Part shown: positions 1 through 19,963 of the stretch, piece after piece | Layout of the letters: each line of letters opens with the position of its first letter | Position numbering within the stretch: position 1 is the stretch's first letter | Virus record (IMG/VR): IMGVR_UViG_3300014911_000574 | Span: 1 to 19,963 of that record | DNA length: 19,963 bases | Strand: one strand, 5' to 3' | Translations under genes and position numbers: made by a program | Notes under the pieces: generated by a model | What the model was told of the DNA's origin: nothing | Databases searched by the model: none | What the model saw: only the letters and a program-made list of their open reading frames with translations

Positions 1-123
1 TTAACCCCACGGGGCGTTAAGAAAAAAGTCTTAAACACATGAACATAAAGTCTCAAAACAAAAAATGAAGAATGACACAGTTAAAATAACCAAACAAAAC
101 AAATAAATAAAATAAAATACAAA
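1..123 (+). repeat. Left inverted terminal repeat (123 bp)
   Basis: 1..123 is the exact reverse complement of 19841..19963; identity breaks at 124. Confidence 0.97.
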
Positions 124-131
124 AGAGGGGT

Positions 132-368
132 TTATGATTGGAATGATCTTACTTCTCCAATCAATAGGAGCATTGCTATGTATGGTGTTAACGACAATAA
201 TATGTCGAACGTCATTATGAATACGAAAATTGTTAGTATTATTGTTAAAAATGTTATTACATTCCATACCGTTAATTCGTCGCAACCCTTGATTGATAGG
301 AAAAAGAAGGTTATATTGTCTATGATAAAGAAGTTTAATGTTAATAAGATGAATAGTGTAATATCCAT
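132..368 (-). CDS. Small membrane protein (78 aa)
   Basis: Very hydrophobic, 2-3 TM-like segments; SD AGGTGA upstream of the ATG (revcomp of 375-380). Confidence 0.65.
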   Translation of the reverse strand: MDITLFILLTLNFFIIDNITFFFLSIKGCDELTVWNVITFLTIILTIFVFIMTFDILLSLTPYIAMLLLIGEVRSFQS

Positions 369-397
369 GTAAAATCACCTACGTATTATAACTATTT

Positions 398-442
398 TCA
401 GAACTCAGAAAAAAATCTTTTTGTCTAAACTCTGAATTCTGA
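398..442. promoter_or_regulatory. Inverted repeat TCAGAACTCAGA-N21-TCTGAATTCTGA, putative operator
   Basis: 11/12 match between arms; lies in the divergent intergenic region between 368(-) and 605(+). Confidence 0.5.
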
Positions 443-604
443 GACGTGAGAAAATGAGAAAGAGAAGTAAGGTCTACATCAATGTAACGTACGACACTAA
501 GTCATGATCATTCTTAACATACCTCTTAAAGTGTAATGACATAGTCTCAAGTCTATTCAATATCAAGGAAAAATTAAAATCTTGCAGACTTTCAAGGAAA
601 AAAC

Positions 605-1036
605 ATGTTCAAGCTTGTAAAAGACCAAAACCTCATTAAAATAGCTCAAGAACTAGATGAATTCTTTAGCTCGATAGCAATTGTAAGAGGATTTTATGAA
701 GATGTATTTCACAACAAGGAAGAAATACTTCTAAGCTATGAACTTAACCATGACGTTCATGAGATAGACATTGAATTTATAAAACAAATGCTCACGATAA
801 CAGTATGGTTTAAGAACATGGTAAGAACTGGTCTTACAATTGATTTGAAAGACAAGATCGATATTTTCGCAATCTATGGAAAAAGAATGATCTATGTAGA
901 AAACAAAGAAACAAATTCCGTAATATTGCGATCATTAAAGAACATAAGAGTATTGTCTATCGAATTGAAGAAACATAAAGAGGAAAAAAATGGGAAAGTT
1001 ATTTGGAGATCGATCCTCGAAATCTCAATTCCATAA
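605..1036 (+). CDS. Hypothetical protein (143 aa)
   Basis: Intact ORF; BRE/TATA-like GAAAAATTAAAA near 568-579; T-run after the stop. Confidence 0.8.
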   Translation: MFKLVKDQNLIKIAQELDEFFSSIAIVRGFYEDVFHNKEEILLSYELNHDVHEIDIEFIKQMLTITVWFKNMVRTGLTIDLKDKIDIFAIYGKRMIYVENKETNSVILRSLKNIRVLSIELKKHKEEKNGKVIWRSILEISIP

Positions 1037-1041
1037 CCTTT

Positions 1042-1299
1042 TTATTGCTTTACCTTACTCTCAAGATCCTCTTTTAGTGATGATGGATCGACAATTCTAT
1101 GTTCTAAATACCAAATGATTTCTTCTAAAACTGTTTTTATCATTGGATTTGAAACATTTTCTGATGTTCTTTTTAATGCGCTTAAAAGCAATATAAAGTC
1201 AGTTCTCTCTGCTTTCTTTCCCAAGAGTCTTCCAATAATGAAAAGTATAATTGCTATAATTGTTAATATAATGTCTAATAGTGTATGGATTTCGTTCAT
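1042..1299 (-). CDS. N-terminal TM protein (85 aa); candidate egress (pyramid-type) protein
   Basis: Single TM (IILTIIAIILFIIGRLL) followed by a helical tail; overlaps the upstream ORF by 4 nt; SD GGTGA. Confidence 0.7.
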   Translation of the reverse strand: MNEIHTLLDIILTIIAIILFIIGRLLGKKAERTDFILLLSALKRTSENVSNPMIKTVLEEIIWYLEHRIVDPSSLKEDLESKVKQ

Positions 1300-1493
1300 G
1301 TTTTTTCACCATTTTTTACGTCATTATCTAAAATTTGATTTTGGATTTGTTCTATAAGTTTTATTATCCATTTAATGTCTTCCTCAATTTTCGAGACCTT
1401 ACTATCGAGTTTCCAAATCCTCTCAAACAAAAACGTAATCAAGAAAATTGCTATTCCGCTTAGTATTTCTGCAATGTCTATGTTCAATGTCAT
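1296..1493 (-). CDS. TM plus coiled-coil small protein (65 aa)
   Basis: TM ILSGIAIFLITFLF then heptad pattern LDSKVSKIEEDIKWI; SD AGGGG; TATA-like AAAGCTTATAT on the minus strand at ~1530-1540. Confidence 0.75.
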   Translation of the reverse strand: MTLNIDIAEILSGIAIFLITFLFERIWKLDSKVSKIEEDIKWIIKLIEQIQNQILDNDVKNGEKT

Positions 1494-1711
1494 TTCATTA
1501 CCCCTATGAAGCTTTTCACTACTACATTGATATAAGCTTTATGTTAGTTTTCATGCCATACATTGTATGCGTTACTAAAAAGAGAAACGCGTAGAACCAT
1601 ACACCATAAAAACAATGTAGGTCGATAGTATGATGTCTCAAAACTACTGTCGCTACTGACTCAGATAATTTAAGCTACCACTACCAAAACACGGCTTTAA
1701 TGCTAGAGTAA

Positions 1712-1733
1712 CGAAACTTCAAGGAAAGTTTCG
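1712..1733. terminator. Hairpin CGAAACTT-N6-AAGTTTCG just after the end of the long minus-strand operon
   Basis: 8-bp perfect arms, 7 nt downstream of the stop of 1741..2520. Confidence 0.35.
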
Positions 1734-1740
1734 AGAGGTT

Positions 1741-2520
1741 TTACTGATGTAGATGGTCTATAATCCATCTATATACGTCTATGGTCTTTCTAGGTAATTC
1801 TCTTGTGTTTGAAACTACAAGACCATCTCTAACATGAACATGTTGTTTAACACCATGAGCAATAACTTCCTCGAAATCACTTGAAAATCCATGATCTGAC
1901 AATACAATCCAGTACTTAGGCTTTGAAAGAGTTATGAGTTCTCTAGCAAATTTAAAGGCCTTGTTATACCAGTAAAAGGCCTTTCTAAGACATTCCTCAT
2001 TATGTAGTGTTTGAAAGAAATGGTGATGTGCTTGATCAGGGATTGGATACCATACAATGAACAAATCCCATTCTTTCACTATATTCCTAATGACAATCTC
2101 ATGAAATCTATCTACAATACTTTCAAAATTGTCTTTAAGAGGTAACCATGCATCTACCCAATTCATTCCATAGAGATCAACATTGATATTAACAGTAGGT
2201 ATTTTTACTGGAACGTTCAAGATCTTAACCTTAAAACCATGTTCAATAGCAATATCCCAAACATACTTACCCTTGTAATCGCCTAAGATAGAGCATGGTT
2301 TGTCAAGTGTTTTAAATCCAAAAACACCATGTTCATTACTGTACTTTCCAGTGAAAAAATTATGTAGTATCGTCGGTGTTATTGGTATATCATCGATGTA
2401 AAGCATATTCCTATGAAAGTTATGGAAAAACCATTTTACATTATCCATATACCAGAGAAATAAATTACAGAAAACAAATGACGCACCATCTAGGATAATT
2501 ACAAGAACTTTATGACTCAT
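1741..2520 (-). CDS. Alkaline phosphatase superfamily protein (nucleotide pyrophosphatase/phosphodiesterase-like)
   Basis: Motifs KVLVIILDGA, PITP..HNFFTG..SNEHGVFGF, PDQAHH, VLSDHGF and a late His; no signal peptide. Confidence 0.85.
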   Translation of the reverse strand: MSHKVLVIILDGASFVFCNLFLWYMDNVKWFFHNFHRNMLYIDDIPITPTILHNFFTGKYSNEHGVFGFKTLDKPCSILGDYKGKYVWDIAIEHGFKVKILNVPVKIPTVNINVDLYGMNWVDAWLPLKDNFESIVDRFHEIVIRNIVKEWDLFIVWYPIPDQAHHHFFQTLHNEECLRKAFYWYNKAFKFARELITLSKPKYWIVLSDHGFSSDFEEVIAHGVKQHVHVRDGLVVSNTRELPRKTIDVYRWIIDHLHQ

Positions 2521-2548
2521 ACAAAAAACCCTAGGGTAAACATGTTTT

Positions 2549-2704
2549 TCATGGATACAATCTTACGATATTAAGAAAATGATCGATCATTTCCTCTATA
2601 TTCAATATTAACTTCATTATCAAGGAGATACACCATAATGCAAAGATGATAGTAATGATAAATGTGATAGTTATTAAAAGTAGTGAAGCGACAAGATTTT
2701 CCAT
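2549..2704 (-). CDS. Small TM protein (51 aa), absent from the ORF track
   Basis: Manual translation MENLVASLLLITITFIITIIFALWCISLIMKLILNIEEMIDHFLNIVRLYP; fills the operon gap 5 nt after the upstream stop. Confidence 0.55.
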   Translation of the reverse strand: MENLVASLLLITITFIITIIFALWCISLIMKLILNIEEMIDHFLNIVRLYP

Positions 2705-2709
2705 GAAAA

Positions 2710-3279
2710 TTACCACTCAAACCTAAAGATGTAGGTTATCGTAACAGTTTGACCAGTAGTTACATGAACAGGACTTGGTAGTACATCTCTAGCTAGTAGG
2801 AAATACCTCAAGTAGCCACTGTTATTTTGAGCTCTTATTGTTAATCCAATTTCGTTAATATCCATTTCTGTATTTACTGTTATAGATCCTGAAATGGCAA
2901 CTTCGATATAATTATCACCGTAGATAATGTTTATTGTTTTTACATATTCCCTTTTTACAAGATTTTCTAATTTATAATCAGTTGGTTTGGGAGGTGAAGT
3001 TCCAGTCCCAATTTCAATATACCCCTCGTAACATTCTTCATAACAAAAGTTATAACCTGAATATCCTATGATTAAAGTTTCGCTAGACCCTCCATATTCG
3101 ATGAAATTAGCGTAATTTTTTGTATTTAACTCTTCTGTTCCTACGAGAATCATTGCGAGAAGTTTTGCGAAGTTTAACGTTAATGCATCACCTTGCTTTT
3201 CTATTCTTTTCAAGACCTTTCCATCTCTATCCTTCGTCTCAATGACAACTCTATAACATGACTTTGATTTAACTTTCAT
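2710..3279 (-). CDS. Putative beta-rich virion/fibre-attachment protein
   Basis: Pattern IEIGTGTSPP.PTDY.L ... INEIGL ... LLARDVLPSPV.V...QTVTITY resembles tail-fibre N-terminal/collar domains of phage and archaeal virus structural proteins. Confidence 0.6.
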   Translation of the reverse strand: MKVKSKSCYRVVIETKDRDGKVLKRIEKQGDALTLNFAKLLAMILVGTEELNTKNYANFIEYGGSSETLIIGYSGYNFCYEECYEGYIEIGTGTSPPKPTDYKLENLVKREYVKTINIIYGDNYIEVAISGSITVNTEMDINEIGLTIRAQNNSGYLRYFLLARDVLPSPVHVTTGQTVTITYIFRFEW

Positions 3280-3288
3280 GGTCTATCC

Positions 3289-3762
3289 CTAACTCACTGT
3301 TATTTGATAGCTTACCTTACATATATTTTTACTTGTAGCTACCGACTTTGGAGGTTCTGTAACAGTGTAACTTATTTTACATGTCTTTACCTCATATGCA
3401 AGTGTTATTATCTTGATAATCTCAAAGACTTGTTTTAAAACATCGATGATATCCCTAATTGTTTTTGTTGAATCTACAAGTAAGTTATGATCATCTGTTA
3501 TAACATAGTCTCCATATTCTACATATCTTAGCTTACTTATTATATTGTCAAGTGTCTTCAATAGATCATCAAGTTTTGAATCGATGGAAACCCCCCATTC
3601 CCTTGCTTTCTCTCTAATACAGTTTAATATATTCCTTATTGTTTTTATACAATCAACAAGCAGGTTGTGGTCTTCTGGTAAGATGTAGTCTTCCTTGGTA
3701 ACATACCTTAGCTTTGCCATGATGTTGTTCAACGTTTTAATTAGATCTTCGAGATTTGACAT
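3289..3762 (-). CDS. Putative structural protein with internal 60-aa duplication
   Basis: LEDLIKTLNNIMAKLRYV..DYI..DHNLLVD repeated at a 180-bp period (3521 vs 3701). Confidence 0.7.
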   Translation of the reverse strand: MSNLEDLIKTLNNIMAKLRYVTKEDYILPEDHNLLVDCIKTIRNILNCIREKAREWGVSIDSKLDDLLKTLDNIISKLRYVEYGDYVITDDHNLLVDSTKTIRDIIDVLKQVFEIIKIITLAYEVKTCKISYTVTEPPKSVATSKNICKVSYQITVS

Positions 3763-3763
3763 G

Positions 3764-4309
3764 TTACTTCACCTTTTTGAATAAGATCCAAAATGTAGCG
3801 TTTATAAGACCATTTGCAACATGTTCTAGGCCTATCAACCTACACAATCTCTTTAAACAATTTGGGTGTAATGTGTGATAGTGAGATTCATCTCCATTGT
3901 ATGCGCAACGATCATAGCAAATAACAGATTGTATGAATAACAATCCGTTTTTCCTCAATACTCGATGACACTCCTTCAGACAACGTACGTAATCTAGTAT
4001 ATGCTCTAATGTCTCAAGCATGACAATGAGATCAAAGTAATTGTCTCGAAATGGGAGTTGATCACCAGATCCTAGAACGTCAGGATTTACATCATACTTC
4101 ACAACATCAAGTCCAACATAAAGTCCCTTGAAATTCCATTCTCTCAATGTTCTTTCCAAAAGCCTATTATGACAACCAATTTCCAAGATCTTAAATGGTT
4201 TATATTGATCGATGATTTGTTTTAATTCGTTTCGAGCTATCAAGATAAGTCCCCAACCGTGTTTCTTAGATTCCTCATGTAACATCTTGGAAAGTTCATG
4301 ATACTTCAT
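3764..4309 (-). CDS. Class I SAM-dependent methyltransferase
   Basis: KILEIGC motif I, YVGLDV, LPFRDNYFDLI...LEH, RVLRKNGLL. Confidence 0.9.
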   Translation of the reverse strand: MKYHELSKMLHEESKKHGWGLILIARNELKQIIDQYKPFKILEIGCHNRLLERTLREWNFKGLYVGLDVVKYDVNPDVLGSGDQLPFRDNYFDLIVMLETLEHILDYVRCLKECHRVLRKNGLLFIQSVICYDRCAYNGDESHYHTLHPNCLKRLCRLIGLEHVANGLINATFWILFKKVK

Positions 4310-5358
4310 GATATACCCTCGAGAAAACCGTACTTGTCAAGTATATCAACAAGTTTTTCAACGATTTTAGACCAGTGGTAATTCTCGATAATGTACTTTC
4401 TTATTCTTGCAAATCTTTCCTTGTACTCTTTTATATGGTCGATCACATGTATTAACTTTTCAATCGCATCATTAACATCGATTTCAAATCCATAACCTAC
4501 ATGTACTGGATTGTCATTGTAAACCTTGACTTTCCTAGCAACCTTAATTAAAACACTATCTTTTGCATAGTCAATCCAAGATCCTTGCTCTGGAACTAGA
4601 ACTACAAGGCCCCTCGCTAATGCTTCTAAGACATTAAGTTCAAAACCACCGCCTCTCGAGAAGCAAAGTAAAATATCACATGAATCGTAAAGATCTACAA
4701 GATCTTTCTCACTTAAAAAACCATTGACTTCAATATGTCTTAACCTTTTGAGTAGCATGTAGTGATACCCACATGGATTCCATGTTTTTAAGACAAGTAT
4801 AGTGTCTGGTCTTTTCCTTTGTACATACCTCATAACTTCAAAGACAAGATCCGCTCCTTTTCTTTCCCCTGAATGCCATAGGAAGAAAAGGACTTTAACA
4901 CCATTTGCAAGTCTTACCCTCATGATATCTGGATTTGTTGGAAAGTTCTTAGGCCTAACAAATTCATCATCTATACCATGAGGTAAAACCTCGATATTGG
5001 TTTTAACACCAGATTCTTGAAATACCTTTTTAGCAAATGTCGATGGGACTATAACAAGATCGAACATGTTGATAATATTTACTGCATATTCAGATATTCG
5101 ATCACTATCTGCAACCTCAAAACCCCCCAGCTTGTTTGAGCATTTCCTCAATCTTTCAGGATCTATGAACTTTGAAATGATGGGATACATTATTGGGTGA
5201 ATCAAAAAATTGTGTTTTACAGACCATAAGATCCTAGACCATTCTTTTTCATCAATGTCATACACATTCACATAGCGTCTCAAGTACTTGAGATGCTTCT
5301 CCGCTATTACTGTAAATGAAACAACATGCCACTTAGGATATACATAAAACAATGCCAT
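4306..5358 (-). CDS. GT-B (GT4-like) glycosyltransferase
   Basis: VIVPS.F, VLPHGID, ERKG.D, SRGGGFELNVLEALARG. Confidence 0.9.
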   Translation of the reverse strand: MALFYVYPKWHVVSFTVIAEKHLKYLRRYVNVYDIDEKEWSRILWSVKHNFLIHPIMYPIISKFIDPERLRKCSNKLGGFEVADSDRISEYAVNIINMFDLVIVPSTFAKKVFQESGVKTNIEVLPHGIDDEFVRPKNFPTNPDIMRVRLANGVKVLFFLWHSGERKGADLVFEVMRYVQRKRPDTILVLKTWNPCGYHYMLLKRLRHIEVNGFLSEKDLVDLYDSCDILLCFSRGGGFELNVLEALARGLVVLVPEQGSWIDYAKDSVLIKVARKVKVYNDNPVHVGYGFEIDVNDAIEKLIHVIDHIKEYKERFARIRKYIIENYHWSKIVEKLVDILDKYGFLEGIS

Positions 5359-5360
5359 GA

Positions 5361-6203
5361 CTATGCTTCAAAGATATTGTAAATAGCAACTGTTACTTTT
5401 GTTGATGGTGAAACTCTTACATTTACTTTGTCATTCTTCATAACTGTAAAGTCAAATTCCTTCCATGCATTTCTTGGAATTAACCTTCCCTCATTGAGTA
5501 ATGATATTACTTCTTGCGTCAATCCTGCAGGAATCCACTTGAGGTAACCATAGAAATCACGATCACCAGTAATTTTGATCCTAACCTTACCATCACCTTG
5601 AACTACAAGATCACTCTCGAATATATCGATAAACTCTGGAGCGTAGTAATCAACCATTAGGCCTAGCAACTTAGGTTTTTTTTCATCTATTAGTGTCTCT
5701 AGCCTTGTCTCTATATCACTAAGTCTTGAGTAAATATCTGCAAGACTATACCCTGCATATATCGATTCGATCTTTTCACTAACTTCAACTATCCTACCTT
5801 CTATTTGAGACAATGGAATATCGAATAACGTTAATCTTGATGTGTATTGTGTAATGTATGCATAGTCAATAGCCTCTGTAATCCTTACCCTAGCTTCATG
5901 ATATAGATCTGCAATGTAAATTGGATCTCCATCTTTCAAAACTCTCTTTCCAGAGATGAAACAATCATACGTGAAGTAACCATAGCCTGAATGAACTTCC
6001 TTAATCCTAGCATTTGGATTTCCTACCAAATATGCAATGTCTTTGTCAGGGATTATATCTCCAACAAGGTAACCATATGAAAAGACAGTTTGTATTCCAG
6101 ATACTCTATTATGAAGATCATCGAGAGCATCAACTACCAACTGGCCCCATCTTGTTTTTATCACTTCTCCAGATCGAGGCTTCCATAGGCCGTAGTACGA
6201 CAT
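5361..6203 (-). CDS. Putative fibre/receptor-binding protein (280 aa)
   Basis: GDIIPDKDIAYLVGNPNARIKEVH matches the GxIxPxxDxxYxxGxxxxRxxxIY fibre motif; central coiled coil; beta-rich C-terminus; SD GGTGA. Confidence 0.6.
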   Translation of the reverse strand: MSYYGLWKPRSGEVIKTRWGQLVVDALDDLHNRVSGIQTVFSYGYLVGDIIPDKDIAYLVGNPNARIKEVHSGYGYFTYDCFISGKRVLKDGDPIYIADLYHEARVRITEAIDYAYITQYTSRLTLFDIPLSQIEGRIVEVSEKIESIYAGYSLADIYSRLSDIETRLETLIDEKKPKLLGLMVDYYAPEFIDIFESDLVVQGDGKVRIKITGDRDFYGYLKWIPAGLTQEVISLLNEGRLIPRNAWKEFDFTVMKNDKVNVRVSPSTKVTVAIYNIFEA

Positions 6204-6212
6204 TTTATCACC

Positions 6213-9200
6213 TTATCTCCTCCTTACTCTATACTCTCTAATACGTTTTCTTTCTTTTCTAGCAAGGATGTACTGCATTTTCTCCATAATCATTTCATCA
6301 GTCATTCCCATTTCCTTTAGAGCCTCCTTGTATTCTTCTGGTGTAATGAGGTTGTACTCAAGCAATAGATCGAGAGTTCTCTCTCTCAAGTATCTAACGT
6401 ATGATTCACGTCTAAACTTTGCATGCAACATTCTAAGTTCAACCTCGACTGGTGTATAACCTAGTTTTGTCAATATGTCTTTCAATGTTTGATCTGTTAA
6501 GTAGCCTTTCGCGTAAGCATCAACTAGATCGTAGAAGATCCTCTCTCTTTCGTCTCGAATAGGCCTTACCTTGAAGACCTGCTTTACAATCTTCTTTTCA
6601 TCTTCTGGTAGACCTAGCTGCTCAAGTTTCTTCTGTATGAATTCTTCAGGAATTGGAACGTAATCTGCATAGCTTAACAATGTTCCTAACGTCAAGGTGT
6701 AGGCCTTACCTTCAGCCTCAAGCAGCATTTTTGCAATATCTTCTGGAACTCCTATTTTCTTCATTCCCTCGATAAACTCACGGTCTGTAATCTTTCCTCT
6801 ACGATACATTCTAATCAATGCTCTATAGATGATGTCTCTCAAGTACAGTGTTCTCGATATCTTAGCGAACGTTATTAGCAATTCAATTTCTTCTGGTCTC
6901 AATGCAAGGCCTTCTAAAGCCTTCTTGATTTCGTCATCAGTCAAAATTCCTTTCTCGTAGGCTTCAAGTAATGCTCCAATGATTCTCCTTCTTTCGTCTC
7001 TAAGAGGCTTGATCTTAAATACTTTCAAAACAATCGCTATTTCATCTTCTGGAAGTCCCAATTGTCTCAATTTCTTAAGTAGGAATTCCTCAGGTATTGC
7101 TATGTAATCTGCATAGTGTAACAATGCGGATAATGACAATGTATATGTCTTAGCTTCTGCATCAAGTATTTTCTTTGCAAGATCCTCTGGAATTCCAATT
7201 CGTCTCATTTCATTTATGAACTGTTCATCAGTTATCTTACCTCTCTGGTATAGCCTAATCAATGTTCTATATGTTAGATCTCTTAGGTATAATGTTCTTG
7301 ATAATTTAGCAAATGACATTAGCAATTCAATTTCTCCTGGTCTCAATGCTAATGCATTTAATTCAGACTTCAATTCTTCATCTCCCAAAAGACCTTTCTC
7401 ATAAGCTTCAATTAAGGCCCAAATTGTCTTTCTCCTTTCGTCTCTCAAAGGCTTGATCTTGAATACCTGCAAGACAATTTGCTTTTCATCATCTGGTAGG
7501 CCTAGTTGATCAAGCTTTTTAACTATGAATTCCTCTGGTATTGCCACATAGTCTGCATAATGCAACAATGCGCTTAACGATAAGGTGTATGTCTTAGCTT
7601 CTGCATCAAGCAATAACTTAGCGAGATTCTCTGGAATTCCTATTTCCCTCATTTTATCGATAAATTCCTGATCAGTAATCTTACCTCTTTGATACAATCT
7701 AATCAATGCTCTATAGGTAATCCTACGTAGATACAATGTTCTTTTTATCCTAGCAAATTCCTTAATGAGCTTTATTTCTTCTTGTCTTAAATCAAGAGCC
7801 TTAAGTTGATCTTCAAGATCTCTCTCTGTTATAAGTCCTTGCTCATACATTTCAATCAAGGCCCAAACCATTCTCCTTCTTTCATCTCTAAGAGGCTTGA
7901 TCTTCAATACCTCTTTGATTATTTTCTTGTCTTCCTCAGGAACTCCTAAGAATGTCAATTTAGCTTCAATGTAATCCTCTGGAAGTTCAATGTAATCTGC
8001 AAAAGATAGTATGTAACCTATCGATAGCTCATAATGGGGAGCATTTGCTTCACACACGAATTTTGCAAGTTCCTCTGGATATCCAAGCTTTTTCATTTCT
8101 TCTATGAATTGTTCTTTCGTTATTGCTCCGCGTCTTAGAGCAACAACTAAGGCCCTAACCTTTTCCCTTGCTATATACCTTTCACGTCTAATCTTTACAT
8201 ACTCCTTAATTGCATTAAGTTCGTAATCAGAAAGATAGATGATCGAGTCTTTAAACGTGTGCTCTCTAATTCCCTCGAACAAATGCTCTCTATACTTTAC
8301 TTCAACCATCGATGCTTCACTTATCTTCTTGAAGTAATCTGGTATATGTTCTGGATCGATAAGGCCCATCTCTGCAAGCTCAATAAGACCATAAACGATA
8401 CGTCTAGTTTCATCTCGCAATGGCCTTCTAAGTATTGAGAATATTGTTTGCTTTGCATCCTCGCTTGTAAATCCCCATATCTGTAATTTCGAACTTAGCC
8501 ATTGAGGATCTGGAAATACTGTATCATAGATCCTGTATAGATCGAATAGTCTCAAATCGAAGTAAAGATGTTGCGTGATTTTCTTTACAAAGTCATCACT
8601 ATATCCCTGTGCTTTAAACCATTTAATATATTCATTGAGATCGATAATGTCTTTACAGTACATTATGAACAAGTCTTTATACGATGGTATTGGTCTTGAA
8701 GCTTCAATTATCAGTTCATACTGTTCTTTCCCAAATCCGTGAAATCCAAAGTATCGATCGAGATCTTCCGCTTTGATCAATCCTCTCCAGTAAGCATTGA
8801 TTACAGTTGATGTGTCGATTATTCTTGGTCTGTATTGGTAGTTTATGACATACTGCATTGGTGTTAATATTGCTGCTGTAATGAATGCGCTTGAGATTCC
8901 GCTTACTATTGCGTCAAATTGAAAGACCTTGCTCACAAATGATTTTACACCGTCAAGTCTAACTCCAGTTCCTGCTATAGTTATTGAAGCTAAATCTAGC
9001 ATCATGTAAGTATTTAATGCAACAAATCCAAACCTTATGAGAATGTCAAATACTGCAGTCAATATTTCCTCGATTGATGTTCCCCTCATTTTCTCATGTA
9101 TTGACTTTGCAATACCTGAAAATGCTTCCAACATTGTCTTGAAAATTGTCTTGACAAGGTTAGTAATTTGTTCTACAATCCATATAAATGCTTGGTATAT

Positions 9201-10709
9201 CATTGAAGTAAATGTTTGAAGTCCTGTGAAAAACCACTTTCCAATGTTCATAAAGAAGTCATAAACTTGCTTTCCCAATGCTAAGAACGATTCAACAATC
9301 ATTCTCGGAAGATTACTTACCATTCTAGGTAAGTCCTGTGTAAGCCACTTCCATGTATTTTGCAGTGTTTCCCAAATTTTTAACAATGGATTGATGAATC
9401 CTTCCAAGAACTTACCTATGACTTGCAATTGCTGGTATACACCTTCAATTGACTTTTTAATGAACTCACCAAGCCCTATAATAGAATCGATAATCCATCT
9501 TCCAAACTCACTTATCATTGTTGGAAATTGAGCTATCGTTCTTGCTAAATTCTCGAAAAACCTCTTTATCGTTTCAAATCCTGCAGTTATTGTTTGTGCT
9601 ATTTGTGTAAAGAATGCTTGTATTCCTTGGAATGCAGATGTTATAGCATTGATAATACTTTGAAATGCAGATGACAAGGCTTGATGTAACTGAGCAAATA
9701 ATGTAGATAATGTTCTACCAATATTTTCAAAGAACGTTACAACTTGACTAAAGAATCCTTGTATGGAAGCTACAACATTTTGAAATGCAGTACTAATAAA
9801 TTGCTGGATTTGAGTAAAGAATGTCGATAATGTTCTTGCTATATTCTCAAAGAAAGTCATTACTTGACTAAAGAAACCTTGAAGTCCAGTCCAAAGTTGT
9901 TGAAATGCAGATGTTATGAACTGACTAATTTGTGTAAACAATGTAGATATTGTAGTTGCTATGTTTTGGAAGAAAGTCATTATTTGACTTACAATACCTT
10001 GGAAGAAATTCATCACGTTTTGAAATGCAGATGTAATGAATTGTTGAATTTGTGTAAAGAATGACGCTAGATTTCGACCTATCTGTTCAAAGAATGACAC
10101 TACCTGAGCAAATGCATTTTGTATTGAAGCTACAATACCTTGTAGAAAGCTCATTATCCTATTCGCGATCTCACTAAACAATGTTTGTAGTCCTTGAATT
10201 CCCTTTACTATCCAGTCAATGAATGTTCTTACGCCTGAAATTACACTATTGACTATTGTCTGAGCTGTTTGTGTAAGGTAATTGTAAACCGTTTGAAATG
10301 CAGATACTACGGCTTCCTGAATTACAGTACCAATTTGTGCTAAGGCCCTACCTATTTCCTCGAAAAACTTTGGGACTTGTTGTAATACATTCCAAATTTG
10401 ATCTAGAAATCCTGTTATTCCTCGATATACACCATCGATAATAGTTCTAAACGTTGAAACTAGTGAATCCCAACCAGATTTTAGGAAGTCATAAATTTGA
10501 TTTCTTACAGTTGTTATGAAACTCCAAATTTGGTCCCACAACCATGAAAAAGCTTTACTGATCTGTTCCCACAACCATCTAATTAGTTGGCCTAATGGAT
10601 CTGTAATACCTCCTATTTCCCATTGCTTTAGAGTATCAGGAATGAGTTCGAGCTTGAATTCCTCAAGTTTAAACTCAAGGTCTAATACCTTAATCGTTAT
10701 TTGAGACAT
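6213..10709 (-). CDS. Large repeat-rich virion protein (1498 aa); terminal fibre / tape-measure-like
   Basis: N-terminal amphipathic 40-aa repeats, central hydrophobic segment, C-terminal 148-aa repeats; largest gene, next to other structural genes, analogous to the large rudiviral fibre protein. Confidence 0.75.
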   Translation of the reverse strand: MSQITIKVLDLEFKLEEFKLELIPDTLKQWEIGGITDPLGQLIRWLWEQISKAFSWLWDQIWSFITTVRNQIYDFLKSGWDSLVSTFRTIIDGVYRGITGFLDQIWNVLQQVPKFFEEIGRALAQIGTVIQEAVVSAFQTVYNYLTQTAQTIVNSVISGVRTFIDWIVKGIQGLQTLFSEIANRIMSFLQGIVASIQNAFAQVVSFFEQIGRNLASFFTQIQQFITSAFQNVMNFFQGIVSQIMTFFQNIATTISTLFTQISQFITSAFQQLWTGLQGFFSQVMTFFENIARTLSTFFTQIQQFISTAFQNVVASIQGFFSQVVTFFENIGRTLSTLFAQLHQALSSAFQSIINAITSAFQGIQAFFTQIAQTITAGFETIKRFFENLARTIAQFPTMISEFGRWIIDSIIGLGEFIKKSIEGVYQQLQVIGKFLEGFINPLLKIWETLQNTWKWLTQDLPRMVSNLPRMIVESFLALGKQVYDFFMNIGKWFFTGLQTFTSMIYQAFIWIVEQITNLVKTIFKTMLEAFSGIAKSIHEKMRGTSIEEILTAVFDILIRFGFVALNTYMMLDLASITIAGTGVRLDGVKSFVSKVFQFDAIVSGISSAFITAAILTPMQYVINYQYRPRIIDTSTVINAYWRGLIKAEDLDRYFGFHGFGKEQYELIIEASRPIPSYKDLFIMYCKDIIDLNEYIKWFKAQGYSDDFVKKITQHLYFDLRLFDLYRIYDTVFPDPQWLSSKLQIWGFTSEDAKQTIFSILRRPLRDETRRIVYGLIELAEMGLIDPEHIPDYFKKISEASMVEVKYREHLFEGIREHTFKDSIIYLSDYELNAIKEYVKIRRERYIAREKVRALVVALRRGAITKEQFIEEMKKLGYPEELAKFVCEANAPHYELSIGYILSFADYIELPEDYIEAKLTFLGVPEEDKKIIKEVLKIKPLRDERRRMVWALIEMYEQGLITERDLEDQLKALDLRQEEIKLIKEFARIKRTLYLRRITYRALIRLYQRGKITDQEFIDKMREIGIPENLAKLLLDAEAKTYTLSLSALLHYADYVAIPEEFIVKKLDQLGLPDDEKQIVLQVFKIKPLRDERRKTIWALIEAYEKGLLGDEELKSELNALALRPGEIELLMSFAKLSRTLYLRDLTYRTLIRLYQRGKITDEQFINEMRRIGIPEDLAKKILDAEAKTYTLSLSALLHYADYIAIPEEFLLKKLRQLGLPEDEIAIVLKVFKIKPLRDERRRIIGALLEAYEKGILTDDEIKKALEGLALRPEEIELLITFAKISRTLYLRDIIYRALIRMYRRGKITDREFIEGMKKIGVPEDIAKMLLEAEGKAYTLTLGTLLSYADYVPIPEEFIQKKLEQLGLPEDEKKIVKQVFKVRPIRDERERIFYDLVDAYAKGYLTDQTLKDILTKLGYTPVEVELRMLHAKFRRESYVRYLRERTLDLLLEYNLITPEEYKEALKEMGMTDEMIMEKMQYILARKERKRIREYRVRRR
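6400..8420 (-). repeat. Coding tandem repeat, 444-bp (148-aa) period
   Basis: P[LI]RDE[RT] motif codons near 6547, 6991, 7435 and 7879 (444 apart), plus a longer diverged unit near 8410. Confidence 0.85.
9620..10140 (-). repeat. Coding tandem repeat, 120-bp (40-aa) period, ~4 units
   Basis: TGAAATGCAG at 9661, 9781, 9901 and 10021 (exact 120-bp spacing). Confidence 0.85.
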
Positions 10710-10999
10710 TATCTTCTACCTAGAATAGACGATTTAACTTGATTGTAAAAATCAACCACTCTTTTGAACTCCTTTTTAAGATCAGTATCAGAGCTTACAA
10801 ACAAATGAGCGACTGGACTAACGTAATCACCATCTATGATACGATAAGCTATCATGTAGGCCTTACCAGATGGGAACTGAGGGACTTCCGCAACTTCTAC
10901 AATTTCTATCGTTATACTTCCCTCATAATGCTTGTATCCTGCATTTATTTCTCTAGGATATAATGGTCTTTCACTTCTAGATGAACTTCTAGATGACAT
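10709..10999 (-). CDS. Hypothetical protein (96 aa), first gene of the structural operon
   Basis: Stop overlaps the start of the 1498-aa gene; purine-rich GAGTGGGA upstream. Confidence 0.75.
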   Translation of the reverse strand: MSSRSSSRSERPLYPREINAGYKHYEGSITIEIVEVAEVPQFPSGKAYMIAYRIIDGDYVSPVAHLFVSSDTDLKKEFKRVVDFYNQVKSSILGRR

Positions 11000-11063
11000 G
11001 ATCCCACTCTTTTGCTCACGTACTCAGAAGTTTTTATGTTCTTCTCTTTCCTTGAAAAACCCC

Positions 11064-11094
11064 TTAGTGTCCATGCTAGAGCTTGAGACACTAA
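11064..11094. promoter_or_regulatory. TTAGTGTC-N15-GACACTAA inverted repeat (copy 1)
   Basis: Same arms and same spacer length recur at 16620-16650. Confidence 0.7.
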
Positions 11095-11123
11095 ATAAGC
11101 GAGAACAAAAGAAATAGCAAGAC

Positions 11124-11279
11124 ATGAAGCTTATGGTAATCGTCAAAAAACGTAAAATAACTGAAAAGAGAATAGACCTGGTGTATTTACCAGGAACTAC
11201 AGTTAAAATAAAAATGTACAATCGTCGAATATATTTAACAGGACCTATTCATTACAATCAACCTCACAATTTAAAATAG
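11124..11279 (+). CDS. Small basic protein (51 aa), absent from the ORF track
   Basis: Manual translation MKLMVIVKKRKITEKRIDLVYLPGTTVKIKMYNRRIYLTGPIHYNQPHNLK; TATA-like CTAAATAA ~30 nt upstream. Confidence 0.4.
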   Translation: MKLMVIVKKRKITEKRIDLVYLPGTTVKIKMYNRRIYLTGPIHYNQPHNLK

Positions 11280-11425
11280 AAAGAAATACTTTCTATAATA
11301 TTTAATAGGTATTAATACTAGTTTACATTAAGAGAAAGACCGTACTTTCCAGAGTCCCAAGCACTTTCTGTAAAATAAATTCAGAAAAACAATGGAAAAA
11401 ATTGAGATTAAAAAGACTTTTTATT

Positions 11426-11641
11426 TTAAAACCTAAAGAGCCCTTGTCTCAATAACTTCCTAACTTCTTTAGCAAGTTCTCTCGCGTATTGATAAAAGAC
11501 ACAATTACAATTATGATCAAGAACTTCAAGACTCATTGAAATTACAATCCTCATAATATTGTTCATGATGTTACTTAGTTCTTGTTGTGTCATTGTTGGT
11601 TCTTGAGGTTTTTGTTCTGGTTTTATTTGTACCTCACTCAT
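11426..11641 (-). CDS. Hypothetical protein (71 aa)
   Basis: 4-nt overlap with the upstream gene; SD GGTGA. Confidence 0.7.
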   Translation of the reverse strand: MSEVQIKPEQKPQEPTMTQQELSNIMNNIMRIVISMSLEVLDHNCNCVFYQYARELAKEVRKLLRQGLFRF

Positions 11642-12717
11642 TTAATCACCATGTACTTTATCATTTCTACGATCTTTAAGAGGATTTCTCTATTTAGGCC
11701 TAGTCGCTCATACTTCATGACAATATCATCAACCTCAAGCTTACCCTTGTACCTTGCTCTATACGATAACTCTAGAGCAAATGCTATGTACGATTGAACT
11801 TGTATTGATGGAACGCCATATTGATTAACAATCTTCTTTACTTGTCTAATTATGTTAGCCTGATGAAGTTGGTGTTTAGTTCCTTGGTAATGCAATTGCT
11901 CTGATCGTGAAAGTAAGAGATATCCAGTGTACAACGGTTCTACATGCTTCCAAAAGTCCTTGATTGTATTGTCTAGAAAGTCCTCAAGCTCTGGTTTTAT
12001 CTCAGCATCAACGTCAATCCATCGTGAGTAGTCCCACGACGTTACTTCCCACCACGACTCTCCAACGAATATAGACTCAAGTTTCGATACTGTCTTCCAA
12101 TCTTCTATCGATCTAGCATCAAATACTGAATATTGTTCGATTTCTTCAGTCCATGCTGAAACATCCCAACACGCTACCCCCCAGTAACCAGACTTCAAAA
12201 CTTTCCCTTCAGTTAAAGAGATGATCGACTCGATCGTATTGAGGTAATGCTCTGCAAATTCATGTCTTCTCAATTGCTCTCTCACAAGAAAGATGTATTG
12301 TTTCAAAGTACTTGCATGGTGTCTATACTCTAGAGCATCATGTTTTGTAGTGTGGTATGTCAAATCCCAAATCAATTGCTCGAGATCCGTAGGTGTTATT
12401 GTCGGGGGGTCGTATATTGAAGTGTCATACCTTGACATTCCATACCTTGCTTTTTCAATCTTTTCGAATGGAATAGTAAATTGATCTCTAAAATCGATTT
12501 TAAAGAATGTAAATTCTATCGATGGTAAGTGTGCTAGTAAGTTCAAGTTAAGATCAAGTACAAACCTAAAAAGTACATTATATGATATCAACCATTGAAT
12601 TAATTCCTGCAATGCAGTAAATCTATAGTATGTCGATAAGATACCTCTAAATGTCGTACACTTTTCAAGGTAAATTAGCTTTCTCCAAATTAGCTCTTTA
12701 AATGGTAGGTATGACAT
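11638..12717 (-). CDS. Minor virion protein with C-terminal MCP-like domain
   Basis: C-terminal VKKIVNQYGVPSIQVQSYIAFALEL...KYERLGLNREILLKI aligns to the MCP; aromatic x4 repeats YGMSRYDTSIYD, WGVACWDVSAW, WEVTSWDYSRW. Confidence 0.75.
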   Translation of the reverse strand: MSYLPFKELIWRKLIYLEKCTTFRGILSTYYRFTALQELIQWLISYNVLFRFVLDLNLNLLAHLPSIEFTFFKIDFRDQFTIPFEKIEKARYGMSRYDTSIYDPPTITPTDLEQLIWDLTYHTTKHDALEYRHHASTLKQYIFLVREQLRRHEFAEHYLNTIESIISLTEGKVLKSGYWGVACWDVSAWTEEIEQYSVFDARSIEDWKTVSKLESIFVGESWWEVTSWDYSRWIDVDAEIKPELEDFLDNTIKDFWKHVEPLYTGYLLLSRSEQLHYQGTKHQLHQANIIRQVKKIVNQYGVPSIQVQSYIAFALELSYRARYKGKLEVDDIVMKYERLGLNREILLKIVEMIKYMVIK

Positions 12718-12718
12718 A

Positions 12719-13780
12719 TTACCATCTACATTTTTCTATGAATTTCTTATAGACTTTCTTGTAATCAAAGTTAAGCGCAGTATTGTATGCCTCGATACAC
12801 ATGTTCATGTAAAGATCCTTATTGTTCTTTCTAATATCGATTGCTCTTAACATTGCATTTGCAAGTTCCTCAGGATCGTATAAATGCATGACAAAGTACT
12901 GTTCTGCAGTTGTCTTCCAATACTCGATATGATCATATTCAAAGTAAATAGCGCATTTTTCATTTGTAAACTCGATTAGAGGTTTCATTTTACAACATAC
13001 TACTGGTCTTCCCATTGCTAAAGTCTCGAGAACTGGAAGTCCAAAGCCCTCGCATGCAGATGGAAAGACGAGGTAATCACATGCTCCTAATAGTCCAAGA
13101 ACTTCCTCATGACTTCTTGATCCAAAGTCTCCAACGATGTAAACATTAGGTCTTTTGAATAGTTCTTGTCTTCTCAATTCAGTATGTAGGAGCAAGACAA
13201 AATCATTAGGGGCTTTTTCATTCAAGATGTCAATAGCTTGCATTAGACGATCAAGTTGTTTTCGATGATCATCACGACCAACATAAACGAAAATAACACG
13301 ATCCTTGAAGTCTTGTCTTAACTTTTTCTGGTATTTCTCTGCAAGTTTCTTTGCTCTTTCAACTTCCTCAAAATCGATAGCATGGTGTATAACATCGATT
13401 ACCCTGAGATTTGCTTTTTCAAGACATTCTTTTGTAAAGTATGAATTTGCGATAAAGTCGATGTACTTTGTTGCATGCCATCTTGCTAAATGAGGATATG
13501 GAATACCCTCGATGGTCGCATAAACAAAAGCTCGATTTCTAGTAGATTGTTTAGCCTCGATAAAAACTGGAGCTATGTCGATCAACCATGTTGGATTAGC
13601 AATTACAAACCATAGATATGCATTACCTAGTTTTTGAATTACATCAAATAATGAGATGTATGGTTTTACCAGAACTTCATGACCATGATTTATAAAACAT
13701 TTTTCAATCAACTTAGCTTGTTCATAAAGTGAAACGGCCCTAAAGTATGTCAAGACAAGTCTCATGATAAAACACCTCAA
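12719..13780 (-). CDS. GT-B (GT4-like) glycosyltransferase
   Basis: IANSYFT, YVGR..HRK, FPSACEGFGLPVLETLAMGRPVV. Confidence 0.92.
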   Translation of the reverse strand: MRCFIMRLVLTYFRAVSLYEQAKLIEKCFINHGHEVLVKPYISLFDVIQKLGNAYLWFVIANPTWLIDIAPVFIEAKQSTRNRAFVYATIEGIPYPHLARWHATKYIDFIANSYFTKECLEKANLRVIDVIHHAIDFEEVERAKKLAEKYQKKLRQDFKDRVIFVYVGRDDHRKQLDRLMQAIDILNEKAPNDFVLLLHTELRRQELFKRPNVYIVGDFGSRSHEEVLGLLGACDYLVFPSACEGFGLPVLETLAMGRPVVCCKMKPLIEFTNEKCAIYFEYDHIEYWKTTAEQYFVMHLYDPEELANAMLRAIDIRKNNKDLYMNMCIEAYNTALNFDYKKVYKKFIEKCRW

Positions 13781-14079
13781 TCAAGTATGACTTCGATATA
13801 CAGTTTTGGATTTTTAGCGTGAGGATCTATTTCAATTCGATATTTGTATCCTTGCAATCTAAATTGAGCATAACGAGAAATGGCTTGTAATTGTCTTACT
13901 ACATCTTGTTTCGCAATTTCTTTATCAGTTAATACCTCAATTTCAGTCCCATTAGATAACCTAATTATGTTTCCTTTCACTTCAACGACTTTTAATCCTT
14001 CTTTTTCCTCATGTTTTTCTTCCTCTTTCATTTCTTCAACATTATTTTCAGATCTTATTTCGATATCCGAATACGTCAT
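13777..14079 (-). CDS. Hypothetical protein (100 aa); start reassigned to 14079
   Basis: SD GTGAGGGGA just upstream of ATG 14079; the longer ORF-track start would overlap the MCP gene and its promoter. Confidence 0.7.
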   Translation of the reverse strand: MTYSDIEIRSENNVEEMKEEEKHEEKEGLKVVEVKGNIIRLSNGTEIEVLTDKEIAKQDVVRQLQAISRYAQFRLQGYKYRIEIDPHAKNPKLYIEVILD

Positions 14080-14151
14080 GGAAAGTCCCCTCACAAAAAA
14101 TGAGATATAGTGAGTTACTATATATGTCATATTGTCTCTATATTTCACATG

Positions 14152-14159
14152 TTTATATA
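14152..14159 (+). promoter_or_regulatory. TATA box of the MCP gene
   Basis: TTTATATA ~37 nt upstream of ATG 14196; no SD, so the leader is short or absent. Confidence 0.5.
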
Positions 14160-14195
14160 CATTGTTCTTTTTCATGTTATTCTCGGGTCTAGCGT

Positions 14196-14564
14196 ATGCC
14201 ATATAGATCCTACACAATAAGAATCAAGAAATGGAGTTCAAAGTTCGATCCTGATACAGTACGTAACAGATTTGCTCAAGTAAAAGACATTGCAAATGAT
14301 CAAGCTCAAGAACAATTTGCAAGACTAGTAGACTTTGAACAGGCCGTTAAGCATAGACTTAATGAACTTGGAGTTCCAGTAATTCAAATGCCATTTTACC
14401 TAAACGTTGCTCGACAAATCTATAGAGCAATGACAAGACACACAGGAAAGACATTAGAAACTGAAGTCAAGGTTATTAAAGCAACATGGACTGCAAGAGG
14501 ACTAGACCCTGCAATCATCGATGAAATCATCAAGTTAATGATCGGTTACGTCCCAACATATTAA
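14196..14564 (+). CDS. Major capsid protein, SIRV2-type (Adnaviria) fold
   Basis: RSYTIRIKKWSSKF resembles SIRV2 MCP RSYSQRYAKWQAKF; LNELGV...FY.NVARQIYR and GLDPAIIDEI match the helical bundle; monocistronic with a poly-T terminator. Confidence 0.88.
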   Translation: MPYRSYTIRIKKWSSKFDPDTVRNRFAQVKDIANDQAQEQFARLVDFEQAVKHRLNELGVPVIQMPFYLNVARQIYRAMTRHTGKTLETEVKVIKATWTARGLDPAIIDEIIKLMIGYVPTY

Positions 14565-14606
14565 AGGGCCTAACATAGCTTGACGTAAAGCCCAATTAAA
14601 CTCATT

Positions 14607-14621
14607 CCTTTTTTCTTTTTC
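14607..14621 (+). terminator. Archaeal oligo-T terminator after the MCP gene
   Basis: CCTTTTTTCTTTTTT ~45 nt after the stop. Confidence 0.6.
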
Positions 14622-14823
14622 AAACCCATGAACTTACACTAATACATATTATATTCTATATTATTTTTTCAGGATTGAATTCTCTTTTCACTTATTTTAA
14701 AATTTGTATTTTACATTTAAAATAACTTCATCACCTCACGAAACACTAGCATGAACGCTACAGTTTGCGAAAGGTAACTTAAATTAACTGTGTCAGTAAT
14801 GACAGTGGCGATGGTAGGTAATG

Positions 14824-14839
14824 GAGAAAAGTTTATAAA
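14824..14839 (+). promoter_or_regulatory. BRE + TATA promoter
   Basis: GAGAAAAG-TTTATAAA ~35 nt upstream of ATG 14875. Confidence 0.65.
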
Positions 14840-14874
14840 TTTGGTAACGCGTATCTCTTTTGGGGAACGCGCCC

Positions 14875-15432
14875 ATGAGAAAGAAAGTAAACCTAAATTC
14901 CTCCTATGAAATGACACCTAGAAAAGCCCGATTACTTATTTTAACTCACACAGTTAAAATAACTAGTCAAGATAATGTTAAGTCTTCTACGAAAAGAAAA
15001 AGAAAATGGGTTTTAGTTCAAGAAACTTTAGAGGAAGCTCAAGAATTGTTTAAAGTTCAATTTGAAAAGATTGCAGATGGAGTTTACATAACAAAACAAA
15101 GACATTATGTTGGAAAATTAAGACAATTAGCTAATTTCTTACAAACAAAATTACCAAATGTAACAATATTCTTTGTAAAACAAGTAAAACCAACTACTGT
15201 TGGATTCTTTGAAGAAAAGGAAGAAAGACAAATAACAAGGAAGTTAATGTTTGAAGGTAAAGAAATTGATGAGAGTGTCATTAAGCAATGGATTAGAGAA
15301 ATTTACAATGATTTTGACTTTGCTTTAAAGAAATATGGAAAGGAAAGAGGATTATGGAAATCTGTAGGATCTGGTAGAGCCGAAAAGATCTACTTAATCA
15401 TGAAATGGTTAATTGAGTACATGGGCTTATAG
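14875..15432 (+). CDS. Basic hypothetical protein (~185 aa); start uncertain (14860/14875/14911)
   Basis: Long Lys/Arg-rich ORF downstream of a strong promoter. Confidence 0.7.
   Translation: MRKKVNLNSSYEMTPRKARLLILTHTVKITSQDNVKSSTKRKRKWVLVQETLEEAQELFKVQFEKIADGVYITKQRHYVGKLRQLANFLQTKLPNVTIFFVKQVKPTTVGFFEEKEERQITRKLMFEGKEIDESVIKQWIREIYNDFDFALKKYGKERGLWKSVGSGRAEKIYLIMKWLIEYMGL
14936..14962. repeat. Palindrome TTATTTTAACT-CACAC-AGTTAAAATAA built from an ITR word
   Basis: 11-bp perfect arms; 14948-14963 is identical to ITR 75-90 (16 nt). Confidence 0.75.
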
Positions 15433-15443
15433 CGATTCCATAG

Positions 15444-15836
15444 GTGATGGATATTCCAAGGTTTAAACGTCAAGCTAAGTACAAGGTAATAAGTGATGAC
15501 AATTTCTGGTTAGAGGATTTAAAGACCATGAACGAAAAGACCATTAAGATTGTAACATTAGCTAAAGTTCCCATCGAGTTTGAAGCTAAGGTGATTGCAG
15601 TCGGGATTTGTGATTTTGGGTCGATGTTCATTTACTTTATGATGAAGAAAGACAATGAAATCATTATGTTCAAATGCTACTACCCAAGAAATGTTGTCGA
15701 ACAAGTCATGAAAGACTTAAACTATGATTCAATAGAGCGTTTTTACGAATGGATAGGAAAGACTATGAAATTCAGAAGAAGACCATATGTTGGATCTCAA
15801 GGTTGTAGGTATTACCCAATCCCAATTTCAAGCTAG
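15444..15836 (+). CDS. Hypothetical protein (130 aa), possibly OB-fold nucleic-acid binding
   Basis: Beta-beta-beta-helix-EWIGKTMKF-beta pattern; the fold is a guess. Confidence 0.65.
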   Translation: MMDIPRFKRQAKYKVISDDNFWLEDLKTMNEKTIKIVTLAKVPIEFEAKVIAVGICDFGSMFIYFMMKKDNEIIMFKCYYPRNVVEQVMKDLNYDSIERFYEWIGKTMKFRRRPYVGSQGCRYYPIPISS

Positions 15837-16172
15837 CATTTTTCTTAGGTCTTTTATAAACTTCATTCTATCCCTTGTAATCCTTATTATTTCCCTTGCT
15901 TGATTCATCATTTCTTTTGCAAAGACAATATCATCACTTTCAAGTCTTTTAATTGCAACATCGATTAGTGATATTGCTCTGTCTAGGTTCATGATCAATT
16001 CATCTATCATTGTATGACGTTTTATCGTCATTATCTTTTTTGCTTTCCATAGGGCCTTGTATATTGTCGATCTTGAACATTTCAATTCTTGCATTATAAG
16101 AGCAATGGAATAACCCTTCTGGTAAAGTTCAACGATTTTTTGCTCTAACTCCGTAAGTCTTACCTCTCTCAT
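15828..16172 (-). CDS. HTH DNA-binding protein with C-terminal coiled coil
   Basis: LTELEQKIVELYQKGYSIALIMQELKCSRSTIYKAL. Confidence 0.8.
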   Translation of the reverse strand: MREVRLTELEQKIVELYQKGYSIALIMQELKCSRSTIYKALWKAKKIMTIKRHTMIDELIMNLDRAISLIDVAIKRLESDDIVFAKEMMNQAREIIRITRDRMKFIKDLRKMLA

Positions 16173-16518
16173 GTTTTTTCACCATTTCTAAACAATATTT
16201 ATAGAATACACACTTTTCATTGCAAAGACCATTCTTCCTAAGCTCACAAACATCGTATAGAAGCTTGAGGATATCAAAAAGTCTCTTTCTAGCCCATGCT
16301 TTTTCCCTCTTTAAATCTCTAAACTTGTCTTCATACAACTTATGAGCTAGAGGTCTCAAATCCTCTCTTACCCTCGATATATAATCTTGAAACTCGATGT
16401 GTAATTGTCTTTCCTTTTCCTTCAATTCCTGAAGTAACTTCAATTCTTTCAAGGCCTCTCTAAAGTAGTACTCAAATGGGTTTTTCAAAATGTCATATAT
16501 CCTACTTTCCATAGACAT
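16129..16518 (-). CDS. Coiled-coil protein with Cys cluster (possible metal binding)
   Basis: Charged helical body; C-x6-C-x3-C-x4-C. Confidence 0.7.
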   Translation of the reverse strand: MSMESRIYDILKNPFEYYFREALKELKLLQELKEKERQLHIEFQDYISRVREDLRPLAHKLYEDKFRDLKREKAWARKRLFDILKLLYDVCELRKNGLCNEKCVFYKYCLEMVKKHERGKTYGVRAKNR

Positions 16519-16569
16519 ATTTTATCTGTAGAAAGACCGTTCATTACCTTGTATTTAAGTGTAATGTCT

Positions 16570-16583
16570 TGTTTACGTAAACA
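16570..16583. promoter_or_regulatory. Perfect 14-bp palindrome TGTTTACGTAAACA
   Basis: In the divergent intergenic region 16519-16668. Confidence 0.5.
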
Positions 16584-16619
16584 CACAATGAAAGATCGCT
16601 TTTTCCATACAATCATCGT

Positions 16620-16650
16620 TTAGTGTCGCAGCCTATAAACCAGACACTAA
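16620..16650. promoter_or_regulatory. TTAGTGTC-N15-GACACTAA inverted repeat (copy 2) bracketing a TATA box
   Basis: Spacer contains CTATAAAC ~30 nt upstream of ATG 16669. Confidence 0.7.
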
Positions 16651-16668
16651 ATAGTAAAAAATGGGAGT

Positions 16669-17082
16669 ATGAACTCACAAAAAAGTGATTACCTAACCGA
16701 GATAATTCAGAAGTTCTTAAAATTTAGAGAAATGAGAAGATCAGGATTAACACTTGAAATTCCATTGAGCGACAGACGTTACTGGATCGATTGGACTTAT
16801 GTTCCTGCAGATACGAAAGATGGTAAGAAGTATTACGGGCCTTACTATCGTCTACGATGGATTGAAAGTGGTAAGAAAAAGTGTAAGTATTTAGGAAAGG
16901 CCCCGAAAGAACATGTTCATTTGATAAACGAATTATCATCAACATTTCAGGATCTGGAAGAAACTTTCGAGAACATTCTAAAACTTCTCATGAAATTCAA
17001 TTACCTTTACAACAAGTTCATGAACTTGTACGAAACATACAAGGAATTGATGAAAGAATACATTGAGAAGATCCAGAAGTAA
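16669..17082 (+). CDS. Putative DNA-binding protein (GPY...GK...YLGK motif) with coiled coil
   Basis: YYGPYYRLRWIESGKKKCKYLGK, a motif common in small proteins of archaeal mobile elements; SD GGGAG. Confidence 0.7.
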   Translation: MNSQKSDYLTEIIQKFLKFREMRRSGLTLEIPLSDRRYWIDWTYVPADTKDGKKYYGPYYRLRWIESGKKKCKYLGKAPKEHVHLINELSSTFQDLEETFENILKLLMKFNYLYNKFMNLYETYKELMKEYIEKIQK

Positions 17083-17115
17083 AAAACATTGGTTTTTTTA
17101 TTTCTCTTTTTTCTT

Positions 17116-17373
17116 TTAATGAAACTCACATTTCACAATTTGATGTAGTCTGTGTGCTAGAAAGTCAAAGAGCATTATCAATTCTGAAATCGAAAGTGAG
17201 TCAATATCAATCGAGAGATTAAGACTGAAGTATGACATTAAAAGTTGAATAGTTTCAATCAACTTTTCCCGAATGTAATGTGGCGATATCTTCCCAAATT
17301 GATACTGAACGATTAATTCATACATTTTAGAGCATTTTTCTATAATTTCATTAACTTCTTTTAGTTTCAACAT
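17116..17373 (-). CDS. Hypothetical helical protein (85 aa)
   Basis: SD GAGGG; minus-strand TATA TTTATAAG at ~17408-17415. Confidence 0.65.
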   Translation of the reverse strand: MLKLKEVNEIIEKCSKMYELIVQYQFGKISPHYIREKLIETIQLLMSYFSLNLSIDIDSLSISELIMLFDFLAHRLHQIVKCEFH

Positions 17374-17444
17374 ACTCTTTTACCCTCATTCTGAGTGTCT
17401 CTGAAAACTTATAAATTTTATAATAGGTAATATAGTGGGAGAGT

Positions 17445-18014
17445 ATGTCTCAAGAAAGTCATTTCCACAACATCAACTACTACAACAAGACGATAGGCTT
17501 AACACTACCGAAAAACGTCGTGGAAACGATAAATCATCTTATTACAGAAGGGAGGTTTGCTTCCAGAAAAGAGTTTATTATAAAGGCCATAGAGTATTGG
17601 ATAGAAACTTACATGAAGACAAGCGATGATAAAGAAAGGTTTGCTCAAATTAGGGCTGGTATTCCATCTTTTATCTTTGAAAAAATATCTAAGTTGAATG
17701 TTCAAGACATACACAATTTCGTCTATGATGCAGTAATTTCGTTTCTCGTAAAGTGTCTTAACGACATTATCGATGAACAAAGTAGGATCGTTGAATTGAA
17801 AACAAGACCGAAGATCAGGTATAAACAAGGTGAAAAAAGAGAGATGCAGTTAATAACAGTGCACATGCCAAAATACATTGTTCACATACTTGATGAACTG
17901 GTGAAAGAAGGTCTCTCACCTTCCAGAGCAGAGCTCATTAGAGAAGCAGTGAGGAAATACATTAATGAACGAATTTTCTCAGAAGTTGAAGACATGATCA
18001 TGCTAGGCCCTTAA
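17445..18014 (+). CDS. Multi-domain ribbon-helix-helix (CopG-like) regulator
   Basis: RHH units IGLTLPKNVVETINHLITEGRFASRKEFIIKAI and ITVHMPKYIVHILDELVKEGLSPSRAELIREAV, plus a degenerate middle unit. Confidence 0.88.
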   Translation: MSQESHFHNINYYNKTIGLTLPKNVVETINHLITEGRFASRKEFIIKAIEYWIETYMKTSDDKERFAQIRAGIPSFIFEKISKLNVQDIHNFVYDAVISFLVKCLNDIIDEQSRIVELKTRPKIRYKQGEKREMQLITVHMPKYIVHILDELVKEGLSPSRAELIREAVRKYINERIFSEVEDMIMLGP

Positions 18015-18077
18015 ATTCATGATTTTCTTTTTCCCTTTTTATTTTTATTTTATCTGTTTGTTTTAAATACTCTTAAT

Positions 18078-18096
18078 TCTGAGTTTTAAACTCAGA
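18078..18096. promoter_or_regulatory. Palindrome TCTGAGTTT-T-AAACTCAGA between TATA and start codon
   Basis: Perfect 9-bp arms; TTTAAATA at 18062-18069; ATG at 18101. Confidence 0.65.
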
Positions 18097-18100
18097 GATT

Positions 18101-18328
18101 ATGGTCGATCGAAAAACCCAATTCCTACATGCGTTATTCGAAATAGCTCAAATATCGAAGAATCTTCAAACATCAATTCAAATATACCTAAGGAAAAAAG
18201 ATATTGACATTGTAAACGAGTTGATAGCTCTTAAAATTCCTGTTAAGCTTACAAGGAACAAGTCATTATACATCTCATGGAAAAACGCGGATGATATTGT
18301 CAAGAAACTAAAACATATCTTAAAGTGA
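18101..18328 (+). CDS. Hypothetical protein (75 aa), paralogue of 18333..18566
   Basis: Shared motif LYISWKNADDIV / IYVSWRKCLDIL. Confidence 0.7.
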   Translation: MVDRKTQFLHALFEIAQISKNLQTSIQIYLRKKDIDIVNELIALKIPVKLTRNKSLYISWKNADDIVKKLKHILK

Positions 18329-18332
18329 GATC

Positions 18333-18566
18333 ATGAAACTTAATGTAAAAGACATTGAGTTTCAACTTCTAAAGCTCATGGAGACATGCGCTAAACATAA
18401 GATCTCACTTGAAATTGTTACTAGTCCTGCAAAACATAAAGTGTTGATCGAGATAGCAAGTAAGTTAGGCCTTACAATTGAAAAGCGAAAGTTTATCTAC
18501 GTCTCATGGAGAAAATGTCTTGATATTCTTACCAGATACAATAATCATGAGGTTGGTAAACCATGA
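18333..18566 (+). CDS. Hypothetical protein (77 aa), paralogue of 18101..18328
   Basis: Same shared motif; 4-nt spacing from the upstream gene. Confidence 0.7.
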   Translation: MKLNVKDIEFQLLKLMETCAKHKISLEIVTSPAKHKVLIEIASKLGLTIEKRKFIYVSWRKCLDILTRYNNHEVGKP

Positions 18567-18751
18567 GTAGATCATCAGGTTGTGAATATCGTTACAAGGT
18601 TAGGATAAGGGATAAGAACAATCCTGAACTTTTCTATGAGGTCTTCTTGTGTAGATTGACGAATAAAGAATGTACTTACAAACCATCGAAATGTCCATTA
18701 CTTAAAAAGAAACGGTTAGGCCTTAGCGAAATAACAAGTTTCTTTGAGTAA
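18563..18751 (+). CDS. Small Cys-rich (Zn-binding?) protein (62 aa)
   Basis: Four Cys (C...CRLTNKEC..KPSKCP); 4-nt overlap; SD GAGGT. Confidence 0.65.
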   Translation: MSRSSGCEYRYKVRIRDKNNPELFYEVFLCRLTNKECTYKPSKCPLLKKKRLGLSEITSFFE

Positions 18752-18797
18752 TTTAAAAGGCCCATACATCACAAATATACTTCATTTATTTACACCA

Positions 18798-19439
18798 TCA
18801 CTTTTTGATCAATTCATCATATTTTTTCCTTAGATCGACAAATCTTTTTACTTGATCTTCATCAACATATCTCGAGTATTTAATGATATACTTCTCAATC
18901 TTTTCAATGGTCTTTCTTATTTTATTGCTCATGTCAATCAACGTTTTGTTCCATACCTTTCCTGAAGCATTCCATTCACTTTCAAATTTTGTTATAAGAT
19001 CATCAAGATCGTCAATCATTTGATCAATAATAATCTTGATAGAGGCTTTTGCTTCCGACTTATGCTTTATCTCCTTAATCTCATGTAGATGTACAATAAC
19101 TGGAGATCCTATTGTTGTTAATGCAGATAATAATTGTGATTGTTCGAATGTTCCTTTCATAATTTCTTCATGGAATAACATGTTGATAGCAATGATATGT
19201 CTCAAATATGCAGAAACTGAAATTCCCTTTTCTTTCGCTATCTTCCTTATCCTATCGTAAAGTTCCTTACTAACTGAAAGTCTAATGCAAGTATGTACTT
19301 TTGGAACTCTTACAAGTCTATAGTATTCCAAGAACTTTTCTCGCAACTTTTCAGTTAAGTTTTTATCCTGAGAATATATTGTATTCTCTCGATCCTGCAT
19401 TAAGGCCCCCCGCTCGCGCGTTTTTTCTTTTCCTTTCAT
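18798..19439 (-). CDS. RHH-domain protein with C-terminal helical bundle; alternative start 19400
   Basis: IRLSVSKELYDRIRKIAKEKGISVSAYLRHII. Confidence 0.8.
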   Translation of the reverse strand: MKGKEKTRERGALMQDRENTIYSQDKNLTEKLREKFLEYYRLVRVPKVHTCIRLSVSKELYDRIRKIAKEKGISVSAYLRHIIAINMLFHEEIMKGTFEQSQLLSALTTIGSPVIVHLHEIKEIKHKSEAKASIKIIIDQMIDDLDDLITKFESEWNASGKVWNKTLIDMSNKIRKTIEKIEKYIIKYSRYVDEDQVKRFVDLRKKYDELIKK

Positions 19440-19545
19440 ACAAACATTATTAAAACTATTTTTTCATAAGCTTATAATTTAGACAATGTATGTTCGAGTA
19501 AAAAGCATATAAATACCACATAATACTGTCATGTAGGGAAATGTA

Positions 19546-19833
19546 ATGATAGCTCTAAAAACACAAATCTTGATTCTATACTTTTCATTGATTGCAATAT
19601 TCTTTTATCACCTTATAAAAATGCTTGATACTGTTAATGACTTTTATTACATTATGACAATGATTTTAGGATATGTAGGATTAGCATTTTCACCACTGCT
19701 TGTTTTTGTTCTTGACCTTGTTGGTCTATTAGAATATGCTAGAAATTACATGTTAGCGTTTTCGACATTTACACTAACTGTCACATTAATCTATGAAGTA
19801 AAAAAGAAAAGAAAAAGCAACGACTTCAAATGA
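19546..19833 (+). CDS. Membrane protein (95 aa, ~3 TM)
   Basis: Three hydrophobic segments and a basic C-tail; BRE/TATA AAAAAGCATATAAATA at ~19500-19515. Confidence 0.75.
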   Translation: MIALKTQILILYFSLIAIFFYHLIKMLDTVNDFYYIMTMILGYVGLAFSPLLVFVLDLVGLLEYARNYMLAFSTFTLTVTLIYEVKKKRKSNDFK

Positions 19834-19840
19834 AATTCAA

Positions 19841-19963
19841 TTTGTATTTTATTTTATTTATTTGTTTTGTTTGGTTATTTTAACTGTGTCATTCTTCATT
19901 TTTTGTTTTGAGACTTTATGTTCATGTGTTTAAGACTTTTTTCTTAACGCCCCGTGGGGTTAA
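19841..19963 (-). repeat. Right inverted terminal repeat (123 bp)
   Basis: Exact reverse complement of 1..123. Confidence 0.97.

What the first reader, a model, noticed from the sequence alone, without database searches (positions are those of the whole stretch)
1..19963. Compact single-MCP Adnaviria virus lacking recognisable replication genes: candidate new lineage
Seen: ITRs, one SIRV2-type MCP, and a fibre and glycosylation module. Known: rudiviruses have one MCP and usually an HUH Rep, Holliday junction resolvase and SSB, in larger genomes; lipothrix- and tristromaviruses have two MCPs. Here I can recognise no Rep, resolvase, polymerase, helicase or nucleotide-metabolism gene. Inference: a divergent Tokiviricetes lineage with A-form DNA virions (~0.5 um if SIRV2 packing scales) that uses an unknown end-replication mechanism.
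Basis: partly seen in the sequence, partly recalled or inferred. Interest (0 to 1): 0.85.

Follow-up and report, generated by a model that had tools for sequence, protein, structure and literature searches.

The report
Ahmunvirus-like archaeal rod virus genome
The window is the nearly complete linear genome of an uncultivated rod-shaped archaeal virus from Guaymas Basin sediment; it really does lack any recognisable replication gene, but it belongs to a metagenomic clade already described in 2023-2026 papers, not to a new lineage.

Summary
The ends are perfect inverted repeats: 123 nt in the window and 141 nt in an independent assembly, so the window lacks at least 18 nt per end. There is one canonical SIRV2-type capsid gene (14196-14564). 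There are also two GT4 glycosyltransferases, a SAM methyltransferase, a phosphodiesterase-family enzyme and a 1498-aa homologue of the rudiviral terminal-fibre protein P1070.

No Rep, Hjc, SSB, ATPase/helicase, Cas4, polymerase or nucleotide-metabolism gene was found. I searched with Pfam, PHROGs, NCBIfam, custom HMMs on all six frames, hhalign and motif scans. No ORF has a Walker A motif.

"Single MCP" needs qualifying. The conserved 359-aa gene next to the first glycosyltransferase has a C-terminal MCP-like domain (hhalign probability 97.6%).

"New lineage" is not supported. At least 25 related contigs exist, with MCPs 60-94% identical, mostly from hydrothermal samples. Gene order and content match published descriptions of Ahmunviridae (PBV300), Thermococcales-associated ahmunviruses and Asgard "Baiyanviruses". 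Several relatives carry Hjc, so its absence here is a sub-lineage trait.

Most likely the virus replicates entirely with host enzymes. Verdict: new member of a known kind, of modest interest. In passing, I found a large family of bacterial (WOR-3) chromosomal homologues of this capsid protein.

The parts
1..123 (.). Left inverted terminal repeat. It is truncated: the independent assembly adds 18 nt outside it. Positions 1-20 form an imperfect palindrome, TTAACCCCACGGGGCGTTAA.
19841..19963 (.). Right inverted terminal repeat, 100% complementary to 1-123.
605..1036 (+). 143-aa ORFan. It has no family or PDB match and no homologue in related genomes.
1042..1493 (-). Two small ORFs of 85 and 65 aa, each with a hydrophobic N-terminal stretch. 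They may be membrane proteins. No family match for the two ORFs (Pfam only).
1741..2520 (-). 259-aa enzyme of the type I phosphodiesterase / nucleotide pyrophosphatase (alkaline-phosphatase superfamily) family. Weak homologues sit at the end of the structural block in relatives.
   Evidence: PF01663, E 2e-11
2710..3279 (-). 189-aa protein with weak similarity to phage tail-fibre families; possible receptor-binding or structural protein. A homologue is present in L019.
   Evidence: phrog_5417 E 5.8e-5; phrog_4176 E 3.5e-3
3289..3762 (-). 157-aa protein with an internal duplication, judged by eye from the translation. Function unknown.
3764..4309 (-). SAM-dependent methyltransferase, 181 aa.
   Evidence: PF08241, E 4.9e-14
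4306..5358 (-). GT4 glycosyltransferase, 350 aa, counterpart of SIRV2 ORF356 and ARV1 ORF368.
   Evidence: (30-34% identity, E 1e-45 to 1e-58)
5361..6203 (-). 280-aa conserved clade protein. It is weakly similar to SIRV2 ORF269 and is probably structural.
   Evidence: 40-46% identity to relatives; phmmer E 9.8e-5 to ORF269
6213..10709 (-). 1498-aa homologue of the rudiviral terminal-fibre / minor structural protein P1070. The N-terminal helical repeats and the C-terminus both align to P1070-family proteins. The gene contains tandem repeats of 444 nt (about 3 copies) and 120 nt (about 3.4 copies).
10709..10999 (-). 96-aa conserved clade protein of unknown function, part of the structural block.
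11426..11641 (-). 71-aa conserved clade protein of unknown function, part of the structural block.
11638..12717 (-). 359-aa 'MCP-like minor structural protein'. Residues about 251-353 are homologous to the SIRV2-type MCP. The N-terminal 250 residues match nothing. The gene is conserved next to the GT in every clade member.
   Evidence: hhalign probability 97.6, E 3.8e-12; reciprocal hmmsearch 4e-9; AFV1 ORF140, E 0.0058; Foldseek top hits are all Adnaviria MCPs but E >= 0.23
12719..13780 (-). GT4 glycosyltransferase, 353 aa, counterpart of SIRV2 ORF335, the MCP-adjacent GT of rudiviruses.
   Evidence: (30-34% identity, E 1e-35 to 1e-47)
13777..14217 (-). 132-146-aa protein of unknown function, divergently placed beside the MCP. 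It has weak homologues in L008, L033 and L039.
14196..14564 (+). Major capsid protein, 122 aa, SIRV2 fold family. In this genome it is inverted relative to the GT block compared with relatives.
14875..15432 (+). 185-190-aa basic protein. Its N-terminal domain has a beta-alpha-beta-beta-alpha-beta ferredoxin-like fold, and Cas2 is the best structural match, but the match is weak. Apart from a weak match of the RHH regulator's RHH motif, it is the only arm gene shared with relatives (L019 and L032).
15444..15836 (+). 130-aa ORFan with no match.
15828..16172 (-). 114-aa helix-turn-helix DNA-binding protein (HTH_7 type).
   Evidence: PF02796, E 6e-8
16129..17373 (.). Three ORFans of 129 aa (-), 137 aa (+) and 85 aa (-). 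They are helical and basic. The 137-aa ORF has faint DUF1678 similarity. None resembles Hjc, Rep or the MCP.
17445..18014 (+). 189-aa protein with two ribbon-helix-helix (CopG) domains; transcription regulator.
   Evidence: PF01402, E 1.3e-13, two stretches
18101..18751 (+). Three small basic ORFs of 75, 77 and 62 aa. The first two are weak paralogues.
18798..19439 (-). 213-aa protein with a weak RHH (Arc/AvtR/NikA-like) motif at residues 50-84 and a helical tail.
19546..19833 (+). 95-aa predicted membrane protein with two hydrophobic peaks.

Best explanation
The window is the essentially complete linear dsDNA genome of an uncultivated rod-shaped archaeal virus of the realm Adnaviria (class Tokiviricetes). 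It is missing at least 18 nt at each end. It comes from Guaymas Basin hydrothermal sediment.

It belongs to the ahmunvirus-like assemblage, which includes Ahmunviridae (PBV300), the Thermococcales-associated ahmunviruses and the Asgard-associated Baiyanviruses.

About two thirds of the genome (1.7-14.6 kb) is a virion module:
- a 122-aa SIRV2-fold capsid protein, inferred to wrap A-form DNA as a homodimer;
- two rudivirus-type GT4 glycosyltransferases, a methyltransferase and a phosphodiesterase-family enzyme, inferred to modify virion proteins;
- a P1070-like giant terminal-fibre protein;
- a 359-aa protein whose C-terminal domain is a capsid-protein paralogue, inferred to be a minor or terminal structural subunit.

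The two arms carry fast-evolving ORFans. Most of the recognisable ones are small DNA-binding regulators (three RHH domains and one HTH). There is also a possible Cas2-like protein and small membrane proteins.

No replication, recombination or nucleotide-metabolism enzyme is encoded. I infer that the genome is copied by the host replisome from ITR termini that probably fold back or are covalently closed, as in rudiviruses. I also infer that replicative junctions are resolved by the host's Holliday-junction resolvase, because several close relatives still carry their own Hjc and this genome does not.
For: Identity and completeness:
- The ITR is shown.
- The window is a whole contig, found twice in independent assemblies.
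- The source sample is Guaymas Basin.

Virion module:
- The MCP reaches Pfam's cut-off.
- The GTs, the P1070 homologue and the ORF269 homologue are shared with Rudiviridae.
- The MCP-like domain of the 359-aa protein is supported.

Clade:
- 14 close MCPs were found in the protein database.
- 17 metagenome loci, 3 IMG/VR loci and 3 archaeal MAG contigs carry relatives.
- The MCP tree puts the window inside a tight metagenomic clade, well apart from Rudiviridae.
- The shared block MCP, GT, MSP, 71 aa, 96 aa, P1070-like, 280 aa is seen.

Match to the literature:
- A 122-aa MCP-1 with GT, a COG5412 minor structural protein and small ORFs as the conserved block; Hjc, Cas4-like, CarboxypepD_reg and DUF2341 as variable genes (PMC12934983 supplement 3B).
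- An MCP-like minor structural protein and a GT downstream of the MCP (PMC13700489).
- In PBV300 the 'fusion' MCP gene and the MCP have accessions two apart, UYL64987.1 and UYL64989.1 (bioRxiv 10.1101/2025.08.23.671958).

Absence of replication genes:
- Pfam, PHROGs and NCBIfam give no hit.
- Custom HMMs of rudiviral Hjc, Rep, gp17, gp18 and gp19 against all six frames find nothing meaningful.
- hhalign probabilities are below 2%.
- No ORF has a Walker A motif.

Hjc is present in relatives L005/L020/L038, L006, L039 and L046, and a Cas4-like gene in L037.
Against: - Family membership rests on synteny and published descriptions. PBV300, the Baiyanviruses and Chiyouvirus could not be fetched for a direct comparison. 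PBV300's accession was not among the 20 clusters looked up.
- The window lacks two features reported as core for ahmunviruses: Hjc and a second MCP.
- About 14 ORFs (roughly 4.5 kb) are ORFans whose folds were not tested. Only two structure predictions were available, and both had low overall confidence (pLDDT 44.8 and 54.1). A novel initiator or nuclease could be hidden among them.
- The structure of the termini is unknown. Hairpin ends and host-Hjc resolution are inferences from rudivirus biology, not shown here.
- The host is unknown. The only hint is that relatives were binned into 'Thermoprotei' MAGs.
Confidence: 0.7

Rival explanations
1. One reading: this is a genuinely new family-level lineage of Tokiviricetes, separate from Ahmunviridae, Rudiviridae and Chiyouviridae, and it is defined by a single MCP and a total lack of replication genes.
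For: - The loci with PBV300-like traits (an MCP with a beta C-terminal extension: L017, L018) have MCPs only 42-44% identical to the window's; with L045 and L046 (45%), which were not checked for that trait, they form a separate clade in the tree.
- The window, L019 and L003 lack Hjc and a second MCP.
- No direct comparison with PBV300 was possible.
- Nothing in INPHARED matches at the nucleotide level.
Against: - The conserved block and the variable gene repertoire of the window's own clade (L005, L006, L007) fit the published 'Thermococcales Ahmunviridae' description closely, including the 122-aa MCP-1 (PMC12934983 supplement 3B).
- Related viruses with a single MCP plus an MCP-like MSP are already described as Baiyanviruses, closest to PBV300 (PMC13700489).
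- Loss of Hjc is patchy within the clade, so it does not define a lineage.
Confidence: 0.2
2. It is a divergent member of the Rudiviridae, i.e. a new genus of compact rudiviruses similar to MRV1.
For: - It shares the MCP, both GTs, P1070 and an ORF269-like protein with rudiviruses.
- It has a single canonical MCP.
- Its size is like MRV1's 20.3 kb.
Against: - The MCP is only 22-27% identical to rudiviral MCPs and lies on a separate long branch.
- It has none of the gp17/gp18/gp19 cluster, Hjc, P488, P564 or ORF309/ORF176 families that all four rudiviruses examined share.
- The MCP-like 359-aa protein has no sequence-detectable rudiviral counterpart.
Confidence: 0.04
3. It is a defective or satellite-like genome that depends on a co-infecting relative for replication and resolution functions.
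For: - It has no replication or resolution genes.
- A related genome (L019/L031, MCP 88% identical) is present in the same metagenome.
Against: - It has a full virion module and intact ITRs.
- The co-occurring relative L019 also lacks recognisable replication genes and Hjc.
- The same genome was assembled twice at full length.
Confidence: 0.05

Closest known systems
Ahmunviridae (Methanophagales virus PBV300, OP413840) and the Thermococcales-associated ahmunviruses of PMC12934983
   Same: - A linear genome of about 20 kb with ITRs, from hydrothermal settings (Guaymas, Pescadero, vents).
- A 122-aa SIRV2-fold MCP-1 followed by a GT, an MCP-like or 'fusion' protein, small ORFs and a giant minor structural protein.
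- A second GT and a methyltransferase.
- No polymerase or helicase.
   Different: - The window has no Hjc.
- It has no second MCP, neither the 131-aa type nor the MCP with a beta-domain seen in L017, L018 and L039.
- It has no lectin and no Cas4-like gene.
- Its MCP gene is inverted relative to the GT block.
Baiyanviruses (Asgard-associated Adnaviria, PMC13700489)
   Same: - A single MCP plus an 'MCP-like minor structural protein'.
- A GT next to the MCP and a methyltransferase.
- Genomes of 24-30 kb from hydrothermal or sediment samples.
   Different: - Baiyanviruses are reported to encode Hjc, queuine tRNA-ribosyltransferase and TFB. None of these is in the window.
Rudiviridae (SIRV2, ARV1, MRV1, SMRV1)
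   Same: - The SIRV2-fold MCP.
- Two orthologous GT4 glycosyltransferases.
- The P1070 terminal-fibre protein.
- An ORF269-like protein.
- RHH regulators.
- ITRs.
- MRV1 has the same genome size.
   Different: - MCP identity is only 22-27%.
- None of gp17 SSB, gp18 ATPase, gp19 Cas4 nuclease, Hjc, Rep, P488, P564 or P98 is present.
Lipothrixviridae, Ungulaviridae and Tristromaviridae
   Same: The MCP fold. The 359-aa C-terminal domain matches AFV1 ORF140 and ORF132 best in the PDB.
   Different: - Those families have two adjacent MCP paralogues of similar size that form a heterodimer, and they have envelopes.
- Here the second MCP-like domain is the C-terminus of a 359-aa protein, and it is separated from the MCP by a GT.

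Membership tests
Adnaviria / Tokiviricetes | SIRV2-fold alpha-helical major capsid protein | tested here: met
   Pfam PF12193 at 40.2 bits against a cut-off of 25.2; tblastn hits to 36 rudivirus and lipothrixvirus MCPs
Adnaviria / Tokiviricetes | Linear dsDNA genome with terminal inverted repeats | tested here: met
   ITR of 123 nt in the window and 141 nt in the ENA assembly, both perfect
Adnaviria / Tokiviricetes | A-form DNA in a helical rod-shaped or filamentous virion | not testable with these tools
Needs virions and cryo-EM.
Ahmunviridae (sensu PMC9894754 and PMC12934983) | Conserved block of MCP-1 (about 122 aa), GT, MCP-like/'fusion' protein, small ORFs and a giant COG5412/P1070-like minor structural protein | tested here: met
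   The gene order in the window and in relatives agrees with the published descriptions. This is a comparison with text, not with sequences.
Ahmunviridae | Second divergent MCP (131-aa MCP-2, or an MCP with a C-terminal beta domain such as UYL64970.1) | tested here: not met
   No window ORF other than the MCP and the 359-aa protein matches MCP profiles. The MCP-2 of L039 hits only MCP-1. Such genes are present in L017, L018 and L039.
Ahmunviridae | Holliday junction resolvase Hjc, reported as a core gene | tested here: not met
   There is no Hjc in the six-frame HMM search or in hhalign. It is present in relatives L005, L006, L020, L038, L039 and L046.
Ahmunviridae | Proteome-level clustering with the exemplar PBV300 (ViPTree or gene-sharing network) | not testable with these tools
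   OP413840/NC_074636 are absent from the searchable collections. The accession was not found among the looked-up clusters.
Rudiviridae | MCP groups with rudiviral MCPs | tested here: not met
   The tree shows Rudiviridae on a separate long branch. Identity is 22-27%.
Rudiviridae | Conserved gp17 (SSB), gp18 (ATPase), gp19 (Cas4 nuclease) cluster and Hjc | tested here: not met
   Custom HMMs against the six-frame translation found no meaningful hit. No Walker A motif is present.
Rudiviridae | P1070 terminal-fibre protein and two GT4 glycosyltransferases | tested here: met
   BLASTP E 1e-5 to 1e-13 for P1070 at both termini; E 1e-35 to 1e-58 for the GTs
Lipothrixviridae / Tristromaviridae | Two adjacent MCP paralogues of similar size (heterodimer) and an envelope | tested here: not met
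   There is only one MCP-sized paralogue. The second MCP-like domain lies within a 359-aa protein. Few predicted membrane proteins are present. The envelope itself cannot be tested.
'Samediviridae' (PMC12934983) | Core replication set: SSB, PCNA, MCM-like protein, AEP primase, AAA+-wHTH | tested here: not met
   No such Pfam, PHROG or NCBIfam hits; no Walker A motif

The most novel reading that the evidence does not exclude
A sub-lineage of ahmunvirus-like viruses (this genome, L019 and L003) propagates an ITR-ended linear genome with no virus-encoded replication or junction-resolving enzyme at all. Either the host provides every step, including terminal resolution, or one of the unmatched arm ORFs is a new kind of initiator or terminal-resolution protein. 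Exact internal copies of an ITR motif (at 14948-14963 and 5429-5441) would then mark its binding sites.
Probability: 0.2. Interest if true: 0.55.

Novelty: new member of a known kind. Interest (0 to 1): 0.35.

Why it matters
As a genome it adds one more complete, low-GC (34%) member to the ahmunvirus-like rod viruses of hydrothermal sediments. It shows that even Hjc is dispensable in this group. That narrows the minimal adnavirus gene set to a virion module plus regulators.

It also gives independent sequence-level support for an idea proposed in 2025-2026 papers: these viruses carry a larger protein with an embedded capsid-protein domain beside the capsid gene. This bears on how adnavirus capsomers evolved.

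It does not open a new lineage or mechanism by itself.

The by-product may be of wider interest. WOR-3 bacteria carry a large chromosomal family homologous to the Adnaviria capsid protein, and in the MCP tree this family nests within the viral sequences.

Tried and rejected
- Muninnvirus/Huginnvirus of Odinarchaeum was recalled from memory as a possible match. The paper shows these are His1-like and DJR viruses, so this was rejected.
- 'Samediviridae' has a fitting size and GC range, but the family is defined by SSB, PCNA, MCM and AEP genes that are absent here.
- A nucleotide search of INPHARED gave no match. This negative is uninformative for Ahmunviridae and Chiyouviridae, because their records are not in that collection.
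- I looked for a second MCP-like domain in the N-terminal 250 residues of the 359-aa protein, since a preprint calls the PBV300 counterpart a fusion of two MCP subunits. None was detectable by hhalign (probability 1%), and the AF2 model is unreliable in that region.
- I looked for a rudiviral counterpart of the 359-aa protein among ORF488, ORF564, ORF309 and all ORFs of at least 100 aa from four rudiviruses. Only the MCPs themselves scored.
- An HUH-like 'HVHLI' motif occurs in the 137-aa ORF, but nothing else supports a Rep: hhalign probability is 0.1% and there is no PDB hit.
- The 185-aa protein was considered as a replication initiator. Its fold looks Cas2/VapD-like rather than HUH, but the matches are weak (E >= 4e-3), and the BFVD search was uninformative.
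- I tried to identify PBV300 proteins among representative-library hits through cluster look-ups. They were not found.
- No tRNA or Rfam RNA is present.
- Sigma-70-type promoter-like sites are not enriched over shuffled sequence, which is as expected for an archaeal virus; terminator-like sites numbered 14 against 7.5 expected.

Full report
**What is in the window**

The 19,963-bp window is a whole contig, JGI Ga0180301_10001252, also known as IMGVR_UViG_3300014911_000574. A second contig of the same metagenome is identical to GenBank 'B15_Guay16_scaffold_00965'. IMG 3300014911 is a Guaymas Basin sediment metagenome (PMC6478937).

The ends are perfect inverted repeats, 1-123 and 19841-19963. 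An independent ENA assembly of the same genome is 19,999 bp, identical over the 15,768 bp of overlap that was compared (window 4196-19963). It extends 18 nt beyond each window end, and its perfect ITR is 141 nt. The genome is therefore near-complete but truncated at both tips, and the real terminal structure is unknown.

GC content is 0.30-0.39. About 89% of the sequence is coding. No tRNA or Rfam RNA is present.

**Gene content**

Positions 14196-14564(+) encode a 122-aa protein that passes Pfam's threshold for the SIRV2-type coat protein (PF12193, E 4.4e-10). It is 22-27% identical to rudiviral MCPs.

A long minus-strand block from 13780 down to 1741 encodes the following:
- A GT4 glycosyltransferase at 12719-13780, 30-34% identical to SIRV2 ORF335.
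- A conserved 359-aa protein.
- Two small conserved proteins of 71 and 96 aa.
- A 1498-aa protein. Its N-terminal helical repeats and its C-terminus both align to rudiviral P1070 / ORF1115 terminal-fibre proteins. It contains internal tandem repeats.
- A 280-aa protein weakly similar to SIRV2 ORF269.
- A second GT4, 30-34% identical to SIRV2 ORF356.
- A SAM methyltransferase.
- Three proteins of unknown function of 157, 189 and 55 aa; the first two have only weak PHROG matches.
- A phosphodiesterase-family enzyme.

The arms (0.4-1.5 kb and 14.8-19.9 kb) hold small ORFs:
- An HTH_7 protein.
- A protein with two RHH domains.
- A 213-aa protein with a weak RHH motif.
- One small protein with predicted membrane helices and two with hydrophobic N-termini.
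- About ten ORFans.

Apart from a weak match of the RHH regulator's RHH motif, only one arm ORF has homologues in related genomes. This is the 185-190-aa protein at 14860-15432, with counterparts in L019 and L032. Its N-terminal domain is predicted as a beta-alpha-beta-beta-alpha-beta fold. The best structural matches are Cas2 and VapD, but they are weak (E >= 4e-3) and the model has low overall confidence.

**Is there really only one MCP?**

No second MCP-sized paralogue exists in the window:
- MCP profiles hit only the MCP itself and the 359-aa protein.
- Every other ORF scores below 2% probability against the MCP profile.
- The genuine MCP-2 of relative L039 hits only the window's MCP-1.

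The 359-aa protein (11638-12717) does carry an MCP-like C-terminal domain:
- hhalign of its family against the MCP family gives probability 97.6% and E 3.8e-12 over residues 251-353. With 13 sequences the result is the same.
- Reciprocal hmmsearch gives E 4e-9 and 1e-8.
- A lipothrixvirus MCP profile hits it, with hhalign probability 94.4%.
- Its profile finds AFV1 ORF140 and ORF132 as the best PDB sequences (E 0.0058).
- The AF2 model is poor overall (pLDDT 44.8) but reaches 60-89 in the C-terminal helices. Its top Foldseek PDB hits are AFV1 ORF132 (TM 0.71 on the target), the SIRV2 MCP, and AFV1 MCP2 and ORF140, although the E-values are not significant.
- A scan of 1.84 billion representative proteins with the family profile found 140 clusters, 66 of them at E <= 1e-30. 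The tail consisted of 130-136-aa proteins matched by profile positions about 250-366, and 8 of 10 of these hit Pfam's Adnaviria MCP families.

The N-terminal 250 residues match nothing.

Two 2025-2026 papers describe this gene type. One calls it an 'MCP-like minor structural protein', conserved in ahmunviruses and Baiyanviruses (PMC13700489). The other calls it a 'fusion' capsomer gene next to the GT in PBV300, UYL64987.1 (bioRxiv 10.1101/2025.08.23.671958).

**Are replication genes really absent?**

Within the reach of these tools, yes.
- Pfam, PHROGs and NCBIfam gave no polymerase, primase, helicase/ATPase, nuclease, SSB, PCNA, Rep, integrase or nucleotide-metabolism hit.
- HMMs built from rudiviral and clade Hjc, SIRV Rep, gp17, gp18 and gp19 were run without filters on every six-frame segment of at least 25 aa. 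They gave only noise.
- hhalign of each candidate ORF against the Hjc and Rep profiles gave probabilities of 0.9% or less.
- No ORF has a Walker A motif.
- PDB sequence searches of six unknown ORFs were negative.

One caveat remains. About 14 ORFans were not examined at fold level, because only two structure predictions were allowed.

**Relatives and placement**

The MCP has 13 close homologues (60-88% identity) in the protein database, all metagenomic. Context look-ups and scans gave at least 25 related contigs. They include two contigs in Guaymas 'Thermoprotei archaeon' MAGs (L019 at 88% and L020 at 75%) and one in an Aenigmatarchaeota MAG.

GC content across the clade ranges from 0.34 to 0.55. 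The block MCP, GT, 359-aa protein, two small ORFs, P1070-like protein and 280-aa protein is conserved. The arms are not.

Hjc is present in L005/L020/L038, L006, L039 and L046, and a Cas4-like gene in L037. Neither is found in the window, L019 or L003. Within the ORFs scanned from its arm, L019 has only a Csx3 domain as a recognisable gene.

In an MCP tree the window sits in a tight clade with L019, L003, L037 and L006. Rudiviridae lie on a separate long branch.

This picture fits the expanded Ahmunviridae as published. That description has a complete linear genome of about 19.6 kb and a 122-aa MCP-1 in a conserved block with a GT, a COG5412 minor structural protein and small ORFs. Hjc, a Cas4-like gene, CarboxypepD_reg and DUF2341 are the variable genes (PMC12934983 supplement 3B). 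L007 does carry CarboxypepD_reg and DUF2341 genes. The picture also fits the Baiyanviruses.

'Samediviridae' are excluded by their replication gene set.

I could not fetch PBV300, Chiyouvirus or the Baiyanvirus sequences. Membership is therefore inferred from synteny and published descriptions, not demonstrated. Two reported core features, Hjc and MCP-2, are not met by this genome.

**Mechanism**

Shown:
- A rudivirus-type virion gene set, consisting of the MCP, virion-modifying GTs and the P1070 fibre.
- Several DNA-binding regulators.
- No replication enzymes.

Inferred:
- The capsid is built from MCP homodimers around A-form DNA.
- The 359-aa MCP-like protein is a minor or terminal structural subunit.
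- The genome is replicated by the host replisome from fold-back or hairpin ITR termini.
- Junctions are resolved by the host Hjc in place of the viral Hjc that relatives retain.

Short imperfect palindromes lie near the tips: window 1-20, and CTACGCCGTAG within the 18-nt extension. Exact internal copies of an ITR motif occur at 14948-14963 and 5429-5441, far above chance. These could be protein-binding sites, but that is speculation.

**Verdict**

The claim that no replication genes are recognisable stands. The 'new lineage' claim does not: this is a new member of a recently described kind.

**By-product**

The MCP profile retrieves a large family of about 122-aa proteins: 620 hits, and most of the best 120 carry bacterial or WOR-3 annotations where any is given. 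They lie on long contigs of WOR-3 bacterial MAGs, in two of them (L023, L024) between clpX and flavoprotein or ferritin genes, with no other viral genes nearby in the five loci checked. In the MCP tree these bacterial sequences nest inside the viral clade. No paper in the library mentions both Adnaviria and WOR-3.

Noticed in passing
L023:9989-10354, L024:9950-10354, L025:9983-10348, L027:3228-3689, L028:9989-10357, L022:2368-2736 (bacterial MAG contigs); proteins P0017-P0122: There is a large family of about 122-aa proteins homologous to the Adnaviria MCP, 29-37% identical to the window's MCP. A profile search found 620 hits at E <= 1e-3, the best 120 mostly from bacteria or WOR-3 where annotated. 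They are encoded on long contigs (up to 412 kb) of candidate division WOR-3 bacteria. In L023 and L024 the gene sits between tig-clpP-clpX and flavin reductase, flavodiiron and ferritin genes, and none of the five loci checked has other viral genes nearby. In the MCP tree the bacterial sequences nest inside the viral clade next to the paralogues from an Aenigmatarchaeota MAG contig, which suggests capture from a virus rather than ancestry. No paper in the library links Adnaviria and WOR-3.
   Followed up: partly
L021 (JAJHRL010000018.1, Aenigmatarchaeota MAG, 10.8 kb, GC 0.31): 449-814, 2960-3547, 4363-4845, 4852-5514, 6085-6948, 9987-10352: A small contig binned with a DPANN archaeon carries six MCP-like genes of varied length plus a 526-aa P1070-like gene. 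The two ends of the contig are 72-96% identical direct copies at the protein level. This could be an unusually small multi-MCP adnavirus or a tandem arrangement.
   Followed up: no
window 14948-14963(+), 5429-5441(-), 15642-15654(+): The ITR segment 65-90 has internal copies. The 16-mer ACACAGTTAAAATAAC is exact at 14948 (3 matches in total against 0.06 expected). The 13-mer ATGAAGAATGACA is exact at 5429(-) and has one mismatch at 15642 (4 matches against 0.17 expected). These may be regulator or initiator binding sites, or recombination scars.
   Followed up: partly
L029:1-18 and L001:15769-15786 (ENA ERZ27227320 k141_1049524): An independent assembly extends the genome by 18 nt at each end (TCCTACGCCGTAGATATT...). 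This lengthens the perfect ITR to 141 nt and adds a short near-terminal palindrome, CTACGCCGTAG. The window's own first 20 nt form a second imperfect palindrome.
   Followed up: partly
window 6537-7912 and 9659-10063 (inside the 1498-aa gene): The gene contains tandem repeats of 444 nt (about 2.9 copies, 73-74% matches) and 120 nt (about 3.4 copies). The window's fibre protein is about 400 aa longer than that of its closest relative L019 (1087 aa), apparently through duplication of a 148-aa module.
   Followed up: partly
L019:7531-7950: The closest large relative, from the same metagenome, encodes a protein with a Csx3 domain (PF09620, E 1.8e-17). This is a candidate ring nuclease acting against type III CRISPR signalling.
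   Followed up: no
window 14196-14564 compared with L005, L019, L003 and L007: In the relatives the MCP is co-oriented with, and immediately upstream of, the GT and MSP block. In the window the MCP gene is inverted, and a 132-146-aa gene (13777-14217) is inserted between it and the GT.
   Followed up: no
L017:7011-7772(-), L018:7131-7922(-), L039:8914-9492(+): More distant clade members carry an extra MCP paralogue with a C-terminal extension (192-263 aa). This matches the 'MCP plus beta/jelly-roll domain' genes reported for PBV300, Chiyouviridae and BaiyanV2. The window has no such gene.
   Followed up: partly
window 18101-18328 and 18333-18566: Two adjacent small basic ORFs of 75 and 77 aa are weak paralogues: 32% identity over 28 aa, with a pairwise E of 6e-5.
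   Followed up: partly

What the first reader, a model, noticed from the sequence alone, without database searches (positions are those of the whole stretch)
71..14963. ITR word (AC)AGTTAAAATAA re-used internally, clustered after the MCP gene: possible internal origin or terminus-binding-protein sites
ITR 75-90 (ACACAGTTAAAATAAC) recurs exactly at 14948-14963, inside an 11-bp-arm palindrome (14936-14962). ITR 73-84 recurs inverted at 14784-14795. TTATTTTAA/TTAAAATAA flank 14692-14725, and 14701-14713 equals 19839-19851. A 13-nt copy lies at 11199-11211. Inference: one protein binds both the termini and this AT-rich region, either as an internal origin or packaging site, or autoregulating the adjacent 14875/15444 genes, which are then the best candidates for the missing replication proteins.
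Basis: partly seen in the sequence, partly recalled or inferred. Interest (0 to 1): 0.7.

Follow-up and report, generated by a model that had tools for sequence, protein, structure and literature searches.

The report
ITR word reused as internal palindromes
A short AT-rich word from the terminal repeats of a rod-shaped archaeal virus genome recurs more often than chance in two virus-specific non-coding islands and around one promoter, which fits regulator-binding sites better than an internal replication origin.

Summary
The window is a complete, about 20 kb, linear genome of a divergent rudivirus-like archaeal virus with perfect 123-nt ITRs.

**Observation:** The reuse exceeds chance:
- The 16-mer has P≈0.01.
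- TTAAAATAAS occurs 6 times against 0.5 expected.
- ITR-derived 10-mers are enriched in region B (14565-14874), the 5' end of ORF185, and region A (11000-11425), but not in other non-coding DNA.

**New findings:**
- The four interior core copies form two imperfect palindromes with identical 11-nt arms. They lie 244 nt apart and bracket the ORF185 promoter.
- The longest copy lies in real coding sequence, encoding the best-conserved peptide block of the ORF185 family.
- Regions A and B share a 21-nt element and are absent at the corresponding positions in the relatives.
- The MCP gene is inverted relative to seven relatives.

**Interpretation:** nothing supports an origin or replication proteins.
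- ORF185 has an unspecific ferredoxin-like fold, and ORF129 is an orphan.
- No replication domain was found in any ORF.
- In the one relative whose genome end could be tested, the terminal words that recur inside the genome are promoter modules.

The most likely reading is operator-type binding sites for a viral DNA-binding protein (confidence 0.4). Interest is modest.

The parts
1..123 (.). Left ITR. An independent assembly adds 18 nt at each end.
   Evidence: 100% complementary to 19841-19963. The ENA contig is 19999 nt; the right-end extension was read directly, the left-end one follows from the coordinate offset.
75..90 (+). ITR word ACACAGTTAAAATAAC. The mirror copy is at 19874-19889 on the minus strand.
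19841..19963 (.). Right ITR
11000..11425 (-). Region A: 426-nt non-coding DNA between the 71-aa and 96-aa genes. These two genes lie 2-6 nt apart in four relatives.
   Evidence: ITR-word enrichment P 0.007-0.02
11153..11173 (-). 21-nt element ATTCTCTTTTCAGTTATTTTA. It differs at 1 of 21 positions from 14679-14699 and contains a core copy, TAAAATAAC.
   Evidence: I14; expected 0.01 matches
11199..11211 (+). 13-nt copy of the ITR word
14196..14564 (+). Major capsid protein gene (SIRV-type coat protein). It is inverted relative to the glycosyltransferase module.
   Evidence: PF12193, E 4e-10
14565..14874 (+). Region B: 310-nt non-coding DNA. It holds the MCP T-tract terminator (about 14607-14621), the most AT-rich 100 nt of the genome (14631-14730), and the ORF185 promoter (BRE 14826-14831, TATA 14832-14839).
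14679..14699 (+). Copy in region B of the 21-nt element shared with region A
14690..14727 (.). Palindrome 1: arms ACTTATTTTAA and TTAAAATAACT with a 16-nt spacer. The spacer contains the 13-mer that equals 19839-19851.
14779..14797 (-). Inverted ITR-word copy, with TGACACAGTTAA exact at 14784-14795. It lies about 30-45 nt upstream of the ORF185 BRE.
   Evidence: (I5)
14934..14964 (.). Palindrome 2: the same 11-nt arms with a 9-nt spacer, containing the exact 16-mer at 14948-14963. It lies in ORF185 codons for LLILTHTVKIT.
14875..15432 (+). ORF185, a member of a small family found in related rod-shaped viruses. Its N-terminal domain has a ferredoxin-like fold.
15447..15836 (+). ORF129, an orphan protein with no informative fold match

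Best explanation
The word, with core TTAAAATAA(C/G)T and a 5' extension (TG)ACACAG in some copies, is most likely an operator-type recognition site for a sequence-specific DNA-binding protein.

**Candidate binders (inferred).** The genome encodes one HTH protein (15828-16172) and two RHH proteins (17445-18014, 18798-19439). ORF185 itself is also a candidate.

**Shown.** The interior core copies are arranged as two imperfect palindromes with identical arms. One lies about 100-140 nt upstream of the ORF185 BRE/TATA. The other lies about 60-90 nt inside the ORF185 coding sequence. A third inverted copy sits between them.

**Inferred.** A dimeric or tetrameric regulator occupies these sites and controls the ORF185-ORF129 operon, possibly by looping, in the manner of gal OE/OI or lac O1/O2. 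The copies in region A would act on the downstream 96-aa and 1498-aa tail-fibre operon. The single half-site in each ITR would act on terminal transcription, or be a weak extra site.

No step of binding or regulation has been demonstrated.
For: - The enrichment is specific. It is found in B, the ORF185 5' end and A, and not in other non-coding DNA or against other AT-rich control queries.
- TTAAAATAAS occurs 6 times against 0.51 expected, and all 4 interior copies form two inverted pairs with identical 11-nt arms, including the same G/C imperfection.
- The pairs flank a canonical BRE/TATA promoter at 14826-14839.
- The flanks of the copies are unrelated. Gapped ITR-interior homology is not significant. 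This pattern suits selected sites better than duplication.
- The hairpins are weak (about -6 to -7 kcal/mol at 37 C and melted at 75 C), which points to protein recognition of duplex DNA.
- Synonymous recoding of ORF185 gives an 11-bp arm in only 0.4% of trials and a 16-nt ITR match in only 0.9%.
- The genome encodes several small DNA-binding proteins.
- Relatives carry their own virus-specific repeated words at promoters. In L004 the terminal 125 nt shares a promoter module with interior promoters.
- ORF185 homologues in L022 and L012 have GT(T/A)ACAGGTT words just upstream of the start codon.
- Virus-specific regulatory sequences around early promoters near the termini of archaeal viruses, some containing inverted repeats, are documented in PMC11065993.
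Against: - No binding data exist.
- No nucleotide-level relatives exist, so conservation of the sites cannot be tested.
- Palindrome 2 overlaps a conserved peptide, and codon bias raises its chance probability about 30-fold above random DNA.
- The copies in region A lie 155-210 nt from the nearest plausible promoter.
- The ITR copy has no obvious target gene. The only candidate is a 28-aa ORF at 134-220, which has a Shine-Dalgarno sequence.
- The individual 12-13-mers are chance level.
Confidence: 0.4

Rival explanations
1. Basal transcription signals. The core is a TATA-like box in its A-rich orientation and part of T-rich termination tracts in the other. It recurs because the ITR inner part, region A and region B are all 3'-end or promoter regions. 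No dedicated binding protein is involved.
For: - Both terminal genes (368 to 132 on the minus strand, 19546-19833 on the plus strand) run outward and stop 8-9 nt from the ITR. The inner ITR (88-123) read outward is a run of T-tracts, like the terminators after 18014, 17082, 14564 and 11426 (I2, 43).
- TTAAAAT and TTATAATA-type boxes serve as TATA boxes at the promoters of genes 605 and 368.
- In relative L004 the terminal words that recur inside the genome are promoter modules.
Against: - The BRE positions upstream of the word do not match the strong-promoter rule of G at -6 and A at -3 (sequence inspection; rule quoted in PMC11065993).
- Most copies have no gene at a promoter-like distance.
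- Orientation relative to local transcription is 6 to 4, so there is no bias (positions).
- This reading does not explain the identical 11-nt arms in two palindromes.
Confidence: 0.17
2. No function. The pattern is a coincidence of AT-rich low-complexity DNA, codon bias over a conserved peptide, and post hoc selection.
For: - The 16-mer has only P about 0.01, and 13-mers have P about 0.3.
- The peptide LLILTHTVKIT is conserved and mostly uses the first- or second-ranked codons.
- The first-stage reader screened many windows.
Against: - Region B alone, without the coding copy, has P<0.0005.
- The ITR beats all 95 AT-rich control windows.
- The two palindromes have identical arms.
- The 21-nt A/B element has an expected count of 0.01.
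Confidence: 0.15
3. The words are sites for a terminus or origin-binding protein, and region B is an internal origin or packaging site: the most AT-rich 100 nt of the genome flanked by recognition words. ORF185 and ORF129 would be the replication proteins.
For: - The most AT-rich 100 nt of the genome lies in B and carries palindrome 1.
- The same word lies about 75-108 nt from both genome ends.
- An AT-rich unwinding element with inverted recognition boxes next to an initiator gene is the canonical archaeal origin layout (established knowledge).
Against: - ORF185 and ORF129 show no Orc1/Cdc6, Rep/HUH, primase, helicase or polymerase signature, and no significant fold match. The single His in the LTHTV block is not conserved among homologues.
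- Regions A and B are absent from the corresponding positions in seven relatives.
- Characterised rudiviruses start replication at their hairpin termini (own knowledge, not checked here).
- The longest copy lies in coding DNA.
Confidence: 0.12
4. Recombination relics. Regions A and B are scars of the rearrangements that inverted the X-MCP gene pair and inserted region A, and they carry fragments copied from terminal sequence.
For: - The MCP and its divergent partner gene X are inverted relative to seven relatives, and B lies at the outer breakpoint.
- A is a lineage-specific insertion.
- A and B share a 21-nt element.
- After the 16-mer, identity to the ITR continues at 82% over 28 nt (D20).
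Against: - Gapped ITR-interior alignment is not significant (P about 0.08), and the ORF185 window is not the top hit.
- The flanks of the copies are unrelated.
- The ORF185-family HMM finds no decayed paralogue in A, B or the ITR.
- No inverted repeat pairs the two inversion breakpoints.
Confidence: 0.12

Closest known systems
Virus-specific consensus regulatory sequences around early-gene promoters of rudiviruses and other archaeal viruses (PMC11065993, Nat Commun 2024)
   Same: - Short, virus-specific words are repeated at several places in one genome, including near the termini.
- Some contain inverted repeats thought to bind a virus-encoded repressor.
- One such promoter lies in the 5' coding end of a predicted ORF.
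- Relatives L004, L006, L007, L008 and L011 show exactly this pattern.
   Different: - The window's word is not centred on a strong BRE/TATA core.
- It does not sit at a fixed distance upstream of several small single genes.
- Its copies bracket one promoter and occupy two lineage-specific non-coding islands.
Auxiliary operators and DNA looping: gal OE/OI and lac O1/O2 in E. coli (textbook knowledge)
   Same: Two near-identical palindromic sites flank a promoter, one of them inside the coding sequence of the first gene. The spacing is a few hundred bp (244 nt here).
   Different: Those are bacterial systems with known repressors. Here no repressor is identified and no binding or looping is shown. 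The half-site spacers differ (16 against 9 nt), which is unusual for a single rigid dimer.
Archaeal viral transcription factors with repeated or palindromic operators: SvtR of SIRV1, AvtR of AFV6, F55 of SSV1 (reviewed in PMC5569661, listed; details from own knowledge)
   Same: Small RHH or HTH proteins encoded by the virus bind repeated sites near the promoters of their own gene and of structural genes such as the tail-fibre gene. The window encodes two RHH proteins and one HTH protein.
   Different: There is no sequence similarity between the sites, and the cognate protein is not assigned.
Archaeal oriC layout (ORB or mini-ORB boxes flanking an AT-rich unwinding element beside orc1/cdc6) and terminal replication signals of rudiviruses (own knowledge)
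   Same: The genome's most AT-rich stretch carries inverted repeated words, and the word is also present near both termini.
   Different: No initiator gene is adjacent. The region is not conserved in relatives. The words bear no relation to ORB boxes or to the rudiviral terminal repeats.

Membership tests
Rudivirus-like rod-shaped archaeal virus genome (Ligamenvirales / Adnaviria) | SIRV2-type four-helix major capsid protein | tested here: met
   PF12193 with E 4e-10, above the curated cut-off. Identity to the SMRV1, MRV1 and ARV1 coat proteins is 24-27%.
Rudivirus-like rod-shaped archaeal virus genome (Ligamenvirales / Adnaviria) | Linear dsDNA with inverted terminal repeats | tested here: met
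   Perfect 123-nt ITR. A second assembly extends each end by 18 nt.
Rudivirus-like rod-shaped archaeal virus genome (Ligamenvirales / Adnaviria) | Conserved structural module: MCP, glycosyltransferase, a protein of about 360 aa, and a large terminal-fibre protein | tested here: met
   All the genes are present and homologous to those in L004-L011, but the MCP is inverted.
Rudivirus-like rod-shaped archaeal virus genome (Ligamenvirales / Adnaviria) | Covalently closed hairpin ends; Holliday-junction resolvase and/or Rep | tested here: not met
   No Hjc or Rep domain occurs in any window ORF. Hjc is present in relatives L006 and L007. Hairpin ends cannot be tested from an assembly.
Operator pair of a sequence-specific repressor | Two or more near-identical palindromic sites, statistically over-represented | tested here: met
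   (6 against 0.51 expected; identical 11-nt arms)
Operator pair of a sequence-specific repressor | Sites positioned at or around a promoter | tested here: met
   They bracket the BRE/TATA at 14826-14839. The copies in region A and the ITRs are not promoter-proximal.
Operator pair of a sequence-specific repressor | Cognate DNA-binding protein that binds the sites and changes transcription | not testable with these tools
   HTH and RHH genes are present, but there is no binding assay.
Archaeal BRE/TATA promoter | TATA-like octamer with a purine-rich BRE (G at -6, A at -3) and a gene or TSS about 25 nt downstream | tested here: inconclusive
   The core is TATA-like. The BRE positions read A and C, not G and A. 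Only the left ITR copy has a Shine-Dalgarno sequence plus ATG downstream, at 134.
Replication origin with adjacent initiator | AT-rich unwinding element with repeated recognition boxes | tested here: met
   14631-14730 has GC 0.17, the lowest in the genome, and carries palindrome 1.
Replication origin with adjacent initiator | Adjacent gene encoding a recognisable initiator (Orc1/Cdc6, HUH Rep, primase-helicase) | tested here: not met
Replication origin with adjacent initiator | Element conserved in related genomes | tested here: not met
   Regions A and B have no counterpart at the same positions in L004-L011. The word is absent from all relatives.

The most novel reading that the evidence does not exclude
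A single protein recognises the hairpin-proximal ITR word and two lineage-specific internal AT-rich islands. This would give this adnavirus either an internal replication-initiation or unwinding site, or a tether between genome ends and interior, for example for assembly or segregation of the linear genome. Neither has been described for rod-shaped archaeal viruses.
Probability: 0.1. Interest if true: 0.7.

Novelty: new member of a known kind. Interest (0 to 1): 0.3.

Why it matters
If the operator reading is right, it defines a small regulon in an uncultivated, deeply divergent rudivirus-like lineage. The regulon would comprise the ORF185-ORF129 operon, possibly the tail-fibre operon, and the termini. 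It also gives testable DNA targets for the lineage's RHH and HTH proteins and for the uncharacterised ORF185 family.

It further shows how an operator can be overlaid on codons for a conserved peptide.

It does not answer how these viruses replicate. No replication gene or origin is identified.

Tried and rejected
- **Nucleotide-level relatives.** Megablast against phage records found nothing. Exact-pattern scans of IMG/VR for the 17-mer and for the terminal 21-mer found only the window itself plus unrelated chance hits. Conservation of the words therefore could not be tested.
- **Close protein relatives of ORF185 and ORF129.** None were found. Distant ORF185 homologues were found only by the exhaustive HMMER search.
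- **Decayed duplicate idea.** I considered that the ITR, A and B copies are decayed duplicates of the ORF185 5' end, because all copies read 'TVKI' in frame. I rejected it for three reasons. Only that frame is free of stop codons. The gapped alignment is not significant. The family HMM hits nothing else in the window.
- **Cas2/VapD-like or HUH-Rep identity for ORF185.** Only a generic ferredoxin-like fold is present. The best Foldseek E-value is 9e-3, and there is no conserved HUH or Asp motif.
- **Structured RNA in A or B.** There is no Rfam hit, no tRNA, and only weak folding z-scores of -2.1 and -1.2.
- **MITE or terminal inverted repeats bounding region A.** None were found.
- **Inverted repeats at the two inversion breakpoints.** None were found.
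- **Terminal-word reuse in relative L022.** Not significant.
- **TTCTGAG as the virus's main operator.** The count is not significant, 6 against 3.1 expected.
- **The search for related loci with the ORF185 alignment or with P0017.** It returned nothing usable.


Full report
**What the window is**

The window is the whole of IMG/VR contig IMGVR_UViG_3300014911_000574, 19,963 nt. An independent ENA assembly of 19,999 nt is identical over the 15,089 shared nt that were compared, and it adds 18 nt at each end. The ends form a perfect 123-nt inverted repeat.

The gene at 14196-14564 encodes a SIRV-type coat protein (PF12193, E 4e-10). It is only 24-27% identical to coat proteins of described rudiviruses. 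The other identifiable genes are:
- two glycosyltransferases;
- a SAM methyltransferase;
- a phosphodiesterase-like protein;
- a 1498-aa repeat protein;
- one HTH protein and two RHH proteins.

No ORF carries a polymerase, primase, helicase, Rep or resolvase domain in Pfam, which was run on all ORFs. PHROGs, run on 20 of them, shows none either. The genome is therefore a divergent, uncultivated rudivirus-like (Ligamenvirales-type) virus of an archaeon, at about 34% GC.

**Checking the observation**

Every coordinate in the finding is exact. I tested significance in five ways.
- *Markov models of the interior (orders 1, 3, 5).* A 16-nt or longer ITR match has P about 0.01, and a 13-nt or longer match has P about 0.3. 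Eleven matches of 11 nt or more were seen against about 4 expected (P 0.002-0.01).
- *Dinucleotide-shuffled ITRs.* The real ITR covers 239 interior nt with shared 10-mers against 120±41 (P 0.003). The densest 300-nt window is 14701-15000.
- *Region by region.* The non-coding region B (14565-14874) is enriched on its own (P<0.0005). So are the first 136 nt of ORF185 (P 0.002-0.006) and the non-coding region A (11000-11425; P 0.007-0.02). The other six non-coding regions together are not.
- *AT-rich control windows.* The ITR shares more 10-mers with B and A than any of 95 equally AT-rich 123-nt windows from the same genome.
- *Single words.* TTAAAATAAS occurs 6 times against 0.51 expected. ACAGTTAAAATAA with up to 2 mismatches occurs 10 times against 2.5.

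The reuse is therefore real, although the single 12-13-mers would mean nothing alone. The 'AT-rich' description is also right. The most AT-rich 100 nt of the genome is 14631-14730 (GC 0.17), followed by both ITRs and region A.

1. *Two palindromes with identical arms.* The four interior copies of TTAAAATAAS form two imperfect palindromes whose 11-nt arms, ACTTATTTTAA and TTAAAATAACT, are identical between the pairs, including the same G/C imperfection.
   - Palindrome 1 is at 14690-14727 with a 16-nt spacer.
   - Palindrome 2 is at 14934-14964 with a 9-nt spacer.
   - They lie 244 nt apart.
   - They bracket a canonical promoter (BRE GAAAAG at 14826-14831, TATA TTTATAAA at 14832-14839), the ORF185 start at 14875, and a third inverted copy at 14779-14797.
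2. *A 21-nt element shared by A and B.* It differs at one position (11153-11173 reverse strand, 14679-14699) and has an expected count of 0.01.
3. *The 16-mer and palindrome 2 lie in genuine coding sequence.*
   - ORF185 has distant homologues, with E from 2e-16 to 2e-5.
   - A profile built without the window sequence recovers ORF185 at E 8e-30.
   - The stretch encoded by 14930-14965, RKARLLILTHTVKIT, is the best-conserved block of the family, and T24 is invariant.
   - The homologue in L012 encodes the same peptide without the palindrome.
   - Synonymous recoding of ORF185 with this genome's codon usage gives a 16-nt ITR match in 0.9% of trials and an 11-bp arm in 0.4%. The peptide predisposes to the DNA feature but does not explain it.

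**Evidence from relatives**

Coat proteins 60-88% identical exist on metagenomic contigs, and I fetched seven loci.
- *Composition.* Their GC content ranges from 39 to 53%. Nucleotide similarity to the window is confined to the MCP and glycosyltransferase coding regions. The ITR word and the terminal sequence are absent from all of them, so direct conservation of the word cannot be tested.
- *Gene order.* In all relatives the MCP is followed, on the same strand, by the glycosyltransferase. In those whose contigs reach further, the order continues with a protein of about 370 aa, two small genes and the large protein.
- *Inversion in the window.* The divergent pair formed by gene X (13777-14175, minus strand) and the MCP is inverted relative to that module. 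The C-terminus of X matches the gene that sits divergently upstream of the MCP in L010. Region B therefore lies at the outer breakpoint of an inversion.
- *Insertion in the window.* The 71-aa and 96-aa genes, which lie 2-6 nt apart in four relatives, are separated by the 426-nt region A.

So the two interior places that carry the ITR words are lineage-specific non-coding DNA. That argues against an essential, conserved origin.

Each relative does have its own strongly repeated, virus-specific words at promoters.
- In L004 the terminal 125 nt shares significantly more 10-mers with the interior than shuffles do (P 0.005-0.01). The shared pieces are a promoter module also found upstream of internal genes and in a 560-nt non-coding gap.
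- This is the pattern described for early, anti-defence promoters of rudiviruses and other archaeal viruses in PMC11065993.
- ORF185 homologues lie in related rod-shaped virus contigs (L022). They are preceded by gene-specific repeats, GTTACAGGTT twice at 21-nt spacing, directly upstream of the start codon.

**The adjacent genes as replication proteins**

- *ORF185.* The AlphaFold model has mean pLDDT 69, and 80-94 over residues 41-100. Its N-terminal domain has a beta-alpha-beta-beta-alpha-beta, ferredoxin-like fold. Foldseek finds nothing at E≤0.001 in the PDB or BFVD. The weak top hits mix MJ1052, Cas2, ACT domains, VapD and acylphosphatase. No HUH motif or catalytic Asp is conserved.
- *ORF129.* It has no homologue. 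A single-sequence model (pLDDT 71) has no structural neighbour.
- Neither product shows any feature of a replication protein.

**Most likely mechanism**

The following features together fit recognition sites for a sequence-specific duplex-DNA-binding protein:
- a short word in direct and inverted copies;
- unrelated flanks;
- clustering in specific regions;
- two palindromes with identical arms around one promoter;
- hairpins too weak to matter by themselves (-6.7 kcal/mol at 37 C, melted at 75 C).

I therefore favour an operator-type role controlling the ORF185-ORF129 operon, possibly by looping between the two palindromes. The extra copies in region A, upstream of the tail-fibre operon, and the one half-site in each ITR would be further sites. 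Everything beyond the arrangement of the sites is inference.

Which protein binds is unknown. The candidates are the HTH protein, the two RHH proteins, and ORF185 itself.

**Rival explanations**

- *Basal promoter or terminator words.* The inner ITR read outward is clearly a T-tract terminator for the two outward-reading terminal genes.
- *Coincidence.*
- *Recombination scars from the inversion and the insertion.*

The evidence for and against each is listed in the Rival explanations section.

**Verdict**

This is a new member of a known kind of feature, the virus-specific repeated regulatory word. Interest is modest.

Noticed in passing
window 13777-14564, compared with L004, L006-L011: The divergent gene pair X (13777-14175, minus strand) and MCP (14196-14564, plus strand) is inverted relative to the glycosyltransferase module. 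All seven related loci have MCP followed by GT on one strand.
   Followed up: yes
window 11000-11425: A 426-nt non-coding insertion lies between the 71-aa and 96-aa genes, which are 2-6 nt apart in four relatives. No gene was called here by two pipelines. There is no Rfam hit and no terminal inverted repeat.
   Followed up: partly
window 11153-11173 (minus strand) and 14679-14699 (plus strand): A 21-nt element, identical at 20 of 21 positions, is shared by the two lineage-specific non-coding regions. In both it is co-oriented with local transcription. The expected count is 0.01.
   Followed up: partly
window 1-21 and 19943-19963; L002 15090-15107: The contig ends are an imperfect palindrome, TTAACCCCACGGGGCGTTAA. 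A second assembly continues 18 nt further through a near-palindrome, CTACGGCGTAG. This is suggestive of hairpin-type ends, and the true terminus is not defined.
   Followed up: partly
window 10973-10996: A perfect 12-nt tandem duplication, ACTTCTAGATGA twice, lies at the 5' end of the 96-aa gene and encodes SSRS twice. It recalls the 12-bp indels reported in SIRV1 variants (own recollection).
   Followed up: no
window 6213-10709 (minus strand): The 1498-aa protein contains four 444-nt repeats (148 aa each) and four 120-nt repeats (40 aa each). It is homologous to the large proteins that follow the structural module in the relatives, which are presumably terminal-fibre proteins.
   Followed up: partly
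window 403-444, 11022-11029, 17389-17396, 18077-18095: TTCTGAG and CTCAGA(A/G) words, often as short palindromes, sit next to five promoters. The count alone is not significant (6 against 3.1), but 5 of the 6 copies are promoter-proximal. This may be a second operator family.
   Followed up: partly
window 134-220 (plus strand): A 28-aa hydrophobic ORF has a GAGGGG Shine-Dalgarno sequence 4 nt upstream, starting 44 nt after the ITR word. It overlaps the 78-aa minus-strand terminal gene in antisense. Relative L004 has its first gene at the same distance (133) from the contig end.
   Followed up: no
L004, L006, L007, L008, L011 promoter regions: Each relative has its own long repeated promoter module, for example GCTTATATACTGTTATC in L004, CTAGTCAGA flanking the TATA boxes in L006, and CATAAGTAAGACTTAAAT in L007. 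These resemble the early or anti-defence regulatory sequences of PMC11065993.
   Followed up: partly
L022 9970-10000; L012 362-382; L025 387-420: ORF185-family genes in other viruses are preceded by gene-specific direct repeats next to the start codon: GTTACAGGTT twice in L022 and GTTAATGTRGGT twice in L025. The two-domain members P0016 and P0017 repeat the KARLLILT-type block internally.
   Followed up: partly
MCP clade, P0003-P0015: Coat proteins 60-88% identical occur on contigs whose GC content ranges from 34% to 53%. The capsid protein is strongly conserved across hosts or lineages of very different base composition.
   Followed up: no

Follow-up and report, generated by a model that had tools for sequence, protein, structure and literature searches.

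The window analysed here, a stretch of DNA of 19,963 nt, carries on its minus strand at 1741..2520 the gene of a 259-aa putative viral phosphodiesterase (NPP), and its product is a real, apparently active, stripped-down enzyme of the alkaline-phosphatase/NPP type. NPP is the best-conserved gene of an uncultured rudivirus-like clade. At a probability of about 40%, we take the enzyme to be a phosphodiesterase/pyrophosphatase with two metals that assists a module for the modification of virion glycans, a role suggested by the gene neighbourhoods in this and related genomes.

The Virus and its Genome

The window is a complete genome between inverted terminal repeats, which are also the class given to its record, and the NPP gene lies 1.6 kb inward of the left repeat. 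The features that characterize the virus are:

1..123, no strand: left inverted terminal repeat, 123 nt, 100% complementary to its partner at 19841-19963
14196..14564, plus strand: major coat protein, rudivirus-type (PF12193 Sulf_coat_C, E 4.4e-10, 40.2 bits vs. a cut-off of 25.2)

The PF12193 coat protein settles the virus class as rudivirus-type. In addition, the GT4-family glycosyltransferase GT_a (see below) is 30-35% identical to rudivirus glycosyltransferases (GTs), with tblastn matches in ARV1/2/3, SBRV1, MRV1 and the SIRVs. Judged from its genes, the virus is a 20-kb rod-shaped archaeal virus, rudivirus-like; the perfect terminal repeat, the coat protein and the GTs thus uphold the archaeal virus context given in an earlier note on this DNA. 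The standard genetic code sufficed for the window, and an alternative code was not required.

Gene, Reading Frame and Start

The NPP gene was defined by its open reading frame and translation, and the plus strand of the same interval contains stop codons throughout. Its annotation draws on the reading frame, Pfam, conservation, alignment and a structural model:

1741..2520, minus strand: NPP gene, 259-aa minimal NPP-type (PF01663) alkaline-phosphatase-superfamily enzyme
2490-2488, minus strand: catalytic codon D11
2379-2377, minus strand: catalytic codon T48
2037-2035, minus strand: catalytic codon D162
2025-2023, minus strand: catalytic codon H166
1896-1894, minus strand: catalytic codon D209
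1893-1891, minus strand: catalytic codon H210
1836-1834, minus strand: catalytic codon H229

The public gene call (221 aa, starting at M39) was rejected because it would remove the metal ligand D11, and the 259-aa start is correct because residues 1-38 are kept in homologues. In the AlphaFold2 model of the protein (mean pLDDT 93.6, pTM 0.93), beta-strand 1 begins at residue 5 and ligand D11 comes next, in the first loop. Therefore, the protein has no cleavable signal peptide, in agreement with the earlier note; the hydrophobic N-terminus was considered as such a peptide and rejected, since the model assigns this stretch to core beta1/alpha1. NPP presumably acts in the cytoplasm.

Family, Fold and Catalytic Residues

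NPP matches the Pfam family PF01663 (Phosphodiest) with an E-value of 2e-11 and 44.5 bits (gathering cut-off 23), its residues 6-214 covering profile positions 2-223 of 342, and PF01663 is present in 14 of 14 close homologues. PHROGs, NCBIfam and PADLOC returned no match for the protein. The best Foldseek matches of the model are all NPPs, and the top five in VIA-align are ENPP7 (Z 19.6), Xac NPP (19.5), ENPP4 (19.2), ENPP6 (19.0) and ENPP1 (18.4), followed by sulfatases, iPGM and alkaline phosphatases at Z 15-18; the lead of the NPPs over the sulfatases is only 1-2 Z units. Against PDB sequences, phmmer and the close-family profile gave chance matches only and no solved NPP. The widened profile of 32 sequences alone reached them, namely: snake-venom phosphodiesterase (4e-9), ENPP1 (2.5e-8) and Xac NPP (2.4e-5).

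The profile alignment to ENPP1 pairs D11 with D218, T48 with the nucleophile T256, D162 with D376, H166 with H380, and D209/H210 with D423/H424. All of these residues, as well as H229, are invariant in 14 close relatives; across 32 wider relatives the metal-ligand set is invariant and the nucleophile column holds T or S only. H229 is the sixth metal ligand and is aligned with the final metal-binding His in iPGM, while H222 (the His of ‘AHG’) was rejected as a ligand since it is not conserved in relatives. The Thr nucleophile of the P-x-T motif, which precedes the TG...HG segment, is present as T48. Pfam, the model, the invariant residues and the ENPP1 alignment thus bear out what had been read from the sequence beforehand: the protein is a minimal member of the NPP/alkaline-phosphatase superfamily in which the metal ligands and the Thr nucleophile are intact. 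The protein is apparently soluble and, from its predicted active site, catalytically competent, and it consists of the catalytic core only.

The phosphoryl-oxygen Asn of the NPPs (N277 in ENPP1, N111 in Xac NPP) is absent from the viral protein: an invariant F69 is there instead and no conserved Asn lies nearby, although the local alignment may be shifted. The position of the Phe that clamps the nucleotide base is occupied by P49, and the Tyr region is poorly aligned. With both Asn and Phe replaced, a nucleotide substrate is therefore not to be assumed; conserved aromatics of the W121/W125 type could substitute for the clamp. These replacements bear on the possibility that NPP is a 5'-nucleotide phosphodiesterase of the snake-venom type, degrading host nucleic acids or dinucleotides to 5'-(d)NMPs for viral replication. 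Snake-venom phosphodiesterase is the top profile match among solved structures, and the homologue in locus L016 lies amid a DNA methylase, a helicase and a PD-(D/E)XK protein. However, the nucleotide-clamp residues of the NPPs are apparently not conserved, and the clade's gene is found in the late/structural module, not with replication genes; we therefore regard this role as very unlikely.

Other members of the superfamily were compared as well. The formylglycine motif of sulfatases (C/S-x-P-x-R) is absent from NPP, whose nucleophile segment reads P-I-T-P-T, and there is no PF00884 match. PglZ likewise gave no match in Pfam (E<=0.1) or PADLOC (E<=1). The phospho-substituent transferases EptA/MCR-1 and LtaS have an N-terminal multi-pass membrane domain and an extracytoplasmic AP-type domain; a membrane domain of this type is absent from NPP, and these entries score lower in VIA-align (Z 15.3-15.8).

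The known mutases of the superfamily require an inserted cap or transferase domain. For NPP to be a phosphopentomutase/iPGM-like phosphomutase or a phosphomonoesterase that feeds or trims sugar phosphates is highly improbable: the inserted cap (transferase) domain of iPGM/phosphopentomutase is absent from its 259-aa core, the structural match to iPGM covers 206-209 residues of 520-549-residue chains in VIA-align, and the NPPs surpass the mutases in both sequence and structure. What speaks for such a function is the JGI name of distant relatives (‘AlkP superfamily phosphohydrolase/phosphomutase’), the iPGM-like 19-residue spacing from the DH pair to the last His, which is the sole feature common with mutases, and the C-terminal family profile, which aligns to iPGM as far as the last His (E 0.004).

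Gene Neighbourhood and Linkage to GT and MT

The following features surround the NPP gene in the window:

1712..1733, minus strand: hairpin with an 8-9 bp stem directly past the NPP stop, then ~250 nt without an ORF (-9 kcal/mol, z-score only -1.7)
2549..2716, minus strand: short hydrophobic ORF from the ORF list (roughly 52-55 aa), 28 nt upstream of the NPP gene
2710..3279, minus strand: p189, 189 aa, weak tail-fibre-like matches (phrog_5417, E 5.8e-5; phrog_4176, tail fibre, 3.5e-3)
3289..3762, minus strand: p157, 157 aa, two copies of a ~40-aa motif
3764..4309, minus strand: class I SAM-dependent methyltransferase (MT; PF08241, E 4.9e-14; PF13489, 1.9e-11), 4-nt overlap with the GT gene
4306..5358, minus strand: GT4-family glycosyltransferase (GT_a; PF00534, PF13692; phrog_2170, E 6e-52)
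5361..10709, minus strand: genes for a 280-aa protein and for a 1498-aa minor structural protein that is tape-measure-like, both continuing this gene string upstream (PHROG tape-measure matches from 1e-27)

From GT to NPP, the genes are tightly packed (gaps of -7 to +28 nt), and this spacing makes it plausible that NPP, GT and MT form one operon, whose end may be marked, weakly, by the hairpin. No family match was found for the small hydrophobic ORF. The genes for the 280-aa and 1498-aa proteins are syntenic in L002, L006, L013, L018 and L042, and p189 homologues adjoin the module in L018 and L042. In alignment A6, the p157 motif forms the conserved N-terminus of the relatives, followed by variable C-terminal domains (138-512 aa), which suggests a fibre or adhesin; in seven distinct loci of the relatives, a p157 homologue comes immediately after the NPP gene on its downstream side.

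GT_a and/or MT is found <=2 kb from the NPP gene in 11 of the 15 informative distinct loci, and <=3 kb away in 12. The clade shows eight or more arrangements of the genes around NPP, including:

Window: GT-MT-p157-p189-x-NPP
L032: GT-NPP-MT, with 4-nt overlaps
L042: GT-MT-NPP-p157-p189
L018: MT-x-NPP-GT
L013 and L044: MT(-)/NPP(+)/GT(-)
L006 and L028: GT-x-NPP...MT(-)
L002 and L029: GT-MT-x(-)-NPP
L035: GT-MT(-)-NPP

These varied orders place NPP in the interior of the module, flanked by GT/MT and by fibre-like genes, and not just at its distal edge. The clade members L005/L036, L037 and L011 have no GT_a or MT nearby. MT and GT are also adjacent, close to a genome terminus, in cultured rudiviruses without an NPP gene; the linkage is therefore partly inherited synteny, and GT and MT function without NPP. 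The earlier note had proposed that the enzyme works with the GT and MT, and homologues do co-occur with GTs: the linkage persists through rearrangements in the clade, and the distant loci L021 and L022 have GTs too.

The same surroundings would also suit an enzyme that is packaged with the terminal fibres and, at entry or release, cuts a phosphodiester-linked part of the host envelope (a lipid head group, a glycan or a pilus modification). A particle assembled in the cytoplasm requires no signal peptide, NPP lies amid structural and fibre-like genes (those for the tape-measure-like protein, p280, p157 and p189), the homologue in the tailed virus HHTV-1 comes after the tail-tube gene, and an enzyme reduced to its core, with no cap domain, would suit large substrates. 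ENPP7 and ENPP6 are lipid head-group phosphodiesterases. They tie for the top structural match, but the Z of these lipid-specific NPPs is within 1 of that of the nucleotide-specific ones. Moreover, the overlapping GT-NPP-MT frames in L032 and the cytoplasmic biosynthetic operons of cellular homologues point to an intracellular role, which leaves a virion-borne enzyme unlikely.

Distant Homologues

Independent distant homologues, 23-25% identical to NPP, are found in the following contexts:

L022, archaeal contig: rSAM-rSAM-GT4-GT2-rSAM-x-NPP-like
L021, tailed-virus contig: GT, MT-like 173-aa protein, x, NPP-like, terminase
L020, Aenigmarchaeota: CysD-x-x-CysN-NPP-like, beside PMT_2, NTP_transferase and a polysaccharide flippase (glycan locus)
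L014: NPP-like gene overlapping a CysD/CysH-like gene

In addition, the ESM Atlas contains fusion proteins of ATP sulfurylase and Phosphodiest with the same core. The siting of cellular relatives in CysD-CysN operons and the ATP sulfurylase fusions suggest an unrecognised partner of sulfate activation. For this virus, such a link was rejected since the window has no PAPS_reduct/CysD, and the two PAPS_reduct genes neighbouring the L011 homologue were rejected as CysD because they are DndC/PRK08576-like. Neither the HHTV-1 homologue nor that of L016 has a GT next to it.

Distribution and Conservation

Among 50,697 phage and archaeal-virus records, neither tblastn of the NPP protein nor megablast of the whole window gave a match, and tblastn with the distant homologue P0029 found none in phage and archaeal-virus records. 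The family profile found nothing in the three cultured rudiviruses MRV1, ARV2 and SIRV2, with HHTV-1 gene 29 recovered as the positive control. The earlier remark that NPP is not a standard gene of this virus class thus stands. The gene is kept in an uncultured rudivirus-like clade of about 20 metagenomic loci; scanning IMG/VR gave one locus for the close family (L018) and none for the tailed-virus group A5, and a single-protein query of genome contigs gave no match. The wider search returned ~1,900 homologues, with an E-value gap from 1e-33 to 1e-19 that parts the viral clade from its cellular relatives. Our literature search on rudivirus phosphodiesterases, COG1524, PF01663 in viruses and the HHTV-1 phosphodiesterase found nothing on this protein.

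Between the window and L002, L006 and L008, the NPP protein is 60-62% identical. The same comparison gives 39% for the coat protein, 37-43% for the GTs, 31-38% for the 280-aa protein, 35-54% for MT and 23-24% for the tape-measure-like protein. The viral clade also has invariants of its own, namely: R37, D43, E63-H64, H140, W157-Y158-P159, Q163, H165, W184-Y185, E217 and R231-D232.

Such strong conservation would fit an enzyme acting against an invariant small molecule, as in the second hypothesis of the earlier note, a counter-defence phosphodiesterase. As a metal-dependent analogue of AcrIII-1, NPP would degrade the cyclic oligoadenylates or further nucleotide messengers of the host's type III CRISPR or CBASS-like systems to 5'-AMP. 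In vitro, the PglZ domain of PorX, a two-zinc domain of the same superfamily, cleaves cA3, cA4 and cA6 as well as linear oligoadenylates to AMP (PMC9757075). Both by fold and by sequence, ENPP1 ranks with the best matches, and AcrIII-1/DUF1874 (PF08960) is absent at E<=1 from both this genome and the L018 record. In SIRV2, the anti-CRISPR genes lie just past the GT at the equivalent genome end, so that the position of NPP, 1.6 kb from the end, also fits a counter-defence gene. On the other hand, PglZ, PADLOC and PHROG searches give no anti-defence signal, no Aca-like regulator adjoins NPP, and in most relatives the gene is embedded between GT/MT and fibre genes, sometimes in overlapping frames, instead of in a variable terminal block; the distant homologues belong to biosynthetic operons and not to defence or counter-defence islands. 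We consider counter-defence unlikely, and the bolder proposal that NPP founds a new metal-dependent viral anti-CRISPR/anti-signalling class, converting cyclic oligoadenylates to 5'-AMP and replacing AcrIII-1 in a rudivirus-like clade that lacks it, distinctly so.

Proposed Role and Significance

As an accessory enzyme of glycan modification, NPP would be a helper in the late module responsible for assembling and decorating virions with their terminal fibres, working in the cytoplasm alongside the GT4 glycosyltransferase and the SAM methyltransferase. By analogy with the NPP family, metal 1 (D11, D209, H210) would activate T48, which would attack the phosphorus of a phosphodiester or phosphoanhydride, while metal 2 (D162, H166, H229) would stabilise the leaving group; the covalent Thr intermediate would then be resolved by water or an acceptor hydroxyl. 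Given the presumed substrate class and glycan link, the most probable substrate would be a donor activated by a nucleotide, or a by-product, in the modification of glycans (an NDP-sugar, NDP, PPi or a compound of the adenylyl-sulfate type). Transfer of a phospho-substituent onto the glycan by NPP would be less probable.

The core-only PF01663 subfamily is widespread and, to our knowledge, includes no member with a known substrate. At 259 aa, probably thermostable, highly conserved and in a sharply defined genetic context, the viral enzyme is therefore a good entry point to the function of the subfamily. If NPP works with GT4 and MT, it would be a third activity in the virion-glycosylation module of rod-shaped archaeal viruses, the chemistry of which is largely unexplored; if it degrades cyclic oligoadenylates, it would be an anti-CRISPR enzyme of a new kind.

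Comparison with Known Systems

The viral protein has the alpha/beta core of the NPP family (Xanthomonas NPP, ENPP1-7 and snake-venom phosphodiesterase), with Z 18.4-19.6 and rmsd 3.2-3.4 over 233-242 residues, and by sequence it matches the family's Thr nucleophile and five of the metal ligands. The smallest solved NPP domain has ~380 residues compared to 259 aa here, and the ~110 residues that part the DH pair from the last His are cut to 19 in the viral protein. Characterised NPPs are secreted or ecto-enzymes with a signal peptide or membrane anchor; the viral protein has neither signal peptide nor accessory domains, and F69 and P49 are aligned with their phosphoryl Asn and clamp Phe.

PglZ (BREX PglZ and PorX) resembles NPP as a cytoplasmic member of the AP superfamily with two metals and a Thr nucleophile. 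However, it is absent from the 50 best structural matches, and NPP is without its cap subdomain and partner domains. The viral ring nuclease AcrIII-1 (DUF1874, PF08960) is alike in the proposed role alone, since its fold is unrelated and its chemistry metal-independent.

Gene 29 of Haloarcula hispanica tailed virus 1 (HHTV-1; UniProt R4T8R0, ‘Phosphodiesterase’, 249 aa) belongs to the same minimal family (hhalign probability 97.1%, E 5.6e-11; profile E 6.5e-13), shares the LDG / T / PDxxxH / SDHG / H motifs, heads the fold matches in BFVD (E 1.2e-8, TM 0.65/0.67) and is likewise virus-borne, in a structural module. It differs in being ~19% identical, with no tblastn link, and in coming from a haloarchaeal tailed virus, in which it follows the tail-tube gene and has no GT/MT neighbour.

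Finally, the minimal PF01663 proteins of archaea and bacteria (about 240-300 aa), named ‘Phosphodiesterase of AP superfamily’ or ‘predicted AlkP superfamily phosphohydrolase/phosphomutase’, have the same length, the same core and the invariant D, T/S, D, H, D, H and H. They match NPP end to end (E 1e-19 to 1e-10) at 20-28% identity, and their Atlas clusters (257-264 aa) reach 0.97 in the feature comparison and TM 0.79-0.81 in the structural one. Several of them lie in CysD/CysN or GT/radical-SAM operons. Viral NPP is a newly found member of this known, uncharacterised PF01663 subfamily.

Genome organization and virus class

The 19,963-bp virus record (contig Ga0180301_10001252 in the JGI metagenomes) is bounded by a perfect inverted terminal repeat of 123 nt. 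It encodes the following recognizable features:

6213-10709 (-): tape-measure/minor-structural-like protein, 1498 aa; N-terminal part matches PHROG tape-measure proteins from 1e-27
14196-14564 (+): rudivirus coat protein PF12193, 122 aa, Pfam score above the family cut-off
17445-18014 (+), 15828-16172 (-), 18798-19439 (-): right-arm small DNA-binding proteins (ribbon-helix-helix PF01402, 1.3e-13; HTH_7 protein; NikA-like RHH), probably early regulators
19546-19833 (+): strongly hydrophobic protein, 95 aa, adjoining the right terminal repeat; holin-like PF16935 (E 0.013, below cut-off)

The coat protein, two GT4 glycosyltransferases (30-35% identity to those of cultured rudiviruses) and the 1498-aa protein, which probably corresponds to the large minor structural protein of rudiviruses, therefore identify a filamentous archaeal virus, as the earlier note had described it, and the window is a divergent rudivirus-like genome. 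The C-terminal half of the 1498-aa protein, when its translation was inspected by eye, contains four or five tandem repeats of ~130-140 aa each. The 95-aa hydrophobic protein, a candidate for a role in egress, resembles the rudivirus pyramid protein in size and position. No family match was obtained for about half of the ORFs, and Pfam recognized no Holliday-junction resolvase, Rep, Cas4-like nuclease, dUTPase or AcrIII-1 in the 20-kb window, whereas two related loci, L005 and L011, do encode the resolvase Hjc.

P0001 is a minimal member of the NPP/alkaline phosphatase superfamily

The span 1741-2520 is open on the minus strand only and encodes the 259-aa P0001. A public gene call for the same ORF (P0002, 221 aa) starts at Met39 and would delete the metal ligand D11; it was rejected, since residues 1-38 are conserved in homologues and the start at 2520 is therefore correct.

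P0001 matches Pfam PF01663 (type I phosphodiesterase/nucleotide pyrophosphatase) at 44.5 bits (cut-off 23), while PHROGs, NCBIfam and PADLOC gave no match. Its AlphaFold2 model, built with 14 homologues as input, is confident (pLDDT 93.6, pTM 0.93). In an exhaustive structural comparison, with which the Foldseek ranking agrees, the top five structures are all NPPs, namely ENPP7, Xac NPP, ENPP4, ENPP6 and ENPP1 (Z 18.4-19.6 over 233-242 aligned residues), followed at Z 15-18 by sulfatases, iPGM, alkaline phosphatases, PhnA and MCR-1/EptA. The structural signal therefore comes mostly from the core shared across the superfamily and favours NPPs only modestly. A 32-member profile supports such a preference at the level of sequence: it matches snake-venom phosphodiesterase (4e-9), ENPP1 (2.5e-8), ENPP3/4/7/6 and Xac NPP (2.4e-5), and ranks PhnA and iPGM behind them.

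In the profile alignment to ENPP1, D11, T48 (the nucleophile), D162, H166, D209 and H210 correspond to D218, T256, D376, H380, D423 and H424, respectively. Neither the 14 close homologues nor the 32-sequence set shows any substitution of D11, D162, H166, D209, H210 or H229; T48 is likewise invariant among the 14, and in the wider set its column contains Thr or Ser only. The first strand of the model starts at residue 5 with D11 next, and thus there is no signal peptide. Taken together, the earlier note's identification of a minimal superfamily enzyme with intact metal ligands, a Thr nucleophile and no signal peptide was confirmed, and P0001 is almost certainly an active two-metal, Thr-nucleophile phosphoryl- or nucleotidyl-transfer enzyme.

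Some features depart from NPPs. H229 lies 19 residues past the DH pair, a spacing typical of iPGM, whereas that of NPPs is about 110 residues, and the C-terminal profile aligns with iPGM as far as the latter's last metal His. P0001 acting as a mutase is nevertheless highly improbable. The NPP Asn that contacts a phosphoryl oxygen and the base-clamp Phe appear from the alignment to be missing, their positions being occupied by F69 and P49; a role in nucleotide salvage is improbable, if slightly less so than a mutase.

Distribution of the minimal family

A word search returned 14 proteins of 232-268 aa, all metagenomic, with 48-76% identity. Of the 1,865 relatives recovered by an exhaustive profile search, just nine representatives score at or below 1e-30; an E-value gap then extends to 1e-19, where other core-only (240-340 aa) and many 450-560-aa proteins start. 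A scan of JGI metagenomes gave 23 loci, drawn from a few samples. In line with the earlier note's view that the gene is not standard for this virus class, tblastn of P0001 against 50,697 phage and archaeal-virus records returned nothing, and the family profile found nothing in the cultured rudiviruses MRV1, ARV2 and SIRV2 while recovering its positive control, gene 29 of HHTV-1, a tailed virus of haloarchaea.

22013-22762 (KC292025): HHTV-1 gene 29, between the tail-tube gene and the tape-measure region

This 249-aa protein, a "hypothetical protein" in GenBank with no Pfam match at E<=0.01, carries the P0001 motifs (hhalign 97.1%), is the best match to P0001 among predicted viral structures, and by profile comparison clearly belongs to the minimal NPP-like family. 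The ESM Atlas also contains clusters of 257-264-aa PF01663 proteins from archaea and bacteria, so the minimal form occurs elsewhere too; the viral clade forms a new branch within a subfamily that is known but uncharacterised, and P0001 is a virus-specific member.

Gene neighbourhood in the viral clade

In the window, the minus-strand genes run in the order tape-measure-like, p280 (a 280-aa protein), GT_a, MT, p157, p189, a small hydrophobic ORF and NPP:

4306-5358 (-): GT_a, GT4 glycosyltransferase
3764-4309 (-): MT, class I SAM-dependent methyltransferase
3289-3762 (-): p157, two copies of a ~40-aa motif (invariant L, I, R, V, GD, DHN, D)
2710-3279 (-): p189, weak tail-fibre-like matches
1741-2520 (-): NPP, encoding P0001

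Intergenic gaps from GT_a to NPP are -7 to +28 nt, and past NPP lie a weak hairpin and ~250 nt without an ORF. Homologues of these genes were mapped in all related loci. GT_a and/or MT lies within 2 kb of NPP in 11 of 15 informative distinct loci and within 3 kb in 12, counts that do not represent independent events, the viruses being related. At least eight gene orders occur, including GT-NPP-MT with 4-nt overlaps (L032), GT-MT-NPP-p157-p189 (L042) and MT-x-NPP-GT (L018; x, another gene); the exceptions are L005/L036, L037 and L011. NPP is the best conserved of the compared proteins (60-62% identity between window and relatives; others 23-54%).

The most constant neighbour of NPP is p157, a p157-like protein following it in seven loci. 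The motif recurs in L029, L030, L032, L036, L037, L039 and L042 as a conserved N-terminus on unrelated C-terminal domains (138-512 aa), a pattern as in exchangeable fibre/receptor-binding or adhesin proteins. That P0001 might itself be virion-borne and cut the host envelope is unlikely.

Among the exceptions, L005/L036 (QMSF01000002.1 = Ga0180301_10000627, 27,213 bp) comes from the window's own sample and is binned in a 'Thermoprotei archaeon' MAG. The 12.9-kb end analysed looks viral by gene content: NPP lies 2 kb from where the contig stops, accompanied by Hjc and by genes for a p157-like fibre protein, a lectin-like protein and a MoxR ATPase, and there are no cellular marker genes. The contig either represents a virus that entered the bin or hints at the host lineage. 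L011 (JAMOUI010000044.1, 39,978 bp) is Ligamenvirales-like, with a rudivirus-type coat protein and Hjc. At 2574-7118, its NPP-like gene lies near a weakly methyltransferase-like 254-aa gene and two paralogous PAPS_reduct genes, which were rejected as CysD in view of their DndC/PRK08576 resemblance; this gene group may represent another modification module.

Distant homologues and proposed role

Independent contexts of distant homologues, at 23-25% identity, again show modification enzymes. NPP-like genes occur in the orders rSAM-rSAM-GT4-GT2-rSAM-x-NPP-like (archaeal contig L022) and GT, MT-like, x, NPP-like, terminase (tailed-virus contig L021). In Aenigmarchaeota (L020, 2864-6783), the NPP-like gene is last in a CysD-x-DUF2061-CysN operon, with CysD and CysN both above NCBIfam subfamily cut-offs, adjoining glycan genes (PMT_2, sugar nucleotidyltransferase, flippase). 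In another archaeon (L014, 8001-9517), it overlaps a CysD/CysH-like gene, and the ESM Atlas holds ATP-sulfurylase+PUA_2+Phosphodiest fusions with the same core as P0001. The operon, overlap and fusions suggest that the cellular minimal proteins are an unrecognised ATP sulfurylase partner, for example a pyrophosphatase, APS-handling or sulfotransferase-like enzyme. The window has no PAPS_reduct gene, and the HHTV-1 and L016 homologues show no link to modification enzymes.

The earlier note had also proposed a counter-defence phosphodiesterase. AcrIII-1 is absent from the window genome, and there is a biochemical precedent in the PorX PglZ domain, which cleaves cA3, cA4 and cA6 (PMC9757075). However, no comparative data point specifically to an anti-defence role, and we therefore consider it unlikely.

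The linkage surviving rearrangement, the position between GT/MT and fibre genes, and relatives in biosynthetic contexts together favour, tentatively (roughly 40%), an accessory enzyme in glycan or virion modification. The proposed partnership with the glycosyltransferase and methyltransferase thus stood as regards gene association. In the simplest version, the substrate hydrolysed by P0001 would be a nucleotide-activated donor or a by-product (NDP-sugar, NDP, PPi or an APS-type compound). As a caveat, MT and GT already adjoin each other near one genome end in cultured rudiviruses, NPP being absent, and in SIRV2 anti-CRISPR genes come next in the outward direction. P0001 could also be a transferase, adding for instance a phospho-substituent that is later methylated by MT; a possible parallel is WbdD of E. 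coli O9a, which makes a methyl-phosphate cap.

What the first reader, a model, noticed from the sequence alone, without database searches (positions are those of the whole stretch)
11064..16650. Identical TTAGTGTC-N15-GACACTAA sites 5.5 kb apart link the structural operon to a regulator switch
Two 31-bp sites have identical 8-bp arms, the same 15-nt spacer length and the same following ATA, but different spacer sequences. One brackets the TATA box of the 16669 DNA-binding gene. The other lies upstream of the 9-kb structural operon and a hidden 51-aa ORF. A lone half-site lies at 493-500. Inference: operators of one dimeric factor, plausibly the 16669 product or the HTH protein, acting as an early-to-late switch. 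Recombination sites are less likely because the spacers differ and no recombinase is seen.
Basis: partly seen in the sequence, partly recalled or inferred. Interest (0 to 1): 0.7.

Follow-up and report, generated by a model that had tools for sequence, protein, structure and literature searches.

The report
Operator pair of an archaeal-virus autoregulator
The two identical palindromes are real and are most likely docking sites for the small protein encoded next to one of them, an undescribed regulator-and-operator pair shared by a lineage of uncultured rod-shaped archaeal viruses; the proposed tie to the structural genes is not conserved.

Summary
TTAGTGTC-N15-GACACTAA occurs at 11064-11094 and 16620-16650 (0 of 200 shuffles). 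The spacers are unrelated (3 of 15 positions), and site 2 frames the TATAAA upstream of the 16669 gene. The window is a complete 20-kb linear genome (123-nt inverted terminal repeats) of an uncultured rudivirus-like archaeal virus.

Relatives decide the interpretation. The 16669 product (gp137) belongs to a small uncharacterised family: a helix, a three-stranded beta-sheet with invariant GPYYxLRW..G..YLG, then a long helix. In 10 of 12 family lineages with upstream DNA, the family gene is preceded by a TTAG-type palindrome, usually framing a TATA box. Relatives hold 23 perfect sites in 44 kb against 0.025 expected. In divergent members the arms change symmetrically (TTAGTGG, TTAGGG).

The sites are therefore best read as operators of a gp137 dimer. 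Site 2 gives autoregulation, probably repression.

The "structural operon / early-late switch" link is not conserved. Two relatives with the gp96 homologue have no convincing site there. Site 1 lies in a lineage-specific 425-nt spacer, 29 nt upstream of a 51-codon ORF with gene-like codon usage.

The regulator family is new; the regulatory logic is known (SvtR, Aca8).

The parts
16620..16650 (.). Site 2: operator TTAGTGTC-N15-GACACTAA framing BRE/TATA of the gp137 gene
   Evidence: The same layout (palindrome around a TATA box, upstream of the family gene) is seen in relatives.
16634..16639 (+). TATA box (TATAAA) in the spacer of site 2, 30 nt upstream of the ATG at 16669
   Evidence: Read from the sequence. 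In relatives a TATA-like box sits at a fixed offset of +20 to +22 inside the palindrome.
16669..17082 (+). gp137, the candidate operator-binding protein: N-terminal helix, three-stranded beta-sheet (residues 38-77; invariant GPYYRLRW, G68, YLG), long C-terminal helix (80-136)
   Evidence: The same beta-domain is the C-terminal domain of response regulators P0022 and P0081 and of the GIY-YIG protein P0017.
11064..11094 (.). Site 1: second operator, with the same arms and spacing as site 2 but no TATA box in its spacer
11092..11099 (+). TATA-like TAAATAAG overlapping the right arm of site 1, centred about 26-28 nt upstream of the ORF51 ATG; fits a leaderless or short-leader transcript
   Evidence: Read from the sequence. 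That it acts as a promoter element is inferred.
11124..11279 (+). ORF51, a 51-codon gene not called by either source's gene caller; likely second target of the operator
   Evidence: Its codon-usage score is +0.14, within the range of the virus's small genes (0.06-0.37) and above 15 spurious ORFs (-0.41 to +0.03). No homologue and no Pfam hit. Not called by the source gene callers.
11031..11038 (-). TATA-like CATAAAAA preceded by a purine-rich BRE-like stretch, about 35 nt upstream of the gp96 ATG; candidate promoter of the minus-strand gene row. Site 1 lies about -56 to -86 from the predicted start.
   Evidence: Read from the sequence. Oligo-T runs after the gp71 stop (about 11385-11432, minus strand) suggest termination upstream. 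All of this is inferred.
10709..10999 (-). gp96, first gene of the 9.3-kb minus-strand row (gp96, gp1498, gp280, GT4, methyltransferase and others)
   Evidence: Homologues lie in L023 and L031 without a conserved operator upstream.
5690..5722 (.). Possible third, degenerate site TTAGTGTC-N19-CACTAA inside the 280-aa gene; its core spacing is 2 nt longer
   Evidence: Function doubtful.
17392..17399 (.). One-mismatch half-site (GACACTCA on the minus strand), 18 nt upstream of the ATG of the minus-strand 85-aa gene (17373). This is the same distance as site 2 to the gp137 ATG.
   Evidence: A single 8-mer is within chance expectation.

Best explanation
The two 31-bp palindromes are operators for the product of 16669-17082 (gp137). 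gp137 belongs to an uncharacterised family built as helix, three-stranded beta-sheet, then long helix. The proposed mechanism has four steps.

1. The protein dimerises through its helices and places one beta-domain on each TTAGTG half-site (inferred).
2. Site 2 has its arms directly flanking BRE and TATA of the protein's own gene. Its right arm lies between TATA and the predicted transcription start. Occupancy should therefore keep TBP/TFB/RNA polymerase off the promoter, giving negative autoregulation (inferred from position and from precedent).
3. Site 1 puts a second transcription unit under the same protein. The most likely target is the uncalled 51-codon gene 29 nt downstream on the + strand, whose TATA-like box overlaps the right arm.
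4. An additional SvtR-like effect on the divergent gp96-gp1498 gene row is possible but unsupported by relatives.

What is shown: the sites exist, the architecture is as described, and the protein family and the palindrome co-occur and change together. What is inferred: binding, dimerisation, the sign of regulation, and the target of site 1.
For: **Significance of the sites.** 0 of 200 shuffles match; only the arms and spacing are conserved.

**Co-occurrence with the protein.**
- gp137 is the only protein shared with L013/L014.
- Every closer family locus carries 1-5 perfect TTAGTG..CACTAA palindromes. One always lies just upstream of, or over the 5' end of, the family gene.
- Relatives hold 23 sites in 44.3 kb of non-redundant sequence, against 0.025 in shuffles.

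**Fixed promoter geometry.** In relatives most spacers hold a TATA-like box starting near +20 to +22, and the site ends 6-26 nt before a start codon.

**Symmetric arm changes in divergent members.**
- P0006 and P0010 (37% identical; both GPYACLRW) have arms TTAGTGGC/GCCACTAA.
- P0013 (GPYAYLRW) has two tandem TTAGGG-N20-CCCTAA sites, one around the TATA box and one around the ATG.

**Reverse control.** 118 IMG/VR loci (1.1 Mb), each with a single chance match to the pattern, encode no family member.

**Protein features.**
- The beta-domain alone models at pLDDT 84.
- The most conserved block is the beta-sheet.
- The same domain sits where the output domain normally is in two response regulators, and follows a GIY-YIG nuclease domain.
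- A 57-residue C-terminal helix is modelled at pLDDT 86-92.

**Precedent.** Most archaeal viral regulators are autorepressors (PMC5569661). Early-gene motifs whose regulator gene carries the motif itself are described in PMC11065993.
Against: - No binding data exist.
- Most relatives were found through the protein, so co-occurrence is partly by construction. The reverse control only partly offsets this.
- Foldseek and PDB sequence searches give no significant DNA-binding relative. The full-length model is only moderate (pLDDT 72).
- gp137 itself does not reach the Pfam thresholds for DUF6788 or DUF1678.
- RHH proteins are also shared between the window and L023, so they are not excluded as binders.
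- Core-to-core distances range from 25 to 39 bp, which a rigid dimer would not tolerate.
- Site 1 has no TATA box in its spacer, unlike nearly all sites in relatives.
- The arms never overlap BRE/TATA and keep a fixed geometry, which could equally suit an activator.
- ORF51 is an orphan supported only by codon usage.
Confidence: 0.6

Rival explanations
1. Early-to-late switch, the first reader's idea and SvtR-like in logic. The same factor autoregulates at site 2, and from site 1 it represses or activates the divergent gp96-gp1498 gene row, timing virion-associated gene expression.
For: - Site 1 lies about 25 nt upstream of a BRE/TATA-like element for gp96.
- Terminator-like T runs after gp71 imply that the row needs its own promoter.
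- SIRV1 SvtR binds its own promoter and also a site about 80 nt upstream of the TATA of the structural gene gp30 (PMC5569661).
Against: - Not conserved. L023 has no spacer before the gp96 homologue, and only a 1-mismatch site about 260 nt upstream of the preceding gene (0.77 such sites expected by chance).
- L031 has no TTAGTG upstream of its gp96 homologue.
- In relatives the sites sit on promoters of small, non-structural genes.
- The major capsid gene (14196-14564) has no site.
Confidence: 0.25
2. A different protein binds the arms: the tandem RHH protein gp189 (17445-18014), the HTH_7 protein gp114, or a host factor. gp137 would then be merely one of the regulated genes.
For: - RHH proteins are the classic archaeal viral regulators.
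- RHH homologues are shared with L023.
- gp137 has no significant match to any solved DNA-binding fold.
Against: - The arms change symmetrically together with the divergence of the gp137 family.
- No gp114 homologue is found in the relatives' DNA held here. L013/L014 show no RHH homologue at all.
- The hosts presumably differ (GC 33% against 40-51%), which argues against a single host factor.
- Most relative contigs are short, so absence of RHH genes there cannot be proven.
Confidence: 0.12
3. Activator or clamp. The dimer binds both arms while TBP/TFB occupy the framed BRE/TATA. It stabilises the bent pre-initiation complex, so that motif-bearing promoters depend on gp137.
For: - The arms flank but never overlap BRE/TATA, and they keep a fixed offset to TATA across unrelated spacers.
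- The two spacing classes differ by about one helical turn: 25-26 bp against 35-39 bp centre to centre.
- Several framed TATA boxes look weak, for example TTTATC and TTAAAA.
Against: - The right arm lies at about -20 to -7 from the predicted start, inside the region covered by RNA polymerase. Known archaeal activators bind upstream of BRE (textbook knowledge; PMC5569661).
- Positive autoregulation would need a separate source of the first protein.
Confidence: 0.12
4. The sites are recombination, inversion, replication or packaging sites, or DNA/RNA hairpins, rather than transcription operators.
For: They are perfect inverted repeats. As single-stranded DNA they fold at -6 to -7.4 kcal/mol, z-scores -3.6 to -4.5.
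Against: - No recombinase is present, and the spacers are unrelated.
- The independently assembled ENA contig is identical over the stretch holding both sites.
- In relatives the stems are 7 bp with 28-nt loops and fold no better than shuffles (L013, z -0.8).
- The predicted transcription start lies downstream of the right arm, so the palindrome is not in the mRNA at site 2.
- Rfam gives no match.
Confidence: 0.03

Closest known systems
SvtR (gp08) of the rudivirus SIRV1 and its targets (PMC5569661; Guilliere et al. 2009, as cited there)
   Same: A small regulator of a rod-shaped archaeal virus. It binds an imperfect inverted repeat in its own promoter (autorepression) and a second site upstream of the promoter of a large structural gene.
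   Different: - SvtR is a ribbon-helix-helix protein. gp137 shows no RHH hit and models as a three-stranded sheet between two long helices.
- The operator sequences are unrelated.
- The second target here is not conserved in relatives.
Aca8-type early / anti-defence gene regulatory motifs, and the SMV2 gp37 leucine-zipper candidate with inverted repeats overlapping BRE (PMC11065993)
   Same: - A virus-specific conserved sequence surrounds the BRE/TATA of several small genes.
- The regulator's own gene carries the motif.
- A coiled-coil protein is the only product shared between distant genomes that carry the motif.
   Different: - TTAGTG and CACTAA do not occur in that paper's supplementary files.
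- gp137 has no tblastn match in the INPHARED phage/archaeal-virus records at E<=1.
- gp137 has a beta-sheet domain in addition to its helices.
- Early timing and anti-defence function are untested here.
- In the window only two promoters carry the motif.
F55 of SSV1 (PMC5569661)
   Same: An autoregulated viral repressor whose sites overlap core-promoter elements of early genes and of its own gene.
   Different: F55 has an RHH fold and binds tandem direct repeats (ATAGATAG), not a split palindrome.
Pfam DUF6788 (PF20586) and DUF1678 (PF07913)
   Same: - They share the GPY..LRW..G..KYLGK beta-hairpin motif.
- Remote family members reach or approach these models: P0085 at E 8e-10; P0013 is listed as DUF6788.
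   Different: - gp137 and its close relatives fall below both gathering thresholds.
- Neither family has a described function; no paper in the library mentions either.
UBP, the ucm-binding nucleoid-associated protein of Sulfolobus (PDB 9efe/9eff; PMC12141716)
   Same: A small beta-rich, sequence-specific DNA-binding protein of thermophilic archaea. It is listed by both the fold search and the profile search.
   Different: The similarity is not significant (Foldseek E 0.6-3.4, TM 0.47-0.50; hmmsearch E about 3). It is a lead only.

Membership tests
Rudivirus-like filamentous archaeal virus (Adnaviria) | Major capsid protein of the SIRV2 type | tested here: met
   Window 14196-14564 matches PF12193 Sulf_coat_C at E 4.4e-10, 40.2 bits against a cutoff of 25.2. 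It is 24-27% identical to rudivirus coat proteins.
Rudivirus-like filamentous archaeal virus (Adnaviria) | Linear dsDNA genome with inverted terminal repeats | tested here: met
   Perfect 123-nt inverted repeats lie at 1-123 and 19841-19963. The window is the whole contig.
Ribbon-helix-helix viral regulators (SvtR / AvtR / F55 type) | RHH fold in the operator-binding protein | tested here: not met
   gp137 has no RHH Pfam or PHROG hit. It models as helix, three strands, helix. A separate RHH protein, gp189, does exist.
Autoregulated viral transcription factor with a palindromic operator | Operator overlapping or framing the regulator gene's own core promoter | tested here: met
   Site 2 frames TATAAA 30 nt upstream of the ATG. 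The same is true in 10 of 12 family lineages.
Autoregulated viral transcription factor with a palindromic operator | Sequence-specific binding of the protein to the operator, with an effect on transcription | not testable with these tools
   Needs EMSA or footprinting and in vitro transcription.
Aca-type early / anti-defence gene cassette (PMC11065993) | One conserved regulatory sequence around BRE/TATA shared by several genes of a genome, including the regulator's own gene | tested here: met
   Relatives carry 4-5 sites per locus. The window carries only two, or three with the degenerate site.
Aca-type early / anti-defence gene cassette (PMC11065993) | Immediate-early expression and anti-defence activity of the downstream genes | not testable with these tools
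   No expression data are available. The downstream genes have no informative Pfam hits.
Pfam DUF6788 / DUF1678 | Score at or above the family's gathering threshold | tested here: not met
   gp137 scores 18.1 bits on DUF1678 against a cutoff of 25, and gets no DUF6788 hit. Remote relatives P0085 and P0013 do match DUF6788.
Site-specific recombination sites | Recombinase gene, and an identical crossover core in both sites | tested here: not met
   No recombinase catalytic domain is present. The spacers share 3 of 15 positions.
Structured RNA or terminator hairpin | Transcribed, stable, conserved stem-loop | tested here: not met
   Rfam gives no match. L013's 7-bp arms with a 28-nt spacer fold no better than shuffles. 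Site 2 lies upstream of the predicted transcription start.

The most novel reading that the evidence does not exclude
gp137 founds a new class of archaeal transcription factor. It would be a beta-sheet DNA reader (DUF6788-like), held by coiled-coil helices, that grips two half-sites on either side of BRE/TATA. Two spacing classes, one helical turn apart, would let it either exclude or trap the TBP-bent promoter.

In this virus lineage it would act as the master autoregulator of cassettes of small accessory genes, possibly anti-defence genes, in the way Aca proteins do. The same DNA-reading domain would have been recruited as an output domain by cellular response regulators.
Probability: 0.3. 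Interest if true: 0.7.

Novelty: new variant of a known kind. Interest (0 to 1): 0.5.

Why it matters
- **Few regulators are known.** The 2017 review read here (PMC5569661) treats only a handful of characterised DNA-binding regulators of archaeal viruses, four of them RHH proteins. A conserved regulator-operator pair with a different predicted fold would add a new DNA-binding module.
- **A function for two unknown domains.** It would give a first functional handle on DUF6788/DUF1678-like domains, which also sit in cellular response regulators.
- **A way to find co-regulated genes.** The motif TTAG(T/G)G..C(A/C)CTAA around a TATA box could mark co-regulated, possibly early or anti-defence, genes in uncultured viruses.
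- **A probe of promoter geometry.** A palindrome that frames BRE/TATA at fixed geometry would make a neat tool for studying archaeal pre-initiation complex assembly.
- **Limits.** If it is only an ordinary autorepressor, the finding is a solid annotation, not a surprise.

Tried and rejected
**Close or cultured relatives.**
- Megablast of 10000-18000 against INPHARED found nothing. Neither did tblastn of gp359 or gp137.
- IMG/VR scans by protein returned only the window itself.
- GTDB genomes gave no match.

**Exact N15 pattern in IMG/VR.** Seven other contigs each carry one copy, consistent with chance.

**Spacer length against helix length.** A pairwise alignment suggested a 21-aa insertion in the long-spacer relatives. 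It vanished in the multiple alignment, so I dropped the idea.

**Fold assignment.** Foldseek searches of the full-length and beta-domain models against PDB found nothing with E<=0.001; the best were 0.067 and 1.4. The PDB sequence search found only GCN4-like coiled-coil similarity at E>=0.07.

**Hairpin or RNA element.** Folding energies are modest and Rfam and tRNA searches found nothing.

**ORF51 homologues.** None turned up in relatives, in the 5.8-billion-protein search, or in Pfam.

**Conservation of site 1 upstream of gp96 homologues.** Not found.

**Shared 11-mer near both sites.** AGAAAGACCGT is present. However, 11-mer repeats are common by chance in 20 kb and it is absent from relatives. 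I kept it only as a side note.

**L022.** This GC-rich distant member shows no recognisable operator.

Full report
**What the window is.** The 19,963-base window is a whole contig (IMG/VR UViG 3300014911_000574). It has perfect 123-nt inverted terminal repeats. An independently assembled ENA contig of 19,999 nt is 100% identical over window 6669-19963, the stretch compared. GC content is 30-39%. The genome encodes:
- a major capsid protein of the rudivirus type at 14196-14564 (PF12193, E 4.4e-10; 24-27% identical to coat proteins of Sulfolobales rudiviruses);
- two GT4 glycosyltransferases, a methyltransferase and a phosphodiesterase-like protein;
- a tandem RHH protein and an HTH_7 protein;
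- a 1498-aa repeat protein.

It has no nucleotide match among deposited viruses. It is therefore a complete genome of an uncultured rudivirus-like archaeal virus, and reading its promoters as BRE/TATA promoters is justified.

**The observation.** TTAGTGTC-N15-GACACTAA occurs exactly twice, at 11064-11094 and 16620-16650. No further copy appears with up to 3 mismatches, and none of 200 shuffles gave a match. The spacers agree at 3 of 15 positions, so only the arms and the spacing are kept.
- Site 2 reads arm, GCAGCC, TATAAA (16634-16639), CCA, arm. It ends 18 nt before the ATG of the 137-aa gene.
- Site 1 lies in a 425-nt gap between two minus-strand genes. It is 65 nt from the ATG of gp96 (10999) and 29 nt from the ATG of a 51-codon + strand ORF.
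- A looser third site, TTAGTGTC-N19-CACTAA at 5690-5722, lies inside a gene.
- The lone half-site at 493-500 is within chance.

**Relatives.** The 137-aa protein (gp137) has one distant homologue in the large protein index: P0002, 32% identical. P0002's contigs L013 and L014 have 45% GC and share no other protein with the window. Yet they carry 3-4 copies each of TTAGTG-N30/31-CACTAA. All but one frame a TATA-like box a short way upstream of a start codon; one copy sits directly before the gp137 homologue.

A metagenome scan with the two-protein alignment gave seven further loci. Every clear homologue locus has 1-5 perfect sites, again always including one at the homologue's own 5' end. Counted over non-redundant relatives, there are 23 sites in 44.3 kb against 0.025 in shuffles.

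The architecture is fixed:
- arms TTAGTGT and ACACTAA;
- in most sites, a TATA-like box starting near +20 to +22;
- the right core 16 nt after the TATA start;
- a start codon 6-26 nt after the site.

L020 and L023 belong to the window's own lineage. They share the capsid protein (37%), both glycosyltransferases, the methyltransferase, RHH proteins, gp96 (42%), the giant protein (33%) and gp359.

**Divergent members track the operator.** An exhaustive profile search found about 110 family members, only 7 of them at E<1e-10. Their contigs show the following.
- P0008: TTAGTGTT..AACACTAA around TTTATATT, ending 6 nt before the ATG.
- P0004: a cut contig with the TATA box and the right arm in place.
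- P0006 and P0010: 37% identical to each other, and both have GPYACLRW where the others have GPYY/F. Both carry arms TTAGTGGC/GCCACTAA, a symmetric change at arm position 7.
- P0003 and P0005: the palindrome overlaps the 5' end of the ORF.
- P0013, a DUF6788 member: two tandem sites TTAGGG-N20-CCCTAA, one around TTTTTTATA and one around the ATG. This is a symmetric change at position 5, with the short spacing class also seen in the window.
- P0012 (a gene inside an operon) and the GC-rich L022: nothing recognisable.

In total, 10 of 12 lineages with upstream DNA carry a TTAG-type palindrome; one of the ten is only partly visible. As a reverse control, 118 IMG/VR loci (1.1 Mb) that each hold a single chance match to the long-spacer pattern encode no family member.

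**The protein.** AlphaFold with the family alignment gives helix 2-34, three antiparallel strands 38-77 and helix 80-136 (pLDDT 72). The sheet modelled alone with 32 sequences reaches pLDDT 84. The invariant residues all lie in the sheet: GPYYRLRW, G68 and YLG.

There is no significant structural or sequence neighbour in PDB. The Sulfolobus DNA-binding protein UBP recurs at non-significant scores. The same sheet motif forms the C-terminal domain of two response regulators (P0022, P0081) and follows a GIY-YIG nuclease domain (P0017). Those are positions where DNA-binding output domains normally sit.

Remote members match DUF6788 and, weakly, DUF1678. No paper in the library mentions either family.

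**Mechanism.** The arms are conserved, symmetric and co-vary with the adjacent protein family. The best reading is therefore that a gp137 dimer binds one half-site per beta-domain.

With TATA centred about 26 nt upstream of the transcription start, the right arm lies at about -20 to -13 in the window and about -15 to -7 in relatives. The left arm lies just upstream of BRE. A protein bound there should exclude TFB/RNA polymerase. Together with the rule that most archaeal viral regulators are autorepressors (PMC5569661), this favours negative autoregulation.

Two features leave room for an activating or clamping role. The arms never overlap BRE/TATA. The centre-to-centre distances also fall into two classes about one helical turn apart: 25-26 bp, and 35-39 bp with a mode at 36. 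The spread of 35-39 bp implies flexibly tethered DNA-binding domains.

**What site 1 controls.** Its spacer has no TATA box.
- On the + strand, a TATA-like TAAATAAG (11092-11099) overlaps the right arm. It is centred 26-28 nt before the ATG of ORF51.
- ORF51's codon usage (+0.14) matches the virus's small genes (0.06-0.37). It exceeds all 15 spurious ORFs tested (-0.41 to +0.03), while the antisense ORF scores -0.21. ORF51 has no homologue.
- On the minus strand, a BRE/TATA-like element (CATAAAAA, 11038-11031) lies about 35 nt before the gp96 ATG. That places site 1 at roughly -56 to -86. T runs after the gp71 stop look like a terminator. This resembles SvtR's distal site at the SIRV1 gp30 promoter.
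- However, the arrangement is not conserved. In L023 the gp71-like and gp96-like genes abut, and only a 1-mismatch site lies about 260 nt upstream of the gp71-like gene, with 0.77 such sites expected by chance. In the AT-rich relative L031 the gp96 homologue has no TTAGTG upstream.

Site 1 plus ORF51 therefore looks like a "motif + small gene" cassette of the kind seen in relatives, inserted between gp71 and gp96. An effect on the structural row is possible but unsupported.

**Comparison and novelty.** The logic matches known systems:
- SvtR: own promoter plus a structural-gene promoter;
- F55;
- the Aca8-type early-gene motifs of PMC11065993. That paper also proposes a coiled-coil protein (SMV2 gp37) binding inverted repeats at BRE.

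The motif TTAGTG/CACTAA does not occur in that paper's supplements. gp137 has no match in deposited viral genomes. The protein is not RHH or HTH. The finding is thus a new protein family and operator within a known regulatory scheme.

**Verdict.** The operator reading, with gp137 as the binder, is well supported by comparative evidence. The sign of regulation and the target of site 1 are inferred. The early-to-late switch and the recombination readings are not supported.

Noticed in passing
window 1-123 and 19841-19963: Perfect 123-nt inverted terminal repeats: the window is a complete or near-complete linear genome. An ENA assembly of the same virus is 36 nt longer (19,999 nt).
   Followed up: partly
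window 6213-10709 (minus strand): The 1498-aa protein has four 120-nt (40-aa) tandem units at 9681-10160 and three to four 444-nt (148-aa) units at about 6493-7910. Its N-terminal third is about 22% identical to tape-measure proteins of tailed phages, which is odd for a rod-shaped archaeal virus. L023 has a 1665-aa homologue.
   Followed up: partly
window 11333-11395 and 16530-16592: Both intergenic regions that hold the palindromes also share AGAAAGACCGT and a CATTGT block about 45 nt away at nearly equal spacing. Read on the minus strand, these lie downstream of TATA-like boxes. They may be a second promoter type (gp129-HTH operon, and a long leader into the gp96 row). The pair is absent from relatives, and a shared 11-mer is not significant genome-wide.
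   Followed up: partly
window 5690-5722: A third, imperfect palindrome TTAGTGTC-N19-CACTAA lies inside the 280-aa gene. Its core spacing is 2 nt longer than at sites 1 and 2.
   Followed up: partly
window 17392-17399: A one-mismatch half-site (GACACTCA on the minus strand) lies exactly 18 nt upstream of the ATG of the minus-strand 85-aa gene. This is the same distance as site 2 to the gp137 ATG. No left arm is present.
   Followed up: no
L153 53-125: The distant family member P0013 has two tandem operators with altered arms (TTAGGG-N20-CCCTAA). One frames the TATA box and the other frames the start codon.
   Followed up: partly
L013, L016-L020, L023 (8-15 nt after each site): A conserved TTCGGGG / TCGGGG block follows the right arm in the 45-48% GC relatives. 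It is probably the start-site region plus a Shine-Dalgarno-like sequence.
   Followed up: no
P0022, P0081, P0017 (hits): The GPY..LRW..KYLGK beta-domain occurs as the C-terminal domain of response-regulator receiver proteins and of a GIY-YIG nuclease. This suggests a widespread, unnamed DNA-binding module related to DUF6788 and DUF1678.
   Followed up: partly
window 17445-18014: The 189-aa protein has a C-terminal RHH domain (PF01402, E 1.3e-13), and a PHROG family matches it in two stretches. In L023 the homologous region is split into two small RHH genes (50 and 53 aa).
   Followed up: no
window 11380-11432 (minus strand): Several T4-T6 runs directly follow the gp71 stop. This looks like an archaeal oligo-T terminator separating gp71 from the gp96 gene row.
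   Followed up: no

What the first reader, a model, noticed from the sequence alone, without database searches (positions are those of the whole stretch)
11638..11880. Second, hidden copy of the capsid fold fused to a larger minor protein
The last ~80 aa of the 359-aa protein align with the MCP C-terminal bundle (VKKIVNQYGVPSIQVQSYIAFALEL vs VKHRLNELGVPVIQMPFYLNVARQI; GLNREILLKI vs GLDPAIIDEI) but lack the basic N-terminal DNA-wrapping arm, and are preceded by aromatic-x4 repeats. Inference: an end-cap adaptor that co-polymerises with the MCP helix and anchors the fibres. This bears on how one- and two-MCP virions evolved.
Basis: partly seen in the sequence, partly recalled or inferred. Interest (0 to 1): 0.65.

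Follow-up and report, generated by a model that had tools for sequence, protein, structure and literature searches.

The report
Capsid-fold minor protein of a rod virus
The 359-residue protein of this uncultured rod-shaped archaeal virus does hide a full copy (probably two) of the virus's own capsid-protein fold, but it belongs to a family of capsid-like minor virion proteins that 2025-2026 papers describe in related viruses, so it is a real but not a new kind of thing.

Summary
The window is a complete 19,963-bp linear genome with 123-bp inverted terminal repeats. It is rudivirus-like and comes from sediment and vent metagenomes.

ORF 11638-12717 (-), called X here, belongs to a family of about 88 metagenomic cluster representatives. 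Its profile matches the virus's own SIRV2-type major capsid protein (MCP, 14196-14564 +) at HHalign probability 95.7-97.8% (E 1e-8 to 7.5e-13). The match covers X 261-357 against MCP 19-119.

An AlphaFold2 model (pLDDT 90.7) puts eight solved adnaviral MCPs at the top of an exhaustive PDB scan (Z 10.6-6.4). The fold spans residues 237-359, arm helices included, not only the last 80. Only the strongly basic tip is missing.

The N-terminal 175 residues are probably a second, decayed MCP copy. The evidence is HHalign 74-81%, HMMER double hits in relatives, and MCPs as 4 of the top 6 structural matches.

Through intermediate sequences, X is homologous to the rudiviral minor structural protein (SIRV2 ORF488, SIRV1 ORF510). 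A 2026 paper and a 2025 preprint already report MCP-like domains or fusions in this protein class.

The end-cap and fibre-adaptor role is plausible but untested. Verdict: a new member of a known kind.

The parts
11638..12717 (-). X: 359-aa MCP-like minor structural protein (P0001). The stop codon is at 11638-11640.
   Evidence: ORF and translation. Family of 88 cluster representatives. AF2 model with pLDDT 90.7 and pTM 0.88. Linked to the rudiviral ORF488/ORF510 minor structural protein family through intermediate sequences.
11641..12009 (-). C-terminal domain, residues 237-359. It is a complete SIRV2-type MCP fold, with arm helices 242-299 and a helical bundle 304-358.
   Evidence: VIA-align matches: 3fbz Z 10.6; 6wq0 Z 9.4 (model 237-356 against chain 2-128); 3j9x Z 9.2; 3fbl Z 9.0 with rmsd 2.2. 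The top 8 of 48,161 chains are all adnaviral MCPs. HHalign probability 95.7-97.8%.
11638..11880 (-). It holds the end of the long arm helix and the C-terminal bundle.
   Evidence: Smith-Waterman score 70 against shuffles of 31 +/- 5.
12193..12711 (-). N-terminal domain, residues 3-175. It is probably a second, strongly diverged MCP-like fold: helices 9-62, a lower-confidence loop 63-108, and bundle helices 109-175. R12 and K13 are conserved.
   Evidence: HHalign of the N-domain profile against the MCP profile gives probability 74-81%, E 1-3e-5, with X 132-166 matching MCP 81-115. The MCP HMM hits the N-domain of relatives P0005 and P0042. In an exhaustive PDB scan with the N-domain model, 4 of the 6 hits with Z>=5 are adnaviral MCPs, at Z 5.3-5.7. 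Foldseek alone found nothing.
12010..12192 (-). Beta-rich insert between the two helical domains, residues 176-236. It carries two hydrophobic h-x4-h-x4-h triads: W179/184/189 (nt 12151-12183) and W223/228/233 (nt 12019-12051).
   Evidence: DSSP strands at 196-202 and 210-215, pLDDT 85-95. The six positions switch together across the family: 27 all-aromatic and 27 all-aliphatic members.
14196..14564 (+). Major capsid protein, 122 aa (P0002), SIRV2 type.
   Evidence: Pfam PF12193 at E 4.4e-10, above the cut-off. PDB 6wq0 and 3j9x by sequence. 22-27% identity to rudiviral coat proteins.
12719..13780 (-). GT4-type glycosyltransferase, immediately upstream of X. It lies one base from the X start, so the two probably form one operon.
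   Evidence: Pfam Glycos_transf_1 at E 3.6e-14. The MCP-GT-X order is conserved in L002, L004/5, L006, L009/10, L016 and L018.
11426..11641 (-). 71-aa ORF whose start overlaps the end of X by 4 nt. Small ORFs follow X in relatives too.
   Evidence: ORF list. 44% identity to the 80-aa ORF after X in L002. The same position is occupied in L009, L016 and L018.
6213..10709 (-). 1498-aa repeat-rich protein downstream of X. By position and size it is the candidate terminal-fibre protein, the counterpart of SIRV2 P1070.
   Evidence: Baculo_PEP_C at E 1e-14. Internal 444-nt and 120-nt repeats. Large proteins of 1124-1357 aa with the same weak Pfam hits sit at the same position in L004, L009, L016 and L018. 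Homology to P1070 itself was not tested.

Best explanation
ORF 11638-12717 (-) encodes this virus's version of the 'MCP-like minor structural protein' of rod-shaped adnaviruses. That family includes SIRV2 ORF488 (gp33), SIRV1 ORF510, MRV1 gp19, and the SMRV1 gp20 'structural protein'.

The protein arose from ancient duplication of the capsid gene. Residues 237-359 are a full SIRV2-type MCP fold, with arm helices and a helical bundle. Residues 3-175 are probably a second, more decayed copy. A 60-residue beta-rich insert with a six-residue hydrophobic ladder joins the two. In effect the protein is a single-chain mimic of the MCP dimer that normally wraps the DNA.

Shown here: the homology, the fold, the family membership, and the conserved MCP-GT-X-(small ORFs)-giant protein gene order.

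Inferred: because it mimics a capsomer, it takes the place of an MCP dimer at a few special positions of the nucleoprotein helix, most likely the ends. There its C-domain would contact the last MCP turn. Its arm, which lacks the basic tip, would stop further polymerisation. The non-MCP insert and loops would offer a docking surface for the terminal-fibre complex.

My odds:
- MCP-fold minor-structural-protein homologue: about 0.85.
- N-domain is also an MCP fold: about 0.75.
- The specific end-cap/adaptor mechanism: about 0.35.
For: Homology to the MCP:
- Smith-Waterman z of about 8.
- HHalign probability 95.7%, E 9.5e-9, and 97.8%, E 7.5e-13.
- Reciprocal HMMER hits.

Fold:
- AF2 model with pLDDT 90.7.
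- Adnaviral MCPs are the top 5 hits and the top 8 of 48,161 chains. Z runs from 10.6 to 6.4.

N-domain.

Family link:
- The rudiviral ORF488-family HMM hits the distant X-family members P0085 (E 2.3e-11) and P0075 (E 1.1e-5).
- The intermediate group A6 against the X family: probability 99.9%, E 6e-34. A6 against the rudiviral family: probability 97.7%, E 1.7e-12.
- SMRV1 gp20, annotated 'structural protein', belongs to that rudiviral family at E 4e-197.
- PMC13700489 states that the rudiviral minor structural protein (Q8QL30) and its ahmunvirus and Baiyanvirus homologues contain an MCP-like domain.

Minor rather than major role:
- Between the window and L002, the MCP is 88% identical, the GT 58% and X 44%.
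- A canonical MCP was identified in nine of the eleven distinct loci carrying X that were examined. In L013, L014 and L015 none was recognised, and L013 and L015 are contigs under 1.6 kb.

Exposed or structural role: one relative, P0042, carries two CarboxypepD_reg beta-sandwich domains inserted in the N-domain loop.

Contact or compatibility with the MCP: the helix-loop-helix turn of the X C-domain co-varies with that of the cognate MCP across 7 lineages (permutation p 0.001-0.006).

Gene order with the giant putative fibre protein.
Against: - There is no direct evidence that X is in virions of this virus. The virus is uncultured.
- That the rudiviral homologue is a virion component rests on a GenBank annotation and on a citation I could not read.
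- The identification of Q8QL30 as SIRV1 ORF510 is inferred from accession order.
- The direct profile comparison of X with the rudiviral family is not significant (probability 1.8%). The link is transitive.
- Among MRV1 proteins, the C-domain matches the second MCP paralogue gp09 best (probability 85%). Such paralogues are reported not to be incorporated into rudiviral virions (PMC10541130).
- Nothing places X at the ends rather than along the helix.
- N-domain Z scores (5.3-5.7) are below the level at which helical matches are safe on their own.
Confidence: 0.55

Rival explanations
1. X is a non-virion assembly factor. In this reading it is an MCP-derived decoy, chaperone or nucleator. It would bind MCP or the genome ends inside the cell, preventing premature polymerisation or starting it at the inverted terminal repeats, and would not be packaged.
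For: The C-domain matches MRV1 gp09 best among MRV1 and SIRV2 ORFs. Second MCP paralogues of rudiviruses are reported as not incorporated into virions (PMC10541130). The C-domain arm lacks the basic tip. X evolves faster than the MCP.
Against: X is transitively homologous to a protein annotated or cited as a rudiviral structural protein. It sits inside the structural gene block. One relative carries inserted beta-sandwich domains typical of exposed proteins.
Confidence: 0.2
2. X is a single-chain capsomer that forms part of the capsid shaft throughout, alone or mixed with MCP dimers. This is the reading suggested in bioRxiv 10.1101/2025.08.23.671958 for PBV300 and 'Demeterviridae'.
For: There are two MCP-like domains in one chain. 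X lies next to the GT and MCP genes. The N-terminus carries a conserved R12-K13. The loop co-varies with the MCP.
Against: X is 44% identical where the MCP is 88% identical between the same two genomes. A highly conserved canonical MCP is retained alongside X in nine of the eleven distinct loci examined. The solved rudiviral shafts 3j9x and 6wq0, which were retrieved here, hold the small MCP only (that they are homodimeric is my own knowledge). A 60-residue insert, and up to 200 residues of extra domains in a relative, would have to fit a tight helix.
Confidence: 0.1
3. The resemblance is chance or compositional similarity between helical proteins, and there is no common origin.
For: BLASTP finds nothing. 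Pfam PF12193 does not hit P0001. Helical bundles often give middling structural scores.
Against: No shuffle out of 2000 reached the observed score. Profile-profile E is 1e-8 to 7.5e-13. HMMER hits are reciprocal. The top 8 of 48,161 PDB chains are all adnaviral MCPs. Motifs are conserved at equivalent positions in 63 sequences.
Confidence: 0.01

Closest known systems
Rudiviral minor structural protein family (SIRV2 gp33/ORF488, SIRV1 ORF510 = probably Swiss-Prot Q8QL30, MRV1 gp19, SRV 464-aa protein, SMRV1 gp20 'structural protein'). PMC13700489 calls it the 'MCP-like MSP' and also reports it in Ahmunviridae and Baiyanviruses.
   Same: X is homologous to it through intermediate sequences: probability 99.9% and 97.7%. 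The alignment is co-linear from X 85-347 to MRV1 gp19 133-449. It has the shared 'Y-G-x-S-x-Y...Y-D-P' type motif and the C-terminal 'K-W/Y-x-x-x-G-L' helix. It has an MCP-like domain. It is located in the structural gene block.
   Different: X is about 110-150 residues shorter. The direct profile match is not significant. In X the MCP likeness is detectable by sequence, whereas in the rudiviral proteins it is not. X sits directly after the GT, while the rudiviral gene lies several genes away on the other strand.
The 'fusion gene containing two SIRV2-like MCP subunits' next to a glycosyltransferase in Methanophagales virus PBV300 (UYL64987.1) and in 'Demeterviridae' (bioRxiv 10.1101/2025.08.23.671958).
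   Same: The gene context is the same, MCP - GT - X. The claim is the same, one ORF holding a complete capsomer-like pair of MCP folds. The genome also carries a UbiE/UbiG-like methyltransferase (window 3764-4309).
   Different: I could not compare sequences, because OP413840 is not in the collections at hand. Identity of the families is therefore inferred from context. In my data the N-terminal copy is much weaker than the C-terminal one. The window comes from marine sediment and vent metagenomes, not hot springs.
Second MCP paralogues of some rudiviruses (for example MRV1 gp09, a 108-aa 'putative coat protein') and the MCP1/MCP2 pairs of Lipothrixviridae, Ungulaviridae and Tristromaviridae.
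   Same: They share the fold. MRV1 gp09 is the best MRV1 or SIRV2 match to the X C-domain (probability 85%, E 6e-6).
   Different: Those are free-standing proteins of about 100-200 aa. X is a 359-aa multidomain protein, and it evolves much faster than its partner MCP.

Membership tests
SIRV2-type adnaviral MCP fold (Pfam PF12193 Sulf_coat_C) | Match to the Pfam model above its gathering score | tested here: not met
   P0001 gives no PF12193 hit even at E<=1. Relatives give only sub-threshold hits, at E 0.003-0.09, to PF12193 or PF25647 at the equivalent profile positions.
SIRV2-type adnaviral MCP fold (Pfam PF12193 Sulf_coat_C) | Profile-level sequence homology to bona fide MCPs | tested here: met
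   HHalign probability 95.7%, E 9.5e-9, and probability 97.8%, E 7.5e-13, over MCP 19-119. HMMER hits are reciprocal.
SIRV2-type adnaviral MCP fold (Pfam PF12193 Sulf_coat_C) | Three-dimensional fold superposes on solved MCPs (arm helices plus helical bundle) | tested here: met
   Predicted model against 3fbz, 6wq2, 5w7g, 6wq0, 3fbl, 3f2e, 6v7b and 6d5f gives Z 10.6-6.4. These are the top 8 of 48,161 chains. Model residues 237-356 align with 6wq0 residues 2-128. This rests on a predicted model, not a solved structure.
SIRV2-type adnaviral MCP fold (Pfam PF12193 Sulf_coat_C) | Basic N-terminal tip that contacts the DNA | tested here: not met
   MCP 1-17 has net charge +5 (family mean 5.0). The equivalent helix of the X C-domain (237-259) has net -4, with a family mean of 0. 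The very N-terminus of X keeps a conserved R12-K13.
SIRV2-type adnaviral MCP fold (Pfam PF12193 Sulf_coat_C) | Forms dimers that wrap A-form DNA into a helix | not testable with these tools
   This needs assembly experiments or cryo-EM.
Rudiviral/ahmunviral MCP-like minor structural protein (SIRV2 ORF488 family) | Sequence homology to the rudiviral proteins | tested here: met
   The direct comparison is not significant (probability 1.8%). The transitive link is: the rudiviral HMM hits the X-family members P0085 (E 2.3e-11) and P0075 (E 1.1e-5). A6 against A5 gives probability 97.7%, and A6 against A2 gives 99.9%. The merged profile gives probability 56%, E 1e-4.
Rudiviral/ahmunviral MCP-like minor structural protein (SIRV2 ORF488 family) | Contains a domain with the MCP fold | tested here: met
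Rudiviral/ahmunviral MCP-like minor structural protein (SIRV2 ORF488 family) | Present in purified virions in low copy number | not testable with these tools
   The virus is uncultured. For rudiviruses I have only the annotation and a secondary citation. The primary paper is not held.
Single-ORF double-MCP 'capsomer fusion' (PBV300 UYL64987.1, 'Demeterviridae') | Gene lies beside the glycosyltransferase and the MCP gene | tested here: met
   Window: X 11638-12717, GT 12719-13780, MCP 14196-14564. Six related loci have the same order.
Single-ORF double-MCP 'capsomer fusion' (PBV300 UYL64987.1, 'Demeterviridae') | Two MCP folds in one polypeptide | tested here: inconclusive
   The C-terminal copy is firm. 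The N-terminal copy is supported by HHalign at 74-81%, by HMMER second hits in P0005 and P0042, and by MCPs being 4 of the 6 hits with Z>=5. But Z is only 5.3-5.7, and Foldseek finds nothing.
Single-ORF double-MCP 'capsomer fusion' (PBV300 UYL64987.1, 'Demeterviridae') | Sequence homology to UYL64987.1 | not tested
   OP413840 is not in the collections. No family member that was looked up carries that accession.
Two-MCP heterodimer systems (Lipothrixviridae type) | Two free-standing MCPs of similar size, both major components | tested here: not met
   X has 359 aa and several domains. It is 44% identical where the MCP is 88% identical between the same two genomes. Only one free-standing MCP gene matches PF12193 in the genome.

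The most novel reading that the evidence does not exclude
X is a covalent pseudo-dimer of the capsid protein that works as a dedicated 'capping capsomer'. It would occupy the last MCP position at each end of the DNA-protein helix, end polymerisation, and carry the fibre complex. It would be kept compatible with the MCP lattice by concerted evolution of a contact loop, possibly through short-tract gene conversion. This would be the first defined helix terminator in the realm Adnaviria, and a living intermediate between one-MCP and two-MCP virions.
Probability: 0.3. Interest if true: 0.65.

Novelty: new member of a known kind. Interest (0 to 1): 0.4.

Why it matters
How rod-shaped archaeal viruses end their DNA-protein helix and attach their terminal fibres is not known. 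A minor virion protein built from the capsid fold is the obvious candidate for that job.

In this virus clade, unlike in classical rudiviruses, the capsid likeness of the protein is still visible at sequence level. That makes it a good bridge between three things: the rudiviral ORF488-type minor protein, the 'fusion capsomer' genes reported in PBV300 and 'Demeterviridae', and the ordinary MCP.

It also gives concrete handles for experiments: two MCP-like domains, an insert with a coupled six-residue ladder, and a loop that co-varies with the MCP. It bears on whether single, homodimeric or heterodimeric capsomers came first in Adnaviria. The basic discovery has, however, been published for relatives.

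Tried and rejected
- BLASTP of X (whole, or residues 270-359) against the MCP: no alignment. A sensitivity failure, overridden.
- Pfam and PHROGs on X: nothing useful.
- PDB sequence search with X: nothing.
- tblastn of X against 50,697 phage and archaeal-virus records: nothing.
- IMG/VR pattern scans with X and with the MCP: no relatives.
- X-family profile against the MRV1 and SIRV2 genomes by HMMER: no hit.
- Foldseek on the N-domain model: no meaningful match.
- Foldseek of the whole model against BFVD, and the ESM Atlas shape search: no full-length look-alike.
- Complex prediction of X with the MCP: 'no answer', score 0.00. Not counted for or against binding.
- Direct HHalign of the rudiviral ORF488 family against X or against the MCP: not significant. 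The link needed intermediates.
- HHalign of the N-domain against the C-domain of X: not significant (probability about 6%).
- PBV300 record OP413840: not in the collections.
- Primary papers PMC2566220 and PMC5898233: not held. No supplements held for two papers.
- Chiyouvirus identity considered and dropped: no mini-CRISPR arrays in the window.
- Whole-domain cognate versus non-cognate similarity of X and the MCP was only weakly informative, and one of my block offsets was off by one residue. Only the 10-residue loop test is used.
Full report
WHAT THE WINDOW IS

The 19,963-bp window is a whole IMG/VR virus record with perfect 123-bp inverted terminal repeats. It is a complete linear genome of about 34% G+C. 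Near-identical DNA occurs in sediment, seawater and hydrothermal-vent metagenomes.

ORF 14196-14564 (+) is a 122-aa SIRV2-type major capsid protein (MCP). It matches Pfam PF12193 at E 4.4e-10, above the cut-off. By sequence it matches the solved MCPs of SSRV1 (6wq0) and SIRV2 (3j9x). It is 22-27% identical to rudiviral coat proteins. The virus is therefore a distant relative of the Rudiviridae, in the realm Adnaviria.

THE OBSERVATION

The finding's coordinates, 11638-11880 on the minus strand, are residues 280-359 plus the stop of the 359-aa ORF 11638-12717. I call this protein X (P0001).

- BLASTP sees no similarity between X and the MCP.
The score is 70, against 31 +/- 5 for 2000 shuffles, and no shuffle reached it.
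- The tryptophan repeats are real: W179/184/189 and W223/228/233.

THE FAMILY AND THE HOMOLOGY

A word search found one relative, P0003, at 43% identity. An exhaustive profile search of 1.84 billion representatives found 88 proteins, 51 of them at E<1e-30. Most are 350-440 aa. Those looked up in NCBI are only 'hypothetical protein', in MAGs labelled Thermococci, Ignisphaera or Thermoproteota.

- A 63-sequence alignment of the family (A2) against a 15-sequence MCP alignment (A3) gives HHalign probability 95.7%, E 9.5e-9.
- With a broader MCP profile, the match rises to probability 97.8%, E 7.5e-13. It extends to X 261-357 against MCP 19-119.
- Plain HMMER finds the relationship in both directions within the loci I collected.

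THE FOLD

AlphaFold2 on A2 gives a confident model, with mean pLDDT 90.7 and pTM 0.88.

- Foldseek ranks AFV1 and SIRV2 MCPs at or near the top, with weak E-values because the query is a whole multidomain protein.
- VIA-align gives 3fbz at Z 10.6; 5w7g at 9.9; 6wq0 at 9.4 (model 237-356 against chain 2-128, 120 residues); 3j9x at 9.2 (241-356 against 7-128); and 3fbl at 9.0 with rmsd 2.2. The next hit has Z 5.9.
- In the scan of 48,161 representative chains, which is independent of Foldseek, the top eight hits are all adnaviral MCPs.

The MCP-like unit is therefore residues about 237-359, a complete fold with its arm helices, and not only the last 80 residues. What it lacks is the strongly basic tip. 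MCP 1-17 has net charge +5, while X 237-259 has -4, with a family mean of 0.

THE N-TERMINAL HALF

A separate model of residues 1-236 (pLDDT 87.7) gets nothing from Foldseek. In the exhaustive VIA scan, four of the six chains with Z>=5 are adnaviral MCPs: 6d5f, 3f2e, 6wq0 and 3fbl, at Z 5.3-5.7, with 73-124 residues aligned. Four more follow in the top 28.

The N-domain profile matches the last two MCP helices (X 132-166 against MCP 81-115) at probability 74-81%, E 1-3e-5. The MCP HMM hits the N-domains of relatives P0005 and P0042 as a second domain.

I take the N-domain as a second, decayed MCP copy, at about 0.75. The protein then reads as follows:
- MCP-like N-domain, residues 3-175.
- Beta-rich insert, residues 176-236.
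- MCP-like C-domain, residues 237-359.

N- and C-domain profiles do not match each other directly.

CONTEXT

The order MCP - GT4 glycosyltransferase - X - one or two small ORFs - a giant protein of 1100-1500 aa recurs in L002, L004/5, L006, L009/10, L016 and L018. In the window, the GT stop and the X start are one base apart, and the next ORF overlaps the end of X by 4 nt.

Between the window and L002, the MCP is 88% identical, the GT 58% and X 44%. X therefore evolves like an accessory protein and not like a stoichiometric shaft protein.

WHAT IS KNOWN

- PMC13700489 reports that Baiyanviruses, ahmunviruses and rudiviruses share a minor structural protein (for example Swiss-Prot Q8QL30) with a domain structurally related to the MCP, which it calls the 'MCP-like MSP'.
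- By accession order, Q8QL30 should be SIRV1 ORF510, the homologue of SIRV2 ORF488. This identification is my inference.

I collected that rudiviral family (56 proteins; alignment A5).

- A5 does not match X directly (probability 1.8%).
- Its HMM does hit the distant X-family members P0085 (E 2.3e-11) and P0075 (E 1.1e-5).
- An alignment of seven such intermediates (A6) matches the X family at probability 99.9%, E 6e-34, over 343 columns. It matches the rudiviral family at probability 97.7%, E 1.7e-12, over 281 columns.
- SMRV1 gp20, annotated 'structural protein', is a member of that rudiviral family.
- The SMRV1 genome paper counts three minor structural proteins among the genes shared by rudiviruses.

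X is thus the counterpart, in this clade, of the rudiviral ORF488-type minor structural protein.

MECHANISM

Shown: the homology, the fold, the family membership and the synteny.

Inferred: a single-chain mimic of the MCP dimer can sit in the MCP lattice at a few special positions. I consider the helix ends most likely. The reasons are that the C-domain arm has lost the basic tip, that the protein carries non-MCP surfaces, and that its gene lies with the giant putative fibre gene. The non-MCP surfaces are the insert and, in one relative, two CarboxypepD_reg beta-sandwich domains in the N-domain loop.

One further hint of lattice contact comes from the helix-loop-helix turn, MCP 58-67 and X 300-309. 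It co-varies by lineage:
- The 'GVP.IQ' motif occurs in both proteins of the window, L002 and L004.
- A 'G..G.(F/N)R' type motif occurs in both proteins of L006, L009, L017 and L018.
- A variant with 'SP' and no glycine occurs in both proteins of L008.

The permutation p is 0.001 on score and 0.006 on identities over seven lineages. In L002 the 18 nt encoding the six-residue core are 17/18 identical between the two genes. This may reflect gene conversion or a shared constraint.

The complex prediction gave no answer and is not used.

RIVALS

- A non-packaged assembly factor. The C-domain matches MRV1's second MCP paralogue gp09 best (probability 85%), and such paralogues are said not to enter virions.
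- A shaft-forming single-chain capsomer, as the preprint suggests.
- Chance similarity, which is excluded.

VERDICT

The class of protein has been described in relatives, so this is a new member of a known kind. The added details are the sequence-level bridge between families, the coupled hydrophobic ladder, and the loop that co-varies with the MCP.

Noticed in passing
window 12019-12051 and 12151-12183 (-), X residues 179/184/189 and 223/228/233: The six h-x4-h-x4-h positions change together across 63 family members. 27 members are all-aromatic and 27 all-aliphatic (V). Among the aromatic members printed, the six are mostly one residue type: all W, all F or all Y, with some mixed F/Y/W sets. 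This suggests one tightly packed ladder of six equivalent side chains.
   Followed up: partly
window 14367-14396 (+, MCP residues 58-67) and 11791-11820 (-, X residues 300-309); also L002, L004, L006, L008, L009, L016-L018: The helix-loop-helix turn of the MCP and of the X C-domain co-vary by virus lineage (permutation p 0.001-0.006 over 7 lineages). In L002 the 18 nt of the core are 17/18 identical between the two genes, and in L004 16/18. The cause could be short-tract gene conversion or a shared constraint. This is unresolved.
   Followed up: partly
window 13777-14564: The pair [small minus-strand ORF + MCP] is inverted relative to relatives. In L002, L004, L006, L009, L016 and L018, MCP, GT and X are co-directional. 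In the window the MCP is divergent from GT-X.
   Followed up: partly
window 6213-10709 (-): The 1498-aa protein holds two internal repeat systems: four 444-nt (148-aa) units at about 6493-8123 and four 120-nt (40-aa) units at 9681-10160. It has a Baculo_PEP_C match at E 1e-14. By position it is the likely terminal-fibre protein. Homology to SIRV2 P1070 was not tested.
   Followed up: no
L006 1640-3403 (P0042, 587 aa): This X homologue carries two CarboxypepD_reg-like beta-sandwich domains (Pfam E 2.5e-15). They are inserted in the loop equivalent to X residues 63-108. This hints that the loop is surface-exposed.
   Followed up: partly
window 1741-2520 (-) and 3764-4309 (-): The first ORF is a type I phosphodiesterase/nucleotide pyrophosphatase homologue (PF01663, E 2e-11). 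The second is a UbiE-like SAM methyltransferase (PF08241, E 5e-14). Similar genes are present in L004, L009, L014 and L016. Methyltransferases of this kind are highlighted for 'Demeterviridae' in the 2025 preprint.
   Followed up: no
window 4306-5358 (-) and 12719-13780 (-): There are two GT4 glycosyltransferase genes in a 20-kb genome, as in SIRV2 (ORF335 and ORF356).
   Followed up: no
L002 4221-4640; L016 220-528; L018 6924-7235: Related virus contigs carry small CRISPR-associated-like genes: Cas_csx3 in L002 and L016, and Cas_VVA1548 between the MCP and the GT in L018. None was seen in the window.
   Followed up: no
P0001 against P0002 (method note): BLASTP with default settings reported no alignment at E<=100 for a pair whose Smith-Waterman score lies about 8 sd above shuffles. 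A negative BLASTP between short helical proteins is not informative.
   Followed up: yes
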